Positions 1 through 64,000 of a stretch of 64,000 bases of DNA are shown here, one piece after another (within the stretch, counting starts at the first letter, position 1; every line of letters starts with the position of its first letter). The stretch comes from a virus (lineage: Duplodnaviria; Caudoviricetes). A program made the translations under genes and the position numbers. The stretch is taken from IMG/VR virus record IMGVR_UViG_3300011113_000253, positions 1 through 64,000 of that record; one strand, 5' to 3'. The notes under the pieces are model-generated. The model searched no databases. It was not told the origin of the DNA and was given only the letters and a program-made list of their open reading frames with translations.

Positions 1-16
1 AGATGCACAAGAATCT

Positions 17-3000
17 ATGCATGGTGATGTAAGCACAAGCATTCACAACGATGTTTATGGTGTCATGAATGAAATACCAGCACAAGTACCATTTACAAAT
101 ACTTGGGTTGGCGGTAAACAATCTCGCCACGTTCAATTAAATACAGGTGCAGATAATTACTTATCAAGACCAGAAGCATGGAAAATAACACTTGGAACTT
201 TATTAACTGCTTCATACCAAACAGCAATTGGTTTTGTTGGCGCAGATTACCCTTACCCAGAGGGAAATCCATACGAACCATCTTATCCAGTAGTTGCACA
301 CAAAAGAGCAACTTATTTTAGAGAAGAAACAGCAAAAAGACCAGTTAATACAAGAAACATTCAAACTACTACAGGCTCTGTAGTACTTGGAAATTATCAA
401 AATACTTATGAAATACTAAGTTCGTTTGGTTCTACAAATAACAATAGAGAATTAGTAGATGCTGTTAACCCAACCAACAATACAGAGCTTTATGGTATTG
501 TTAGAACTGATGTAACAGATGGAAGAGTAGATTTTACTTTACCAACAAGACAAAGATCACAAACAATTGTTAAAAATTTATTTTCTGCTCCTGGTGATTA
601 TAGAACAAATTCAAGAGGTTATCTAAACAGGTACGCTGAAGAATTATCTCCTTATAATTCTTTGCCATTCAGAAACAAACAAATAATTGGTGATGGTTCA
701 AGAAACGCAGATGTATTAACCACAGATTCTGTACAGTATCCAGAAATTGTTTCTGGTTCAAAATTAGAATTAAACAATCTTTTAACTATACCAAGTAGTT
801 TTGGCGGTTATGTTTCTGGATCTACAACAGTTGCATCTTTCCACAAAGTCAATAGAAATCGTATCTTTACAACACAAAATACATTTAATTATGATAATGG
901 TTTTGTGTCACATCCAATACCACAAAAAGATTCTGGTTACTTATGGATTACATCATCATTAAGTGGAACTGCTGTAGACAATAATCTTGCGTTTTTTGGA
1001 AATTTCAATAGTGACATTACACTTCCAACTGGTTCCACTTCTTATGAACCAACATACTACTTTGTTTCTGCAAGTGAAATTGGAAGTTATTACGATACTC
1101 TTGGATTAACCAGAAAATTCCCAGAAAGTGTCACAGATGCTTCATTAGGTAATAGAAATCAATTTATACCAATTGATTTTGTTGGTTTAAATACACTTAT
1201 TTATGAAACTAGTTCATACACAACTTTAGGTGAAACAACAAATGATTATCAAACTTTGGTTAACATGAGTGTTGTTGGCACAGTTGATGTAATGCAAAAA
1301 CCATACATTTTTTCTGCTTTAATGCAACACAGAAATGGTCCATATGGATTTTCATCATTTAAACAAGTAAGAACTGGTGAACATAGAGTAGTTAGAAATC
1401 TTGTTAGAGATAACTATACTTCTTTGTTAGTAGAAAACTCAGATGGTACACAAACATTTATAATTCAAAAAGAACCAAACGTTTACTTTAACACACCTTT
1501 TACAGCAAAAATTAGAGACACTTTAACAAATCAAATTTTAACGTTTAAGTATTCTTATGAAAACTTATTACAAACTTTTGAACAACCAGATTTATTTAAC
1601 AACTTGTCTATTACTAATAATCAAACATTTTATGAAAAGAAAATTGCTTTCTTATTAAATAATTCAAGATACAAACTTGTTAATACAAAAGTTGGATTTT
1701 CACTTTATCCAAGAAGAAGAAATAAATCTTTATTAGAAAATAACAAGAGAATAAATTATGTATTTACAAGTTGGAGAGATTCTAGAGAAAATAGAAACAT
1801 TTCTAATTCTATTTCTCAATTTAATTACACAGTAAATAATAATACTATTTTGATACCAAAACAAAGTATTTGGCCTATGGATGCTTCCGCTTCAATAGGT
1901 GATGGTGGTGTATTGCAAAATAGCTATTCGTTAATACATAATGGTTTAACTTCTAGTATAACCGCTTCAGTCCTTTATAACTACAAGCACACTTTATTGA
2001 CTTTAGATAGTTATAAATCTAAATCACCAATTGATGCAGTATTGCAATTTTCACAATCAAGTGTAAACCCTTATCTTCAAGTATCAACTGGTTTGTTTGG
2101 TGGTACTGCTATTTGGGAGGCAGGACTTTATGGTAATAATCCATACGCAGATTCTTATGATAATTGGTACGAAAAGATCAGATCAATTGCAAAAGACTAT
2201 AGTATTATGCCAGAGTATGTTATTTCAGATGATACTAAACTTCTTGCAGCACAACAAAATAAGTTTGATGATGAATACTTAAATTCAATTACACTTACTG
2301 GTTCACAATTTAATGCTACTGCATCAATGACAGATAGTTTCGTAAATGATCTAGTTAGATCTGATTTCATTAAAGATGTTGATAAAATCAAAACTGATCT
2401 TTCAAGTATAAGCAAAACAATAAAGCTTAAATTAAATTGCGATGCAATAATTAAATTTAATGCAAAACCAGATTTGTATCCACAATACAGAACAGTTGAC
2501 ATAGCAGAAAAATTCTTAACAACAACAGAAAATTATTTATCATTTTGGACAGGTTCTGGTCCTATAGCTGCAAATACTTACACTCAAAAAAATGTTGCTT
2601 ATAGAAGTGTTTTAACGCCTTTATTTGCTCCTGGTATTCTTTATAATACAATTAAATCTGGTATTGCTGTAGACTTTCCTATTTTAACTTCTTCTCTTGA
2701 AGTAACAGGTGGTGTTTATGAAAGTGGTCTTGATAAAGATCGATTAATAAATAATAGTACATTTAACATTAGATTGCCATTTGAAACATTAGTACAACCA
2801 GAAAATTATTTAACAACTAATTTTATTGATATGGAACCAAACCCATCTGCTTCATTAGGCATTACTGGTTCATGGTCTGGTCAATACAGCAACAACCTTT
2901 ACAAGATGGCAATTAATAACTTCTTAGCAGAAAGTATTAATTTCTTCTTACCAGATGGAAAATTAACAACACTTTATTCAAAACCAGAAAGTGAATTTGG

Positions 3001-4762
3001 TTTAGTAGACCCAACAAAAACTTATCAAGCGTTAGTTAAAATTTATAAAACTGCTGATAATAATAAAATTTTTGATTATGATTATGGTGATTCATTAGGC
3101 AATACTTCTTATGCTACAAGAGGCAAGTATGCAAAACCACAATTACCAAGCACATCTAAAGAGACTATTACTATGTACTCAAGACCATCTGCGTTTGGTC
3201 CTCCATGTGCTGGTGGTGAAAAAGGAACTACTGGGTTTACTAAAGGCATTGTAGATTCTTCAAATGGGTACAATCCAGCATTTACTCCTCCATACTACGA
3301 CGGTTCATCTTGGGCAATTCTTACATTTAAACCAAGCGGATCTGTTTCATACAAACCAACATTAAATGAAATAATAAACAACATTACTGCTTCATACATA
3401 AGATTTGAAATGATTAGTGGAACTGTTGGAACTTCTGGTCCGTATTCAAGTGCAAATTTGAATACAAATTCAATGCAAGTATCAGCATCTTTGAATTTGT
3501 TTAACATTGTTAATACAAATCAAGTTGACTTGTCTACAATTGATGCAACAAACGTTCAGCCAAATTCAAGACTTTGGGCAATACAAACTAAATTTGAAAC
3601 ACCAATCTTGGACTTCAATCCATCTAATACTGGTGCAACAATAACATCTGGTTCACAAATACCAACAATAGGTATGTGGCATCAAATAGGTCAAATACCA
3701 GAAGATGATAAAGGAATTTATTTACAAATTACTGATGTTCCAAGATCTTACTTGGTATACGGAACAAACGGTGTATCCTTAGATGTACAAGCCTCAGCAA
3801 ATACATTTAATACATCACCACAACTAACTGGCTCTCTTTGCGACATTGTTGGATTCTCAAAACAAGAAGTCAAGTTGGGACAAGTTGCAAACGAAAAAAC
3901 AATTAAAGAAGCAGTAGTTGCAATTCCTTATGTTAATGTATTAAACCAAAGAAGATTTATTAATTTACCAAATAATGCTGTAACTTATGTACAAAATACA
4001 TTTTTTGGTATGAGCAAAGAAATAGAGCAAACAGAAACCGAAATTCTTTCATCAGTACCAGAAACTGTTAGAAATCAATTAAGGGCAATGAAAGAATACG
4101 TTATTCCTCCAAACTTTGATTTTGTAAATAACGATAAAGTAAATCCAATTGCAATGTACTTCTTTGAATTTAGTTACAAACTAACACAACAAGATTTGGT
4201 AAACATTTGGCAAGGTATGCAACCAAACATTTCAGTTGAATTTGAAAAACAATCTTCAATTATTGAACATGAAATAAATCAAAATGAATTTATTAATTTA
4301 GACAACTTAAGTGAAAAACTTGAATGGTTAGTGTTTAAGGTTAAGCAAAAAGCAAAAACTAATTACTTTGATCAAGTATTCCAATCAATAAAAGAAAAGA
4401 ATAAAGATAAGATCAATAACTTACTTAAACTTGGAAGAAACAATAAATTTAACATTACTTCATTGGAGTCAATGCCACAATACACTTACAACTGGCCTTA
4501 CGATTATTTCTCACTTGTAGAGTTAGCTAAGATTGATGCAAAATTAGAATTTGAAAATCTAGATACAGATCCTGCTTCAATTACAAATGTAAGCAATAAA
4601 ACTCTTAAAGAAATTAGTGAGCAACCAAAAAGAAATCTTAATAAGATTGTTGAATCATCTACCGACAATGCAACTCAATTACTAACTAACGTTTCTACAC
4701 AAACAATAAGACCAGCATCATCAGCAGGAGATGCTTCAAGATTAAAAAGGAATAGAACATAA
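17..4762 (+). CDS. very large virion/baseplate-region structural protein (probably 5' truncated by window)
   Basis: 1581+ aa ORF, frame open from base 2. S/T/G/N-rich with many TGS/SGS/SAS motifs; lies ahead of baseplate-like genes. Confidence 0.6.
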   Translation: MHGDVSTSIHNDVYGVMNEIPAQVPFTNTWVGGKQSRHVQLNTGADNYLSRPEAWKITLGTLLTASYQTAIGFVGADYPYPEGNPYEPSYPVVAHKRATYFREETAKRPVNTRNIQTTTGSVVLGNYQNTYEILSSFGSTNNNRELVDAVNPTNNTELYGIVRTDVTDGRVDFTLPTRQRSQTIVKNLFSAPGDYRTNSRGYLNRYAEELSPYNSLPFRNKQIIGDGSRNADVLTTDSVQYPEIVSGSKLELNNLLTIPSSFGGYVSGSTTVASFHKVNRNRIFTTQNTFNYDNGFVSHPIPQKDSGYLWITSSLSGTAVDNNLAFFGNFNSDITLPTGSTSYEPTYYFVSASEIGSYYDTLGLTRKFPESVTDASLGNRNQFIPIDFVGLNTLIYETSSYTTLGETTNDYQTLVNMSVVGTVDVMQKPYIFSALMQHRNGPYGFSSFKQVRTGEHRVVRNLVRDNYTSLLVENSDGTQTFIIQKEPNVYFNTPFTAKIRDTLTNQILTFKYSYENLLQTFEQPDLFNNLSITNNQTFYEKKIAFLLNNSRYKLVNTKVGFSLYPRRRNKSLLENNKRINYVFTSWRDSRENRNISNSISQFNYTVNNNTILIPKQSIWPMDASASIGDGGVLQNSYSLIHNGLTSSITASVLYNYKHTLLTLDSYKSKSPIDAVLQFSQSSVNPYLQVSTGLFGGTAIWEAGLYGNNPYADSYDNWYEKIRSIAKDYSIMPEYVISDDTKLLAAQQNKFDDEYLNSITLTGSQFNATASMTDSFVNDLVRSDFIKDVDKIKTDLSSISKTIKLKLNCDAIIKFNAKPDLYPQYRTVDIAEKFLTTTENYLSFWTGSGPIAANTYTQKNVAYRSVLTPLFAPGILYNTIKSGIAVDFPILTSSLEVTGGVYESGLDKDRLINNSTFNIRLPFETLVQPENYLTTNFIDMEPNPSASLGITGSWSGQYSNNLYKMAINNFLAESINFFLPDGKLTTLYSKPESEFGLVDPTKTYQALVKIYKTADNNKIFDYDYGDSLGNTSYATRGKYAKPQLPSTSKETITMYSRPSAFGPPCAGGEKGTTGFTKGIVDSSNGYNPAFTPPYYDGSSWAILTFKPSGSVSYKPTLNEIINNITASYIRFEMISGTVGTSGPYSSANLNTNSMQVSASLNLFNIVNTNQVDLSTIDATNVQPNSRLWAIQTKFETPILDFNPSNTGATITSGSQIPTIGMWHQIGQIPEDDKGIYLQITDVPRSYLVYGTNGVSLDVQASANTFNTSPQLTGSLCDIVGFSKQEVKLGQVANEKTIKEAVVAIPYVNVLNQRRFINLPNNAVTYVQNTFFGMSKEIEQTETEILSSVPETVRNQLRAMKEYVIPPNFDFVNNDKVNPIAMYFFEFSYKLTQQDLVNIWQGMQPNISVEFEKQSSIIEHEINQNEFINLDNLSEKLEWLVFKVKQKAKTNYFDQVFQSIKEKNKDKINNLLKLGRNNKFNITSLESMPQYTYNWPYDYFSLVELAKIDAKLEFENLDTDPASITNVSNKTLKEISEQPKRNLNKIVESSTDNATQLLTNVSTQTIRPASSAGDASRLKRNRT

Positions 4763-5742
4763 TGTCTTTTTTTGACTCCAAAGAAGAAGTAATAAATCTT
4801 GAACTTACAAGTTATGGTAAACTTTTATTATCAAAAGGTCTATTAAAACCAGAGTATTATTCCTTTCATGATGAAGACGTACTTTATGATGTATCTTATT
4901 CTAATTTGCAAGAAAATGCTGGTGTTGCTGAAGTAAGAATACAAGAACAAACAATTTATGTAAAACCAATTTATAATTTTGTATCTCCAACGCCTTTAAT
5001 ACAAAAAGCACTAAACCAAGACAATTATTTGAAAAGTATTAATAACCTTAATGAATACAAAGTAGACTATTTTGATAATTCATTAGGAGTATCAAGTATT
5101 TACAATCTTTATGCTCCAGCGTGGAACATAAAAAATCTTTCAACTGTATTTGTTTCGTCAAGTAACAATTTTTCTAATACAAATCTAAGAATACCACAGT
5201 TTGAATGTATTCTAACCGCATCATTTATTAAAACTACAGAAGATAAATTAAACCAAGATCAACAGTTAGCAGAACTAGTTTCCTCTAAACTTAATGCTGT
5301 GTTTCTTGAAGATGGAACTGTTTATTTTAATGATTTTGAAGAGTTAGTAATTAAAATGGAAGAATTAAATACTGATGCAGATTTCGATAAATTTGAAATA
5401 GAAATTTTTAAAGTTCAAACAAATAATGATGGTACTGAATCGTATGAAATTATGAAACTACCAAAAGAATTAAATTTTGTTGACGATAATGGATTACTAC
5501 AAAACTTATCAGCTTTAAACTTACAAGAAATTATAGATGATAGTTATGCGACTAAATTTTTTGATGTTTTGGTGGACAAAGAAATTAATGATGAGATTGC
5601 ATGTAAGCACATTTTATTATCTACACAAAATCAAGACGCAATCTTTAATGACATAACTATTTGTGATAATGTTAATGTTAAATACAAAACAAATGATCTC
5701 TACAGAATAATTAATGATAGAGCAACAGGAAGAAACTGCTAA
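4762..5742 (+). CDS. putative baseplate/virion structural protein
   Basis: N-terminus (INLELTSYGKLLLSKG..YYSFHDEDVLY) resembles that of 10295 (ILDAVLTDTGRLRLAKG..FAFGDDEINY); TAATG coupling to the upstream gene. Confidence 0.55.
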   Translation: MSFFDSKEEVINLELTSYGKLLLSKGLLKPEYYSFHDEDVLYDVSYSNLQENAGVAEVRIQEQTIYVKPIYNFVSPTPLIQKALNQDNYLKSINNLNEYKVDYFDNSLGVSSIYNLYAPAWNIKNLSTVFVSSSNNFSNTNLRIPQFECILTASFIKTTEDKLNQDQQLAELVSSKLNAVFLEDGTVYFNDFEELVIKMEELNTDADFDKFEIEIFKVQTNNDGTESYEIMKLPKELNFVDDNGLLQNLSALNLQEIIDDSYATKFFDVLVDKEINDEIACKHILLSTQNQDAIFNDITICDNVNVKYKTNDLYRIINDRATGRNC

Positions 5743-5743
5743 A

Positions 5744-7864
5744 ATGCCTTCAATAATAAAAACAGAAAACGAACTTTTACCACAATTAAAAATAACAAGT
5801 TTATTATTGGGTCAAGGCGAAACAAATAATTCTAATTTAGTTAGCGTTTTAGAAGATACTAATAATTTGTATTTAGAAGTAAATGTTGAAACTATAAACA
5901 ATGTAACATCGCTTGATCAAATAGTACAAGATAACGAGTATTATAAATACATTCAAATAAGTGTATCAGTTGAACCACAACCAGTATCTACTACGCCAAT
6001 CAGAAAGAATCTATTAAACAGTAGTGGTGAAATAAATTTACAAAACAAGTTTGTGTTAAAAAACATAAACTCTGATACTTTTTCTTTAAAAATAGAACAA
6101 AGTTTTGATTTTGATTCGTTCGCATCAGACAATAAAATTAGTTTAGAACAAAAACAATTATTAATAAACGTTTACGGACAAACACAATCAATAACTTATC
6201 CAATTTTACTAAACAAAAAAATAATTAAAACATTTGATAATGGTGAAAATTCAATTTTAATTGATAAAAGATTTTTAGATGGTTTAGACGTATTTCAAGA
6301 TAATTTACAATTTAATAAAATTGAAAGAACAAACACAAGTTATTTTGGTGATAATTTTTATCAAACACATAATAATCAAAATTTAACTTCTTTTATAATT
6401 TTTGATTATGAATCTTTTTTAAGAGAAACAAGTTTCTTTACAGAAAATGCATTACAAAATTATTCATACACAATTGAAGTAGTAAAGAATAATAGCATAG
6501 TTGATGTTATTAGTGTATCTTTTGATAGTAATACTGTTTCTTTCTTTAGTAAGAAATCGGTATCTGTGTTACACAAAACAAATCCTTCTTTGTTTATTTC
6601 TGTTAATGAGCAAATGGATTCGTTGAGTGAAACAACTACAAATACTTATAAGCTAAACGTAACAAATAAAGATAAAACATTTATTAATTTTTATAATAGA
6701 TTAGATAATACAGGGGAATTTGTTGATCTTAGAAATTCTTACGATCAGTTAAAAAATGTAATCAAGTTTGCAACAACCAGAATGGATCAAACAAAAAACA
6801 TTTATTATTTAGATCCAGTAACATTAAAGTTTCAAGAAGATTTTATTTTATTTTATCAACAAAAAGAAAATTATTTTAATTCTACATTTAATTCTTTTAA
6901 AATAAACATAAACATAAATGAATTTATAACTTCTATTTTTAGAGTTTATAATAAATTTTCTAACAATACAATTACTCAAGAGCAAATAGAAGATGTGGTT
7001 AATTTACTTGTACTACAAAATACAACTTATGATCTATGGCAAAGAATGTTTAATACCTTAGATAAATTGTTCAGCACTTTAGAAAATTTTCTATACAACA
7101 TTACTATAACTCCATCAATTACAAGAAGTAAAAGTTTCATTAAAAAAGTTACAAAAAGCAATTATTATTATTCAATAAGTAATTTTAACTCATACGATTT
7201 ATTTCCAAAAGTTTCATACGAACAAGTTTCTAATTCTTACCTACAAAATGAACCTTCAGGTTTAGCACAATTTTTTACATTTAAAACAGTTACTTATAAA
7301 AATGAAAACAACATTCAATTTGATAGTCCAACGTATAATGCTATAAATGCTTATTTAAACACAAAATTAAAAATTAATAGTAAACAAATAAGTGATTCAA
7401 GTTTATTAGGATTTACAAACTTAGAACCATTTGGAGTAGATGTTATAGAACAAGATCAGCAAGCAGAAGCAAACAATCCTATTAAATCTAATTCACTTTT
7501 GAATCCAATTTCTACTGCTAAAAATTCTAAAACATCAAACAATTATTTAAATTTAAATAAAATAAAAGATTTAGATAATAATACAAAATTTGCAATCAGC
7601 AATACAAATAAAATGTTACTTGGCTTATCGAGTGGTAAAATTACAGATACATTATCATTAAATTCATTATTTCCAAAGCTTGCATTTAGTAGGTTTAATT
7701 ATAGTTTAAATAGATTTGAACTTATTGAAGATTTATCAACACTAATAAACAATGATTTAATAAAATTAGAAGTTATTCAAGAACCAGAAATCTTTTCAAC
7801 AAACAATGTAGGTATAGAACAAATAGATTTAGTAAATACTTATTTCATAATAGATGGAGTTTAA
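5744..7864 (+). CDS. hypothetical protein (virion region, Asn-rich)
   Basis: Long ORF; ATG at 5744 follows the upstream stop and is preferred over 5714. Confidence 0.6.
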   Translation: MPSIIKTENELLPQLKITSLLLGQGETNNSNLVSVLEDTNNLYLEVNVETINNVTSLDQIVQDNEYYKYIQISVSVEPQPVSTTPIRKNLLNSSGEINLQNKFVLKNINSDTFSLKIEQSFDFDSFASDNKISLEQKQLLINVYGQTQSITYPILLNKKIIKTFDNGENSILIDKRFLDGLDVFQDNLQFNKIERTNTSYFGDNFYQTHNNQNLTSFIIFDYESFLRETSFFTENALQNYSYTIEVVKNNSIVDVISVSFDSNTVSFFSKKSVSVLHKTNPSLFISVNEQMDSLSETTTNTYKLNVTNKDKTFINFYNRLDNTGEFVDLRNSYDQLKNVIKFATTRMDQTKNIYYLDPVTLKFQEDFILFYQQKENYFNSTFNSFKINININEFITSIFRVYNKFSNNTITQEQIEDVVNLLVLQNTTYDLWQRMFNTLDKLFSTLENFLYNITITPSITRSKSFIKKVTKSNYYYSISNFNSYDLFPKVSYEQVSNSYLQNEPSGLAQFFTFKTVTYKNENNIQFDSPTYNAINAYLNTKLKINSKQISDSSLLGFTNLEPFGVDVIEQDQQAEANNPIKSNSLLNPISTAKNSKTSNNYLNLNKIKDLDNNTKFAISNTNKMLLGLSSGKITDTLSLNSLFPKLAFSRFNYSLNRFELIEDLSTLINNDLIKLEVIQEPEIFSTNNVGIEQIDLVNTYFIIDGV

Positions 7865-7866
7865 TA

Positions 7867-10263
7867 ATGTCATTAAAAAGTAAAAATGTTATTAGTAATT
7901 TTACTGGAAACTCTGTCACACTTAAAAATCAACAAAGTTTTGATAAATTAGATGAACTAATGTCAAATGTTGGGTTACCACCTTACACTTTATTAACTGA
8001 AATTAATAATCTTCTTAGATCTGGTAATGCTACTACTATTGAGGATCTAGAGTCTACTCTAAATGTTTTACCTTTACAAGAAATAGATACAAACATCCAA
8101 CTAGTTTATGGCCTTACTGGCCTAAATGACGCTGTTTGTATTGCTAATGGCAATTATTTTATAAACAACATTGCATCAAACAGACTTGATAAAAACAATC
8201 TTTCATCTTATGCGTTTTCATTTTTTGAAGTTAATGTAGAAACCCAAACAACTATTTCAATAAATACTAATAAATTTCTTGGATTTATAGAAAAATACTT
8301 ACCAAAATTAAACCAATTTGTTTTGTTAACTAATAGAAGTGAAGCATTTATTAATTTATTAAAAACACTTTTTATGTATTCATTAAATAAAATTGCTATA
8401 AACAATACTAATGTAAATTATTGTGTATACGAAACAAATTTAAGAGAAAAGAAAAACACAAATAATAATTCTTATTTCTATGATGTAAAACCACAATACA
8501 ATTTTTATTTAAAAAATTATGAAAGCGTATTTAATGAAAACTTTTCCTATACCAACATGATACCAAATTATTATGCTGTTAACAGTTATTTAATTGATAA
8601 TAATCAAAATGTTGAAAGTCATTTAAGTTTAGGAAGAAGAGTACCTGTAACAAAGAAAAATGTATTATCACAAGAGTATTTTACTAATCTATCTAATAAC
8701 ATTAAAACAAATTTAGGAGATGATGCGTTTTTAAATACATACTCTAGTATCTTTAATAACGTTTTATTAGATTCAACTTCTTATTCTACAAATCAAATCT
8801 CTACAGAAAACTTTCCATATGTTAATGAATTTACATTTTTTAATGATACTAACCCAATCTCGACTTTTTTAATTAACAACAGCCTAGAGTTATTAACGTT
8901 AAATAATTGCTATTCTTCTCTTTATGGAATTGGTAGTAACTCAACTTTATTTAGTATACAAACAACAGATGTTCAGCAAACAGTAGATACAACTGGTCAA
9001 TTTCTTTCTGTAAATGGTACAAGATACAACAACACTTATACAAATAAATTAGAAAATAAAAATACTCAAAACACAACTTTCAACCAAATTTATAATTTTT
9101 TAATAACTTCCCCTTATGGATTTGAAGTAAAAAATAATAATGCATTTAAATTCGATAATAATTTCACCAACCTAGAGGGTCCAAAAAATTTATTTAGATT
9201 TGCAAAGTTAAATAATTTATTTTTTGATTTATACAAAGAGTACAATGATTACACTTATGTTAAAAATTTACAAAATTTAAGAGCAGATACCGTATGTTAT
9301 TTTGTTGAAAAATTATTAGAAACAAATAGTGTATTGCAAACAGTTGGTTTAACAACCGAGCAAAGTGACCAAATAGTTTATAAAGACACACAAATACCTT
9401 ATAATAAAAATCTTATTTATAATGTGTATTCAATTGATTCAATACCAACAATTAATTTATCTTACGAAAATGTTTTAAATTATTATACAGAATTAAAATT
9501 AAACATTATTACTAATGTTGAGTATAAATTTTATAAAAATCTTTTATTTACAACTCAAGCAAAAGTAACAGATTCAGCACCAGTTTTTCCATTAGTTAAT
9601 TTTGTTCCATACAGAAACATTAATTCTGTTGTGACTATTTTATTTAATGCTACAAGTGCGACAATTAGAGAACATCCAATACCAATTTTACAAGATGATT
9701 TAAATCAATTTATTGAATTACAGAAAAAAGAATCAGAACAAGATGGAAAGATAATTTTTCAAAGTGATGATTTAATTGATAGAGTTCAAATTTTTAGAAC
9801 AACTACCAAACCAACATCATACTCAGATTTTTCTAATTCATTATTTCAAGAAGTATCTTTTAATAATTTATCTGCTGCTTCTTATCTTATGAATGTAGAA
9901 CCAAATCTTAAATACTATTTAACATTTAGAAGTATAGATGTTCATGGACTTTTATCAAATCCAACTGAAGTTTTTGAATTAGAATCTATTTCTAATAGTG
10001 GTGCTAATTATTTTGTAATAAACACTATTAATTTATTTAATAATCAAAATTTTAATTTTAGTAAAAATTTAAGAAAGTATTTAAGTATCTCTCCATCATT
10101 TGATTATTCTCAAGTTAATCTATTAGATAATAATCAAATTAAATTTGGAAATGATGATAAATTATGGGGACAAAAATTTAAAATTAGAGTAACATCTAAG
10201 AAAAGCGGAAAAGCATTTGATCTAAACATAAAATACATAAAAAATGAAATAGATTTAACATAA
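7867..10263 (+). CDS. hypothetical virion protein, possible C-terminal Fn3/Ig-like beta domain
   Basis: 798 aa ORF; C-terminal VEPNLKYYLTFRSIDVHGLLSNPT resembles Fn3 strand F-G patterns. Confidence 0.5.
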   Translation: MSLKSKNVISNFTGNSVTLKNQQSFDKLDELMSNVGLPPYTLLTEINNLLRSGNATTIEDLESTLNVLPLQEIDTNIQLVYGLTGLNDAVCIANGNYFINNIASNRLDKNNLSSYAFSFFEVNVETQTTISINTNKFLGFIEKYLPKLNQFVLLTNRSEAFINLLKTLFMYSLNKIAINNTNVNYCVYETNLREKKNTNNNSYFYDVKPQYNFYLKNYESVFNENFSYTNMIPNYYAVNSYLIDNNQNVESHLSLGRRVPVTKKNVLSQEYFTNLSNNIKTNLGDDAFLNTYSSIFNNVLLDSTSYSTNQISTENFPYVNEFTFFNDTNPISTFLINNSLELLTLNNCYSSLYGIGSNSTLFSIQTTDVQQTVDTTGQFLSVNGTRYNNTYTNKLENKNTQNTTFNQIYNFLITSPYGFEVKNNNAFKFDNNFTNLEGPKNLFRFAKLNNLFFDLYKEYNDYTYVKNLQNLRADTVCYFVEKLLETNSVLQTVGLTTEQSDQIVYKDTQIPYNKNLIYNVYSIDSIPTINLSYENVLNYYTELKLNIITNVEYKFYKNLLFTTQAKVTDSAPVFPLVNFVPYRNINSVVTILFNATSATIREHPIPILQDDLNQFIELQKKESEQDGKIIFQSDDLIDRVQIFRTTTKPTSYSDFSNSLFQEVSFNNLSAASYLMNVEPNLKYYLTFRSIDVHGLLSNPTEVFELESISNSGANYFVINTINLFNNQNFNFSKNLRKYLSISPSFDYSQVNLLDNNQIKFGNDDKLWGQKFKIRVTSKKSGKAFDLNIKYIKNEIDLT

Positions 10264-10265
10264 TA

Positions 10266-10275
10266 AACTATTTAC
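10266..10275 (+). promoter_or_regulatory. putative late promoter (AACTATTTA)
   Basis: Recurrent intergenic CTATTTA motif; GAGGA RBS and ATG 10295 follow. Confidence 0.6.
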
Positions 10276-10294
10276 AAAAAGAGGAAACTAAACA

Positions 10295-11212
10295 ATGGCG
10301 TTTTTGGATAATAGCGGCGACATAATACTTGACGCAGTTTTAACAGATACAGGAAGACTTAGATTAGCAAAAGGAGATGGTAGTTTTAGAATTACACAAT
10401 TTGCTTTTGGTGATGATGAAATAAACTATGGTCTTTACAATAAGAATCATCCATCTGGTTCTGCTTATTATGATTTAGAAATCCTTCAAAGCCCAATACT
10501 TGAAGCTTTTACAAATAATACATCAGTTCTTAAATACCAATTAATTTCTAATAACAGAACAGACTTGTTATTCCTCCCAGTAGCAAAATTAAACACTATC
10601 TTAAATCCATTTAGTACAGGATACTCAAGTTACTTTGTAGTGTCAAATACTACTACAAGAGATGCAATACAAAATAGTTCTGTTGGATTCCTAGATGGTG
10701 TAACAAATACACCACAATTTTTACCAATTAGTGTAGATCAAGGTTTAGATTCTAATCAAACAGATAGAACAAAAAATTTAGTAGAAACAGATTCTACATT
10801 GTATGAATCCCAATACTCTATTGAAGTTAATTACAATCTTTTAAGATTAAGAATTGGAAATCAACTTCTTGAACCTACCTCAATTGATGATGATGGGTTT
10901 GCAATTTATGTATTAGATGAAAACATAAATACTTCTGCAATCACACAATTACAACCTGGAGAAGTGTATGCACCAAATCAATGCTCCACAGTTCTAAATG
11001 GCACAGTAGGAAGTAGATTATCATTAAACCTTTTATGTTCAACACAAGTACAAATAGGAACAGAAATTTTCACAAGACTTGGTGGAACATTTAACGGAGC
11101 AAGTGTAGGACTTAATGCAGCAACCTATTACATAGATACAGCCATAACTGTAAAAGGATTAACTACTGGAGTATCTACAACAGTACCATTAAAGATAGTT
11201 AAAAATCCATAA
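10295..11212 (+). CDS. putative baseplate/virion structural protein
   Basis: MAFLDNSGDIILDAVLTDTGR...FAFGDDEINY N-terminus typical of large myophage baseplate-region proteins. Confidence 0.6.
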   Translation: MAFLDNSGDIILDAVLTDTGRLRLAKGDGSFRITQFAFGDDEINYGLYNKNHPSGSAYYDLEILQSPILEAFTNNTSVLKYQLISNNRTDLLFLPVAKLNTILNPFSTGYSSYFVVSNTTTRDAIQNSSVGFLDGVTNTPQFLPISVDQGLDSNQTDRTKNLVETDSTLYESQYSIEVNYNLLRLRIGNQLLEPTSIDDDGFAIYVLDENINTSAITQLQPGEVYAPNQCSTVLNGTVGSRLSLNLLCSTQVQIGTEIFTRLGGTFNGASVGLNAATYYIDTAITVKGLTTGVSTTVPLKIVKNP

Positions 11213-11230
11213 TTAATTAAGGAATAAAAA

Positions 11231-12256
11231 ATGTCAACTTACAAACCACTTTCATCAAACGATACAGTTTCAACAAGAACGTTACTAAATGAGGTTATTC
11301 CTTTAACTGGTACTATTGTTTCTGGAACATACAACGACAATAACATAAAAAATTATTCACATCAAATGTTCCAATCTGTTTATGATTATCCTTATTTAAG
11401 TTCTTCTGCAAATCACATCTTTGACATAGCAGTAGGGTTTTCAACTGGATCAGCTTTATCAAGTTCAACCGCTACTCAAGTTGCTAAAAAAGTTAACATT
11501 TATAACCAAATGGCTCAATTACTAGTTGGTTATAACACAACAAATGCTATTCAAAGATTTGATCAAGACGGTGATTTAGGAAGTGGAACAAAAATAGATA
11601 ATGCATTTTTTCTTTCATTTAGTAGATTATTAACAAAAGATGAAATTAAAAAAGGTTCATTTACTTTACAAGTTCTTACAGGTGGTGCAAATACTTCTCC
11701 ATCAAACATACTAACAATTTCTGATTACGGTGCAACCACAGACTACAGAACTAATTCACCAGCGGGAGAATACGGAATACTTTATACTTCTTCAGCCGCT
11801 GTAGACGGTACTGGTGTTGGTTTGATTTATTATCAAGCTGGTTTGGTTGTACTAACTTGCTCTGTTTTTAACGGTAACTTTGGTCCAAGATCCGATACAT
11901 CAACCTACACATCTTCTGTAGCAAATTATTTTGTTACTGGTTCAACAACAGGATCGTTTGATGGATTTAGAAACAGACTTTACAATGTTCAATTCAACAA
12001 CACAACTGAGTTGAATTCAACAGTATACTTCTGTCGTGCAAATCATAACGAATTTAACTATTCATCAAATCCAACTTATCTTAGTGGTGGACAAATAACT
12101 GTTAAAAATAACGCATCCGACGCTCCAGTTTCTTACATAACTACAGTAGGTTTGTACTCAGCAGACAATGAGCTTCTTGCTGTTGCTAAACTTAGTGAAC
12201 CATTAAAGAAAACTGTTGACAACGAACTAACAGTAAGAGTTAGATTGGACTACTAA
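11231..12256 (+). CDS. putative baseplate/tail-fibre attachment protein
   Basis: C-terminal EFNYSSNPTY...YITTVGLYSADNELLAVAKLSEPLKK; paralogous to the next gene. Confidence 0.55.
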   Translation: MSTYKPLSSNDTVSTRTLLNEVIPLTGTIVSGTYNDNNIKNYSHQMFQSVYDYPYLSSSANHIFDIAVGFSTGSALSSSTATQVAKKVNIYNQMAQLLVGYNTTNAIQRFDQDGDLGSGTKIDNAFFLSFSRLLTKDEIKKGSFTLQVLTGGANTSPSNILTISDYGATTDYRTNSPAGEYGILYTSSAAVDGTGVGLIYYQAGLVVLTCSVFNGNFGPRSDTSTYTSSVANYFVTGSTTGSFDGFRNRLYNVQFNNTTELNSTVYFCRANHNEFNYSSNPTYLSGGQITVKNNASDAPVSYITTVGLYSADNELLAVAKLSEPLKKTVDNELTVRVRLDY

Positions 12257-12263
12257 AAGTGTT

Positions 12264-13436
12264 ATGTCATTACATAAAATTAAACCAAACGAAATCTTTA
12301 TTAATCAAGTAGAATTTAATCCAAAGGTTAATTTTTATGTTTATGATGGAAAAACTTATTATAACCAACAATCAGAAATTTCTGGAGCATTTACTAGTAA
12401 CGTACTAAATGTTCCAGTAGGTCACTTAAGCCTTTATGAATTAAACGTAGACAGAAACCAATCTCAAACTGGTTTAATTTATCCATTTATTACAAAAGAT
12501 GGTTCATTAACTTCTTTTAGAACAATAAGCACAACATCATTTAATACCGATTTTGCTTATGGTAACGAAGTAACAGGCACTTATCCAATGAGTGCTACAA
12601 TACTACGTGAGTTTTATCAAACAGGTGAAACAAGAACCCACTTAAACGCACTTAAAAATACATTAAATTATTATTCTTATGTTTCTAATCACTATTCTTA
12701 TTCTTCTTCTTTAGGTGATAAATCAAATCAACCATTAAATTTATTAAGTATTCCATCGATCTTTTACGGTTCTTCTATTAAAAAAGGAACAGTAAAGTTA
12801 GACTTTTACATTTCTGGTACATTAATTGGTACGTTAGAAGATTATAATAAAAATGGTGAATTGATACAAACTGGTCCATCTGGTTCTACAGGTTCTGGAT
12901 CGGTTGCTGGAGTCGTTCTTTACACAGAAGGTTTCGTTATTCTTACAGGGTCATGGGGACTTGAAACTGGTATTGCAAGAAACTATTTAAACGACATTAG
13001 TAATCAAGTAACATCTTCGTGGCTTTATTTTGGTTCTGGTATGTCTGGAACTGAAGCTTATACTTATGGTTCTTTACCATCATCAAGTTTTAACATACAA
13101 TTTGATGGAATCAACAAAACACCAGTTATGACATTTTTTGCTCACGCTAAAAGAGGAGAGCTTAACAACTCATTAAATCCAACATTTATTGCAAGCTCAA
13201 GTTATAAACAACCTTTAATAAATTCAAGTTCTTATGTAGAATACGAATACATGCAACCAACAAATGTTGTATCAAGTTCATTTAATACAGAACCATACTT
13301 AGAAAAAATTACATTTATTTCATCAATTAAGTTGTATGATAGAAATAAAAATGTTATTGGTATTGCAAAACTATCTAAACCAATAAGAAAATCTCAAGAA
13401 AGAGATTTAGCATTTAAAATTAAACTTGACTTGTAG
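12264..13436 (+). CDS. putative baseplate/tail-fibre attachment protein (paralog of 11231)
   Basis: ELNNSLNPTF...FISSIKLYDRNKNVIGIAKLSKPIRK matches the C-terminus of the preceding ORF. Confidence 0.55.
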   Translation: MSLHKIKPNEIFINQVEFNPKVNFYVYDGKTYYNQQSEISGAFTSNVLNVPVGHLSLYELNVDRNQSQTGLIYPFITKDGSLTSFRTISTTSFNTDFAYGNEVTGTYPMSATILREFYQTGETRTHLNALKNTLNYYSYVSNHYSYSSSLGDKSNQPLNLLSIPSIFYGSSIKKGTVKLDFYISGTLIGTLEDYNKNGELIQTGPSGSTGSGSVAGVVLYTEGFVILTGSWGLETGIARNYLNDISNQVTSSWLYFGSGMSGTEAYTYGSLPSSSFNIQFDGINKTPVMTFFAHAKRGELNNSLNPTFIASSSYKQPLINSSSYVEYEYMQPTNVVSSSFNTEPYLEKITFISSIKLYDRNKNVIGIAKLSKPIRKSQERDLAFKIKLDL

Positions 13437-13442
13437 GCAGTA

Positions 13443-13973
13443 ATGAAACCAGCAATAATTGGACTTGATGTAAGTTCATCTAAAATAGGTGTAGCCGTTT
13501 TGGGTGAAGATAGAAAAATACTAACATCAGAAGTTATAAAATTAAAATCTGATGATTCTTTAGAAAATCGTGCTTTAATGTTAGAAAATAAATTGGAAAA
13601 ATTAAAAAAGTATTATTTTATTGATAATGTTTTTGTAGAAGAACCATTTATTGCTTTTGGTGGTGGTAAGACTACTGCACAAACAATGGCTACTCTACAA
13701 AGATTTAATGGAATGTGTTGTTATTCAATTTATCGTGTTTTTGATAAACCACCAAAAATGGTTTCTGTTAGAAGTGCAAGATCTAAGTTGGGCATAAAAA
13801 TACCAAAAGGCACCCCACAAAAAGAATCAAAAAAATACATAATTGAGTATGTGGAAAAGAACCATCCAGAATTTCAATACACCACAACAGCGCATGGAAA
13901 TCCACAACCTGGAACAGACGATAGAGCAGACGCTATTGTTATTGCATTATACGGACTTGACCAGACAGAATAG
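13443..13973 (+). CDS. RuvC-like Holliday junction resolvase
   Basis: IIGLDVSS, VFVEEP and DDRADA give the RNase H/RuvC acidic tetrad pattern. Confidence 0.8.
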   Translation: MKPAIIGLDVSSSKIGVAVLGEDRKILTSEVIKLKSDDSLENRALMLENKLEKLKKYYFIDNVFVEEPFIAFGGGKTTAQTMATLQRFNGMCCYSIYRVFDKPPKMVSVRSARSKLGIKIPKGTPQKESKKYIIEYVEKNHPEFQYTTTAHGNPQPGTDDRADAIVIALYGLDQTE

Positions 13974-13985
13974 CCATGCTATGAT
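13957..13985 (+). promoter_or_regulatory. sigma70-type promoter for primase (TTGACC-17-TATGAT, extended -10 TG)
   Basis: TTGACC 13957-13962, 17 nt spacer, TG at 13977-13978, TATGAT 13980-13985; the ATG is 7 nt downstream. Confidence 0.7.
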
Positions 13986-13991
13986 CTGAAC

Positions 13992-14921
13992 ATGGCAACC
14001 AAAACATCACTACTAAGCTCGGCACTAGGAGACTACAGAAAGTCTGGTGACGAGCTTCTTTTCTTTTGTCCTTTCTGTCAGCATCACAAAAAGAAATTAT
14101 CTGTAAATTTAAAAACAAACAACTATAAATGTTGGGTTTGTGACGAGCGTGGTAAAAATGTAAGACGCTTGTTGAAACCTCGTTTGTCTTATTCTGAATT
14201 ATACGAATGGGATAAGTTAAATAATTACGTTGACCTTACTCAGCTTGATTCAAACATTTTTGATGATCACTCAAAAGTTGTTGAAGAAATTATTGAACTA
14301 CCAGAAGATTTTGTTTCTCTTGCAAATAAAAATCTTCCTATGTCTTCGCGTTTTGCTCTTAAGTATTTGCAAGACCGTGGTATTACAAAAGAAGACATTT
14401 TAATGTGGAAGATTGGTTATTGTAATAAAGGAGAATACAAAGATAGAGTAATTGTTCCATCATTTAATAATGATGGTAATGTTAATTATTTTATTGCTCG
14501 TTCCTATACAAATAGTTTTCCTAAATACATGAATCCAAAAGTGTCTAAAGACATTGTGTTTAATGAAATCAACATCGATTGGGATGAAGACATTGTAATT
14601 GTTGAAGGTGTGTTTGATGCTATGAAAGCAGTAAATGCAATACCGCTTTTGGGTTCTACATTAAATCAACAATCCAATTTGTTTAATAAGATTGTTTACT
14701 ATGACCCAAAAGTTTACATTGCACTTGACCCAGATGCAGAGAAAAAAGCTTCTACACTAATCCAAAACTTGGTTGGGTATGGTATAGAAATTTATAAAAT
14801 CGACATTTCTGGTTATGATGATGTTGGTGCGATGCCCAAGCACGTTTTTATAAACAGAAAAGAAAGAGCAGAACTAATTGGCGAAGATTGGGTTTTAGAG
14901 CATAATCTTCTTGCTATTTGA
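13992..14921 (+). CDS. DNA primase (zinc finger + TOPRIM)
   Basis: CPFC...CWVC zinc finger, YLQDRGI, IVEGVFDA and IALDPDA TOPRIM motifs. Confidence 0.88.
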   Translation: MATKTSLLSSALGDYRKSGDELLFFCPFCQHHKKKLSVNLKTNNYKCWVCDERGKNVRRLLKPRLSYSELYEWDKLNNYVDLTQLDSNIFDDHSKVVEEIIELPEDFVSLANKNLPMSSRFALKYLQDRGITKEDILMWKIGYCNKGEYKDRVIVPSFNNDGNVNYFIARSYTNSFPKYMNPKVSKDIVFNEINIDWDEDIVIVEGVFDAMKAVNAIPLLGSTLNQQSNLFNKIVYYDPKVYIALDPDAEKKASTLIQNLVGYGIEIYKIDISGYDDVGAMPKHVFINRKERAELIGEDWVLEHNLLAI

Positions 14922-14939
14922 TGATTTCTGTAGTACATT
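14911..14939 (+). promoter_or_regulatory. sigma70-like promoter (TTGCTA-17-TACATT) for the SbcCD gene
   Basis: 17 nt spacing; GGGAG RBS and ATG 14955 follow. Confidence 0.45.
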
Positions 14940-14954
14940 GACTTGGGAGACAGT

Positions 14955-17900
14955 ATGAAGTTTGCTCACATTGCGGATACGCACATCAAAAACTTAAAAT
15001 ACCATACAGAATACAAAACTGTATTTAGTAAAATGTACGATACCTTGAAAGAAGAAAAGGTAGATTACATAATTCATTGTGGAGACATTGCTCACACCAA
15101 AACTCAAATCTCACCAGAGTTTGTTGAAATGGCAGCAGATTTTTTTAAAAATCTTTCTGCTATTGCCCCAACATACATTATTCTTGGCAATCATGACGGT
15201 AACCTTACTAACGACAGTAGACAGGATGCACTTACTCCAATCGTAAATGCTTTGAATCTTAACAATCTTTATCTTTTAAAGAAGTCGGGCGAGACTAAAC
15301 TAAAAGATAATTTTGTTCTTAATGTCTTATCTGTGTTTGATGAAGAAGGTTGGGTAAAACCATCAGATCCAAATGCAGTTAACATCGCACTTTATCACGG
15401 TTCTGTTAATGGAGTAAAAACAGATACAGGGTTTGTTTTGGAAAAAGCAGACCATGATGTTTCTATTTTTGTAGGTCATGACTACGCATTTCTTGGTGAC
15501 ATTCACAAAACAAACCAAACTCTTGATACAGATGGAAGAATTCGTTACCCAGGCTCTACTCTTCAACAAAATCATGGTGAAACAAACGATAAAGGATTTC
15601 TTATTTGGGACATTCAAGATAAGCTCTCATTTGATTGCAAACACGTTTTAATTGAAAACCCTAATCCTTTTATCACAGTTGAACTTGAAGAGAATGGCGG
15701 GCTTCCTAATGGGCTTACAATACCTTTGAATGCAAGGCTTAGACTTCTATCTCGTACCAATCTTCCAGCAGAAATTATGAAGAATGTTGGTGACGTTGTA
15801 AAAGAAAAATGGAAACCAGAAAGTGTATCTTTTTTATCCAAGAACGTCGCCAGATCAAAAGAACTAAAGGAAAGTGTAGATGGTATTGAGAAAGAAGATC
15901 TACGAAATGTAAAAGTTCAAGAACAATTAATTGAAGAGTTTCTTGTCAACTATAAAGTACCAACTGATGTTTTGCAGAAGGTATTTGAAATTAATAAAAA
16001 ATTTAATACAGAAGTAGAGTCAAAAGAAGAAGTTGCACGTAACATTAATTGGAAAGTTGAGTCTTTAGAATGGGATAATCTTTTTAATTATGGAACAGAT
16101 AACAAAATTAATTTCAAAAATTTACAAGGTATTGTTGGTATCTTTGGTAAAAACTACTCTGGTAAATCTTCTGTAATTGATAGTATTCTTTATGCTTTGT
16201 ATAACACAACTTCAAAGAACGAAAAGAAAGCATCAAACGTAATCAACACAGCAAAGAAAAATGCTGTTGTTAACTTAAAATTATCAGTAGATGATAGTGA
16301 GTATGTTATTGCTCGTAGTTGTGAGAAAGTAATCAAGAAAGATGGTTCTGAAGAAGCTAAAACAACTTTGAACTTTATTGGCGATGGTGTTTCTATTAAT
16401 GGAGATACAAGGGTTCAAACAGACGCAAACATTAAAAAAATGTTTGGCACTATTGATGATTTTATGCTTACCTCTATGTCTTCACAACTTGATTCACTTT
16501 CTTTTATTCGCGAAGGTTCTACAAAACGCAAAGAGATTCTTGGTCGCTTTTTGGATTTGGAAATCTTTGATGCTAAAAATAAACTAGCAAAAGAAGAATC
16601 AGCAAGTATCAAAGCTTTAATTAAGAAGCTTGAAGTAACAGATTACGATACTCAAATTTTAAAAACACAAGATGAAATAGAAATTCTTAATACTACAACT
16701 AATCTATTGAAAGATCTTGTCAGCGATTCTAATAATACTTTGAAGCAGTTGAAGACAGAGATTGATTCATTAGATGGACAATTAAAATCAATAAACGTTG
16801 AGTCAATTGACATTTCAAAAACTATAGAAAGACGGGAGTATCTACTTACTACTTCAGTTAAAGCCTCAACCGCTAAAGCAGATAAAGTATTAGAATTAGA
16901 AAACAAAACAGCAGAGTTTGATAAAATTACAGATTTTCTAAACAACTTTGACATTGTTGGTTTAAACAAAAAGAAAGAAGAGATAAAGGACTATCAATCT
17001 AAACTGTCTGCTATTACTCAAGATCTTCAATTAAACAATAAAGAAACAAAGTATCTAAAAGATAAAATTAAATTACTTGGCGAAGTTCCTTGTGGTACAC
17101 AGTTTCCAACTTGTAAGTTTATAAAAGACGCTATTGATGCTTCAAATAAAATTACAAATCAAGAAAACAAAACTAATAACCTTGCAGATGAACACGATAA
17201 AGTTGGAGAAGCACTTGCTTTATTAAGTCCAGACGTTGTAGAAAAACAACTAAACAAGTACCAAATGGTTGTCAATAAACAAACAACAGTCGAAAAAGAA
17301 ATACTTCAATTAAAGATTGATGTTGAAAAATTTAATACAATTATTTCTAACATTAATAAAGAAATGAATCTTGTTAAAGAGAAAATAGAACAATACAAAA
17401 AGAACGAAGAACTGTTCAAACAAGTTGAATCTTTAACACAAGACAGAAACGATAAACAAATTGAATGGAATCAACTTGATAAAGAAACTAAAGCAAATAA
17501 CGAACAGTTGTTGCAATGTTACATAAAGTATGGGTCACTAGTAGAAAAGATTGCTGCATTAAATGTTACAAAGCAAGAATTAGAAAATTATAGAAATGAA
17601 TTTGCTGCTTACGATTACTTTATGAAGGCTACAAGCTCTAATGGTATTTCTTATGAGATTATCAAAAAGAAACTTCCAATTATTAACGAAGAGATAGCAA
17701 CTATTCTTTCTAACATTGTAGATTTTCAAATTTATTTTGAAGATGATGGGTCTAAGTTAAACATCATGATTCAACATCCTAATAGTGAACCAAGACCTAT
17801 TGAAATGGGTTCTGGTGCAGAGAAATCAATTGCTGCTATGGCTATAAGACTTTCAATGCTTCAAGTATCTAATCTGCCTAAGTCTAATTTGTTTATTTTA

Positions 17901-18080
17901 GATGAACCTGGAACTGCATTAGATAGTGAGAACCTTGAAGGCTTTATCAGAATACTTGATATGATTAAAAATTATTATGATACTGTTCTTCTTATTTCCC
18001 ATATGGATGCTTTAAAAGATGTAGCAGATCAAATAATTACAATAGATAATGTAAATGGATTTGCCAAGATTGTTATTTAA
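14955..18080 (+). CDS. fused SbcD-SbcC (Mre11-Rad50; T4 gp47-gp46-like) nuclease/ATPase
   Basis: Phosphoesterase motifs DTH, GD, GNHD, HG and GDIH; Walker A GKNYSGKS; coiled coil with CGTQFPTC zinc hook; SGAEK signature; Walker B ILDEP; H-loop LISH. Start moved to ATG 14955. Confidence 0.9.
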   Translation: MKFAHIADTHIKNLKYHTEYKTVFSKMYDTLKEEKVDYIIHCGDIAHTKTQISPEFVEMAADFFKNLSAIAPTYIILGNHDGNLTNDSRQDALTPIVNALNLNNLYLLKKSGETKLKDNFVLNVLSVFDEEGWVKPSDPNAVNIALYHGSVNGVKTDTGFVLEKADHDVSIFVGHDYAFLGDIHKTNQTLDTDGRIRYPGSTLQQNHGETNDKGFLIWDIQDKLSFDCKHVLIENPNPFITVELEENGGLPNGLTIPLNARLRLLSRTNLPAEIMKNVGDVVKEKWKPESVSFLSKNVARSKELKESVDGIEKEDLRNVKVQEQLIEEFLVNYKVPTDVLQKVFEINKKFNTEVESKEEVARNINWKVESLEWDNLFNYGTDNKINFKNLQGIVGIFGKNYSGKSSVIDSILYALYNTTSKNEKKASNVINTAKKNAVVNLKLSVDDSEYVIARSCEKVIKKDGSEEAKTTLNFIGDGVSINGDTRVQTDANIKKMFGTIDDFMLTSMSSQLDSLSFIREGSTKRKEILGRFLDLEIFDAKNKLAKEESASIKALIKKLEVTDYDTQILKTQDEIEILNTTTNLLKDLVSDSNNTLKQLKTEIDSLDGQLKSINVESIDISKTIERREYLLTTSVKASTAKADKVLELENKTAEFDKITDFLNNFDIVGLNKKKEEIKDYQSKLSAITQDLQLNNKETKYLKDKIKLLGEVPCGTQFPTCKFIKDAIDASNKITNQENKTNNLADEHDKVGEALALLSPDVVEKQLNKYQMVVNKQTTVEKEILQLKIDVEKFNTIISNINKEMNLVKEKIEQYKKNEELFKQVESLTQDRNDKQIEWNQLDKETKANNEQLLQCYIKYGSLVEKIAALNVTKQELENYRNEFAAYDYFMKATSSNGISYEIIKKKLPIINEEIATILSNIVDFQIYFEDDGSKLNIMIQHPNSEPRPIEMGSGAEKSIAAMAIRLSMLQVSNLPKSNLFILDEPGTALDSENLEGFIRILDMIKNYYDTVLLISHMDALKDVADQIITIDNVNGFAKIVI

Positions 18081-18090
18081 AACTATTTAA
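18081..18090 (+). promoter_or_regulatory. putative late promoter (AACTATTTAA), probably leaderless transcript
   Basis: CTATTTA ends at 18089, ATG at 18095, no RBS between. Confidence 0.55.
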
Positions 18091-18094
18091 TGGT

Positions 18095-18643
18095 ATGTTA
18101 ACAGAACGCAAATTAAGAAACATAATAAAACAAGAATTGCTAGATCTTCTTGAGGCAAGACAGCCAACAGAGGATCTGGCAATTTTTTATAAGTTACTTA
18201 GCCAATTAGGAACTTTTCATTTTGGTGGTGACAAAGAACAACAAACAATGTCATTCTTAAATAACGAAATGATACCAACATTAGATTCATTGATAGAAAA
18301 AATAGAAAAAATTACATTTAAAAAAGTAAACGAAAGCATCATTGACACTTTGCGTTTGTATGTTGGCAAAGAAAAAGAAGCACCAGAAGTTTTTACTAAA
18401 ACTGATTTACAAATTACAATACAAGAAGTAAAAAATAAGTTAAAAGAATTAACAAATTTAATTTTTGATAAAAGAGCTGGCTTTAACAAAGAATACCAAA
18501 AATACCATGATGAATCTGTTTCTCCGATACTTGATCAACTAAAACAAAAATTAGAAGAATTAGTTCAATCTAATACAAAACATCCTTCGCGATCACAACT
18601 TACAAAAAGTGATATCTTAAAAAGAGCGGAAAAAGGTATATGA
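18095..18643 (+). CDS. putative internal head protein with capsid-targeting-like leader
   Basis: Begins MLTERKLRNIIKQELLDLLE, the leader shared with other ORFs. Confidence 0.55.
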   Translation: MLTERKLRNIIKQELLDLLEARQPTEDLAIFYKLLSQLGTFHFGGDKEQQTMSFLNNEMIPTLDSLIEKIEKITFKKVNESIIDTLRLYVGKEKEAPEVFTKTDLQITIQEVKNKLKELTNLIFDKRAGFNKEYQKYHDESVSPILDQLKQKLEELVQSNTKHPSRSQLTKSDILKRAEKGI

Positions 18644-19008
18644 CTTTTTTATTGACTCATTGGAAATTGATACTAGCTATTGTTTATGGTATAAGTGTGC
18701 CTATCTATTTTAGTATTAGTTCTGATAAAGCTGTTAAAAATATGGAATCTGCTTTAGAATCTTCACAAGAATCAAATAAAAAACAATTAGAAGTTTTACA
18801 AAATTATTTAGAAGATCAGCGTGTAGCATACGATAAAATGTTTAAAGATTACCAAGCAAAAATGGCAAAGCTTGAAGAAGATTATCAAAAAGATTTAAAA
18901 AAAGTAACCGACAAACAAGCTGTGCAACAAAAACAATTAGCAGATAGGTTTACTGATCCTAAAGCAGTAGATGAAGAATTAGAAAAAAGGTTTGGATTAA
19001 AAAAATGA
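18640..19008 (+). CDS. membrane-anchored coiled-coil protein (i-spanin-like)
   Basis: N-terminal TM helix followed by a long coiled coil; ATGA overlaps on both sides. Confidence 0.45.
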   Translation: MTFLLTHWKLILAIVYGISVPIYFSISSDKAVKNMESALESSQESNKKQLEVLQNYLEDQRVAYDKMFKDYQAKMAKLEEDYQKDLKKVTDKQAVQQKQLADRFTDPKAVDEELEKRFGLKK

Positions 19009-19421
19009 TTACACTATTATTACTAGCAAAATTAGCAAATGCACAAGATTACTCACCAATAAAAAAAGGTGAAGTTTCTCCAATAAGTGGTACGGTATTA
19101 ACGCCAACCGCTATGGCAACAATAATTGCTAAATGTGATGCAGATGTTGCAACAGAAAAAGTAAAAGCTAAATATGAGCTAGAGAAACTACAAACAACTT
19201 GTGATTTGAATGAAGAAAAATTACAATATGATTTAGACGCACATATTAAAACAAGCAAAGATATTATAGAAATAAAAGATAAAGAATTAGAAAAAGCTTA
19301 TGAAATTATTAAAAATAATTCTAAGAAAAATACTTCACTTTGGTTGGGAGTAGGATTTACTGCTGGACTTGTAACTTCATTTAGTATAATATATGGCTAT
19401 GAAAATTTGACAAATAATTAA
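19005..19421 (+). CDS. exported coiled-coil protein with C-terminal TM (spanin-like partner)
   Basis: Short signal-like N-terminus ending ANA, coiled coil, C-terminal LWLGVGFTAGLVTSFSIIY. Confidence 0.4.
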   Translation: MITLLLLAKLANAQDYSPIKKGEVSPISGTVLTPTAMATIIAKCDADVATEKVKAKYELEKLQTTCDLNEEKLQYDLDAHIKTSKDIIEIKDKELEKAYEIIKNNSKKNTSLWLGVGFTAGLVTSFSIIYGYENLTNN

Positions 19422-19435
19422 AACCATAATAAATT
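19407..19435 (+). promoter_or_regulatory. sigma70-like promoter (TTGACA-17-TAAATT)
   Basis: Perfect -35 at 19407 with 17 nt spacer; AGGA RBS before ATG 19453. Confidence 0.45.
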
Positions 19436-19452
19436 ATATTAGGATTAATATA

Positions 19453-20160
19453 ATGTCATTTTTAAATACACCAATACCAATAGTTGAAGCTTTTATTAGA
19501 GGAAATTTTTTACGAAATAATGAAGATTCGCATGATAAAAAATTTCCTTGTTATATATTTGGAATGTGCTCAATACCATCACAAGCTCCATTATTTCACT
19601 TTATTATGGAAGATGGGGGATTATGGTGGAGAATGCCTATACATGCTTTTTGTTGGAAAGATACTGCACCACAACAAGAGTTAGACGAATTAGTTCTTTG
19701 GGATTCGTTTTCGTATCATGTTGGAGTAACTTCATATCCAATTTTAAAAAATAAAGTTGTTAAGTTTATTTCTAGACGCAGGGAAAAATACCAAGGTAGA
19801 TATTTATTTACGTTAGATTGGGCAAGCTCCTCAGATTCATCGGAAACAGATTTTGGACTAAGTGAGTTTCCATCTCAACATAAATGTGGTCATTTTATTG
19901 CAATGGATAATGGTAATTTTGCTATTCAACCTAACAATCGTCTAACAATACATGATCCTTCTTTTACTGTTAAAGATAAAGTTGTTATAAATAGAAAATA
20001 TAATACTACACTTTGGACAGCCGAACGCAATGCTAGGTGGGTAACACCAGATACAGATATTATGAATTATGATCATACTGATTTGCAAAATGGCGAATCA
20101 AACTCTCAAAGATCAAATCAATACAATAATATAGATAATGAAACTATTAATAAATCATAA
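19453..20160 (+). CDS. conserved phage hypothetical protein
   Basis: 235 aa; motifs WDSFSY, YLFTLDW, HKCGH and GNFAIQPNNR recall a widespread phage family of unknown function. Confidence 0.6.
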   Translation: MSFLNTPIPIVEAFIRGNFLRNNEDSHDKKFPCYIFGMCSIPSQAPLFHFIMEDGGLWWRMPIHAFCWKDTAPQQELDELVLWDSFSYHVGVTSYPILKNKVVKFISRRREKYQGRYLFTLDWASSSDSSETDFGLSEFPSQHKCGHFIAMDNGNFAIQPNNRLTIHDPSFTVKDKVVINRKYNTTLWTAERNARWVTPDTDIMNYDHTDLQNGESNSQRSNQYNNIDNETINKS

Positions 20161-20674
20161 AAATAGTATTTTTGATGGTAGCAAACCACTCATACATTTA
20201 GAAGCTGTTAAAGAAGATGAAACAGCAAAATATATGTTTGAAAATGGTTGGGTTCCATATGGCGATGTATGGTATCAAACAATGTCTTCAAGATTAAAAT
20301 TTGGCAATATTTCTAATTCAAGAAAAAAACAACTAAAAAATATTAATGTATCTTATACAACAAACAATGATAATATTATTGTTCCAAACGATATCAGTAA
20401 TTACAATAACTCTAAATATTTAGATTTTTTCTTTGACGATATATTTTGGGGTAGAATAAATTTTTATGAAGACCAAATATTTTATTCTACCATGAATAAA
20501 ATATATGATAAAAAATCTTATGGAACTTTGTCTTTTTATTATTTACTTGAAAAGTATAAAAATAATTATGAGTATTTATATATTGCAGATTATTATGAGC
20601 AATTTAAGTATAAATCTAAATTACCAAATTTTCAATTTTGGAATGGTTCTAATTGGATAAAAGAGGATATATGA
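20138..20674 (+). CDS. aminoacyl-tRNA-protein transferase-like (ATE/Bpt family), compact
   Basis: MFENGW..WYQTMSSRL N-terminal part; C-terminal KSYGTLSFYYLLE...YEYLYIADYY...YKSKLPNFQFWNGSNW resembles the ATE_C SLG..S..YLYLGY...YK pattern. Confidence 0.55.
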   Translation: MKLLINHKNSIFDGSKPLIHLEAVKEDETAKYMFENGWVPYGDVWYQTMSSRLKFGNISNSRKKQLKNINVSYTTNNDNIIVPNDISNYNNSKYLDFFFDDIFWGRINFYEDQIFYSTMNKIYDKKSYGTLSFYYLLEKYKNNYEYLYIADYYEQFKYKSKLPNFQFWNGSNWIKEDI

Positions 20675-21060
20675 AAGATCCAAATGAAATTGTAAAAATA
20701 GAAAAAGCTATAGCACAGAAGTATGGCGAAGATACAATAATGAATCCAAAACATTATTGGAACGAAGATAAAGAAAAAGAATACCTCCAACAAATAAAAG
20801 AAGTAACCAAGCAAGAAATAAAAGACAGAGAAAACAATCAAAAGATTGATATTGGTGGTCTTTTTATTTCTAAAAAACTACTTAATAAAGACAGCAATAG
20901 AAGTTGTCCCGTTTGTCATACTTATTCTTTTGATCTTAACGATGATTTATACATGAATCGATACCAATGTTGTAAAAAATGTTACATACAATGGGTTGAA
21001 GGAAGAGAAGAAAGATGGAAAACAGGATGGAGGCCAAATGAAAATAACAGTAAGTCGTGA
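20671..21060 (+). CDS. conserved phage Cys-rich (Zn-binding) protein
   Basis: CPVC...CCKKC; GAGGA RBS before ATG 20671. Confidence 0.6.
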   Translation: MKDPNEIVKIEKAIAQKYGEDTIMNPKHYWNEDKEKEYLQQIKEVTKQEIKDRENNQKIDIGGLFISKKLLNKDSNRSCPVCHTYSFDLNDDLYMNRYQCCKKCYIQWVEGREERWKTGWRPNENNSKS

Positions 21061-21376
21061 AGAGCTTAAACAAATAATTAAAGAAGAGTGGGAGCGTGAG
21101 ATGCTTCTTGAAATGCATACAGAAGCTGAAGAAATGGCAATGCCACAAGGTTACGATTCAACTGTTGAAGACCAAGATCAAGAATTAGATTACGAAGGTT
21201 ACATGACCAAATCTCAACTTTATAAAATTGGTGAAGCTGCTTTAAAGCTTCACGATATGATAGAAGATGGCGACAACCTTCCAGAATGGATGCAATCAAA
21301 AATTGCACAAGCAGAACAAATGATTCAATCGGCATATAATGCATTAAAATACGACAAAGTAAGAGGGACTGTATAA
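21038..21376 (+). CDS. putative internal head protein with capsid-targeting-like leader
   Basis: MKITVSREELKQIIKEEWEREMLLE; helical domain EGYMTKSQL...LPEWMQSKIAQA; GGAGG RBS. Confidence 0.55.
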   Translation: MKITVSREELKQIIKEEWEREMLLEMHTEAEEMAMPQGYDSTVEDQDQELDYEGYMTKSQLYKIGEAALKLHDMIEDGDNLPEWMQSKIAQAEQMIQSAYNALKYDKVRGTV

Positions 21377-21945
21377 TGGCTACTACTCTTGAAATAGTTC
21401 AAGGCATCGCACAAGCAGCAGCAAATGCTTATGATGGTTCACACATTGGTAAATACAATGCTGATGGAGAAGAAAAGAAAATAGGACTCCGCAGAGAAGA
21501 GGGTGATCCAATCCTTGACTCAAGAGTTATTGATGGATTTAAAGTTAAATTTAAAGGTAATAAACTTTGTATAACTTACCAAAGTGAAATTCGTTTAAAA
21601 GAAGTTCATAAAGGTGCAAAATTTGAATCTGAAATGGAAGGAGTTATGGCAGACATTGTTAAATTCTTAAAGAAAGAATATAAAATAATTACTGGTAATT
21701 CTCTTTCTTTAAAGCCTGTAGGCGAGGTAAACATTTTTGTTCAACCAATTTCAAGAACAAGAACGGATCTTTCAATGTATCAAGAGTTTGAAATAACTTC
21801 TTACGATAGTAAAATTGTTATTGCAGTTGGGCTTCCAAGTGAAGACACAACAAGAGATGCAATTAAAAAATTCCTTTCTTTAGGAAGACAAAAAGCTAAA
21901 AGACCTTCAAACGATACAAGAAAACAAGAAAAGAAAAAAGATTAA
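21376..21945 (+). CDS. hypothetical protein upstream of terminase
   Basis: 189 aa ORF with TAATG coupling. Confidence 0.6.
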   Translation: MATTLEIVQGIAQAAANAYDGSHIGKYNADGEEKKIGLRREEGDPILDSRVIDGFKVKFKGNKLCITYQSEIRLKEVHKGAKFESEMEGVMADIVKFLKKEYKIITGNSLSLKPVGEVNIFVQPISRTRTDLSMYQEFEITSYDSKIVIAVGLPSEDTTRDAIKKFLSLGRQKAKRPSNDTRKQEKKKD

Positions 21946-21951
21946 AATGAA

Positions 21952-23538
21952 ATGGCAGTTTACCGACCAACAAAACAGGAAATACAATCTGAAATTTTAA
22001 AGTGTGGTAAAGACCCAATTTATTTTTTAAATACTTACGCAAGAATTTCTGATACACAAAAAGGTCCAATACCTTTTAGAACTTATGATTTTCAAAATGA
22101 AGTTCTAAAGGATATGAAGGACTTTCGTTTTAACGTTGTTTTAAAGGCCCGTCAGCTAGGGTTATCAACAATTGTGGCAGGATACATTGCTTGGTTGATG
22201 TTATTTCATAGAGATAAGAACGTACTCATCTTAGCAACCAAATTATTATCAGCATCAAACTTGGTAAAGAAAGTTAAATACATAATCAAAAGTCTTCCAG
22301 AATGGTTGATGATTGCTGATGTTAAAATAGACAACAGAAACTCATTTGAATTAACAAACGGTTCACAAATTAAAGCTTCAGCAACTTCTGGCGATGCTGG
22401 TCGTTCTGAGGCTCTTTCTTTGTTGGTTCTGGACGAAGCTGCATTCATTGAGAACATGAAAGACCTTTGGACAGGTGTGTATCCTACACTTGCTACAGGT
22501 GGTCGTTGTATTGCTATCTCAACCCCTAATGGTGTAGGTAATTGGTTCCACCAAACTTATGTAAATGCCGAATCTGGTGAAAATGAATTTCATCCAATAA
22601 AACTACATTGGTCTGTGCATCCAAATAGAGATCAATCTTGGTTTGAAAAAGAAACAAAAAATATGTCAAGAAGAGAGATTGCACAAGAATATGAATGTTC
22701 TTTTAATGCATCTGGCGAAACTGTAATTGCTGCTGAGGATTTAGAATACTTACACAACAATTGTAAAGAGCCAAAACATAGAACAGGTGTTGATAGAAAC
22801 TATTGGATTTGGAAAGAGTTTAATTCTGAGCATACTTACGTTTTGGTTGCAGACGTAGCTAGAGGTGATGGTAAGGATAATTCTGTATTTCATATTGTAA
22901 ACTTAGATACAAATGAAGTTATAGCAGAATATCAAGGCAAAATAACCACAGAAGATTTTGCAAACTTAATTATGACCGCTGGTAAAGAATATGGTAACTG
23001 TATGGTTGTTATTGAGAATAACAACATAGGCTTTTCAGTATCAGAAAAAATAATAGCTGCTGGTTATCCAAACATATATTACTCTACTAAAGGTTCGGCA
23101 GAATATATTGATCAGATATCAGCAGAAGGCACTACAAATACAGTCCCAGGATTTACAACCTCACATAAAACAAGACCATTAATTATTGCTAAGCTTGAAG
23201 AGTTTATAAGAAATAAAACTATAAAAATTAATTCATTAAGAACTGTAAACGAATTAGATACATTTATTTGGTCTTATGGAAGAGGCCAAGCAATGCAAGG
23301 CTATAACGACGATTTGGTTATGTCACTTGCAATCGCTTGTTGGATTAAAGATACAGTATTTCAAACTAACCAAAGAGAGCTAGAATATAAGAAAGCAATG
23401 TTGACAAGTCTAGTAAAAACTAATACAATGATGGATACAAAAATACCTGGTATGCTTGGTTACAATAAAGACTTATCAGTTTCTTTAAACGAAGCGAAAC
23501 AACAATATGAAAACTTCTTTTGGGTTTATAAAGGATAA
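21952..23538 (+). CDS. terL: terminase large subunit (T4 gp17-like)
   Basis: KARQLGLST Walker A, LVLDEAAF Walker B, ISTPNG coupling motif, ADVARG and NDDLVMS nuclease motifs. Confidence 0.95.
   Translation: MAVYRPTKQEIQSEILKCGKDPIYFLNTYARISDTQKGPIPFRTYDFQNEVLKDMKDFRFNVVLKARQLGLSTIVAGYIAWLMLFHRDKNVLILATKLLSASNLVKKVKYIIKSLPEWLMIADVKIDNRNSFELTNGSQIKASATSGDAGRSEALSLLVLDEAAFIENMKDLWTGVYPTLATGGRCIAISTPNGVGNWFHQTYVNAESGENEFHPIKLHWSVHPNRDQSWFEKETKNMSRREIAQEYECSFNASGETVIAAEDLEYLHNNCKEPKHRTGVDRNYWIWKEFNSEHTYVLVADVARGDGKDNSVFHIVNLDTNEVIAEYQGKITTEDFANLIMTAGKEYGNCMVVIENNNIGFSVSEKIIAAGYPNIYYSTKGSAEYIDQISAEGTTNTVPGFTTSHKTRPLIIAKLEEFIRNKTIKINSLRTVNELDTFIWSYGRGQAMQGYNDDLVMSLAIACWIKDTVFQTNQRELEYKKAMLTSLVKTNTMMDTKIPGMLGYNKDLSVSLNEAKQQYENFFWVYKG
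23401..23429 (+). promoter_or_regulatory. near-consensus sigma70 promoter (TTGACA-17-TACAAT) inside the terL 3' end
   Basis: TTGACA 23401-23406, TACAAT 23424-23429; about 110 nt upstream of the portal ATG. Confidence 0.5.
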
Positions 23539-23540
23539 AA

Positions 23541-25550
23541 ATGGCAGATCAAAAATTTAAAAATACAAAAAATCAAGACTCTGAATTATTTAAGAGGCTT
23601 ACTAAGTTATTCTCTGGTCCTATAGTAAACTATAATCAACCAGTACAAAGTAGATATAGACGTAACCAAATGGACAAGTTTGGTCAGAAGTTTACATCTG
23701 CTGGTGGTTTAGAATTTAAAAAATCTGCTTATAATCCATACGAAAATTTTTCATCTAAAATGATGTCAAATCAAAATCGAGCCGACAGGTATATTGATTT
23801 TGACCAAATGGAGTACATGCCAGAGATTGCATCTGCTCTTGATATTTATGCAGATGAAATGACAACATCTAATGAACTTAATAATATGTTAAGTATTAAA
23901 TGTCCAAACGAAGAAATAAAATCTATATTAAATACATTATTCAACAAAACTTTAAATCTTGATTCAAATCTTTTTAATTGGTGTCGCAATATGTGTAAAT
24001 ATGGCGATCACTTTTTGTATTTAGACATTGATGAAAGATTGGGAATAAAATCTGCTTTAGGTCTTCCTGCGAATCAAATAGAAAGAATGGAAGGTAAAGA
24101 TCCAACAAATCCAAATTATGTTCAATTTCAATGGAACTCTGGTGGTTTAACCTTTGAAAATTGGCAAGTAGCACATTTTAGAATTCTTGGAAACGATAAG
24201 TATTCTCCATATGGTACTTCTGTATTGGATTCCGCAAGAAGAATTTGGAGACAACTTACACTTCTTGAAGATGCAATGATGGCATACCGTATCACAAGAT
24301 CTCCAGAAAGAAAAGTATTTTACATTGATGTTGGGAACATTCCACCACAAGAAGTCGAACAATACATGCAAAGAGTTATGACTTCAATGAAGCGTAATCA
24401 AATTGTTGATCAAAATACTGGTCGTGTTGATTTGCGTTATAATCCAATGTCAGTAGACGAAGATTACTTTATTCCAGTTCGTGGCGGTCAAAACAATACA
24501 AAGATTGATGCACTTCCAGGTGGTCAATTTGCTTCTGCTATTGAAGACGTAAAATACCTTAGAGATAAATTATTTGCTGCTTTAAAAGTTCCAATGTCAT
24601 ACCTTATTAGAGGTGATGGTGCAACTGAAGACAAAGCAACTCTTGCACAAAAAGACATTAGATTTGCTAGAACCATCCAAAGACTTCAAAGAGTAGCTGT
24701 AGCAGAGTTAGAAAAGATTGGTATTATCCATTTATTTACACTTGGCTATAGAGGATCGGATTTAATTTCATTTAAACTTTCTCTTAACAATCCATCAAAA
24801 ATTGCAGCCCTACAAGAACTTGAACATTGGAAAACTAAGTTTGATGTTGCTGGTGGAGCTACAGAAGGCTACTTCTCTAAGCGTTGGATTGCTCAACACA
24901 TCTTTGGTTTGTCTGATGAAGAATTCTTACGCATCCAAAGAGAACAATACTATGATCGTAAGTTTGCAGCATCATTAGAAGCTGCTGGCGCACAACCACA
25001 AGCAGCCGCTGGAGGCGGCGGTGGAGGTGGTGGAGGTCTATTAGGTGGAGGACTTGGTGGAGGCGAAGCACCAGCCCCAGAAGGCGCACCAACACCAGAA
25101 GAAGGAACACCACCAGAAGGCGGCGCAGCACCAGAAGGAGGAGGTGAAGCTCCAGAAGCACCAGCCGCTCCAGAACCAGCAGCAGGAGAAGAGGGTGGAA
25201 GCACATTATTAGCAGCACCATCGAAGAGAAGAGATGGTAAACCACAAACAACCACACCAGCATCTAAAGGAAAAATGTATACACCAGCTAAATTTACTGG
25301 TGGTGATGGAAGAAAATCTGGAGCATTTAAAAGAAGTAATTTAGCTTCTGGTGGAGGCTTTACTGCAAGCGGTAGTCGCAAAAATGTTATGAAAGATCAA
25401 GAATTAGATTCACTCATTGGTAACTTTCTTAGAGAAAATATGAACGATACACACAATGAAGATGAATTTGAACTATTTAGAATAGAGCGTGAAACTCGTC
25501 AATTAATCGAAAGTTTGGAGTCCAAAAATAATGGAAAGAATAAAGCTTAA
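23541..25550 (+). CDS. portal protein (T4 gp20-like) with Gly/Pro/Ala/Glu-rich C-terminal extension
   Basis: LEDAMMAYRITRSPERKVFYIDVGN, EDYFIPVRG, IDALPGG and DVKYLRDKLFAALKVP are gp20 hallmarks. Confidence 0.93.
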   Translation: MADQKFKNTKNQDSELFKRLTKLFSGPIVNYNQPVQSRYRRNQMDKFGQKFTSAGGLEFKKSAYNPYENFSSKMMSNQNRADRYIDFDQMEYMPEIASALDIYADEMTTSNELNNMLSIKCPNEEIKSILNTLFNKTLNLDSNLFNWCRNMCKYGDHFLYLDIDERLGIKSALGLPANQIERMEGKDPTNPNYVQFQWNSGGLTFENWQVAHFRILGNDKYSPYGTSVLDSARRIWRQLTLLEDAMMAYRITRSPERKVFYIDVGNIPPQEVEQYMQRVMTSMKRNQIVDQNTGRVDLRYNPMSVDEDYFIPVRGGQNNTKIDALPGGQFASAIEDVKYLRDKLFAALKVPMSYLIRGDGATEDKATLAQKDIRFARTIQRLQRVAVAELEKIGIIHLFTLGYRGSDLISFKLSLNNPSKIAALQELEHWKTKFDVAGGATEGYFSKRWIAQHIFGLSDEEFLRIQREQYYDRKFAASLEAAGAQPQAAAGGGGGGGGGLLGGGLGGGEAPAPEGAPTPEEGTPPEGGAAPEGGGEAPEAPAAPEPAAGEEGGSTLLAAPSKRRDGKPQTTTPASKGKMYTPAKFTGGDGRKSGAFKRSNLASGGGFTASGSRKNVMKDQELDSLIGNFLRENMNDTHNEDEFELFRIERETRQLIESLESKNNGKNKA

Positions 25551-26331
25551 ACATAATAAGAAAAGAAACACCGCTTTTCTTTTTGAGTCTTTAACTAAAG
25601 AGCTTACCAAAGCTATTGTTGCCAAAGATGAAAATAGAAAAGCACTTGTATTATCAATAATCAAAGAACATTTTAAAAAGGGCACATCTTTAGCTAGAGA
25701 GCTAGATGTTTACAAATCTCTTTATGAATCAAGAGGACTTCCAAAAGAAGCAGCAGAAAGAATGGTTACAGAAGCCAAAAGAGTTTATTTTGGTCTTAAT
25801 CAGCAACACATTTTTAATGACCAAACTAGAGTTATTAATGATGTAAATAGACAACTTGGTCCTGCTGTATTTACAAATTTTATGTCTAACTATAAAGATC
25901 TTGCAACAATAGCACAAATCTTTGATCAAGAAATTCCAATGAAATCAAGAGTAATACTTGAACAGTTCTTGGTTGAAAGATTGTCAACTGAAGATAACAT
26001 GCAGAATCTTAAACCAATAGACAATCTTGTTTACAAAGAATTCGTAAAGAAGTTCAATGAGAAATACGGTACATCACTTCTTGAAGAACAAAAAGAGTTA
26101 TTAACAAGATACATCGCTTCATTCTCAGATGGTGACTTTGATTTTAAAATTTATCTTAACGAAGAGATTTCAAGAATAAGAAGTGTAATAAAAACAACTT
26201 CTAATCTTAACGAAGCAACGCAGAGACAAGATATTCTTTCTGTAATTGACAACATTAAGAATACTCAAATAGATCATAATGTTATCGAGAAGGTTCTTAA
26301 ACTTCAAGGAATTGCTAAGGAACTTTCCTAA
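25531..26331 (+). CDS. conserved head-region protein
   Basis: KHNKKRNTAFLFESL N-terminus, helical; directly after the portal gene. Confidence 0.6.
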   Translation: MERIKLKHNKKRNTAFLFESLTKELTKAIVAKDENRKALVLSIIKEHFKKGTSLARELDVYKSLYESRGLPKEAAERMVTEAKRVYFGLNQQHIFNDQTRVINDVNRQLGPAVFTNFMSNYKDLATIAQIFDQEIPMKSRVILEQFLVERLSTEDNMQNLKPIDNLVYKEFVKKFNEKYGTSLLEEQKELLTRYIASFSDGDFDFKIYLNEEISRIRSVIKTTSNLNEATQRQDILSVIDNIKNTQIDHNVIEKVLKLQGIAKELS

Positions 26332-26903
26332 TGTCTATTAAAATTAAAGTTAAAGATGATACAATGCCAAGTGGTCCAAAAGAGCCACCAAAAACTAAAG
26401 TTAAACTTGACATAAGAAAAACTTTAGATGGTAATTTTATTATTCAAGATCATCCTTACATAGACATTATAATTTCACCATCAAAAAATAAAATACTTGT
26501 TTTATCAACTCTTTCAATGGATGATAAAACTTATTATACTCAAAACAAGTATTTAGACTTTCTTTATAAGCGTGGTGTTATTGATCCATCTACTATACAA
26601 GCTGGAAACATTTACGCATCAATGGAAGCTGCTATTCCTCAAACAGAAGAAAAAGTAGATCCAATTGAAGTTATTATTTTTTCAACAGCTTTATTCATGG
26701 ATAAAGAAAGACCATCATTTGAGTTTGAAAAAGCAATGAGAAGAGATCAAGACAATTATCTTACAAATCCAGAAGAAGAAGATTCAACTGAACTTGGTGA
26801 AGTACCACAAAAGGCTCGTCAAGGCTCTATTGGTACTGCTGCTTACTCTATCAACAAACATTACAACATTGCTTATCTTGGAGAGCAAAAAGAGAAGAAA
26901 TAA
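26331..26903 (+). CDS. hypothetical protein
   Basis: 190 aa ORF, translationally coupled. Confidence 0.6.
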   Translation: MSIKIKVKDDTMPSGPKEPPKTKVKLDIRKTLDGNFIIQDHPYIDIIISPSKNKILVLSTLSMDDKTYYTQNKYLDFLYKRGVIDPSTIQAGNIYASMEAAIPQTEEKVDPIEVIIFSTALFMDKERPSFEFEKAMRRDQDNYLTNPEEEDSTELGEVPQKARQGSIGTAAYSINKHYNIAYLGEQKEKK

Positions 26904-27205
26904 TGTGGCTTTTGTATTTTATTCTTGTTTGTTTTGGTTTAACTAACATTCTTGTTTACGGTTCAATACTAAATTGTGTTAGACCAAAAGAAGGACTATG
27001 GGGAGAACTATTTAAATGTCCAATGTGTATGGGATTCCATGTTGGATGGTTTGTTGCTATGTTAATGAATCTTTCAAGTCTTATTGATGTATCTACAAGC
27101 ATAGTTGATACATTTTTGTTAGCTTGCTTATCATCGGGGACTTCTTATGTTTTGTGTTCATTATTTACCGATTTTGGAATTAATTTTAAAATCAATAAAG
27201 AATAA
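26903..27205 (+). CDS. small membrane protein with CxxC (DUF1360-like)
   Basis: About 3 hydrophobic segments and LFKCPMCMGFHVG. Confidence 0.55.
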   Translation: MWLLYFILVCFGLTNILVYGSILNCVRPKEGLWGELFKCPMCMGFHVGWFVAMLMNLSSLIDVSTSIVDTFLLACLSSGTSYVLCSLFTDFGINFKINKE

Positions 27206-27245
27206 TAATAAAAATGAATCTAATTAGAATAGTTGGAGATTTATT

Positions 27246-27359
27246 ATGATAACTCAAAATACACAAGGCTTTTGGACCAGAAAATGGGCACTTCAACCTG
27301 TAAGACTTTGTTGCAGAGGAAAGCCGAAAGGTATACAAAAAGGAATTTTATTTAAATGA
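27246..27359 (+). CDS. 37-aa basic peptide missed by the ORF track
   Basis: GGAG RBS at about 27235; MITQNTQGFWTRKWALQPVRLCCRGKPKGIQKGILFK; the stop overlaps the next ATG (ATGA). Confidence 0.6.
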   Translation: MITQNTQGFWTRKWALQPVRLCCRGKPKGIQKGILFK

Positions 27360-27904
27360 AAATAACTGAATCTCATTTGAGAGTAATAATAAAAGAAGAG
27401 CTTAAAGGTTTACTTAATGAAGTTGGACCTGTCATGGATGTTACGCCACCTTCAGCTTACGTGCAAACAGCCGATCCAGAATTTATTGCAAGAATGCAGC
27501 AAGGTGAACAAGCAATTTTATCACAAGTAGATGGAGAGAAAATTAAAAAAGTACTTACAGATAAATTAACTTTTAAAAAAATAAATGATAATGAAGTTAT
27601 GGTTACTGATAAAACTACTAACAAAACAGCTACTATTGATTTAAATAATTTAAGAGTAAAACAGGGGCATAGCCAATCATATAGACCCCCTGGTAGTTCT
27701 ACAAGAACAATTTATGTTCCTGCACCTGCTAAACAAGAAATACAAAAATTAAAAAATCTTAATCAAGAAGTAAAAAATGTAATTGAAGCTGAACAAGCAA
27801 AAAATGAACAACAAGTTATGACCATTATTTTTTCTACTATACTTGTTGGTCTTGCAAGTGCATATGGCGCAGCTATTGTTGCTGATAAGAGACAAGGTAA
27901 ATAA
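27356..27904 (+). CDS. leader-tagged protein with C-terminal TM helix
   Basis: MKITESHLRVIIKEELKGLLNE leader; C-terminal VMTIIFSTILVGLASAYGAAIV. Confidence 0.55.
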   Translation: MKITESHLRVIIKEELKGLLNEVGPVMDVTPPSAYVQTADPEFIARMQQGEQAILSQVDGEKIKKVLTDKLTFKKINDNEVMVTDKTTNKTATIDLNNLRVKQGHSQSYRPPGSSTRTIYVPAPAKQEIQKLKNLNQEVKNVIEAEQAKNEQQVMTIIFSTILVGLASAYGAAIVADKRQGK

Positions 27905-27906
27905 AA

Positions 27907-28503
27907 ATGAGCAAATCACTTTTAAGAGAATTTTACGAACTATGCCCAAACGGACTTTGTGAAGACATACTTACAGAGTCTGATAAGCATTTCATCAAAC
28001 AAGGTGGAATGATGCTTTCTGGTGTTATTCAAAGAGCAGATGCAAGAAATGGAAATGGCAGAATTTATCCACATTCTGTTCTTGATCGTGAAATGAAAAC
28101 TTATCAAAATCTTGTCCAAGAAAGAAGAGCATTGGGAGAATTAGACCATCCAGATCAATCTGTTATCAATCTGCGTAACGTATCACATTTAGTTACAGAG
28201 ACTTGGTGGAACGGAAAAGATGTAATGGGTAAGATACAAGTTCTTAACACTCCATCTGGTCAAGTATTAAAAGAATTAGTAAATGCAAATGTCAAGATTG
28301 GTATTTCTTCAAGAGGAACAGGCTCTGTAAGAGAAAACAGAGGCGAAACAATAGTAGAAGATGATTTCAATCTTATTTGTTTTGATATTGTTTCTGAACC
28401 TTCAACTCATGGTGCATTTATGTTCCAAGAAAACAGAAAGATGGTTACAGAAAGTAGAGGAACAAAATTAAACAATTTAATTCAAGATTTGTTAAAAAAA
28501 TAA
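27907..28503 (+). CDS. prohead protease (T4 gp21-like)
   Basis: NGNGRIYP, ALGELDHP, IGISSRG and FDIVSEPST motifs. Confidence 0.93.
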   Translation: MSKSLLREFYELCPNGLCEDILTESDKHFIKQGGMMLSGVIQRADARNGNGRIYPHSVLDREMKTYQNLVQERRALGELDHPDQSVINLRNVSHLVTETWWNGKDVMGKIQVLNTPSGQVLKELVNANVKIGISSRGTGSVRENRGETIVEDDFNLICFDIVSEPSTHGAFMFQENRKMVTESRGTKLNNLIQDLLKK

Positions 28504-28515
28504 GGAGATTTTAAT

Positions 28516-28827
28516 ATGCAATTAACAACAGCAAGACTCAAGCAAATTATCAAAGAAGAACTTGAGCAATTAGTCAGCCAAGAAATGGAAGACGATTTAG
28601 AAGAAACAGTAGACGATGTTAGCGAAGTAAATGCAGAAATTGCTTCACTTGAGCAACAACTTGCAGAAGCCAAAAAGAAAGTAGAAATGGCAAAAGGTAA
28701 AAAAGCTGCAATGAAAGGCGATAAAATGCCAGCCAAAAGAGGCGATAGTGGTATGAAAAAAGTAGGACCAGAGCAAACCTTTTCCTCAGCTAAATCAGCT
28801 ATGAAAACAATGAAAAAAGGTAAGTGA
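28516..28827 (+). CDS. small leader-tagged head core protein (acidic middle, basic tail)
   Basis: MQLTTARLKQIIKEELEQLVSQE; AGGAG RBS; adjacent to the protease gene. Confidence 0.55.
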   Translation: MQLTTARLKQIIKEELEQLVSQEMEDDLEETVDDVSEVNAEIASLEQQLAEAKKKVEMAKGKKAAMKGDKMPAKRGDSGMKKVGPEQTFSSAKSAMKTMKKGK

Positions 28828-28836
28828 AATAAAAAT

Positions 28837-28890
28837 AAAACCTAAGTTATAGGTTTTTTATTAGAAGCGGTGCATTTTTATGCACCGCTT
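28837..28890 (+). terminator. two tandem hairpins (probable terminators)
   Basis: AAAACCTA-5-TAGGTTTT followed by Ts; perfect 11 bp stem AAGCGGTGCAT-TTTT-ATGCACCGCTT at 28865-28890. Confidence 0.6.
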
Positions 28891-28891
28891 T

Positions 28892-28899
28892 CTATTTAT
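28892..28899 (+). promoter_or_regulatory. putative late promoter (CTATTTAT)
   Basis: Motif directly after the hairpin; AAGGA RBS and ATG 28924 follow. Confidence 0.55.
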
Positions 28900-28923
28900 G
28901 TATGTAAAGGAAAATTATTAATC

Positions 28924-29583
28924 ATGGTACTAACTGAAACTAAATTAAGATCTGTTATAAGAGAAGAATTACAACAATACTTAATTGAACAAGGATTTTT
29001 ACAAAGAATAGGTTCTGGTATAAAATCTGCTTATCAAAAATTAACTGGTGGCGGTCAAACTTCTACAGCACAAGCTCAAACAACACCTTCTGCGGCACCA
29101 CCAGTTAATCCAAATGTTGCTAAACAAGTTAGAGATCAAAAAATAATTGATAGACAAAAAAGAGGCGAATACGGGCCTACAATACAGTCTGGTCAAGACA
29201 TAGTGAAAGCAAGACGCTATTATTTGCAATTATTAAATACAGGTAAAAAAGAACAAGCAATAAGAGAAATTTTTAACAACTTGACCGCTAACATAACACA
29301 TAGAAAAGATAGAGCCGAAACTTTAAATTCTAATGAAATTGCAATTTATAAAAAATTTATTACAAACATTGAAAATAAATTAAAAAATGTTGTTAAAGAA
29401 AATGAACAGCAAATACAAACAATTATTCCGACAGCCTTGTTAGGAGGTTATTTATCGGTACTTTACAATGAGATAATTAATAATAAACTTATGACAATTG
29501 AAGAATTTAAACGTATAATGAACATAACAGACATTAGTTTACAATTTGAAAAATTAAAGAAACTTATAACAGGAAATCAATGA
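28924..29583 (+). CDS. leader-tagged putative internal head protein
   Basis: MVLTETKLRSVIREELQQYLIE then QGFLQRIGSGIKSAYQKL (amphipathic); start corrected to 28924. Confidence 0.55.
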   Translation: MVLTETKLRSVIREELQQYLIEQGFLQRIGSGIKSAYQKLTGGGQTSTAQAQTTPSAAPPVNPNVAKQVRDQKIIDRQKRGEYGPTIQSGQDIVKARRYYLQLLNTGKKEQAIREIFNNLTANITHRKDRAETLNSNEIAIYKKFITNIENKLKNVVKENEQQIQTIIPTALLGGYLSVLYNEIINNKLMTIEEFKRIMNITDISLQFEKLKKLITGNQ

Positions 29584-29999
29584 ATTCAAATGATTTAAAG
29601 AAAACACTTCGTCCTCTTGTAAAACAATTGGTCAAAGAAGCAATGCAAGAAGAGTTATCAACTGTAATAAGTGAGATAATAAAGCAAACTTCTTCTACAC
29701 AAATTGTTGAACAAAGACAACAAGCTCAACCTGTAATCAATAAACAATTACAAGAACAAAGAGCAGCAGAAAAACAAAAACAAATAGAAGAAAGAAGAAA
29801 AAGATTAGAAGAGTTTAGTAAGAATTCTTTTGGTGGTTTAAACCTATTTGAAGGTACCACACCCGCACCACCACCAAGAGATACAGGAGCAGCGGCAGAG
29901 GCTGTAGCTTCTCCTTTGGCTGGTGTTGATCCAAGTGACTCTGGTGTTGACATTTCTGGTTTACTTAGAATGACGGGTGGTTGGAAACAGATAAAATGA
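29580..29999 (+). CDS. head-region protein with variant leader
   Basis: LKKTLRPLVKQLVKEAMQEEL; C-terminal GVDPSDSGVDIS. Confidence 0.55.
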   Translation: MNSNDLKKTLRPLVKQLVKEAMQEELSTVISEIIKQTSSTQIVEQRQQAQPVINKQLQEQRAAEKQKQIEERRKRLEEFSKNSFGGLNLFEGTTPAPPPRDTGAAAEAVASPLAGVDPSDSGVDISGLLRMTGGWKQIK

Positions 30000-31036
30000 A
30001 AATCTTAACAGAACAACAAGTAAGACAAGTTATTCGCGAAGAACTTGAACAGTATCTTGTAAAAGAAGGTTTGATGAATCTTTCGGGTTTTAAGTTTTTC
30101 AAAAATCTTGCATTACCAGGAATTTTAATTGCTACAATTTTAAATTCTTTTGTTCAAACAGGCACTCAAGCTGCACAAGGCTTTGAATCCTTAAAACCAG
30201 ATCAACAACAAGTAGTTAAAGATGTGCAAACAATTGATGATTTATTAGATCAAGTTGGGATGAAAAGAGAAATACTTAAAGAATTAGAAAACCAATTAGA
30301 AAAAAAAGATCTTCAAAAAGCTGGTATTTTGTTCCAACAATTAAAAGAAAAACAAAAACAAATAATTAACGCTAAGACACCAGAAGAAAAAGAAAGATTA
30401 GAAGCTGAGAAAAGTAAAATCTTTAGCTCTAATAATTTTGAAGATCAAGAACAATTAAATAGATTTTTAGAAACAGGCAAAACAATTTTTAGATTTATAG
30501 AAAATGCTAAACCAGAAGAATTAGAAGCAGTTGGTAATTTAGATACAGAACAAGCATTATTAAAATTACAAGCTAAAGCAGCTAATTATGCTGTATCTTC
30601 TGGCGGCAGATCAAAGTTACTTGCAAGTTCTATTTCTAATGATTTAATAGCAATCAAAAATTATGTTTTAGAAACAGATTCTTCAATAGCACAAAATCCA
30701 AATGTTAAATCAAGTTTTGACATTGCATTGGCATACATACTAGACAAATACGGTGATGAAATTTTTAAATCAGATACTGTTGGCGATTCAAGTAAAATAA
30801 CTCCAATTGAAGTTATTGAATTTTTATCTAATAAAGGCGAGGTTGAATCAGAATTATTAAAATACTTTACAAAAGAAGGTTATGAATCATACAAGATAGG
30901 TCTTGAAGATGATCCAAATTATTTTATTACAAAAGATAAAGCACTACAATTAGCTTCTGGAATAAAATCGGTACAAGAAAATAAAATAAATAAACTAAGA
31001 CAAAGACTAAATGAATTGAGAGGTGTTTATGTCTAA
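29996..31036 (+). CDS. leader-tagged protein with hydrophobic segment after the leader
   Basis: MKILTEQQVRQVIREELEQYLVKE then FFKNLALPGILIATILNSFV; start corrected to 29996 (ATGA overlap). Confidence 0.55.
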   Translation: MKILTEQQVRQVIREELEQYLVKEGLMNLSGFKFFKNLALPGILIATILNSFVQTGTQAAQGFESLKPDQQQVVKDVQTIDDLLDQVGMKREILKELENQLEKKDLQKAGILFQQLKEKQKQIINAKTPEEKERLEAEKSKIFSSNNFEDQEQLNRFLETGKTIFRFIENAKPEELEAVGNLDTEQALLKLQAKAANYAVSSGGRSKLLASSISNDLIAIKNYVLETDSSIAQNPNVKSSFDIALAYILDKYGDEIFKSDTVGDSSKITPIEVIEFLSNKGEVESELLKYFTKEGYESYKIGLEDDPNYFITKDKALQLASGIKSVQENKINKLRQRLNELRGVYV

Positions 31037-31307
31037 GCAAAATACTCACGTTAATGTGAGAGTTAAAGAAAAGAAAGGTGAACCATTTGAGAGAATGGTC
31101 AAAAGATTCTTGAAAAAAGTTAAAAAAGAAAGAATCATAGAACAAGTAAAAGAAAGACGTTATTATGAAAAACCATCTGTAACAAAAAGAAAAGAAAAAC
31201 TTGCTGGTATTGCTAGATGGAAAAAAGCAGAAGCTGAGAAAAAACAGAAAGAATTGCAAAAAGAATCTAATTATAATAAACGTTTTGAAAAGAAAAAGGA
31301 AAACTAA
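31029..31307 (+). CDS. rpsU: phage-encoded ribosomal protein bS21
   Basis: GEPFERMVKRFLKKVKKERIIEQVKERRYYEKPSVTKRK matches the S21 signature; GAGGTG RBS. Confidence 0.88.
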   Translation: MSKQNTHVNVRVKEKKGEPFERMVKRFLKKVKKERIIEQVKERRYYEKPSVTKRKEKLAGIARWKKAEAEKKQKELQKESNYNKRFEKKKEN

Positions 31308-31309
31308 AA

Positions 31310-31744
31310 ATGTCAGCTAACTATCCTTATGGTGTAGGTATAAGCAATGTAGGTTCATATCAAGTTTCTGGTATACCTTATGCTACATCAAGTCTTGCAG
31401 TTCCATCAAGTGCAGGTACTCCAACAGAAGTAACTTTCCCAGATGTAACTCAAAGAATCTTTGTATCTAACATAAATACTGCTTCACCATTGAGAGTTGG
31501 TTTTTCATCCAATGGTGTAAAAGGAACAAATTATTTTATAATTCCTGCCGCAACAACTACAACAGTTTTTCCAACACAAGAGTTTAGAGTAAAAGTATCA
31601 TCAATTTTTATTTTATCAAACACAACAACACCAACAAGTGCTTCTGTGTTTGCTGAACTATCAAACATAGGTACAATACATTTACAAAACTCTGGCCCTA
31701 ATGGTGTTGGTAATAACTGGTCTGGTTCTATAGGGGTAGGATAA
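31310..31744 (+). CDS. putative virion structural protein
   Basis: GISNVGSYQVSGIPY N-terminus; beta-rich, S/T-rich. Confidence 0.5.
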   Translation: MSANYPYGVGISNVGSYQVSGIPYATSSLAVPSSAGTPTEVTFPDVTQRIFVSNINTASPLRVGFSSNGVKGTNYFIIPAATTTTVFPTQEFRVKVSSIFILSNTTTPTSASVFAELSNIGTIHLQNSGPNGVGNNWSGSIGVG

Positions 31745-31745
31745 A

Positions 31746-34151
31746 ATGAGTAGATTTGGTTGGGCTTATGTAAATTCTGAAATGACAGGGGCTGTAGCAA
31801 ACGGCCCAGACAAATCTATTCAATTTGCTTCTGGTTCTTCTCAAAAAATTTCTGGAAGTTCAAATTTAACTTTTGATTATACTACGAATACTTTATACCT
31901 AACTGGTACTTTAAGAGCAGATACATTAATTGTTTCTGCTTCCCAAATATTAAAATCTGGTTCAACAATATTTGGTGATAGTGTAGGAGACACACACCAG
32001 TTTACTGGTTCAGTTTATGTAGCTGGTATTGTTTCATCATCAACTGGTATACAAACCGCTGGTGCGATAACAAGTAATGGTGTTGTTTCATCTTCTACTG
32101 GTATACAAACTGCTGGTGCAATAACAAGCCAATCTATTGTTTCTTCGTCACTAGGGTTTCAAACAAATACAACAGTTCAAGCAGCAGGAAACATAACATC
32201 GCAAGGCATTATTTCTTCTTCTAATGGTTTTCAAACAAATTCAACAATTGATGCTGTAGGTAACATAAGAACAACTACTGGTGACCTTTCTTCTTCTCTT
32301 GGCATACAAACTGCTGGATTTTTAACTGTTGCTGGTGCTGGAACAATAAAAGGTGGATTAACCGTAACTGGTTCTTCTTTTGTTCAAGCACTTTCTTCAT
32401 CTGGTCAAATACAAGCAGCATCTTTTGCTGGTAATGGTCTTAACATTACAGGTGTTCAAGCCTATAATGTTGATGGCTCTGGTAATGATTGGTCAATACA
32501 ATTTAAAAATGGACTAACTGGAACTTTAACAGGTTCATCTAATTTGTTATTTAGCGGAAGTACTTTAACATTAACTGGTTCTATTCTTATGTCTGGTACA
32601 GCTTACATAAGTGAAACTGATTACATAGATTTTGATGTTTCTGCTTCAATACCATCATATAAAAATGGTAGAGTATTTTATGATACGGATACAGGTGATT
32701 TAGCTTATTATTTAACTTATGGTAATCAAAAACTTCAAATAGGTCAACAAACCGTAGTAAAAGTTAAAAACTCAAGTGGTTCCCCAATTTCTAAAGGAAA
32801 ACTTGTTCATATTATAGGTGGTGTTGGAAATAATCCATTAATTGCCACAGCAAGTTGGGAGAATGATTCAAATTCTGCAAATACATTAGGTATGTTAATG
32901 AGTACCGTAGCACATAATGATTTTGGTTATGTTTTATTGAATGGTGTTATTACAGATGTAAATACTGATCCTGCAACTTTTACCGCTGGTCAAGTTATTT
33001 ACCTTTCATCAAGTGGTGACTATACTGCTACCACACCAGTTGCACCAAAACATACAGTAAGGATTGGTGAAGTTGTTAGGGCACATGCAGTAGTAGGATC
33101 TATATTTATTAAGATAGATAATGGTTATGAACTTGATGAACTACACAATGTTTATATCTCTGGTCCATCTGAAGGTGATTTATTAGTTTATGATAACACT
33201 AATCAATATTGGAAAAACAATAAAGTATTATCTGGTTCTTATGTTGTAAGTGGAACATTAACTGTTTCTGGTGCTGCTACAATAAGAAGTGGACTAACTG
33301 TAACTGGTTCTTCATTTGTTCAAGCACTTTCATCATCTGGTCAAATACAAGCAGCATCTTTAAGAGGTGATGGTCTTAACATAACTGGAATTCAAGGTTC
33401 TAATGTTAGTGGTGTTGGAGATGATTGGACTGTACAACTTAAAAATGGAAGTACTGGAACTTTAACTGGTTCTAGTTTATTAAAATTTGATGCATCTGCT
33501 GCGACAAAAACATTAGCTGTTGTTGGCGATATAACAGCTACTAATATATCAGCTTCAACATTAATACAAGCAGGTAATTTTGCTGGAAATGGATTTTCTA
33601 TTACTGGCATACAAGGAACAAACGTATCAGCAATTGGTGCAAATGGGTCTGTACAATACAAGCATACAACTGGTGTTTTAACTGCTTCTAATAATTTAAC
33701 ATTTGATAATGGAACAAATACATTATTTATAACAGGAACAATAAATACTTCAACTGCTTCGATTGGCGTAGCATCAGTTAGCGGATTTACTACACTAGGC
33801 ACAACTTACGAAAGGGTATTGTTAACGTCCTCTATACCAGCAACAGTAACATTTGATACATCAACTAGATCAACAATGTACATAAATAACCCACCAGCAA
33901 ACTTTACATTAAACTTTACAAACGTTGCTACAACCGACCAAAGAGTGTCGGCGTATAATGTTGTAATTTCTCAAAGTGGTACACCTTACTCCGCTTCATC
34001 TGTTCAAGTTAATTCTACAGCTTCATCAGTTAAATGGTCTAACGCTGTTGTACCTGCTGGTACTGCAAACAGACACGATATATATGGTTTTAGTTTAATA
34101 AGATCTGGTAGTACTTGGGTTACATTAGGACAATTAAGTTCTTTCGGATAA
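31746..34151 (+). CDS. fibre-like virion protein with internal repeats
   Basis: SGSTIFGDSVGDTHQFTGS, short tandem repeats (SSSTGIQTAGAITS) and a duplicated block of about 60 aa. Confidence 0.65.
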   Translation: MSRFGWAYVNSEMTGAVANGPDKSIQFASGSSQKISGSSNLTFDYTTNTLYLTGTLRADTLIVSASQILKSGSTIFGDSVGDTHQFTGSVYVAGIVSSSTGIQTAGAITSNGVVSSSTGIQTAGAITSQSIVSSSLGFQTNTTVQAAGNITSQGIISSSNGFQTNSTIDAVGNIRTTTGDLSSSLGIQTAGFLTVAGAGTIKGGLTVTGSSFVQALSSSGQIQAASFAGNGLNITGVQAYNVDGSGNDWSIQFKNGLTGTLTGSSNLLFSGSTLTLTGSILMSGTAYISETDYIDFDVSASIPSYKNGRVFYDTDTGDLAYYLTYGNQKLQIGQQTVVKVKNSSGSPISKGKLVHIIGGVGNNPLIATASWENDSNSANTLGMLMSTVAHNDFGYVLLNGVITDVNTDPATFTAGQVIYLSSSGDYTATTPVAPKHTVRIGEVVRAHAVVGSIFIKIDNGYELDELHNVYISGPSEGDLLVYDNTNQYWKNNKVLSGSYVVSGTLTVSGAATIRSGLTVTGSSFVQALSSSGQIQAASLRGDGLNITGIQGSNVSGVGDDWTVQLKNGSTGTLTGSSLLKFDASAATKTLAVVGDITATNISASTLIQAGNFAGNGFSITGIQGTNVSAIGANGSVQYKHTTGVLTASNNLTFDNGTNTLFITGTINTSTASIGVASVSGFTTLGTTYERVLLTSSIPATVTFDTSTRSTMYINNPPANFTLNFTNVATTDQRVSAYNVVISQSGTPYSASSVQVNSTASSVKWSNAVVPAGTANRHDIYGFSLIRSGSTWVTLGQLSSFG
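32355..33475 (+). repeat. imperfect direct repeat of about 185 bp (32355-32540 and 33291-33475)
   Basis: Both copies encode GLTVTGSSFVQALSSSGQIQAAS..G.GLNITG...DW..Q.KNG.TGTLTGSS with high DNA identity. Confidence 0.85.
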
Positions 34152-34154
34152 CAG

Positions 34155-34667
34155 ATGTTAGGTAGACTTTCTTCAATTGTTGGACCATTAGGTAACCATC
34201 CAAAATCAAGAATAGGTTATAGATATTATCGTTTTAATACTACAAAAATTAGAGATAAAACAGCAGATCCAGCAAATGCAGAAGGTATTGTTCAAGTAAG
34301 CCAATTTGAGCTTATGTATTCTGGTGGATTTTTAAGCTATAGTGGCGCATCTGCTACTAATCCAGGTGGTACAAATCCAGCAGGCGAAGAACCAGATAAA
34401 GGGATAGATGGTTCTGTTGAAACAAAATGGTTGGATAGTAGTAATCGTGCTACTAGATCTTTAGTTATAGATTTTGGTTCTATTAGATTTGCAGATGCAT
34501 TCAGATTTGCTACAGGTAATGATGTAGACGGTAGAGATCCAGTTAGATGGACTGTGGATGGAAGTAATGATAACTCTAATTGGACTACATTACACTCTCA
34601 GTCTACAGACGCTTCAATAACTACAAGTAGAAAAACATACACTCAAATATTTTACTTTACAGCATAA
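34155..34667 (+). CDS. discoidin/F5-8 type C (galactose-binding-like) domain virion protein
   Basis: YRYYRF, DGSVETKWLD, ATGND..RDPVRWTVDGSNDNSNWTTL. Confidence 0.7.
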   Translation: MLGRLSSIVGPLGNHPKSRIGYRYYRFNTTKIRDKTADPANAEGIVQVSQFELMYSGGFLSYSGASATNPGGTNPAGEEPDKGIDGSVETKWLDSSNRATRSLVIDFGSIRFADAFRFATGNDVDGRDPVRWTVDGSNDNSNWTTLHSQSTDASITTSRKTYTQIFYFTA

Positions 34668-34680
34668 AATACATTTAAAT

Positions 34681-34688
34681 CTATTTAT
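34681..34688 (+). promoter_or_regulatory. putative late promoter (CTATTTAT), probably leaderless transcript
   Basis: ATG at 34694, no RBS between. Confidence 0.55.
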
Positions 34689-34693
34689 AGTTA

Positions 34694-35659
34694 ATGGCAC
34701 GCCAAAAAAAATCTAATACTGCTTGGAATCAACCAGCAACTCCACCACCACCTTTATTTACAGGTGAAAAAGAACGCAATCTTGTTAAACAAGTCAATGA
34801 CGAAATTATTGAAAGAGTCATTGGTCAACAGATTGCGTATTTTGCTATTGACATTGATCGTTCAAATTTTCATCCTCTTTATGGTGAAGCAATACAAAAA
34901 ACATTTCTTCCACCAGTTAGAGTTTATGCTCTTGTTAAATGGGAAGGTCAAACACAACTATTCACACAAAATATTGGTATAGATAAAGCAACATCTATAG
35001 AGATTCACTTTCACAAAAAACGCTTGACAGAAGACCAAGATTTGTTTGTTCGTGAAGGTGATTTTGTTTTATATGGTGACCGTTATTATGAAATAGTTTC
35101 TACAGCAGAACCAAAACAATTGTTTGGACAAGTAGAAAATAAATTTGAAATTGTTGCTAAATGTCAAAGGGCAAGAGAAGGAATGTTTAATCCTCAATTT
35201 ATTGCAGACACTATTCCAACAACAAGAGTTACAACTTCTACTTCTACTGGTTCTTCGTCAACATATACAAACCCATCTACAATTACTGTTGGTGGTTTGA
35301 TAGTTAATAATAACACAACTACAAATACTTTAACAGTATCATCAACTTCTACATTTAATGGTGCAATAGTTTATGGAAATGTTTTAGTTTCTGGAAGTTA
35401 TAATGTTCTTTCAACCGACTATTTAATTGGAGTTAATACAACTTCTGCAACAGCTTCAATTACTTTGCCTTCAACCACAACAACAACTGCTGGAAGAACA
35501 ATAATAATTAAAGATGAAACAGGTAATGCTACTACCAACCCAATTCACGTATCAGCATCATCTGGAGAAACTATTGATGGTTTGTCTGTATTCACTATAG
35601 ATTCTGATCATGGTGCAATTATTATCTATTGCACTTCAACTGGCTGGCACGTAGCATAG
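34694..35659 (+). CDS. head-completion/neck protein (gp14-like) fused to a fibre-type beta module
   Basis: N-terminal half HPLYGEA..KTFLPPVRVYALV, REGDFVLYGDRYYEI; C-terminal half ITLPS..IIIKDETG..TIDG. Confidence 0.6.
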   Translation: MARQKKSNTAWNQPATPPPPLFTGEKERNLVKQVNDEIIERVIGQQIAYFAIDIDRSNFHPLYGEAIQKTFLPPVRVYALVKWEGQTQLFTQNIGIDKATSIEIHFHKKRLTEDQDLFVREGDFVLYGDRYYEIVSTAEPKQLFGQVENKFEIVAKCQRAREGMFNPQFIADTIPTTRVTTSTSTGSSSTYTNPSTITVGGLIVNNNTTTNTLTVSSTSTFNGAIVYGNVLVSGSYNVLSTDYLIGVNTTSATASITLPSTTTTTAGRTIIIKDETGNATTNPIHVSASSGETIDGLSVFTIDSDHGAIIIYCTSTGWHVA

Positions 35660-35667
35660 GATTTTAA

Positions 35668-36234
35668 ATGGCTTATAAAGTTATCAAAGGTAAAAATAGA
35701 GTTACTGGTAGTCAAACTTTTATTGACGCACTATCTGGTTCTATAATCTCAGCTTCTTTTTTTGTAGGTAATGGTTCTTTATTAACAAACATTGCTGGTG
35801 GTGGTTCTGCAACTGGTGGTGGTCCTTTAACGGCAATACAATTTAAGACAGGATCTGCTGGAGAAATAAGTGGTTCTTCCGATCTATTGTTTGATTATAC
35901 AATACCAAAGTTTACCGCTAATTCTGGTTTTGTTGTAAGAAGAACTACAACATCTGGTAATTTGTCAATAACTGCTGCACAAAACATAATTGGTGTAAAT
36001 ACAGCTACTGCTACAGCGAGCATAACTTTAACTCTTCCAAACGCTTCTACTCTTTCTGACGGTCAAATGTTTATTGTAAAAGACGAAGGAGGAATGGCAG
36101 ACACTTATACAATTACTTTAAGTTGTTCTGTTTCTGGTCAAACAATTGATGGAGAAGGAACAGTAGTTATTGAGTCACCGTACTCAGCAGTAAATATTTA
36201 TTCAAATGGGTCAAATAAATACTTCATATACTAG
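35668..36234 (+). CDS. virion fibre/decoration protein
   Basis: C-terminal TLPNAS..FIVKDEGG..TIDG..VIESPY module. Confidence 0.55.
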   Translation: MAYKVIKGKNRVTGSQTFIDALSGSIISASFFVGNGSLLTNIAGGGSATGGGPLTAIQFKTGSAGEISGSSDLLFDYTIPKFTANSGFVVRRTTTSGNLSITAAQNIIGVNTATATASITLTLPNASTLSDGQMFIVKDEGGMADTYTITLSCSVSGQTIDGEGTVVIESPYSAVNIYSNGSNKYFIY

Positions 36235-36320
36235 ACCAGCACACTACTTACTAATGTAGCGCATAACTTAAATTTAATTGTTTAGTTATGTGTCTTTTTT
36301 TTTATAGGAGACAAAATAAC

Positions 36321-37859
36321 ATGGCATATAAATTTCAAAGGGGGCCTGCTGTAGCTTCTGGTTCTTTTACAGCAGAAGAAGGCTTAACTTCCAGTAATAG
36401 TCTTACAGTATCCGCTGGTACAGTTACATTACCAAACTCTTCTGTAGCAACAACAGCATTAGCAGCAAGTAGCGTAACTATAGGTAGTACTTCTGTTTCT
36501 CTAGGTGGAGTAGCAGCTACTTCATTAGATGGTTTAACAACAGTTGATACAACAAATATTGAAGTAACAAACATAAAAGCAAAAGATGGTACTGCTGCTG
36601 TTACCGTTGCAGATACAACTGGTCACGTTACCATAACAAACTTAACAGGAACAAGTGTAGCCATTAACGGTGGTGCAATTAACGGTACTACAATTGGTGC
36701 TACTACCCAATCATCCGTTAGAGCAACAACGCTTTCTGCTTCATCTACAATAACTGTAGACGGAGCAGCAACATTTAAAGGCGATGTAACATTAGGTGAT
36801 GCTGGTGCAGATACAATATATGTAAATGGATTGTTTACTTCATCATTAAATCCAAAAGTAAATAATGAAGGAAATGTTGGTGTACCAGGAAATTTATGGG
36901 CTGGTGTAAGTGCTACTGAACTTTCTGCTTCTAATAGAGTAAGAGCAGGCAATTCCATAACTGGTCAAACACTTACTGCATCTGTAGGTGCTACACTAGC
37001 TGCTACTGTAGTTACAACTATTACTGGTTCTAGTACCGCAACATTCCAATCTATGACTTCCAACAATGTTACAATTGGTGGAGGAACAATCAATGCAACA
37101 CCTATAGGTGGCACAACACAAGCTGCTGGTCAATTCACAACTCTATCAGCTTCAAGCAATTTGCAAGTTGGTTCATCAATAACTGCTTCTTCTGGAGTTA
37201 GAGTTTCTTCTGGTGGCGTTACAGTAACTGATGGTGGCTTGACAGTATCTCTTGGTGATTCATCTGTTCAAAAACTTACAGTCAATGGTGACTTAATTGT
37301 ACTTGGTAATACTTTCTCTGCATCTGTTGGTACATTAGTAATTGAAGATAAACAAATAGTTCTTGCCGATGGTGCCGCTGATCGTACTGTTGCTAATGGT
37401 GCTGGTTTCTTTGTAAGTGGTGCAAGTGTACAATGGACATATAAAAATGACGGTGAAGGCGCAGCAGCTTCTTCTAATGATATCTTTGTAGCTTCTAGCT
37501 CTGCTGGTCTTATCGATATTCAAGCAGCCAACTTCTATGGTACATTCAATGGTTCACTTGTTGGCTCAATGGCTTCAACAGTATCTGCTTCTGTTGGTGG
37601 TGCAACATTGGTTACTGGTGTTAACTACTTTGGTACTGTAGGTGGTGCTGTTTCTGTTACATTACCTGCCTCTGCTGGTTTGACCGTTGGTAATTCTGTT
37701 AAGGTTAAAGCAGGCTCAGATTGTAGTACAACAAACACAATTACAATTAACAAAGATGGTTCCCAAACTATAGACGGTGTAACTTTCGTAGTTCTTGAAT
37801 CACCTTGGGCAGCACTTGAATTTGTGTATGTAGCATCAGATACATGGAGAATCTTCTAA
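36321..37859 (+). CDS. fibre-like virion protein
   Basis: AGGAG RBS before ATG 36321; G/T/S/A-rich repeats (IGGGTINATPIGGTT); same C-terminal module. Confidence 0.65.
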   Translation: MAYKFQRGPAVASGSFTAEEGLTSSNSLTVSAGTVTLPNSSVATTALAASSVTIGSTSVSLGGVAATSLDGLTTVDTTNIEVTNIKAKDGTAAVTVADTTGHVTITNLTGTSVAINGGAINGTTIGATTQSSVRATTLSASSTITVDGAATFKGDVTLGDAGADTIYVNGLFTSSLNPKVNNEGNVGVPGNLWAGVSATELSASNRVRAGNSITGQTLTASVGATLAATVVTTITGSSTATFQSMTSNNVTIGGGTINATPIGGTTQAAGQFTTLSASSNLQVGSSITASSGVRVSSGGVTVTDGGLTVSLGDSSVQKLTVNGDLIVLGNTFSASVGTLVIEDKQIVLADGAADRTVANGAGFFVSGASVQWTYKNDGEGAAASSNDIFVASSSAGLIDIQAANFYGTFNGSLVGSMASTVSASVGGATLVTGVNYFGTVGGAVSVTLPASAGLTVGNSVKVKAGSDCSTTNTITINKDGSQTIDGVTFVVLESPWAALEFVYVASDTWRIF

Positions 37860-37894
37860 TCTAGAATTAAGTTCTGGTTTTATATTAGAATTTT

Positions 37895-37928
37895 GGAAGG
37901 CATCAGAGATGGTGCCTTCCTTTTTTTT
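37895..37928 (+). terminator. intrinsic terminator
   Basis: GGAAGGCATCA-GAGA-TGGTGCCTTCC followed by T8. Confidence 0.85.
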
Positions 37929-37937
37929 ATTTTATAT

Positions 37938-37945
37938 CTATTTAT
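37938..37945 (+). promoter_or_regulatory. putative late promoter (CTATTTAT)
   Basis: Motif immediately after the terminator; ATG at 37962. Confidence 0.55.
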
Positions 37946-37961
37946 TTTGAGAGAAAAAAAC

Positions 37962-38519
37962 ATGGCATTTGGTTATACAAGAACTGGTTCCGTACAAGTA
38001 ATAGGCGATATAGTTGCAGGCAGCGATCCACAAAGAGATACAAAAATAGATTTTTCAAATAATCAAATAGATTTTGTTGTTGGTGGTGCAACTGTAGTAA
38101 CAATTACACCATCACAATTTAGTGCATCAATTTTTGTTGGAAATGGTTCTTCGTTATCTGGTGTTGGTGGTGGAGGAGGCTCTGGTGACATAACAGCAGT
38201 AAACGCTGGAACAAATCTAACAGGTGGTGGTACAAGTGGTGATGTAACATTAAATCTTGCAAGTTCTATAAACTTAACTGCTGTTACTGCTTCGTTTAAT
38301 GGTAATGGCTCAAATATTACACAAGTAACATCATCTGCAATAAATGATACAACAGGCTCTTTTCCAATACAAGGAATAGAAGACGGACAATACTTAAAGA
38401 GATCTGGAAATAAAATAATTGGTGCATTTGTATTTTCTGCTTTTGTTTCTTTTGCAGTTCCTTTTGCTGGACAACAAATTGCACCAACATCAGTAACATT
38501 TTCTGGAACGGCTGTATGA
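37962..38519 (+). CDS. short fibre/adaptor protein
   Basis: GDITAVNAGTNLTGGGTSGDVTLN fibre motif; start corrected to 37962. Confidence 0.55.
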   Translation: MAFGYTRTGSVQVIGDIVAGSDPQRDTKIDFSNNQIDFVVGGATVVTITPSQFSASIFVGNGSSLSGVGGGGGSGDITAVNAGTNLTGGGTSGDVTLNLASSINLTAVTASFNGNGSNITQVTSSAINDTTGSFPIQGIEDGQYLKRSGNKIIGAFVFSAFVSFAVPFAGQQIAPTSVTFSGTAV

Positions 38520-39508
38520 GCTTACCTTTACCCGATTTAACATTTTATAGATTACCAGACGCTCAACCAGCAGCAGCAACTATTCAAGGTTTGCTCACAG
38601 CAGTTTATAATACTTTAACTTGTTCTGTAGATTATCGAGGAACGGCAATACCATCTACACATACATGGACTTGGGCTACTTCAAGCACTACTGGTCTTGC
38701 TGTTTATAGTACTGCATTACCTGCTGGATCTGGAAGAACAACCAATTTTGCTGTACTAGTTGCTGGCAATAACTCTGCCACAACACCAGCTTCTATGCTT
38801 ACTCCAGATACTTATACTAACTCTACTTCTGTTGTTGGAGTTATAAGAAATCCTGGTGCTTATTTACATTGGACAGGTTCTAATCCGTTCACAACAGGCG
38901 AAGAAATAGGATTATGGAATTTTACTGCTACAACAGCAAATGCTACTACAACAGTAGTTAGAAGTTACGTTTCACAAGAATCTGTGTTTGTAAGAGTTAT
39001 ACAAAACGGTACAACACAATATTGGTTTTATGGTGGAGCAGGAATAACTCCATATACTTCTAATGCAGATGGTACTGTTTTTACTGCCGAAAGAGATGAT
39101 AGAATTTTGTGTTTGTATACATCTAATACTGCTGGTATATCATCTACATTTGTTGCTGATAATACATTCAACGCACACAATGGAAGTATAAACCAAAATC
39201 ATGCTGGTTGTATTATGCCATTTACATATCCTCAAATTGTTACAGTAAACAATCCTTGGAGAAATGGTTTGGCTGCTACTGATGGTGAAAAAGATTTAAA
39301 TGGTAATTGGGTTCTTAGTGAAATGCCAGTAGCAAAATTAGTAGCACCACTTTATAGAATTGGTATGTTAAGGAACATATATGGACTAGGTAAAAATTTA
39401 ACAAACGCAACAAACACTTTAAGAAGCGGTTCTACCGATCTGTATCATATTCTATCTTATAACACAGCTTCAAGCTCACAATCTATTGTTTTAAAGGCTG
39501 CACCATGA
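38516..39508 (+). CDS. tandem paralog 1, putative receptor-binding/fibre tip protein
   Basis: LPLPDLTFYRLPD ... DYRGTAIPSTHTWTW ... SQE ... DDRI ... LKAAP shared with the next two ORFs. Confidence 0.6.
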   Translation: MSLPLPDLTFYRLPDAQPAAATIQGLLTAVYNTLTCSVDYRGTAIPSTHTWTWATSSTTGLAVYSTALPAGSGRTTNFAVLVAGNNSATTPASMLTPDTYTNSTSVVGVIRNPGAYLHWTGSNPFTTGEEIGLWNFTATTANATTTVVRSYVSQESVFVRVIQNGTTQYWFYGGAGITPYTSNADGTVFTAERDDRILCLYTSNTAGISSTFVADNTFNAHNGSINQNHAGCIMPFTYPQIVTVNNPWRNGLAATDGEKDLNGNWVLSEMPVAKLVAPLYRIGMLRNIYGLGKNLTNATNTLRSGSTDLYHILSYNTASSSQSIVLKAAP

Positions 39509-40506
39509 GTTTACCTTTACCAGAATTAACTTTTTATAGAATGCCAGATATTACATTTTCTGGTTCTAACATACAACAAATGTTGACAAATTTATTAACC
39601 TCTTTGACAAGTACGGTTGACTATAGGGGAACAGCAATTCCTTCAACGCATTTATGGACTTGGGCAACTGGATCAACATCTGGTAGTATTTCTTCAATTT
39701 ATAATACCGCTGTTCCAACTGGCACTACAATGACACAAAATCCAACAATTATTTATGCTGGATTTACTGGTTCTGCTACACCAAAAACTGGTACAATTGA
39801 TACTTATGCATCACAAAGTTTATACGTTGGTGTTAACATAAATGGTACAACTTATACAGATTGGACAAATAATTTGCCAATGACAGCAGGTTCTTTTTTA
39901 GGTTACTCAAGAGTAGCCCCATCGGCGGTAACGATAGGAACCAGTACAATAATTAGAAATTATGTTTCTCAAGAAGTTGTTGTAACTGTTTTAAGAGCTA
40001 CTACATCTTCAAAATATGTTTCAATTGCTGGTGCTATTTATGAACCACACAATAGTTATTCAAGTAGTGCTGGTGGTACAAGAACAGCAGAACCAGATGA
40101 TAGAATTTATGGTCTAACAACAACTGGAACAACTGCATTAGCGACAACATTTTTATCAGCAGTAAATACAGGATTTTTATACAATCGTAGTAACGCATTC
40201 CTGCCAACAACATCCACAGTTATGCTTGTTGCAAGAGCTAGTACACATTTAGTTAACTCTTCATTTTACTCTCAAGATTTAACTGGTAAATATGTGTTTG
40301 ATAAAAATAGAGTTATGAGATCTGGTCATGGTGGTGGTAATGCAGCACTTGGACATTATAGAGAAATTTATCCTGCAACTGGTATCATGATAAACAACAT
40401 GAGGGGTGTCATACGTGACGAAGGTGTAGATAAGTTTCACATAATCACAGCAGACGAAGCACAGAATAACGTTTATTCAACTCTTGCATTGAAGGCAGCA
40501 CCATGA
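39505..40506 (+). CDS. tandem paralog 2
   Basis: Same conserved blocks; ATGA overlap. Confidence 0.6.
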   Translation: MSLPLPELTFYRMPDITFSGSNIQQMLTNLLTSLTSTVDYRGTAIPSTHLWTWATGSTSGSISSIYNTAVPTGTTMTQNPTIIYAGFTGSATPKTGTIDTYASQSLYVGVNINGTTYTDWTNNLPMTAGSFLGYSRVAPSAVTIGTSTIIRNYVSQEVVVTVLRATTSSKYVSIAGAIYEPHNSYSSSAGGTRTAEPDDRIYGLTTTGTTALATTFLSAVNTGFLYNRSNAFLPTTSTVMLVARASTHLVNSSFYSQDLTGKYVFDKNRVMRSGHGGGNAALGHYREIYPATGIMINNMRGVIRDEGVDKFHIITADEAQNNVYSTLALKAAP

Positions 40507-41549
40507 CAAATTATGAGATAACACCATTACCAGATTTAACTTATTACAGATTACCAGATGCATCACCAACTGCTGCAACTATTGATAAATTTTTAGATGC
40601 TATTTATGGGTCTTTAATTTCAACAACAGACTATAGAGGAACTACAATACCCTCTTCGCACACTTGGACTTGGAATAGATTTAGAAGTGCTACAAACATA
40701 ACAGAAGCAGTTTACAATACAGCAGTTCCAAGTACAGCATCGCTTACAAAAAATCCAACATTTATTTTTGCTGGTTCTTCAAGTGCGCCCGCTTCTGGTC
40801 CTACTATGTTAGCTCCAGATACTTCTTTTACACTTAATTATGGTCACGTTGGAATGGTGTTAAATCCTGGTGCTTATTCAAGTTGGTCAAGCACTACACC
40901 AATGACAAGTGGTAGTTTTTCTGGCTATTGGTATTTAGCTCCAAACACAATAAATATTACAACAGCAGTAGTAAGACCATTTGTGTCACAAGAAAATGTA
41001 TTCTTACAAATGTTTTTAAACAATACATTGCAATACTGGTGTCATATTGGTGCTATTTTTCAACCAATTGCATCATACGAAGATACCAAGCATCAATACA
41101 TAGCATCGGCAGAATCAGATAATAGATTGTATGGTATTTCAACATTAGGTGCAACTATAGGTACTGGCCTTGGGAATACACACTTAAGACAATCAAATTT
41201 TTATCTTTATCAAGGTGCTTTATCAATTTCTCAAGCTCATTGTGGTTATTTTATACCAGGAACATCAACTTTTACAAATGGTGTAAGAAGACATTATTCT
41301 CACGGTGGTCCACAACTATTTGAGAACATTGATGTTAATGATAATTATTTCTTTGAAAAGATGTACATAACAAGAAATAACTCTTCATTAGGTCAGTATA
41401 CAGTTGGGTACAGTAGAGAAACTTATGGTTTTGGTGTAGCACAAGCTGGATTAAAAACAATTAGATCTGGTTCTACAGACTTATACCACATTTTATCTTC
41501 CGACGAAACAACAGCAGCAGAAGCTATTGCTTTAAAGGCGGCTCCATAA
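40503..41549 (+). CDS. tandem paralog 3
   Basis: Same conserved blocks; ATGA overlap. Confidence 0.6.
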   Translation: MTNYEITPLPDLTYYRLPDASPTAATIDKFLDAIYGSLISTTDYRGTTIPSSHTWTWNRFRSATNITEAVYNTAVPSTASLTKNPTFIFAGSSSAPASGPTMLAPDTSFTLNYGHVGMVLNPGAYSSWSSTTPMTSGSFSGYWYLAPNTINITTAVVRPFVSQENVFLQMFLNNTLQYWCHIGAIFQPIASYEDTKHQYIASAESDNRLYGISTLGATIGTGLGNTHLRQSNFYLYQGALSISQAHCGYFIPGTSTFTNGVRRHYSHGGPQLFENIDVNDNYFFEKMYITRNNSSLGQYTVGYSRETYGFGVAQAGLKTIRSGSTDLYHILSSDETTAAEAIALKAAP

Positions 41550-41773
41550 TGACAATTAGAGATTGTGTAATTCAATTATTAGAAAGTAATAATGATATAA
41601 GTTTAGTAAAAATAACTAATTGGTTTAATTATCAAGAACCTACACTTTATATAAATGATAATAAAATAATAAACATTCAATTTTATGAATGTGTAGATCC
41701 TGGTGTTGTAGAATTTTATAACTCAAACAATCAATTAATCACAAAAGTTAAAGGTTTTTTTAGTGTTGAATAA
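41549..41773 (+). CDS. small hypothetical protein (possible fibre chaperone)
   Basis: 74 aa, coupled to paralog 3. Confidence 0.45.
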   Translation: MTIRDCVIQLLESNNDISLVKITNWFNYQEPTLYINDNKIINIQFYECVDPGVVEFYNSNNQLITKVKGFFSVE

Positions 41774-41800
41774 ATAATTAGTATTTTCTATTTTTACACA

Positions 41801-41808
41801 CTATTTAA
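41801..41808 (+). promoter_or_regulatory. putative late promoter (CTATTTAA)
   Basis: Intergenic, ahead of the scaffold-MCP pair; GGAG RBS follows. Confidence 0.6.
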
Positions 41809-41843
41809 GTATGATTAACTATTAGAAATTGGAGAACAATTTA

Positions 41844-42923
41844 ATGTCTTCTTTGTTAGAACAAGCAATTATTGATGCAACTGCACTTAAAGAAGCCGCA
41901 CTTAAAAATGCAGAGGCTCAAGTTTTAGAAAAATACTCAACAGATGTAAAAGAAGCTTTAAGAAGTCTTTTAGAGCAAGAAGAAGGATTTACTGAACCAT
42001 CTGCTGCGGAAGCATCTGGTGTTGGTACATCTGCTGCTGGAATGGGTGGTGATCAACCTATGGGTGGTGGTGCTAATGTAAGAAATCAAAGCCCATCAGC
42101 TTTTAGAGATGGTCAAAAATTATGTGCTTGCCCAGAAGACAAAGAACAAGTAACAATTGATTTAAATCTTTCTGACATTGAAGATATGGCTAGTGAAGCT
42201 GGAGTGCCAATAGGTGGTAAAACACCAACCAGTTTAGGGCCAACCCCAGGTCCAGAACCAGTAGCACTTCAAGAAGAATACGAAGTTGATAAAGACGAAC
42301 TTCTTGACCTTTATGAAAAACTTACAGTTGATGCAAGAAACGTTCCATACGGTAACATTGAATACCCTGCTAATTCACTTGAAGTAGAATACGCAAAAGA
42401 CGTATCACTTGCAAAAAAAGCCCAACTTGCATCGGAAGAAAAAGCCGCAGAAGTTGGCGAAGAAAACAAAAAACTTACAAAAGAAAATAAATTATTAGCA
42501 AGAAAACTAGATTCAGTCGAAGGTAAACTTGCTAAAATTTCTGAAATTGCTGAAGCACTTGCAAACAGAGTTGAAGAGTACGAATCAGCAGTTTCAACAC
42601 TTAAAGAGAGGCTTGAATCTTTAACAGTTTCAAATGCCAAACTTTTATACAAAAATAAAGTATTGAATAGTAACTCCTTGAATGAGCGACAAAAAAATAA
42701 GATTGTCGAAGCACTATCCAATGCAAATACAGCCGATGAAGCAAAAACAATCTACCAAACACTTCAAAGCACCGTGGCGGGCAATGACAAAGTTACTGCT
42801 CCAAAATCACTAAGCGAAGCAATTAATAGAACTTCATCAATAATCATGCAAACCAGAAATAACGATGCAACCCCTCCAGTAATAGAGAGAATGCAAAGAT
42901 TAGCTGGTATTAAAAATAAATAA
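41844..42923 (+). CDS. prohead scaffold/core protein (gp22-like)
   Basis: Acidic coiled coil directly upstream of MCP; NAKLLYKN; C-terminal ERMQRLAGIK; many LxE sites. Confidence 0.75.
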   Translation: MSSLLEQAIIDATALKEAALKNAEAQVLEKYSTDVKEALRSLLEQEEGFTEPSAAEASGVGTSAAGMGGDQPMGGGANVRNQSPSAFRDGQKLCACPEDKEQVTIDLNLSDIEDMASEAGVPIGGKTPTSLGPTPGPEPVALQEEYEVDKDELLDLYEKLTVDARNVPYGNIEYPANSLEVEYAKDVSLAKKAQLASEEKAAEVGEENKKLTKENKLLARKLDSVEGKLAKISEIAEALANRVEEYESAVSTLKERLESLTVSNAKLLYKNKVLNSNSLNERQKNKIVEALSNANTADEAKTIYQTLQSTVAGNDKVTAPKSLSEAINRTSSIIMQTRNNDATPPVIERMQRLAGIKNK

Positions 42924-42941
42924 CATTTAAGGAGTTATACT

Positions 42942-44705
42942 ATGTCTATTATTGAAAAATTGACAGAGGGTATGGTACAAAGAGATCTTCAAGCAGAAGG
43001 CTCAGCCCTCTTAGGTAAATGGGAAAAAACAGGTCTTCTTGAAGGTCTTTCTAACGAGAGAACCAAACACACAATGGCAAGACTTCTCGAAAATCAAGCT
43101 AAAGAGCTTCTTCGTGAGTCTAACACAATGGCATCTGGTGACGTAGAAGGTTTCGCAGCAGTTGCATTCCCAATCGTTCGCAGAGTATTTGCTGGTCTTA
43201 TCGCCAATGATTTAGTCTCCGTACAACCAATGAGCCTTCCATCTGGTCTTATCTTCTTCCTTGATTTCAAGGTTTCAGATACTGCTGGTGCCCCAAGACT
43301 TGGCTACGGAACAAATGATTCACTCTACGGTGGTGGTGTTCTTGGTCAACAAATCACAGGCGGTGTAAGCTTAACTGGTTTAAATGCTGAGAAAGCTTTT
43401 TACAACATGAATAATGGTTACAGTTCACCAACAGGTTCATACACAAGCCCAACATTCGTCGCTCTTGCTTCTGGTGTCTTTGGTGACGGAACACTTGATT
43501 CATGGGTACGTTATGACGCTGACTTCCTTTCTGGTGCATCTGGAACAGGTACTGCATTAGTACTAGTATCAGCAAGTTTGGCTTCCCTTACAAACTTTAA
43601 CAAAAAAGATTTTGTTGCTGTTTCTTTAAGTGGTTCAACACCAAACTTAACTGGTTCTAACAACTCAACTCTTGTCAGAAGACTTACAAGACTTGGTGAC
43701 GGAACAGTAGTCGGTTCCCACACAACCTCAGCAGATGCAGTATACTTTGTATTTGCTGGTGCTGCTGGTAAAACTGCTGCTAACGTTTCAACAGACGTAA
43801 CTGCTGCTGGAACTTCACCAGTACTTAGTTTCCCAATTATTGATCCATTTGGTACATCAGTAGCTGCTGGTTCAACCAACGCTCTTGGTGCTATTGCTGG
43901 TACATCAACTTGGGGTCTTGAAGGTAATGCAAATATCCCAGAAATCGATATCAAAGTCGATTCAATCAGCATCACCGCTGTAACCAAGAAACTCAAAGCA
44001 AAATGGACACCAGAACTTGGTCAAGACCTTAATGCTTACCACAATCTTGATGCAGAAGTTGAGCTTACCTCAATTCTTTCTGAACAAATTGGTCTTGAAA
44101 TTGACAGAGAAATTCTTGAAGATCTTATCAAAGGTGCTACCGCTGGTACATTCTACTGGTCAAGATCCCCAGGTCTTTTCGTCAACAGAACCACAGGTGT
44201 TGAGATTGGTGCATCAGCTAAAGCTCCAGACTTCACAGGTACTGTAAGTGCATGGTACGAAACCCTCATTGAAACAATCAATGACGTTTCAGCCCAAATC
44301 CACAGAAAGACCCTCCGTGGCGGTGCTAACTTCATCGTATGTGGTCCAGAAACCGCAAACATTCTTGAGTTCACATCTGGCTTCAGAGCTAAAGTAACTC
44401 ACGAAGACGAGAAAGGTGAAATTGGCGCAGTTAACGTTGGTTCAATCTCCAAGAAGTTTGATGTATACGTTGATCCATACTTCCTCCGTAACGTAATCCT
44501 CGTTGGTCGTAAGGGTTCCAGCTTCCTTGAATCTGGTTACGTTTACGCACCATACGTACCACTACAAGTCACTCCTACCATCTTTGGTACTGAGGACTTT
44601 GTTCCACGCAAAGGCGTAATGACCCGTTACGCTAAGAAAATGGTTAAACCAGACCTTTACGGCTTGGTAATCATTCGTGGCCTCCTTGGTGAAAGCGGAG
44701 CTTGA
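42942..44705 (+). CDS. major capsid protein (T4 gp23-like)
   Basis: KWEKTGLLEG, LLENQ, VQPMSLPSGLIFFLD, KLKAKWTPELGQDL, EIDREI, YAPYVPL and GVMTRYA; high-expression codon usage. Confidence 0.95.
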   Translation: MSIIEKLTEGMVQRDLQAEGSALLGKWEKTGLLEGLSNERTKHTMARLLENQAKELLRESNTMASGDVEGFAAVAFPIVRRVFAGLIANDLVSVQPMSLPSGLIFFLDFKVSDTAGAPRLGYGTNDSLYGGGVLGQQITGGVSLTGLNAEKAFYNMNNGYSSPTGSYTSPTFVALASGVFGDGTLDSWVRYDADFLSGASGTGTALVLVSASLASLTNFNKKDFVAVSLSGSTPNLTGSNNSTLVRRLTRLGDGTVVGSHTTSADAVYFVFAGAAGKTAANVSTDVTAAGTSPVLSFPIIDPFGTSVAAGSTNALGAIAGTSTWGLEGNANIPEIDIKVDSISITAVTKKLKAKWTPELGQDLNAYHNLDAEVELTSILSEQIGLEIDREILEDLIKGATAGTFYWSRSPGLFVNRTTGVEIGASAKAPDFTGTVSAWYETLIETINDVSAQIHRKTLRGGANFIVCGPETANILEFTSGFRAKVTHEDEKGEIGAVNVGSISKKFDVYVDPYFLRNVILVGRKGSSFLESGYVYAPYVPLQVTPTIFGTEDFVPRKGVMTRYAKKMVKPDLYGLVIIRGLLGESGA

Positions 44706-44725
44706 TAAAGCAGCCTAATTAGGAA

Positions 44726-44769
44726 AAGAAAACCCCCCATTCTGAAAAGTTTGGGGGTTTTCTTGTTTT
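44726..44769 (+). terminator. intrinsic terminator after MCP
   Basis: AAGAAAACCCCC ... GGGGGTTTTCTT stem followed by a T-rich tract. Confidence 0.75.
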
Positions 44770-44773
44770 ATAA

Positions 44774-44783
44774 AACTATTTAT
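44774..44783 (+). promoter_or_regulatory. putative late promoter (AACTATTTAT)
   Basis: After the terminator; AGGAGG RBS and ATG 44815 follow. Confidence 0.6.
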
Positions 44784-44814
44784 TGTGTTGGTTAATTCCA
44801 AGGAGGGTATTTAA

Positions 44815-45231
44815 ATGGGTTCTAAATTTAGCGTAGCAAGAATGAGAAAAGAACTTGCTGCTCAAACAATGTCTAGTGTTGCAACATCTGGTGATACAAC
44901 TGTTGGTTCTGGTTTAATTTTATCAGATGTAGCTTCTGCCAATCTTGATGCTGCTGGTACAACAGTTAATGATGCAGTAGCTGTTTCAAACCATGTAACG
45001 AATGTTTCTGGTGCCGCTAACTCTGGTGTAAAATTACCAACTACTGCAACTTCTGGTGAAGTTTATATTTTATCTAACGTTGGTGCAGCTAACATTAAAG
45101 TTTATAGTACTGGTTCCGAAACTTTAAACGGTGTAGCTGCTGCTACTGGTCTTATTTTATCAGCTAGCACAGGTGCTGTAGCAGTTAAATCTGGTACAAC
45201 TAACTGGGCATTTATTTATTCTAGAGTATAG
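44815..45231 (+). CDS. putative capsid decoration/fibre protein
   Basis: Small A/S/T/G-rich beta protein after MCP (VKLPTTATSGEVYILSN). Confidence 0.5.
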   Translation: MGSKFSVARMRKELAAQTMSSVATSGDTTVGSGLILSDVASANLDAAGTTVNDAVAVSNHVTNVSGAANSGVKLPTTATSGEVYILSNVGAANIKVYSTGSETLNGVAAATGLILSASTGAVAVKSGTTNWAFIYSRV

Positions 45232-45249
45232 TTAGTTTCAAAACATAAG

Positions 45250-45280
45250 AACCCTCCTTTATGGGGGGTTTCTTTTATTT
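45250..45280 (+). terminator. intrinsic terminator
   Basis: AACCCTCC-TTTAT-GGGGGGTT followed by a T-rich tract. Confidence 0.7.
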
Positions 45281-45282
45281 AT

Positions 45283-45292
45283 AACTATTTAA
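45283..45292 (+). promoter_or_regulatory. putative late promoter (AACTATTTAA)
   Basis: After the terminator; GAGGAG RBS and ATG 45315 follow. Confidence 0.6.
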
Positions 45293-45314
45293 AGTATCGA
45301 GGAGTATTTATTGA

Positions 45315-46604
45315 ATGGCAGTTCCTGTTTTAACTCCAGCATCCACATTAAGTGCAGTTGTACTACCATCTTCTGGCAATCCAGCAGATGTTGCAGTAGC
45401 ACTACCTCTAGGAATTTATTCTTCTAATGGTGATTTTCTTTCTGGTGCTGCTGATCAAGTAGCGTTTGTTTATAAAAGACTTGGTGGCGACATATTAGAC
45501 ATTGAATTAACAACAGGAAATGTTTATGCAGCTTATGAAGAAGCAGTATTAGAATACTCTTACTTAGTTAATCTTCACCAATCAATCAACGCTCTTCCAA
45601 CAATGTTAGGTGCATCAACTGGTTCTTTTAACCAAGATGGTGAATTTAAAGCTGGTTCTGCTCTTGTTGGACAAAATCCAGAATTAGCTTATCCAAAGTA
45701 TAATTTACATTACTATACAAGATATGGTGATGCTTTTGCTACTGAAACTGGTATAGGCGGAACAGAACCAATTTATTCTGCATCTATACCAATAACAGCA
45801 GAAGTACAAGATTATGATTTACAAGCAATAATTGAATCTGCTTCGTTAAATAATTATGATGCAGCTAGTGGAAGCCCAGTTCCTTTCTCTGGTTCTGTAG
45901 GAAACAAAAGAGTTATAATAAGAAGAGTCTTTTATAAAACTCCAAATTCAATGTGGAGATTCTTTGGTTATTATGGTGGGTTAAATGCTATTGGTAATTT
46001 ATCTTCTTATGGACAGTATGCAGATGATAGCACATTTGAAGTAATTCCAACATGGCATAATAAGCTTCAAGCTATGGCATACGAGACAGCAATTTATACA
46101 CGTAATTCTCATTTTTCTTATGAGATTAAAAATAATAAAATAAGATTTTTTCCACAACCACCAGACATAGGTATAGATCATTATTGGGTAGAGTTTAGTA
46201 TTACAAATCAATCTAATCCTTGGGAAGTAACATCTGGCTCTGCTGAGGATACTGTTAATGGCGTAAACAACATTAACACACTTCCATTTGCAAACATACC
46301 TTATAATAGTATTAACTCAATGGGTAAACAATGGATACGTCGTTATGCTCTTGCGATTTGTAAAGAAATGCTAGGGCATGTAAGATCCAAGTTTAGTACA
46401 ATTCCAATACCTGGGGAATCAGTAACTTTAAATGGTCCTGCATTAATGAGCGAAGGCAAAGAAGAAAGAAAAGAACTTAAAGAAGAACTTAACAAAATTC
46501 TTGATCAAGTTACTTATCATAAACTTGCTGAAATTGATGGTAAAATGTCTGACGATATGCAGAAGCTAGGTCAAAAGATTCCAGTTCTTATTTATGCAGG
46601 TTAA
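45315..46604 (+). CDS. neck / head-tail adaptor protein (gp13-like)
   Basis: RLGGDILDIELT, WIRRYALAICKEMLG..RSKF..IPG..VTLNG. Confidence 0.75.
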   Translation: MAVPVLTPASTLSAVVLPSSGNPADVAVALPLGIYSSNGDFLSGAADQVAFVYKRLGGDILDIELTTGNVYAAYEEAVLEYSYLVNLHQSINALPTMLGASTGSFNQDGEFKAGSALVGQNPELAYPKYNLHYYTRYGDAFATETGIGGTEPIYSASIPITAEVQDYDLQAIIESASLNNYDAASGSPVPFSGSVGNKRVIIRRVFYKTPNSMWRFFGYYGGLNAIGNLSSYGQYADDSTFEVIPTWHNKLQAMAYETAIYTRNSHFSYEIKNNKIRFFPQPPDIGIDHYWVEFSITNQSNPWEVTSGSAEDTVNGVNNINTLPFANIPYNSINSMGKQWIRRYALAICKEMLGHVRSKFSTIPIPGESVTLNGPALMSEGKEERKELKEELNKILDQVTYHKLAEIDGKMSDDMQKLGQKIPVLIYAG

Positions 46605-46610
46605 CAATTA

Positions 46611-47483
46611 ATGGATACAAACTTACAAGAAATAACATTTCAATCTTCTACAATAGAAACAATAGATCTTGCTTTTTATAATTGGATAAATTATGAAATG
46701 AATTTGTTTGCAACTTATCCAGAAGGTTGGAAAAAAGTACCAGTTACATGGATTTCTGCTGAAAGAGCTTACCAGCTAAAAAATAACAAAGACATTCGCG
46801 ATTCATCTGGTATGGTTATTTATCCCATTATAACAATAGAAAGAAAAACTATAAACAAAGATCCTACAAAAACAGGATCTATACCAGCAAATTTGAGAGC
46901 GATCAATGATGAAAAGGGTGGTGTTATAACTATAGCTAGAAGAATTCAACAAGATAAAACATCAAATTTTCAAGATGCAGATAATAGAAAGTATAATAAA
47001 TCACCAAAATCAAACCCAGTATTTCCATTAAATTCTACAAATTATAAAGAAAATAACAAAATAGTTTATGAAACAATTACTATTCCTATACCAGTTCACG
47101 TTACAGTAAGCTATCAAATAACATTAAAATGCGATTATCAACAACAATTAAATGAATTAACAACTCCATTTTTTACTAAAAACGGAAATACAAGATACAT
47201 ACAATTACAACAAGATGGTCATAAATACGATGCATTTATTAAAGGAGATTTTCAATTCGATAATAATGCAGCACAATTAAACGAAGAACGTAAAACTTAT
47301 TCTGCTACAATTAACTTAGAAGTTATAGGTTATTTAATTGGTGATGATAAAAATCAAATAACTCCTAAAATGATTATAAGAGAAAATGCTGTTGAAGTTA
47401 AAATACCAAGAGAGAGAGTAATCTTTGGTGACATTCAAACATTTTTAAATACATCTAAAAATAAAACAAACTATAGAAGTTAA
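46611..47483 (+). CDS. tail terminator / sheath stabiliser (gp15-like)
   Basis: KVPVTWISAER, YPIITIER, IPIPVHVTVSYQI; lies between neck and sheath. Confidence 0.65.
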   Translation: MDTNLQEITFQSSTIETIDLAFYNWINYEMNLFATYPEGWKKVPVTWISAERAYQLKNNKDIRDSSGMVIYPIITIERKTINKDPTKTGSIPANLRAINDEKGGVITIARRIQQDKTSNFQDADNRKYNKSPKSNPVFPLNSTNYKENNKIVYETITIPIPVHVTVSYQITLKCDYQQQLNELTTPFFTKNGNTRYIQLQQDGHKYDAFIKGDFQFDNNAAQLNEERKTYSATINLEVIGYLIGDDKNQITPKMIIRENAVEVKIPRERVIFGDIQTFLNTSKNKTNYRS

Positions 47484-47503
47484 AGCCTTTTGCTGTTTAG
47501 TAG

Positions 47504-47512
47504 ACTATTTAT
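47504..47512 (+). promoter_or_regulatory. putative late promoter (ACTATTTAT)
   Basis: Intergenic, ahead of the sheath gene; GGGAG RBS. Confidence 0.6.
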
Positions 47513-47553
47513 TATTGATTAATAACATTTAATAAAAGCAGGGAGTCTAATAA

Positions 47554-50382
47554 ATGGCAGCTTCATCATACAGATTTGTATCTCCAGGTGTTCAAGTACA
47601 GGAAATTGATAATTCAATTCGTACTTCAGATTCAGCACAAACTGGACCAACAATAATTGGCAGATTTGAGAAAGGTCCAGCAATGCGTCCTGTTTATGTC
47701 AATTCATTTTCTCAATTCTTACAAACATTTGGTAACCCAATTCCTGGCAATAACGGTACAGATGTATGGCGTGACGGAAATTACGTAGCACCAACATACG
47801 CTGCTTATGCCGCACAAGCTTGGCTTAGAAACACACCAGCCCTTAACGTCATTCGTCTAGTTGGTGTCGAACACACAAATGCAGTTGCTGCTGGTAAAGC
47901 TGGTTGGACAACAGACAATGCTTATACTGCTAACTCTTCTGGTGGTGGCGCATTTGGCTTATTTGTATACCCATCTGCTTCTGCTGGTACAGCCGTTACT
48001 GGTACTCTTGCTGCTATTTGGTATGTACAATCTGGTTCAGTACAACTTAAAGGATTTACTGCTGGTTCACCAATGAGTTTAAATCAAGGAACAAACTTAG
48101 TAGTTGCTTCAACAGTAGGCGGTTCTACAGCAGAATTCCAAGCTATCGTAACATATCCAGGTGGAACTTATACATCTAACTTTAATTTTGATAAAGATTC
48201 TGATAAATACATTAGAAAAGTTTTCAATACAAATCCAATACTTACAAATTCAGACATTACAACTGCTGACAATCTTGAATACTACTGGCTTGGTGAAACA
48301 TTTGAAAGAAGCTTGCTTGAGACATTTAGCACTCAAAATCCTTCTTACACACTTTCATCTGCTAATTGTTATGGTTTTATTTCTGCATTAACAAACGGAA
48401 CACAAGATGTTCGTGACCACAAAATTTCAGCAAGAGCAGCAAAAACTGGTTGGGTAATTGGTCAAGATTTAACAACTAATGCTGCATCTTTTAATCCTGC
48501 AAATCAACAAAAACTTTTCAGATTTGCAACACTTGATGCTGGTGAGTATGAACAGAAAAATTACAAGATTTCAATAGGTGACATTAAAGCACCAACAAAT
48601 GATTTTGATGATTATGGCACATTCTCTGTATTTATAAGAACAGCACAAGATACAGACATTAGACCACAATTAGTTGAAGCATTTACAAACGTAACACTTA
48701 ATCCAGGTTCTCCAAATTACATTGCAAGAGTAATTGGTGATAAATTTGTTCAATGGAGCGATACAGATAGAAGATTAAGAGAGTATGGTACTTACACTAA
48801 TAACTCTAAATACATCCGTGTTGAAATGAATGATGATGTAGACGCTGGTAACATTGATCCAACTTATCTTCCATTTGGTTTCTTTGGTCCTCCAAGATAC
48901 AAAAATTTCACAATAACAAGCGGATCTAATCCAACAATTGCTGCGCCTGTAACTGGTGGTTATGGACCAACTTATTCTGCTGGTACATTTGCTTTCACAG
49001 CAGCAAACGTAACTGCTTCTATTCAGTTCCCAAGATTTCCTCTTGTAACTTCTGCTTCTTATGCTGGTCTTAGCGATCCAACAAATGTTTACTTTGGTAT
49101 TAGAACAGATGATGGTGGAGCAAATAATGAATTTACAAATGCTTACTATGATTTAACAAGAGCAAACAAATACTCAACTTATAGCTTTACAAGTGAATCT
49201 TATCTTGAAGATTCTTTTGTATTCACACTTGATGATGTATCTGGCGCAGTTGCAGGTACAATAGGTGCTGTTTATGTATCTGGATCAAGACTAGCTGGTA
49301 CTTCATTGACAGCCGTAAATAGTGGATTTAGAGGAGTGCTTAATGAAGGTTATAATGGATTTACAATGCCACTCTTCAACGGTTTTGATGGCTTCGATGC
49401 TACAGAATCTGAACCATTAAGAAATTCATTAATAAGTACTGGTACACCAACTGAAACAACAAGCTACGTATACAATACATACAAGCGTGCAATCGATACT
49501 TGTTCAGACCCAGAAACATTAGTAACTGACATAATCACAGTTCCAGGTCTAACAAACACAGGTCTTACAAATCATCTTATCTCTACTTGCGAAGCTAGAG
49601 CAGATGCCCTTGCAATTATTGACCTTCCAAACGTATACAAACCAGAGGCCGAAGGTACTGCAACAACTAGACAAAGTAGATACCAAGGTACTGCTACTGC
49701 TGTTGCTAATGCTCTTAAAGGCAGAGGATTAAATAGCAGCTACGGCGCAACATACTATCCTTGGGTACAAGTTACTGATACTGTAAGTAATAGAGCTTTA
49801 TTTGTACCACCATCTGTTGTAGCTCTTGGTGCTATGTCCTATGGTCAAGCTACACAAGAACTTTGGTTTGCTCCAGCAGGATTTACTAGAGGTGGTTTAA
49901 CTGAAGGTCGTGGTGGTATTCCAGTAATAGGTGTTACTGAGAAACTTTCTTCTAAGGATCGTGATACTCTTTACGAAGCCAACATCAATCCTATCGCACA
50001 GTTTCCAGCAGAAGGTATTGTAATCTTTGGTCAAAAGACACTTCAAGTTACACCATCTGCTCTTGATAGAATTAATGTTCGTAGAATGATGATCTTTGTT
50101 AAGAGAGAAATTTCAAGAATTGCTTCAACTCTATTGTTTGATCAAAACGTAGATGTAACTTGGTCAAGATTCACAGGTCAAGTAAATCCATTCCTTGCTA
50201 CAGTTAAATCAAGATTGGGTCTTAGCGACTACCGTGTAATTCTTGATAAGACAACAACTACACCAGACTTAGTTGACAGAAACATAATGTACGCAAAAAT
50301 CTTCTTGAAACCAGCAAGAGCAATTGAATTCATTGCAATTGACTTTACAATAACTGATTCTGGTGCGTCATTTATAGATTAA
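47554..50382 (+). CDS. contractile tail sheath protein (gp18-like)
   Basis: FVSPGVQVQEID, YYPWV, WFAPAGFTRG, INPIA, GQKTLQ, LDRINVRR and KPARAIEFI. Confidence 0.95.
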   Translation: MAASSYRFVSPGVQVQEIDNSIRTSDSAQTGPTIIGRFEKGPAMRPVYVNSFSQFLQTFGNPIPGNNGTDVWRDGNYVAPTYAAYAAQAWLRNTPALNVIRLVGVEHTNAVAAGKAGWTTDNAYTANSSGGGAFGLFVYPSASAGTAVTGTLAAIWYVQSGSVQLKGFTAGSPMSLNQGTNLVVASTVGGSTAEFQAIVTYPGGTYTSNFNFDKDSDKYIRKVFNTNPILTNSDITTADNLEYYWLGETFERSLLETFSTQNPSYTLSSANCYGFISALTNGTQDVRDHKISARAAKTGWVIGQDLTTNAASFNPANQQKLFRFATLDAGEYEQKNYKISIGDIKAPTNDFDDYGTFSVFIRTAQDTDIRPQLVEAFTNVTLNPGSPNYIARVIGDKFVQWSDTDRRLREYGTYTNNSKYIRVEMNDDVDAGNIDPTYLPFGFFGPPRYKNFTITSGSNPTIAAPVTGGYGPTYSAGTFAFTAANVTASIQFPRFPLVTSASYAGLSDPTNVYFGIRTDDGGANNEFTNAYYDLTRANKYSTYSFTSESYLEDSFVFTLDDVSGAVAGTIGAVYVSGSRLAGTSLTAVNSGFRGVLNEGYNGFTMPLFNGFDGFDATESEPLRNSLISTGTPTETTSYVYNTYKRAIDTCSDPETLVTDIITVPGLTNTGLTNHLISTCEARADALAIIDLPNVYKPEAEGTATTRQSRYQGTATAVANALKGRGLNSSYGATYYPWVQVTDTVSNRALFVPPSVVALGAMSYGQATQELWFAPAGFTRGGLTEGRGGIPVIGVTEKLSSKDRDTLYEANINPIAQFPAEGIVIFGQKTLQVTPSALDRINVRRMMIFVKREISRIASTLLFDQNVDVTWSRFTGQVNPFLATVKSRLGLSDYRVILDKTTTTPDLVDRNIMYAKIFLKPARAIEFIAIDFTITDSGASFID

Positions 50383-50383
50383 T

Positions 50384-50393
50384 AACTATTTAT
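50384..50393 (+). promoter_or_regulatory. putative late promoter (AACTATTTAT)
   Basis: Between sheath and tube; GGAGGA RBS. Confidence 0.6.
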
Positions 50394-50418
50394 TAAAAAA
50401 GGTTGGAGGATTATTTAA

Positions 50419-51036
50419 ATGGCATTCTGGAATGAAGCAGCGTTAGAACCAAAAAGAAAGTTTAAGTTCTTAATTAGATTTGGAGCAGCATCTGATGATT
50501 TACCAAGTTTTATTGCAAAAAAATGCGATAAACCATCGTTTGACGTAACAGAATCTATACATGATTTCTTTGGTCATAAGTTTTATTATCCAGGTAGAGT
50601 AACTTGGAAAGAAGTAACAGCAACTGTAATAGATCCTGCTGGTTCTGCTGGTGGTGGAGATGATGATGCACGTACTCCAAACGGTCCAACAACTGACGTA
50701 GCAGATTCTATTTATAACGTTCTTCTTCGTGCTGGTTATCAATCCCCTACCGCTGCTGGTTCTGCACTTGCTGGTGGTGCTACTGGTTCTACTTTAAGAA
50801 CAATGGCAAAAGGTACGGCAACAAGACAATTTGATCAAATTCAAATTATTCAAGTTGATGCAAATGGTAATTCTCTTGAAACTTGGACTCTTAATAATGC
50901 TTGGTTAAAATCAGTAAACTTTGGTGGTCTTGATTATTCATCAGACGACATTAATGAGATTTCATTTACATTCAGATACGATTGGGCAGATCTACAAATA
51001 ACCCAAACCAGTTTTGATTCATCTGTAATACCATAA
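50419..51036 (+). CDS. tail tube protein (gp19-like)
   Basis: EPKRKFKF, YPGRVTW, WTLNNAW...FGGLDYSSD...FRYDW. Confidence 0.88.
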   Translation: MAFWNEAALEPKRKFKFLIRFGAASDDLPSFIAKKCDKPSFDVTESIHDFFGHKFYYPGRVTWKEVTATVIDPAGSAGGGDDDARTPNGPTTDVADSIYNVLLRAGYQSPTAAGSALAGGATGSTLRTMAKGTATRQFDQIQIIQVDANGNSLETWTLNNAWLKSVNFGGLDYSSDDINEISFTFRYDWADLQITQTSFDSSVIP

Positions 51037-51051
51037 TAATTGGAGTAATAA

Positions 51052-51642
51052 ATGTTTTGGTCCCAACGTGGAATTGAATTATCTAAAAAACATTTATTTA
51101 TTGCAGAGTTTTCTAATACAAATCAATTTGGTAAAGGTGGTTGGTCTGGTATTGCAAATGAGCAAAACATTAAGTTATTTGTAAAAAAGATTGATGCCCC
51201 TTCAATGAATCTTAATTTTGAAAGAGGTTTGGCTTCAAATTATGTTCACTATTTTCAACAAGGTGAAATTAATTGGGAGCCAATAAATGTTACATTTGTA
51301 GATACAGTAACAGAACAACAAGATCAAATTCCTAATTGGCAAAAAATGTTTACTGATTATTTGGCTTCTTCAACTGTTAATGGTGTAAATAGAACTGGTA
51401 TGTTAGACTTACCAATTTTCTGCAATGAAATAATAATTAGTTCTTATCAATCGATTGCAGTTGAAAAGCCAGTAACAACTGAGATAAAAGATTTATCTAT
51501 TTTATCAGAAAGAAAATTTAAAATTTTAAATCCAAGAATAACTAAAATTTCATTTGGTGCATACGATTATTCTTCCGATGAATCAAATGAGTTAAGTGTA
51601 ACATTTATACCAGAATGGTGTGAATTGTATAGCGTAGAATAA
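51052..51642 (+). CDS. second tube-fold protein (tube initiator / baseplate-tube junction)
   Basis: VKKIDAPS, GEINWEPINVTFVD and ISFGAYDYSSD parallel the tube protein. Confidence 0.65.
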   Translation: MFWSQRGIELSKKHLFIAEFSNTNQFGKGGWSGIANEQNIKLFVKKIDAPSMNLNFERGLASNYVHYFQQGEINWEPINVTFVDTVTEQQDQIPNWQKMFTDYLASSTVNGVNRTGMLDLPIFCNEIIISSYQSIAVEKPVTTEIKDLSILSERKFKILNPRITKISFGAYDYSSDESNELSVTFIPEWCELYSVE

Positions 51643-51656
51643 CAATAGAGTGAATA

Positions 51657-52505
51657 ATGAGAAATAACCTAGAAAGATTGGGTTTGGATACAAAAAGCCC
51701 ACAAGACGATAACGGTCCTGTTACGTCTGCATTAAATTTTGTAGTACCAACAGAAATTATAGATCTTCCATCAAAAGGTTTGTATTATCCAGAAGGACAC
51801 CCACTTTACGGTAAACAAACAATTGAAATAAGATACATGACAGCAAAAGATGAAGATACTTTGACAAACGTATCTCTTCTTAAGAAAGGTCTTGCATTAG
51901 AAAAAGTATTGCAAGACATTATTCTTGATAAATCAATAAGATCAGAACAATTACTTGTTGGTGATAAAAATGCAATAATTGTGGCAGCAAGAAAGTCTGC
52001 TTATGGTTCAGATTATCAAACAAAAATAACCTGTCCATCATGTGGTAAATCACAAGAGTATGAGTTTGATTTAAATTCTCTTAACATAAAAGAACCAGTA
52101 TCCGATGAAGAATTGAATGAGTCTAACATTGTAAGAACAGAAAACTGTACGTTTATGTTTAATCTTCCAATACTTAAAGTTCCAGTTGAATTAAAATTAA
52201 TGACAGGAAGAGATGAAAACTTCATAGCACAAAAAACAAGAGAAGCACAACAATTAAAGAAAGAATTAGATTCTTTAACTCTTCAACTAAGTGTTATGAT
52301 TAAATCAATAAACGGTAAAGAAGATAGACAAGTTATAACAGAAGCTTCTGCTCTTCTTCCAGCAAAAGATTCAAGAGCAATAAGAGAAGTTTATAAAATA
52401 ATAAGTCCAAATGTTGACTTATCTCATGATTTTGAATGTAAAGCTTGTTCTTACGAAACAAGGTTGGAGGTTCCGTTTACATCGGACTTTTTTTGGCCTA
52501 AGTGA
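51657..52505 (+). CDS. baseplate hub / tail assembly chaperone (gp26-like)
   Basis: LPSKGLYYP, MTAKDED, GDKNAI, CPSC and CKAC; ends DFFWP. Confidence 0.75.
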   Translation: MRNNLERLGLDTKSPQDDNGPVTSALNFVVPTEIIDLPSKGLYYPEGHPLYGKQTIEIRYMTAKDEDTLTNVSLLKKGLALEKVLQDIILDKSIRSEQLLVGDKNAIIVAARKSAYGSDYQTKITCPSCGKSQEYEFDLNSLNIKEPVSDEELNESNIVRTENCTFMFNLPILKVPVELKLMTGRDENFIAQKTREAQQLKKELDSLTLQLSVMIKSINGKEDRQVITEASALLPAKDSRAIREVYKIISPNVDLSHDFECKACSYETRLEVPFTSDFFWPK

Positions 52506-52680
52506 AGAATACCAAAAGGTTGTTTATGAACAATTCTTTATTTTAAAGTATCATGGTGGATGGTCGTTTATTGAAGCCTATAATCTACCAGTTGGTCTTA
52601 GAATGTGGTTTGTTGAAAGACTTGCAAAACAATTAAAAGATGAATCAGAAGCAATTGAAAAAGCTTCAAAGAAAAGATAA
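52486..52680 (+). CDS. probable frameshift extension of the chaperone (gp51-like domain)
   Basis: The +1 frame after the T7 run encodes FFGLSEEYQKVVYEQFFILKYHGGWSFIEAYNLPVGLRMWF and has no ATG of its own before this block. Confidence 0.65.
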   Translation, partial: TFFGLSEEYQKVVYEQFFILKYHGGWSFIEAYNLPVGLRMWFVERLAKQLKDESEAIEKASKKR

Positions 52681-52683
52681 TAC

Positions 52684-52710
52684 AAGGGGTTAACAGCCCC
52701 TTTATTTTTT
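52684..52710 (+). terminator. intrinsic terminator
   Basis: AAGGGGTT-AAC-AGCCCCTT followed by TATTTTTT. Confidence 0.7.
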
Positions 52711-52714
52711 AATA

Positions 52715-52724
52715 AACTATTTAA
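52715..52724 (+). promoter_or_regulatory. putative late promoter (AACTATTTAA), probably leaderless transcript
   Basis: CTATTTA ends at 52723, ATG at 52729. Confidence 0.55.
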
Positions 52725-52728
52725 TAAC

Positions 52729-53871
52729 ATGATAAAGATAATAATAAAAGAACAAAAAACAAAAGCTGGTACTGCCGCTGCTGGTACGCAAGCAATTAGA
52801 AGTTATTATAACCCACAAACTAAAATAAAGTCTAAATCACCTAAAGAAGAAACTCCTGTTACTGATACTGAATCTTCTCAATCACAACAAGAACCAGAAG
52901 AAACCAAACCAAAAGGTACTGTACCTTCCAACTGGAAACCAGAAATAGGAACAGAAATTCAATTAAAGGATGTTAAATACAAAGCAAATGCAAATGGTGG
53001 CTGGTTACCTAATGGTATAGGCTTACCTATACCTAAAACATCACCAATTTTTTCTACTTTAAATACTTTAGCTTATAACGAAGAACAAAAGAAAAAAGGT
53101 CAATCAACTTCTACAACTGCAATAACTGTACCTTTAGGTCCAGAAGATGCACCAACAGAGGAGGCTGCAACGCCAGTACCTGTAGAGGAAGTATCAGATG
53201 AAATTAACTATGTAGATTTATTGTCTCAAGTACAAAATTATGTTGATTTTAGAGATCAAAACAATCTTATAAATTTTGTTGAAAAAACAGTTGAATTTTT
53301 AAAATCTAACCAAAATTTTAAATCTGTTTATGAACAAATTGAAAATAAAATTCAACAATTATCAGATAAGATTTTTATGGATCAAAGAAAACAGCAAAGA
53401 AGACAAGATCTTGCTAATGATCTTGCTGGTCTTGTGTCTGAAGTGTTAGATCCAATTACTGGTTTATCTATCCTTTTAGGTACAATTAGTCTAGGTACTC
53501 TTATTGGAGGATTAAATTATAAAAGACTAAGAGCTAAATCAAATGAAACACCAGAGGGTAAGTATTTATTTTTATTAGGATTAGAAATTAAACTGCTTAT
53601 AATCAAGAGTATTATTGATGGAAATACAGACATTGAAACTTTAATAACAAATAAATTAGAACCAGATTTAAAAGAATTTAAAAAACCAAGTCTTAATTTA
53701 TTTAAACAAAAAAACTTACTTAAGCAAAAAATTGGACAATTAGAAAATTTAGCTAGTGAAGTACTTAGATTAATACATACTAAATCAAGGGAGCAAAGAC
53801 CTGACCATTTATCAGAATCAATTATAAACCGTTGGAAAGTCTTAGCAAACATAAAGAATAGTGAGGTTTAA
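52729..53871 (+). CDS. hypothetical protein with truncated leader, TM segment and scaffold-like C-terminus
   Basis: MIKIIIKE; ITGLSILLGTISLGTLIGG; ends LSESIINRWKVLANIK. Confidence 0.55.
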   Translation: MIKIIIKEQKTKAGTAAAGTQAIRSYYNPQTKIKSKSPKEETPVTDTESSQSQQEPEETKPKGTVPSNWKPEIGTEIQLKDVKYKANANGGWLPNGIGLPIPKTSPIFSTLNTLAYNEEQKKKGQSTSTTAITVPLGPEDAPTEEAATPVPVEEVSDEINYVDLLSQVQNYVDFRDQNNLINFVEKTVEFLKSNQNFKSVYEQIENKIQQLSDKIFMDQRKQQRRQDLANDLAGLVSEVLDPITGLSILLGTISLGTLIGGLNYKRLRAKSNETPEGKYLFLLGLEIKLLIIKSIIDGNTDIETLITNKLEPDLKEFKKPSLNLFKQKNLLKQKIGQLENLASEVLRLIHTKSREQRPDHLSESIINRWKVLANIKNSEV

Positions 53872-53873
53872 AA

Positions 53874-56042
53874 ATGGCAGACGACATAAATCTTATTATT
53901 GAAAGTTTAGTAGCAGCAATTTCACAAAAGGTACAACAAACATCTGGTGGTACTACTGCTACGCCTGTTTCGTCGGTTGACATAATTGGTAGTGCTTCAA
54001 GAGTAGAATACCTAGATAAAGAAATTGAAAAATTAAAATTACAACAACAGTTTATTAAATCAATTTATAATGATTCAGAATCTCTTGCACAACTTGAAAT
54101 AGAGAATGAATTAAAAAAAGCAGAAATAAATAAAAAAATTGCTGATGAATTACAAAGAATAAACAAACTAAAAAAAGATAATGGATCTATAAGTGAGAAT
54201 GATTTAGAAAATTTAAAGAAACTTTCTGGTGATCTAGATGAAATAGTGGAAACAGAAAAAGATTTTGGTAGAGCAAAAGGTGCTGGTAATAAATTAGGTA
54301 ATCTTCTTGGATTTGATGAAAGTAAAAAAAGCGATTTAGTTTATCAAATGTTCAAAAATCCAAAACAAGTATTTGGACAAGTTGGTGAAAGTATAGATAA
54401 GTTTGGTGGTGGTGTTAAAGGCACGTTTAGTATGATTGGTATTACACTTGCACAAGAAGTTGTAAAACAAACTATGGAGGCATTTAAACAATACGATCAA
54501 GCTGCTGCGTCATTATCAAAAGTAGCAGGAGCAAATGCACAATTACAATCTGTTTTAAACAACACAGCAAGAGGCGCAACTGCTTATGGTATTTCGTTTG
54601 CACAAGCTGGTAAAGCAATTGAAGGTTTGTATACAGAACTAAATACGTTCTCAAACCTTAATCAAAAAGTTCAAGAAGAATTAGTTGTATCTACTGCAAA
54701 ATTAGAAAAGCTTGGTATTTCATCTCAACAAAGTGCTAAACAAATTGCTAGTTTAACTCAAATAATGGGAATGACAGAATCTCAAGCTGCAAAGACTTCT
54801 GAGAAACTTGCTGGATTTGCTTTGGCTATAGGAAGATCACCAACACAAGTTGCATCTGATTTTGCTGCTGCTTCTGAAAGATTGGGTGGTTATGGCGACA
54901 AAATGCTTGATGTATTTAAAAATCTTGAAATTCAAGCAAAAGGAACTGGTGTTGCTCTTAATGATCTTCTTAGAATAACAGAAAAGTTTCAAACATTTGA
55001 AGGTGCTGCTACTGCTGCTGGTAAGCTTAATGCTGCTCTTGGTGGTGGTTTTGTTAATGCTATGGAACTTCTTGAAGCATCAGCAGAAGACCCATCAAGA
55101 GCAATTGATTTACTAAGAACAAGATTAAACGATGCAGGTTTAGCTTTTAATCAAATGTCTTTTTATGAAAAGAAATTAATAGCAGATGCTGGTAATTTCA
55201 AATCTGTTGAAGAAGCAAGTCGTATTTTATCAATGACAAATGCCGAAGCAGAAAGAGCAGCAGCGGCAGACGCAGAAAGAGCAAATCAACAACAATTATT
55301 AAATGATGCAATTCAAAGATCAATACCAATTCAAGAAAAAATACAATTACTAATGGCAAATTTAGCTATTGTTATGGGTCCAGTTGTTGATGCTGTTAGT
55401 GGATTGATTTCAATGTTTACAATGTTGGTTGATAATCCTATAGGTGGATTTTTACTTAAAATAGGTCTTGCTATTGGTTTAATTTTTACTCCTGTAGGGT
55501 GGTTAGGAGCAGCAATTTATGCACTAGGTTTAGCGTTTGAATACCTACATGACATAATTTTAAAACCACATTCTCCAATTTTGTTTGATGTTTTAAATGA
55601 GATGCCTAGCGTATTTGGTGGTATGACTTCTTCTCTAAGTGGTTTAGATGGTCAAATGAATAGAACACTAGGAAACATGAATAAGTTTGAAGGATCTGTA
55701 AAAGGTATTGCATCAAGCTTTGAAGCATTACCAGATAGTATTTCTGTAACAACTCCTCAACTTGATAAACTAAATACAAGTATGGAAGTAACAAGTAAAA
55801 TAACTGATGCAACTAAACAATCTGTTGATTCAATTAATAATCTAAATACAGAAAAAGCAAATCAACTTGTTAGCATTATGTCACCACAACAACCTAATGT
55901 TACCGTATCACCTATGATTAACCAACCTGCACCAGAAGTTAAAGTTTATTTAGGTAACGAACCAATAAAAGGTATTGTTAATAAAGTTATGAATGGTGGT
56001 TCTAATTTATCACCACAAGCACTTGGAGTACCATTAAAATAA
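53874..56042 (+). CDS. tape measure protein
   Basis: Ala/Gln-rich helical protein, KFQTFEGAATAAGKLNA, hydrophobic segment; located after the chaperone and before baseplate genes. Confidence 0.75.
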   Translation: MADDINLIIESLVAAISQKVQQTSGGTTATPVSSVDIIGSASRVEYLDKEIEKLKLQQQFIKSIYNDSESLAQLEIENELKKAEINKKIADELQRINKLKKDNGSISENDLENLKKLSGDLDEIVETEKDFGRAKGAGNKLGNLLGFDESKKSDLVYQMFKNPKQVFGQVGESIDKFGGGVKGTFSMIGITLAQEVVKQTMEAFKQYDQAAASLSKVAGANAQLQSVLNNTARGATAYGISFAQAGKAIEGLYTELNTFSNLNQKVQEELVVSTAKLEKLGISSQQSAKQIASLTQIMGMTESQAAKTSEKLAGFALAIGRSPTQVASDFAAASERLGGYGDKMLDVFKNLEIQAKGTGVALNDLLRITEKFQTFEGAATAAGKLNAALGGGFVNAMELLEASAEDPSRAIDLLRTRLNDAGLAFNQMSFYEKKLIADAGNFKSVEEASRILSMTNAEAERAAAADAERANQQQLLNDAIQRSIPIQEKIQLLMANLAIVMGPVVDAVSGLISMFTMLVDNPIGGFLLKIGLAIGLIFTPVGWLGAAIYALGLAFEYLHDIILKPHSPILFDVLNEMPSVFGGMTSSLSGLDGQMNRTLGNMNKFEGSVKGIASSFEALPDSISVTTPQLDKLNTSMEVTSKITDATKQSVDSINNLNTEKANQLVSIMSPQQPNVTVSPMINQPAPEVKVYLGNEPIKGIVNKVMNGGSNLSPQALGVPLK

Positions 56043-56054
56043 TGGAGAATAATA

Positions 56055-56849
56055 ATGGCTGACATTTATCCTGGTTTTGGAATTTTTGAAGGTGTAAAAG
56101 TAGGTTTACTAAAAGTATTTAGTATTACCTATGATTCTGAAATTCAGTTCCTTCCTTACGATTTAAGAATTACAGAAAGTTTAACACCAGAATGGAATCA
56201 AGAATCTGTTATTGGTAGAATGGACCCTATTGCTCGTTTTAAAAGAATGGGTAGAACAATGAACATTAATTTTAAAGCAAGAGCAAAAGAAGATTTAAAA
56301 GATGGAACTGCTTATCTTCCATACGATGATTTATTACATTGTGTAGACCATTTAAAAAGAGTTTGTTATCCAAGATACAATTCAAGTCAAGTTATGACCT
56401 CCCCACCATTATTTAGAATAAAACACGATCTAATACAAGCTGGAGAAAATACAAATGATTCTGGTGTATTATGTTACATTACAACAATAAAAGCAGATCC
56501 AGTTATGGAAAAGAATGCTGTATTTTACAAAACTGATGGAGCTTCAAACAATAAAATAGGTAATCTTACACAAGGTATTTATCCTAAAGCTTTTGACATA
56601 ACAATAGGTATTACAGTATTAAATGAAAATCTTGTAACTGATACAGACGGTAGAGTGATAGTAACAGGAACTTTAAATAAACGTTATTTTTACAACTTTA
56701 GTACAACTAATGGTCCCGCTGGTGGTCACGATGGATTTCATGCAGCCGCTGATGGAGCAGAAACAGCAACACCAGACACAAATGCTAATAGCCAAGGCAC
56801 ATCTAATCCAGAAGATGCTGCTGCTGCAAAGGTTATAGGAGGTAAATAA
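56055..56849 (+). CDS. baseplate/tube-associated protein
   Basis: PEWNQESVIGRMDPI..F..MGR and YPRY..SPPLFRI. Confidence 0.6.
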   Translation: MADIYPGFGIFEGVKVGLLKVFSITYDSEIQFLPYDLRITESLTPEWNQESVIGRMDPIARFKRMGRTMNINFKARAKEDLKDGTAYLPYDDLLHCVDHLKRVCYPRYNSSQVMTSPPLFRIKHDLIQAGENTNDSGVLCYITTIKADPVMEKNAVFYKTDGASNNKIGNLTQGIYPKAFDITIGITVLNENLVTDTDGRVIVTGTLNKRYFYNFSTTNGPAGGHDGFHAAADGAETATPDTNANSQGTSNPEDAAAAKVIGGK

Positions 56850-57190
56850 TGGCTACAAGATACTCTGGAAACGTTTTAAAAAGCACCTCCACAGACAATA
56901 CTTCATTAAAACAAGTTATTGAATCAAGAGGAAGAAAATTTATTGATCATTATTCAACTGCTAATTTGATTTATCCAACAGTTGAACAAATACAAATGTT
57001 AAGTTTTACCAATCATATTTGGAAGGCTGGTGATAAGTATTGGAAGTTATCATCTACTTATTATGGTGATCCAAAGTATTGGTGGATAATTGCATGGTAC
57101 AACAAAAAGCCAATTGAGGCTTCTTTGGCTGTTGGAGATGTTTTACAAATCCCACAACCTCTTGGTGATTTATTGGGAATGATAGGATAA
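56849..57190 (+). CDS. LysM-like baseplate wedge protein (gp53-like)
   Basis: GDKYWKLSSTYYGDPKYWWIIAWYN...GDVLQIP. Confidence 0.8.
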   Translation: MATRYSGNVLKSTSTDNTSLKQVIESRGRKFIDHYSTANLIYPTVEQIQMLSFTNHIWKAGDKYWKLSSTYYGDPKYWWIIAWYNKKPIEASLAVGDVLQIPQPLGDLLGMIG

Positions 57191-57193
57191 AAA

Positions 57194-60001
57194 ATGCCAC
57201 CAAAAACTGATGTTAAGTTTAATAATCAAGGTTTTATTACATCTTACATAACTGAAATAATTGAATTAATAAAACCTACGTATGACAACATCTTAACTTT
57301 AGATACTTCAGAAAAAAGTCTTCCAGAAACAATAGCTTTGTTAACAGGTAAGACTGATGGGTTAAAATTAACAAATTTAAAAGCCTATCAATACAATTCT
57401 TTGATTCCAAAAATTAGATTATTTAGAGTAAATTCAGAAGATGATAGTGAGTATGAGTTTATTTTTAGTAAAGATTACAAATACAATTATCTTAGTGAAA
57501 ATCATTTTGTAGGAAATAATTGCGGTATTAAGTCCATCAATTGGATCTTGGCAGGTACAAATCCAGCATCATCAGAAAAAACAATTGAAGTAAAAATAGA
57601 ATTTTATTTTGATTCTATTAATTCTTTTTCTGGTGGTAGTTATGACCAAATGTTAAAACTTTGGAACAATAGAACTCCAAGTTTGTTAAGAAGCCCATTT
57701 GATAATCCGACAACAAAACAAACTACAAACTATTGGTCATTAATTTATCATCCATCTATTTTACCAGATCAATACTCAAGTCCTTTATTTAGGATAAAAG
57801 CAATTGTTGGATGGGAACAACTAAGACCAGAAATACTTAATGAAATTTTTAAAGGTAAACAAGACATAAATGAAGAGTTTTATGATTCTGATCTTGTTAT
57901 GTACCTAAACCTTGTACAACATAATTTTGCTTTCAATGAGGATGGCAGCATTAAACTAACAGCAAATTACATTGCTAGTTTAGAAAATAGTTTATTTTCT
58001 ACAAATTTTGATTTATTAAAAGGATTAAAAGAAAGTTTAGATAAACTAAAAGATGTAGACGTTTTAACACTAGATTCTCCTTACGATGCTGTTGATCTTC
58101 AAACAGTTACTCCTGGTTTTGAACTAGAAACATCTAATGAAAAAGCAGATGTAGAATTATTATCAAAATCTTTAACAATAACTCAATTAGAAAGAAGAAT
58201 AAAGTTCTTAACTTATTTATCAAATGGTAATGATCTTTCAAAATTAAAAACAGAATTAAATTTATGTCTTGGTCCTAATGCAACTTTAGCAAACCTTGGG
58301 ATACCAGATTTAGATTATTCTACTGGTGTAGCACAGGAAAAAGTACAAGAACTATTAACAACTTATTCTGCTACTGCTGATCTAGCACAAAATTTAATTG
58401 ATTCAAGAACTGTAGAAATAAAACAATTTTATTATTCTCAATTAATAAAAGAATTAATTAAAACAACAAATGGTAAAAATAAAATTTTTCTTTTACCAGT
58501 AGATGCTCCGTTTGTTAAACAATGGTTAAATTGGAAAAATGGTATTGGTAGTGCTAGTAAACCAAAGTTTTCAATAACAAGAACTGGTAGTATTTTACCA
58601 CAAGACGAGACAGCTTTAGATAAAAAACTTTCTAATCTTGATTTGGCAAGAACTTCAAGCGATGGATTAGAGTGGTTTGAAGGAGATCCAGATGATTTTG
58701 GCGAAGCTCAGCAGACATTAAGAAATGAAGAAGAATCTGTAACTTCTAAAAGAATTATGTTTACTACTTTTGGTTACTTAATAGACGCAGCTATAACAAT
58801 AATTAGAAATAAGTACGGTTCAAATTTAAAAGAACTTGAAAGAAATAAAATTTTATTTTCTACTTTTTCTGAGGTTGTACAAATACCAAACCAACCAAAG
58901 AACTTTTCAATTGCAGACATACCTATTGAAATTAATTTTTTTGTTAATTTTTTAGATAATGAATTGTATGAAAAAGGAGTTAAAGAATACCCTTTATTTA
59001 AATTTATTAAAGACTTAACAATAAAAGCAGCAGAACCATCACTTGAATCGAGAGAAATTTATAACGGTAATGTTAATAAGTATTCAAATACTTCGTTAGT
59101 TAGTACTATTATTTCATTAGGATCAACAGACCCAAAAAATCATCCTTTATCAGATTTTATTGATCCAAATACAAATGCAGTAAAGTTTGGATTATCAATT
59201 AATAAAACAAATTTAAAACCATTTTATTTAACAAGAACAAATTTATCTAATACAAAATTAATTCCATTTAATTATTTTATTGTTTACGATAAATTTAATA
59301 AAGATTTTACTGGTGTTGAGAATAAAGTTGCTGACGAAAAACGAGGAATTTATCATTATACTTTAGCACAAGATTATGGTTTAGTAAAATCAATAAACTT
59401 TAAAAAAATAGATCAACCATTTTTAAGAGAATCAAAATCTGTTGGAAAGAAAACTATTTATCTTGGACAATTTAGAGATCTTTATAATGCTGAAATAAAA
59501 ATGATTGGCAATAACATTTATTACCCTGGCATGATGTTGTTTATAAAACCTAATGTTGAATTTGGAAGAGTTATTTCAACAGTAAAATCTGCTCCTACAT
59601 TTGCACAATTAACTGGTATAGGCGGTTATTATACTGTTACAAAAGTTACAAGTGAAATAACTGACGAAGCGTATACAACTACTTTAGATTGTGTATTTCA
59701 TTCCAACGATGGTTTACAACCAAGCGAAGCAGAATCACAAGATTGTAATTATACAGAATTAGAAAAAGCTGGTCTTTATGACTCAAGTGGAAAAGTTCTA
59801 CCAGAAATGAGTTTAATTCTTGCTAACTTAAAAGAAATTGTTGACGATGTGGCAGAGCAAAAAGAAGAATTAGATAGAGAAAAGAAACTACAACAATTAC
59901 AACAAGATCTTGAAATCAGTATGCAACAAGGTGAAATTTCTCGTGCAGCACAAATTGCGTTAGAAGCAGAAATAGAATACCTTAAAAGTTTTTTTGATTA
60001 A
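57194..60001 (+). CDS. putative baseplate hub protein
   Basis: GIKSINW, NFAFNEDGSIKL, IKMIGNNIYYPGM and GIGGYYTVTKV; follows the LysM protein. Confidence 0.6.
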   Translation: MPPKTDVKFNNQGFITSYITEIIELIKPTYDNILTLDTSEKSLPETIALLTGKTDGLKLTNLKAYQYNSLIPKIRLFRVNSEDDSEYEFIFSKDYKYNYLSENHFVGNNCGIKSINWILAGTNPASSEKTIEVKIEFYFDSINSFSGGSYDQMLKLWNNRTPSLLRSPFDNPTTKQTTNYWSLIYHPSILPDQYSSPLFRIKAIVGWEQLRPEILNEIFKGKQDINEEFYDSDLVMYLNLVQHNFAFNEDGSIKLTANYIASLENSLFSTNFDLLKGLKESLDKLKDVDVLTLDSPYDAVDLQTVTPGFELETSNEKADVELLSKSLTITQLERRIKFLTYLSNGNDLSKLKTELNLCLGPNATLANLGIPDLDYSTGVAQEKVQELLTTYSATADLAQNLIDSRTVEIKQFYYSQLIKELIKTTNGKNKIFLLPVDAPFVKQWLNWKNGIGSASKPKFSITRTGSILPQDETALDKKLSNLDLARTSSDGLEWFEGDPDDFGEAQQTLRNEEESVTSKRIMFTTFGYLIDAAITIIRNKYGSNLKELERNKILFSTFSEVVQIPNQPKNFSIADIPIEINFFVNFLDNELYEKGVKEYPLFKFIKDLTIKAAEPSLESREIYNGNVNKYSNTSLVSTIISLGSTDPKNHPLSDFIDPNTNAVKFGLSINKTNLKPFYLTRTNLSNTKLIPFNYFIVYDKFNKDFTGVENKVADEKRGIYHYTLAQDYGLVKSINFKKIDQPFLRESKSVGKKTIYLGQFRDLYNAEIKMIGNNIYYPGMMLFIKPNVEFGRVISTVKSAPTFAQLTGIGGYYTVTKVTSEITDEAYTTTLDCVFHSNDGLQPSEAESQDCNYTELEKAGLYDSSGKVLPEMSLILANLKEIVDDVAEQKEELDREKKLQQLQQDLEISMQQGEISRAAQIALEAEIEYLKSFFD

Positions 60002-60012
60002 TAGGAATAAAA

Positions 60013-61209
60013 ATGGCAACAATAGCAAGAAATAATCAAAAATCTATAGAACAATTTACATTTAGAAAATACTATGATGTTGTGTATTATCCAAAAGAAT
60101 ACACAAACATTATTGATTTCTGGAAAAATTCAATTCTTTATGGAAAGATTAATAGAGATTTAGATTCAATTATTTTAAATACTAATAATCTTAAAGTTCT
60201 CAAAACAAGCAACATAAACCAAGCAAATCAATTTTATGCTATTTCTTTCGTTGCAGATGCCTTTAATGAAATGGTTATTGAGTTTCAAAGAGCAAATCAA
60301 TTAAGTTTAATTCCTAAATCAAAATTAAATCCATTAAAAATTGTAAGAGCAACAACAATACCACAAAATAACTATAATGAAACAATAAGAACATTTTTAG
60401 ATAAAGTATTTGATCAAAATAAATTAAGAAATTCTATAACTAATTTAAATGATTTTCTTAATGAGTTTTGTTATCTTATGAATAATACTGGTTTATACAT
60501 TTCTCAAACAGCTTTTATGACAAGCGGAATTGCTTCGCCAACCACTACAGGATTAGTAATTGATTTATCTAATCTTAATAATGGTGACGATCAATTAAAA
60601 GTTAATCAATTTTTAAATGATCCAAATTATAAATTTTTCATTAATACAGCAGAAAAATACAGTTTTTTTGTTGATAAGAATGCACCCTGGAGATTAGTAT
60701 TCAATCTTTCAACAAATTATGCATTAGAAAAAATGAAACAAAACAATTTTAATTCTCTTGATGAAATGTTTGATAACGCTTATACTACGACATACATAAC
60801 AGATTGGAAAATTATTAAAGATACATTAATACAATACTACAATGACAATGTATTTGTAAAGAACAAAATACAAAGTCCCATTTTAAATAATGAAGGACAA
60901 CTTATAAACAGAACAATAAATAAACAACAAATTAATAGCAATACTTATGATGATTTATTTTGGATTAAAATGTATTATTTTATTAGATTAAGAGAAGAAA
61001 ATTTTAGAATTAATCAAAATCAATTTGAAAATAAATTACATACATTAACCGCAATTTATAATGCATCTGGAGAATTATCTACTTTGCAATACATCAATAA
61101 AGATACAAAACCATTCCTTGACGGTGGAACAAATCCAGATTATGCTCAAGTAATCGAAGTAAGTAAGAAGAAGAAAATGAAGTCTTCTAATTTTATTTAT
61201 AAATTTTAA
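60013..61209 (+). CDS. hypothetical protein
   Basis: 398 aa ORF; FVADAF and FFVDKNAPWRLV. Confidence 0.6.
   Translation: MATIARNNQKSIEQFTFRKYYDVVYYPKEYTNIIDFWKNSILYGKINRDLDSIILNTNNLKVLKTSNINQANQFYAISFVADAFNEMVIEFQRANQLSLIPKSKLNPLKIVRATTIPQNNYNETIRTFLDKVFDQNKLRNSITNLNDFLNEFCYLMNNTGLYISQTAFMTSGIASPTTTGLVIDLSNLNNGDDQLKVNQFLNDPNYKFFINTAEKYSFFVDKNAPWRLVFNLSTNYALEKMKQNNFNSLDEMFDNAYTTTYITDWKIIKDTLIQYYNDNVFVKNKIQSPILNNEGQLINRTINKQQINSNTYDDLFWIKMYYFIRLREENFRINQNQFENKLHTLTAIYNASGELSTLQYINKDTKPFLDGGTNPDYAQVIEVSKKKKMKSSNFIYKF
61118..61146 (+). promoter_or_regulatory. sigma70-type promoter (TTGACG-17-TATGCT) for the polA-like gene
   Basis: Exact 17 nt spacing inside the 3' end of the upstream gene; GAGG RBS before ATG 61220. 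Confidence 0.55.
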
Positions 61210-61219
61210 TGAGGCTAAA

Positions 61220-62362
61220 ATGTTTGTTGAACCTCTTGATAATAAAGGCGAGTGTGTGGGCTTTTATTGTCAAAATGAAATAATTCAAAATTTACCAGAT
61301 TATGTAAAATCTTGGAGTTATCATCCATCCTTTAATGGTGGTGATTATGCTTATTTGTATTGCCAAGATGAAATTAATAAGTTTTGTCCAGATAATGCAA
61401 AAGATGATTGGAAACTTGTTAATGATAAGATGAAAGCTTATTTTAAATCTTTCTCAAATGCTAAAATTAATCTTGATGATAATTGTTTATTTGAAATGAT
61501 TCCACACAAGTTTCTTATGACTTATTATGAAGTCAAAACAAAAATTGTTGAACACATTCTAAATACGGTTGCAAAGCCAAAAGATTATGATTATCTCGTT
61601 AAATTATCAGAAGTTCTTTGGGACATTAAAAGTAGACCATTGAATGTTGTGTTGGATGGTGTGGAAGATAAAAAGATAATCCAAAAGTATTCAAACATTA
61701 GTAGATTTATTAACTATGACATTTTTGGAACAAAGACAGGTAGACTATCAACCCATAAACGTTCATTCCCAATAATGCAGATGGATAAGAATCATCGTTC
61801 TATTATCCATCCTACAAATGATTGGTTTGTTGAGCTTGATTATAACGGAGCAGAACTTAGAACGTTTCTTGCTCTTGCAGGAAAGCCACAACCCAAAGAA
61901 GATATTCACGATTGGAATAATCAACACATTTTTGATAACAAGAAAACAAGGGATGAAGCAAAAGTAGCATTTCTTGCATGGCTTTATGGAGATACTAAAA
62001 ATGAAAAGGCTGAATCGATTTACAATAAAGAAGAAGTACTTAATAGATTTTGGGATGGAGAAAAGGTTACTACGTTCTACGGCTTACAAATTTCAGCAGA
62101 TAATCATCATGCTCTTTCTTACATTGTTCAGTCTACATTTGGTCAGCTTGCTCTTCGTCAGATGATTAAAGTGTTTCAGTTTCTAAAAGGTCGTAAATCT
62201 TTTATTGCTTTTACTATTCATGACAACATTGTGATTGATCTTGCAGACGAAGATAAAAAAGACCTAAAAAAAATTATGAAGATTTATTCCAATACTGACC
62301 TTGGGATGTTTAAAGTAAACGTGAAAGCAGGAAGTAATTACGGTGAAATGCGTAAGATTTAA
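61220..62362 (+). CDS. family A DNA polymerase (minimal, no recognisable exonuclease domain)
   Basis: TKTGRLS, motif A ELDYNGAELR, motif B RDEAKVAFLAWLYG, VQST and motif C IHDN. Confidence 0.85.
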   Translation: MFVEPLDNKGECVGFYCQNEIIQNLPDYVKSWSYHPSFNGGDYAYLYCQDEINKFCPDNAKDDWKLVNDKMKAYFKSFSNAKINLDDNCLFEMIPHKFLMTYYEVKTKIVEHILNTVAKPKDYDYLVKLSEVLWDIKSRPLNVVLDGVEDKKIIQKYSNISRFINYDIFGTKTGRLSTHKRSFPIMQMDKNHRSIIHPTNDWFVELDYNGAELRTFLALAGKPQPKEDIHDWNNQHIFDNKKTRDEAKVAFLAWLYGDTKNEKAESIYNKEEVLNRFWDGEKVTTFYGLQISADNHHALSYIVQSTFGQLALRQMIKVFQFLKGRKSFIAFTIHDNIVIDLADEDKKDLKKIMKIYSNTDLGMFKVNVKAGSNYGEMRKI

Positions 62363-62370
62363 CTATTTAT
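62361..62370 (+). promoter_or_regulatory. putative late promoter (AACTATTTAT)
   Basis: At the polA stop; AAGGA RBS and ATG 62401 follow. Confidence 0.6.
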
Positions 62371-62400
62371 TGTGTAAGTAAATTAAAGGAAAATTTTATA

Positions 62401-63033
62401 ATGATTATAACAGAATCACAATTAAGACTTATAGTTAGACAAGAACTTTTAGAAGTATTAAGTGAAAATAATCCAGATCTTTTAAACGAAGGAAGACTTG
62501 GACAATTATTTGCTAAATTTGCTTTTCCATTAGCTGTTGCATTTGGTGGTGGAGCTTCATTAGGTACAGCTATAAACCAATCTGATGAAGCATTATCTGG
62601 AGGTCCAGCGATAGCTCAAGTAGCCAGGACAATTGGTGCATCTCAAGTAGATAAAGAGCAGCTTCCAGTATTATCTAAAAAATACATTGAAAGCTTAAGC
62701 CCAAATATTAAATTTGATGTTGATAATAAACAATTAATTTATAAAGGCATTAAAACCACAATAGATAACAGTTTAATAGAACAAGCAAAAAGGTTTGTCA
62801 GTCTTGATCCAAGTGGTAAATCAAGTGAAGTAGATAAATTTATGAGATCGCCAGAAGGTCAAAAATTTAAAAATGATATAGAATTATATATTGAAAAAAA
62901 CCAAGAATTAAATAAAGCAGTAAAAGCTCAAGACAAACAAAATCTAAGTTTAGCTATTGCTCTTATGTGTCTTACTTTGGCGTTGATTACAGCGGTTCAT
63001 GGTGCTGACATAACAACAAAAGATAGGAGATAA
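62401..63033 (+). CDS. leader-tagged membrane protein (possible paralog of 27356)
   Basis: MIITESQLRLIVRQELLEVLSE..LLNE; hydrophobic segments after the leader and at the C-terminus. Confidence 0.55.
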   Translation: MIITESQLRLIVRQELLEVLSENNPDLLNEGRLGQLFAKFAFPLAVAFGGGASLGTAINQSDEALSGGPAIAQVARTIGASQVDKEQLPVLSKKYIESLSPNIKFDVDNKQLIYKGIKTTIDNSLIEQAKRFVSLDPSGKSSEVDKFMRSPEGQKFKNDIELYIEKNQELNKAVKAQDKQNLSLAIALMCLTLALITAVHGADITTKDRR

Positions 63034-63034
63034 A

Positions 63035-63391
63035 ATGGACCAAATAGTAATGCAACTTGTTCAAATGGAACAACAAATGAGAATCTTTCATTGGCAAACA
63101 AAATCGTTTGCCAGACATTCAGCTTTTGGTGGAATCTATGGAACTCTTGGTGATCTTATAGATACTTTTACAGAAGCTTGGATGGGAAGAAACGGGAGAG
63201 TACGTGTTACTGGTCCAATTGAACTACAAAACCTTGGTGGTGATGTAGAACAAATTGTAGATGGATACATTGAAACTCTTATTGGAATGACAGATATTCT
63301 TGACCAACAAAAAGATACAGATCTTTTAAACATTCGCGATGAAATACTTGGCGAGTTTAACAAACTTAAATACCTATTAACACTTAAATAA
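63035..63391 (+). CDS. ferritin/Dps-like four-helix protein (DUF5856-like)
   Basis: FHWQTKSFARHSAFG..LIDTFTE..G and DLLNIRDEIL..KLKYLLTL. Confidence 0.7.
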   Translation: MDQIVMQLVQMEQQMRIFHWQTKSFARHSAFGGIYGTLGDLIDTFTEAWMGRNGRVRVTGPIELQNLGGDVEQIVDGYIETLIGMTDILDQQKDTDLLNIRDEILGEFNKLKYLLTLK

Positions 63392-63759
63392 TGGACCCTT
63401 TAGTACAACAACTTAGAGACTTATTAGAACAGACAGAGCCTTTTCAGAGAAAGATGAAGGCAGGGCACAGTCGTAAAAAGAAAAGAGTTATTGGTCATGG
63501 CAATCAACCCGCTGGTGCCCCTTATAGTGAAAAACCATCTATGGAACGTTCTAAATCTGCTCCTCCTATTGGTGAACACATTGTTAAACAAGGTTCTAAG
63601 TATTGTTTGAAATCAAAAAAGAGTGGTAAGAATCTTGGCTGTTATGATTCTAGAAAAGGTGCAGAAAAAAGAGAAAAACAAGTACAATACTTTAAACACA
63701 TGAAAGAAAACCTTCTTGAAGAAATTGTAAAAGAGGTTATTAAAGAATTACTAAAGTAG
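63391..63759 (+). CDS. small basic phage protein with leader-like helices at both ends
   Basis: LRDLLE; domain [41 protein letters not shown]; C-terminal [14 protein letters not shown]. Confidence 0.55.
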
Positions 63760-63766
63760 GATCAAA

Positions 63767-64000
63767 ATGGAAGAAAAAGATACCGAAGATTCAGTTGTAG
63801 TTGTTGTAATAGATAAAAATAAAATTCTCTTAATTAAAAGATCCAAAACAGATACATGGAAACCATTACATTGGTCATTTCCAGGTGGTCATGTAGAAAA
63901 AGGTGAAGCACCCTATAAAGCTGCTAGAAGAGAGCTTAAAGAAGAAACAGAACTAGATGGTAGAATTAAATACTGTGGTGTTCGTAAAGCTAAAAGTGGT
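63767..64000 (+). CDS. Nudix hydrolase (runs off the window end)
   Basis: [28 protein letters not shown] Nudix box. Confidence 0.88.

What the first reader, a model, noticed from the sequence alone, without database searches (positions are those of the whole stretch)
1..18610. Near-complete avoidance of the tetranucleotide ATAT, enforced by synonymous codon choice
Seen: in this strongly AT-rich DNA, ATAT should occur a few hundred times in 18.6 kb on base composition. Reading by eye I found about five (near 1342, 2829, 8817, 17959, 18001), all as ATATG. The same holds for about 45100-61900 (near 45723, 46555, 48153, 57015; all CATAT or ATATG). Codon pairs visibly dodge it: Asn/Asp/Tyr-Ile use AAC/GAC/TAC-ATH (e.g. 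AAC ATA AAC ATA at 6905), and Lys/Glu-Tyr use AAG/GAG-TAT or AAA/GAA-TAC, although NNT and NNA codons dominate elsewhere. TATA and GATC are common. Inference: strong selection against a palindromic DNA or RNA motif (most strictly DATATH). SspI (AATATT) and EcoRV (GATATC) cover only part of this set, so an undescribed host defence, nuclease or modification specificity, or a phage-encoded one, may be responsible.
Basis: partly seen in the sequence, partly recalled or inferred. Interest (0 to 1): 0.8.

Follow-up and report, generated by a model that had tools for sequence, protein, structure and literature searches.

The report
Phage purged of the word ATAT
A large freshwater phage has removed nearly every ATAT from most of its genes by silent codon changes, which is the usual mark of dodging a DNA-cutting enzyme, although no enzyme that reads ATAT is known.

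Summary
Base composition predicts 287, and within-gene synonymous codon shuffles predict about 150. The genes at 45315-62362 hold 6 against 122.5. All three codon phases and all flank classes are purged, DATATH most strongly. TATA is normal once overlaps with ATAT are removed.

The window is about 40% of a T4-like freshwater myovirus whose relatives reach about 184 kb. ATAT loss is lineage-specific: 9 of 69 sheath-region relatives show it. Sister lineages lack other 4-bp palindromes (TATA, AATT, GATC, GGCC, CCGG). This contig also lacks CCGG, CASTG, CAGCTG, CTGCAG and TCAGG/CCTGA.

The best reading is ordinary restriction-site avoidance driven by a duplex-DNA nuclease that reads ATAT, a specificity for which I found no known enzyme.

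The depletion is patchy. Blocks at 18.6-24.2 kb and 31.9-41.7 kb have normal ATAT density, and one breakpoint lies inside the portal gene. Close relatives carry different patches. Contigs from an independent study bridge the junctions, so this is real mosaicism and not an assembly chimera.

The agent and the host are not identified. No nuclease or methylase was found on the contig. The scan noted ATAT avoidance once before on other DNA (e1-5936802, not followed up).

The parts
1..18610 (.). ATAT-purged block A. It holds large unknown (probably structural) genes, a RuvC-like gene, primase and a fused SbcD-SbcC. It has 5 ATAT, all SATATG.
   Evidence: PHROG hits for primase and SbcCD. Weak RuvC hit.
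18611..24209 (.). ATAT-normal patch B. It holds small ORFs, a two-gene accessory island, large terminase and the first 670 nt of the portal gene. It has 60 ATAT against 77 zero-order; genes are at 0.3-1.1 of shuffle expectation.
   Evidence: Terminase and portal hits. Close relative L080 is purged here (3 ATAT against the window's 27).
24210..31900 (.). Purged block C. It holds the rest of the portal gene, head protease, head genes and bS21. It has 7 ATAT against 92 zero-order. The breakpoint lies inside the portal gene: 8 observed / 8.2 expected before 24212, then 1 / 7.0 after.
   Evidence: Relatives L071 and L073 carry 27-29 ATAT here, where the window has ACAT or ATAC.
31901..41700 (.). 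ATAT-intermediate to normal patch D, holding tail-fibre and baseplate-like genes. It has 45 ATAT against 106 zero-order; genes are at 0.16-1.1 of shuffle expectation.
41701..45300 (.). Stretch with a low expected count (higher G+C). It has 4 ATAT, and its status is ambiguous.
45301..62400 (.). ATAT-purged block E. It holds an adaptor-like gene, tail sheath, tube, baseplate hub, large unknown genes and a DNA polymerase-like gene. It has 6 ATAT against 231 zero-order and 122.5 by shuffle.
62401..64000 (.). Start of the partly purged replication module, which continues to contig base 73750. There are 5 ATAT here and 14 more in 64001-73750 against 101 zero-order.

Best explanation
This is restriction-site avoidance. 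A nuclease that reads the duplex word ATAT, most efficiently as DATATH, has cut or nicked phages of this lineage on entry. It is probably part of a restriction-modification system carried by some strains of the unidentified freshwater host.

Each site carried a cost. Silent changes that destroy sites therefore accumulated: NAT to NAC, TAT to TAC, xxA to xxG, ATA to ATT/ATC. Long-resident DNA became almost site-free.

The ATAT-normal blocks are DNA exchanged by recombination with closely related phages that were not under this selection. The genome is therefore a patchwork of purged and unpurged segments.

Shown: the depletion, its synonymous nature, its restriction to one lineage, and the real mosaic structure.

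Inferred: that the agent is a nuclease, that it belongs to the host, and that the patches are imports.
For: 1. Size and nature of the depletion. The deficit is 20- to 50-fold against codon-preserving nulls, in all three codon phases: 0/49.5, 4/78.6 and 3/119.

2. Selection, not one-way mutation. Both escape routes are used. Lys/Glu/Gln before TAT is G-ending 25 of 25, and before TAC is A-ending 43 of 46.

3. Register-specific. TATA outside ATAT is 132 against 128.6, so this is not avoidance of AT repeats or of TpA steps.

4. Flank effects are reverse-complement symmetric in the window (CATATH 5/44.5 against DATATG 4/38.4). This is what a dimeric protein on duplex DNA would produce.

5. Family context.
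- Among 134 related loci of at least 10 kb, 45 of 2030 palindrome tests against 7 of 31372 non-palindrome tests fall to 0.2x Markov expectation or less.
- Different lineages lack different words by codon shuffle: AATT (L014, 22/135), GATC (L057, 0/37), GGCC (L038, 1/34), TATA (L024, 0/34; L025, 0/19).

6. The same contig lacks other enzyme-like words: CCGG 0/26, CASTG 0/36, CAGCTG 0/35, CTGCAG 0/28 and TCAGG+CCTGA 2/81.

7. Lineage specificity. 9 of 69 sheath-region relatives are depleted, mostly the closest ones, and 58 sit at 0.87-1.44 of Markov expectation. Homologues of region A in L151-L153 carry 33-39 ATAT in 3.6 kb where the window has 0.

8. At relatives' ATAT sites the window has ACAT or ATAC. 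43 of 60 cells are single synonymous changes.

9. Patches differ between close relatives, which rules out a gene-class or expression-timing effect.

10. Contigs from an independent study, with 0 differences, span 15000-19105, 24117-28160 and 28142-32395.
Against: - No enzyme, methylase or host was identified.
- No ATAT-specific restriction enzyme is known (passage in PMC3724700; I found none in my searches).
- The contig still carries 146 ATAT. Against an efficient ATAT cutter the purge would give little protection today. The reading therefore needs one of three things: weak per-site cutting, a system present in only some host strains, or a past selection that has since relaxed.
- Relative L005 shows asymmetric flanks (DATATG 13/23 against CATATH 2/12). 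L006 does not.
- The relatives used are not independent of one another, and some loci come from the same contig.
Confidence: 0.6

Rival explanations
1. The phage lineage carries its own solitary ATAT-cutting nuclease, used against host or rival DNA, and stays immune by having no sites.
For: Earlier follow-ups in this scan proposed this for AATT- and TTAA-free T4-like cyanophages (notes seen). Those notes are unchecked leads. Only about 40% of the genome is in hand: the contig ends inside an RNR gene, and a relative rated 100% complete is 184,352 b. A nuclease gene could therefore lie off the contig.
Against: No nuclease or methylase candidate was found among the ORFs I scanned with PHROGs or Pfam on the 73.7-kb contig, or in 10 kb downstream in relative L273. 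No accessory ORF tracks the depleted loci. The genome holds 60 ATAT in 5.6 kb and 146 overall, which an active self-nuclease would cut. The EcoRI family search found nothing, but its controls rang nowhere, so that result carries no weight.
Confidence: 0.12
2. The selection acts on RNA. An AUAU-cutting endoribonuclease (toxin-type or phage RegB-like) destroys transcripts, and genes that must be expressed avoid the word.
For: The word is its own reverse complement and all genes lie on one strand, so no strand test is possible. Relative L005 shows asymmetric flanks.
Against: Purged and unpurged blocks do not follow gene class. Primase, SbcCD, sheath and tube are purged, while terminase and fibres are not. 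One breakpoint lies inside a gene. Close relatives carry the patches in different genes. The strongly avoided words across the phage family are overwhelmingly DNA palindromes. Flank effects in the window are reverse-complement symmetric.
Confidence: 0.04
3. No selection on the word. A context-specific mutation or repair bias (like very-short-patch repair), or avoidance of slippage-prone AT repeats, erodes ATAT.
For: At aligned sites the window mostly shows T-to-C replacements: ACAT 29 and ATAC 16 of 60 cells.
Against: The A-to-G route is used as well: xxG-TAT in 25 of 25 Lys/Glu/Gln cases, and Ile ATA is replaced by ATT/ATC. TATA in the other register is untouched. A genome-wide repair bias would not leave sharp normal-density patches that share the same overall codon usage.
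Confidence: 0.04
4. The patchiness is an assembly chimera of two co-occurring strains.
For: The source is a metagenomic contig, and many 80-90% identical relatives co-occur.
Against: Run X4, from a different study and year, gives contigs with 0 differences across three of the junctions. X6 and X9 contigs at 95-99% identity also bridge 18.1-19.3 kb and 22.6-25.3 kb.
Confidence: 0.02

Closest known systems
Restriction-site (short palindrome) avoidance in virulent phages. Survey: Rusinov et al. 2018, BMC Genomics, PMC6286503 (I saw the search listing and the start of the abstract only). From my own recall: Staphylococcus phage K lacks GATC.
   Same: A short palindromic word is removed by synonymous changes. 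The effect is lineage-specific and occurs alongside avoidance of other enzyme-like words (CCGG, CASTG, CAGCTG, CTGCAG).
   Different: The word is ATAT, for which no cognate enzyme is known. The purge is mosaic within one genome, and the patches differ between close relatives.
Type IIP restriction enzymes with an ATAT core: SspI (AATATT), EcoRV (GATATC), NdeI (CATATG). Names and sites are recalled, not from a call.
   Same: They read palindromes that contain ATAT.
   Different: They cover only 3 of the 16 NATATN words. Here non-palindromic hexamers are purged too (AATATA 0/20, TATATT 0/12). CATATG and GATATG are the least purged (3/9.6 and 2/2.5).
Under-representation of ATAT and TATA among palindromic tetranucleotides in an acid-mine community (Dick et al. 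2009, PMC2745766; passages read).
   Same: ATAT and TATA are named among the palindromes found below codon-based prediction and linked to restriction avoidance.
   Different: That paper reports a mild community-wide trend in archaea, bacteria and viruses. It is not a near-total, lineage-specific purge with synonymous-site proof.
Phage-borne solitary nuclease with self-avoidance
   Same: T4-like phages purged of one 4-bp AT palindrome by codon rewording.
   Different: No nuclease gene was found here, and large normal-density patches remain.

Membership tests
Restriction-site avoidance in phage genomes | The word is far below a null that keeps protein sequence and codon usage. | tested here: met
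   7 against 155.9 (minimum 137 of 200 shuffles) and 6 against 122.5 (minimum 104). Per-gene table.
Restriction-site avoidance in phage genomes | The word has the form of a restriction target (short palindrome), with symmetric flank effects as expected for duplex recognition. | tested here: met
   ATAT is self-complementary. The window shows CATATH 5/44.5 against DATATG 4/38.4. L005 is an exception (2/12 against 13/23).
Restriction-site avoidance in phage genomes | The removal is independent of reading frame and made by silent changes. | tested here: met
   All three phases are depleted. Context-dependent codon choice. 43 of 60 aligned cells are single synonymous changes.
Restriction-site avoidance in phage genomes | The effect is lineage- or host-specific, and relatives avoid other target words. 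| tested here: met
   9 of 69 loci are depleted. Relatives lack AATT, GATC, GGCC, TATA, CCGG, CGCG or TCGA. 45/2030 palindrome tests against 7/31372 non-palindrome tests are flagged.
Restriction-site avoidance in phage genomes | A cognate restriction-modification system of that specificity exists in the host. | not testable with these tools
   The host is unknown: there are no tRNA genes, and the bS21 scan gave only distant hits across many phyla. PMC3724700 states that no enzyme is known for ATAT or TATA.
Restriction-site avoidance in phage genomes | The depletion extends over the whole genome. | tested here: not met
   Normal-density patches at 18611-24209 (60 sites) and 31901-41700 (45 sites). 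This is explained as recombination, not shown.
Self-avoidance of a phage-borne solitary nuclease | A nuclease gene sits on the phage and is present only in purged lineages. | tested here: inconclusive
   None found on 73.7 kb plus 10 kb of a relative. About 60% of the genome is unseen.
Self-avoidance of a phage-borne solitary nuclease | The phage genome is essentially free of sites. | tested here: not met
   146 ATAT on the contig.
Avoidance of an mRNA-interferase cleavage word | The depletion follows transcripts or gene classes and the sense strand. | tested here: not met
   There is a breakpoint inside the portal gene. Patches sit in different genes in close relatives. A strand test is impossible for a self-complementary word.

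The most novel reading that the evidence does not exclude
The codon choice of these freshwater phages records bacterial nucleases that read ATAT (this lineage) and TATA (sister lineage L024/L025). These are the only two 4-bp palindromes for which no restriction enzyme has been described. The hosts of these phages would then be the place to find both missing specificities. The patchwork of purged and unpurged segments would be a readable record of recombination between phage populations that face different host strains.
Probability: 0.5. Interest if true: 0.65.

Novelty: new member of a known kind. Interest (0 to 1): 0.5.

Why it matters
Palindrome avoidance is a well-known anti-restriction footprint, so the mechanism class is ordinary. 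The target is not. One paper passage (PMC3724700) says that ATAT and TATA match no known restriction enzyme, and my own recall of REBASE agrees.

A near-total, lineage-specific ATAT purge, with a TATA purge in a sister lineage, is indirect but strong evidence that such enzymes exist in freshwater bacteria. It also points to where to look.

The mosaic pattern gives a simple marker for tracing recombination among co-occurring phages. It also shows that several avoidance layers (CCGG, CASTG, CAGCTG, CTGCAG, TCAGG/CCTGA, ATAT) are distributed independently among close relatives.

Tried and rejected
**Searches that gave no lead**
- Megablast of 1-20000 against cultured phage records: no match.
- tRNA scan of the window: none.
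- bS21 scan of prokaryote genomes, meant to hint at a host: only 33-47% identical hits across many phyla, uninformative.
- ESM Atlas look-up of the accessory 338-aa ORF upstream of the helicase: only unnamed viral clusters below 0.9.
- EcoRI-family search in five relatives' records: no match, but the controls rang nowhere, so it says nothing.
- Presence/absence of every contig ORF, and of the ORFs of L271, L273 and L291, against depleted and non-depleted loci: no gene tracks the purge. A 207-aa ORF in L273 and L291 is absent from this contig.

**Literature**
- I found no ATAT methylation motif or ATAT-cutting enzyme in searches.
- There was no occurrence of ATAT or TATA in the main text of two metaepigenome papers (PMC6329791, PMC8919816). 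Their supplements were not seen and could list motifs.
- PMC12679398 mentions only RTAY-type and CATAT-containing strings in Helicobacter and Campylobacter tables.

**Ideas considered and rejected**
- AT-repeat slippage or TpA avoidance: TATA is normal.
- A general NAC preference: the shuffle keeps codon usage, and the choice depends on context.
- Early/late gene timing.
- A one-way T-to-C bias.
- An assembly chimera.

**Cautions on my own outputs**
- Uncovered bins and short-sided joints are not used as evidence.
- In one search the printed CATATG figures (6/19.2 and 0/10.1) are double counts from a key clash in my script. The true values are 3/9.6 and 0/5.
- I could not decide whether the ATAT-normal patches are imports into a purged backbone or the reverse. 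The identity matrices do not settle it.
Full report
**What the DNA is**

The window is bases 1-64000 of a single 73,750-b virus contig. All large ORFs lie on the + strand, and the contig is 97% coding.

PHROG and Pfam hits identify these genes:
- primase and a fused SbcD-SbcC
- large terminase and portal
- head protease
- fibre and baseplate-like proteins
- tail sheath, tube, baseplate hub and a polymerase-like gene
- beyond base 64000: NUDIX, gp32, a RecA/UvsX-like protein, dCMP deaminase, a 5'-3' exonuclease and a DnaB-like helicase

The nearest cultured phages are distant. Large terminase (terL) is 44% identical to Flavobacterium phage immuto and 42.5% to Microcystis phage Mel-JY01. The sheath is at most about 40% identical over part of its length.

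The contig is incomplete. It ends inside a ribonucleotide reductase ORF. A relative rated 100% complete is 184,352 b, and a 46-kb relative is rated 25% complete.

The same sequence occurs in freshwater, river, reservoir, lake, estuary and drinking-water runs from 11 studies. The host is unknown.

**The observation**

ATAT occurs 132 times in the window.

| Stretch | Observed | Expected |
|---|---|---|
| 1-18610 | 5 | 287 zero-order, 119 Markov |
| genes 17-18643 | 7 | 155.9 +- 8.2 by synonymous shuffle, minimum 137 of 200 |
| genes 45315-62362 | 6 | 122.5 +- 7.3, minimum 104 |

In the pooled depleted genes ATAT is 7/248 (z = -22.8), the strongest deviation of any 4-mer.

All three codon phases are hit: 0/49.5, 4/78.6 and 3/119.

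The codon dodging is explicit:
- NAY before ATN is NAC in 70 of 73 cases, against 26% NAC elsewhere.
- TAY after xxA is TAC in 52 of 54 cases.
- Ile before T is never ATA (0 of 78), against 39% elsewhere.
- Lys/Glu/Gln before TAT is G-ending in 25 of 25 cases and before TAC is A-ending in 43 of 46, against 86% A-ending elsewhere.

The apparent TATA deficit (132/251) comes entirely from overlap with ATAT. TATA not overlapping an ATAT is 132 against 128.6.

**Which word is avoided**

Every flank class is depleted in region A: DATATH 0/98.8, CATATH 0/23.8, DATATG 2/18.1 and CATATG 3/9.6 (the printed CATATG figures there are double counts).

Over all the window's depleted genes the counts are 3/217, 5/44.5, 4/38.4 and 4/18.6. 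In the less purged relatives L005 and L006, DATATH is 2/69 and 1/55, while C- or G-flanked sites keep 17-70% of expectation.

The target is therefore ATAT, read best as DATATH. The flank effect is reverse-complement symmetric in the window and in L006, but not in L005.

**Lineage specificity**

Of 69 loci found with the sheath protein:
- 9 are depleted, at 0.10-0.44 of Markov expectation (L001-L007, L013, L045). Most of them are the closest relatives.
- 58 sit at 0.87-1.44.
- 2 (L024, L025) have no TATA at all, with a secondary ATAT deficit. By codon shuffle their TATA counts are 0/34 and 0/19.

Homologues of region A in L151, L152 and L153 carry 33-39 ATAT in 3.6 kb where the window has none.

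Where relatives L070-L079 have ATAT in 24250-27400, the window reads ACAT (29 cells) or ATAC (16 cells). 43 of 60 cells are single synonymous changes.

**Family context**

Related phages each lack other 4-bp palindromes:
- AATT: L014 22/135 by shuffle
- GATC: L057 0/37 by shuffle
- GGCC: L038 1/34 by shuffle, and 19 of 134 loci by composition
- CCGG, CGCG and TCGA together: L047

Across 134 loci of at least 10 kb, words at 0.2x Markov expectation or less make up 45 of 2030 palindrome tests but only 7 of 31372 non-palindrome tests. Some of these loci share a contig, so the counts are not independent.

This contig also lacks other words:
- CCGG: 0/26
- CACTG and CAGTG: 0/36 by shuffle, 0/71 zero-order
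- CAGCTG: 0/35 in ORFs
- CTGCAG: 0/28
- TCAGG with CCTGA: 2/81

These absences hold inside the ATAT-rich patches too, and they are distributed differently among relatives. L077 and L072 are CASTG-free but ATAT-normal. L004 is ATAT-purged but CASTG-normal.

From my own recall, four of these words match known Type II specificities (HpaII/MspI, TspRI, PvuII, PstI).

**The mosaic**

| Coordinates | ATAT observed | Zero-order expected |
|---|---|---|
| 1-18610 | 5 | 287 |
| 18611-24209 | 60 | 77 |
| 24210-31900 | 7 | 92 |
| 31901-41700 | 45 | 106 |
| 45301-62400 | 6 | 231 |
| 64001-73750 | 14 | 101 |

One boundary lies inside the portal gene: 8 observed / 8.2 expected before 24212, then 1 / 7.0 after, with a minimum of 2 in 300 shuffles.

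Baseline codon usage is the same in purged and unpurged blocks.

Close relatives carry other patterns:
- L080 (89% nt identity) is purged across terL and the portal 5' end, with 3 ATAT against the window's 27.
- L150-L152 are purged only in SbcCD.
- The contig behind L272 and L351 is partly purged in its replication module (74/215) but normal in its structural module (216/274).

Contigs from run X4, a different study and year, match the window with 0 differences over 15000-19105, 24117-28160 and 28142-32395. Variants at 95-99% identity from two further studies bridge the 18.6-kb junction (X6, X9) and the 24.2-kb junction (X6). The mosaic is therefore real.

**Mechanism**

The pattern is a short DNA palindrome, removed independently of reading frame by silent changes in either direction. 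Its flank preference is symmetric. It is restricted to one lineage, in a phage family where each lineage lacks its own set of enzyme-like palindromes. This is the signature of restriction-site avoidance.

I infer a duplex-DNA nuclease that reads ATAT, most likely part of a restriction-modification system in some strains of the host.

The patchiness is best explained by recombination between purged and unpurged phage lineages. It also implies that the cost per site is modest, that the system varies between host strains, or that the selection lies partly in the past, because 146 sites remain on the contig.

The direction of the exchanges could not be settled.

**Rivals**

- Phage-borne solitary nuclease. 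Earlier notes of this scan proposed this for AATT- and TTAA-free cyanophages. It cannot be excluded, because about 60% of the genome is unseen. However, no candidate gene was found, and the normal-density patches would be self-targets.
- RNA-level agent. This is disfavoured by the within-gene breakpoint, by patches that move between genes in relatives, and by the dominance of palindromes in the family.
- Mutation bias or repeat avoidance. This is disfavoured.

**Comparison with the known, and novelty**

The mechanism class is well known (Rusinov et al. 2018, PMC6286503; listing and start of abstract only). Mild ATAT and TATA under-representation has been noted in an acid-mine community (PMC2745766; passages read).

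[quoted passage not shown] I found nothing later in searches, nor in the main text of two metaepigenome papers. Their supplements were not seen.

This is therefore a new member of a known kind. Its added value is that it points to two missing enzyme specificities.

Noticed in passing
whole contig (window 1-64000 and on to 73750): Besides ATAT, the contig lacks several other words against codon-shuffle expectation: CCGG (0/26), CACTG+CAGTG (0/36), CAGCTG (0/35 in ORFs, 1 in the contig), CTGCAG (0/28) and the asymmetric pair TCAGG/CCTGA (2/81, at 7256 and 53800). These absences also hold inside the ATAT-rich patches. I know of no enzyme for TCAGG/CCTGA.
   Followed up: partly
L024 (1-6102) and L025 (1-4037): A sister lineage (sheath 62-63% identical) has no TATA at all: 0/34 and 0/19 by codon shuffle. 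One further scan found no other member of this lineage.
   Followed up: partly
L014, L015, L057, L038, L055, L047, L082, L158, L209, L210 and others: Related phages each lack a different 4-bp palindrome: AATT, GATC, GGCC, CCGG+CGCG+TCGA, AGCT, or CTAG+GGCC. GGCC is strongly depleted in 19 of 134 loci of at least 10 kb.
   Followed up: partly
window 18095-18643 and 19423-20661: Two accessory insertions relative to close relatives. The 182-aa ORF at 18095 is missing in L151 and L152, and L153 has only about 100 nt there. The two-gene island (a PHROG 'ferredoxin' family ORF and a 178-aa ORF with 17 ATAT) is missing in L150, L151 and L153 but present in L152/L077.
   Followed up: no
window 14943-18080: SbcD-like and SbcC-like parts are fused in one 1045-aa ORF that starts with TTG (PHROG 100 at residues 3-369, PHROG 77 at residues 212-1043).
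   Followed up: no
window 31023-31307: A 94-aa ribosomal protein bS21-like gene overlaps the upstream head-region gene. Its best matches in prokaryote genomes are only 33-47% identical and spread over many phyla.
   Followed up: partly
contig 72903-73750 and L273 11373-21324: The contig ends inside a ribonucleotide reductase ORF. In close relatives this is followed by small ORFs, ThyX and a DnaE-type (Pol III alpha) polymerase, while the window also has a PolA-like fragment gene at 61220-62362.
   Followed up: partly
L273 5743-6366 and L291 4733-5356: A 207-aa accessory ORF sits between the UvsX-like and dCMP deaminase genes in 2 of 24 helicase-region loci. It is absent from this contig and was not scanned against any family library.
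   Followed up: no
window, depleted genes: AGCT (64/120), CTAG (37/73) and CAGG/AGGT words are also below shuffle expectation. Part of the AGCT deficit follows from the absence of CAGCTG.
   Followed up: no
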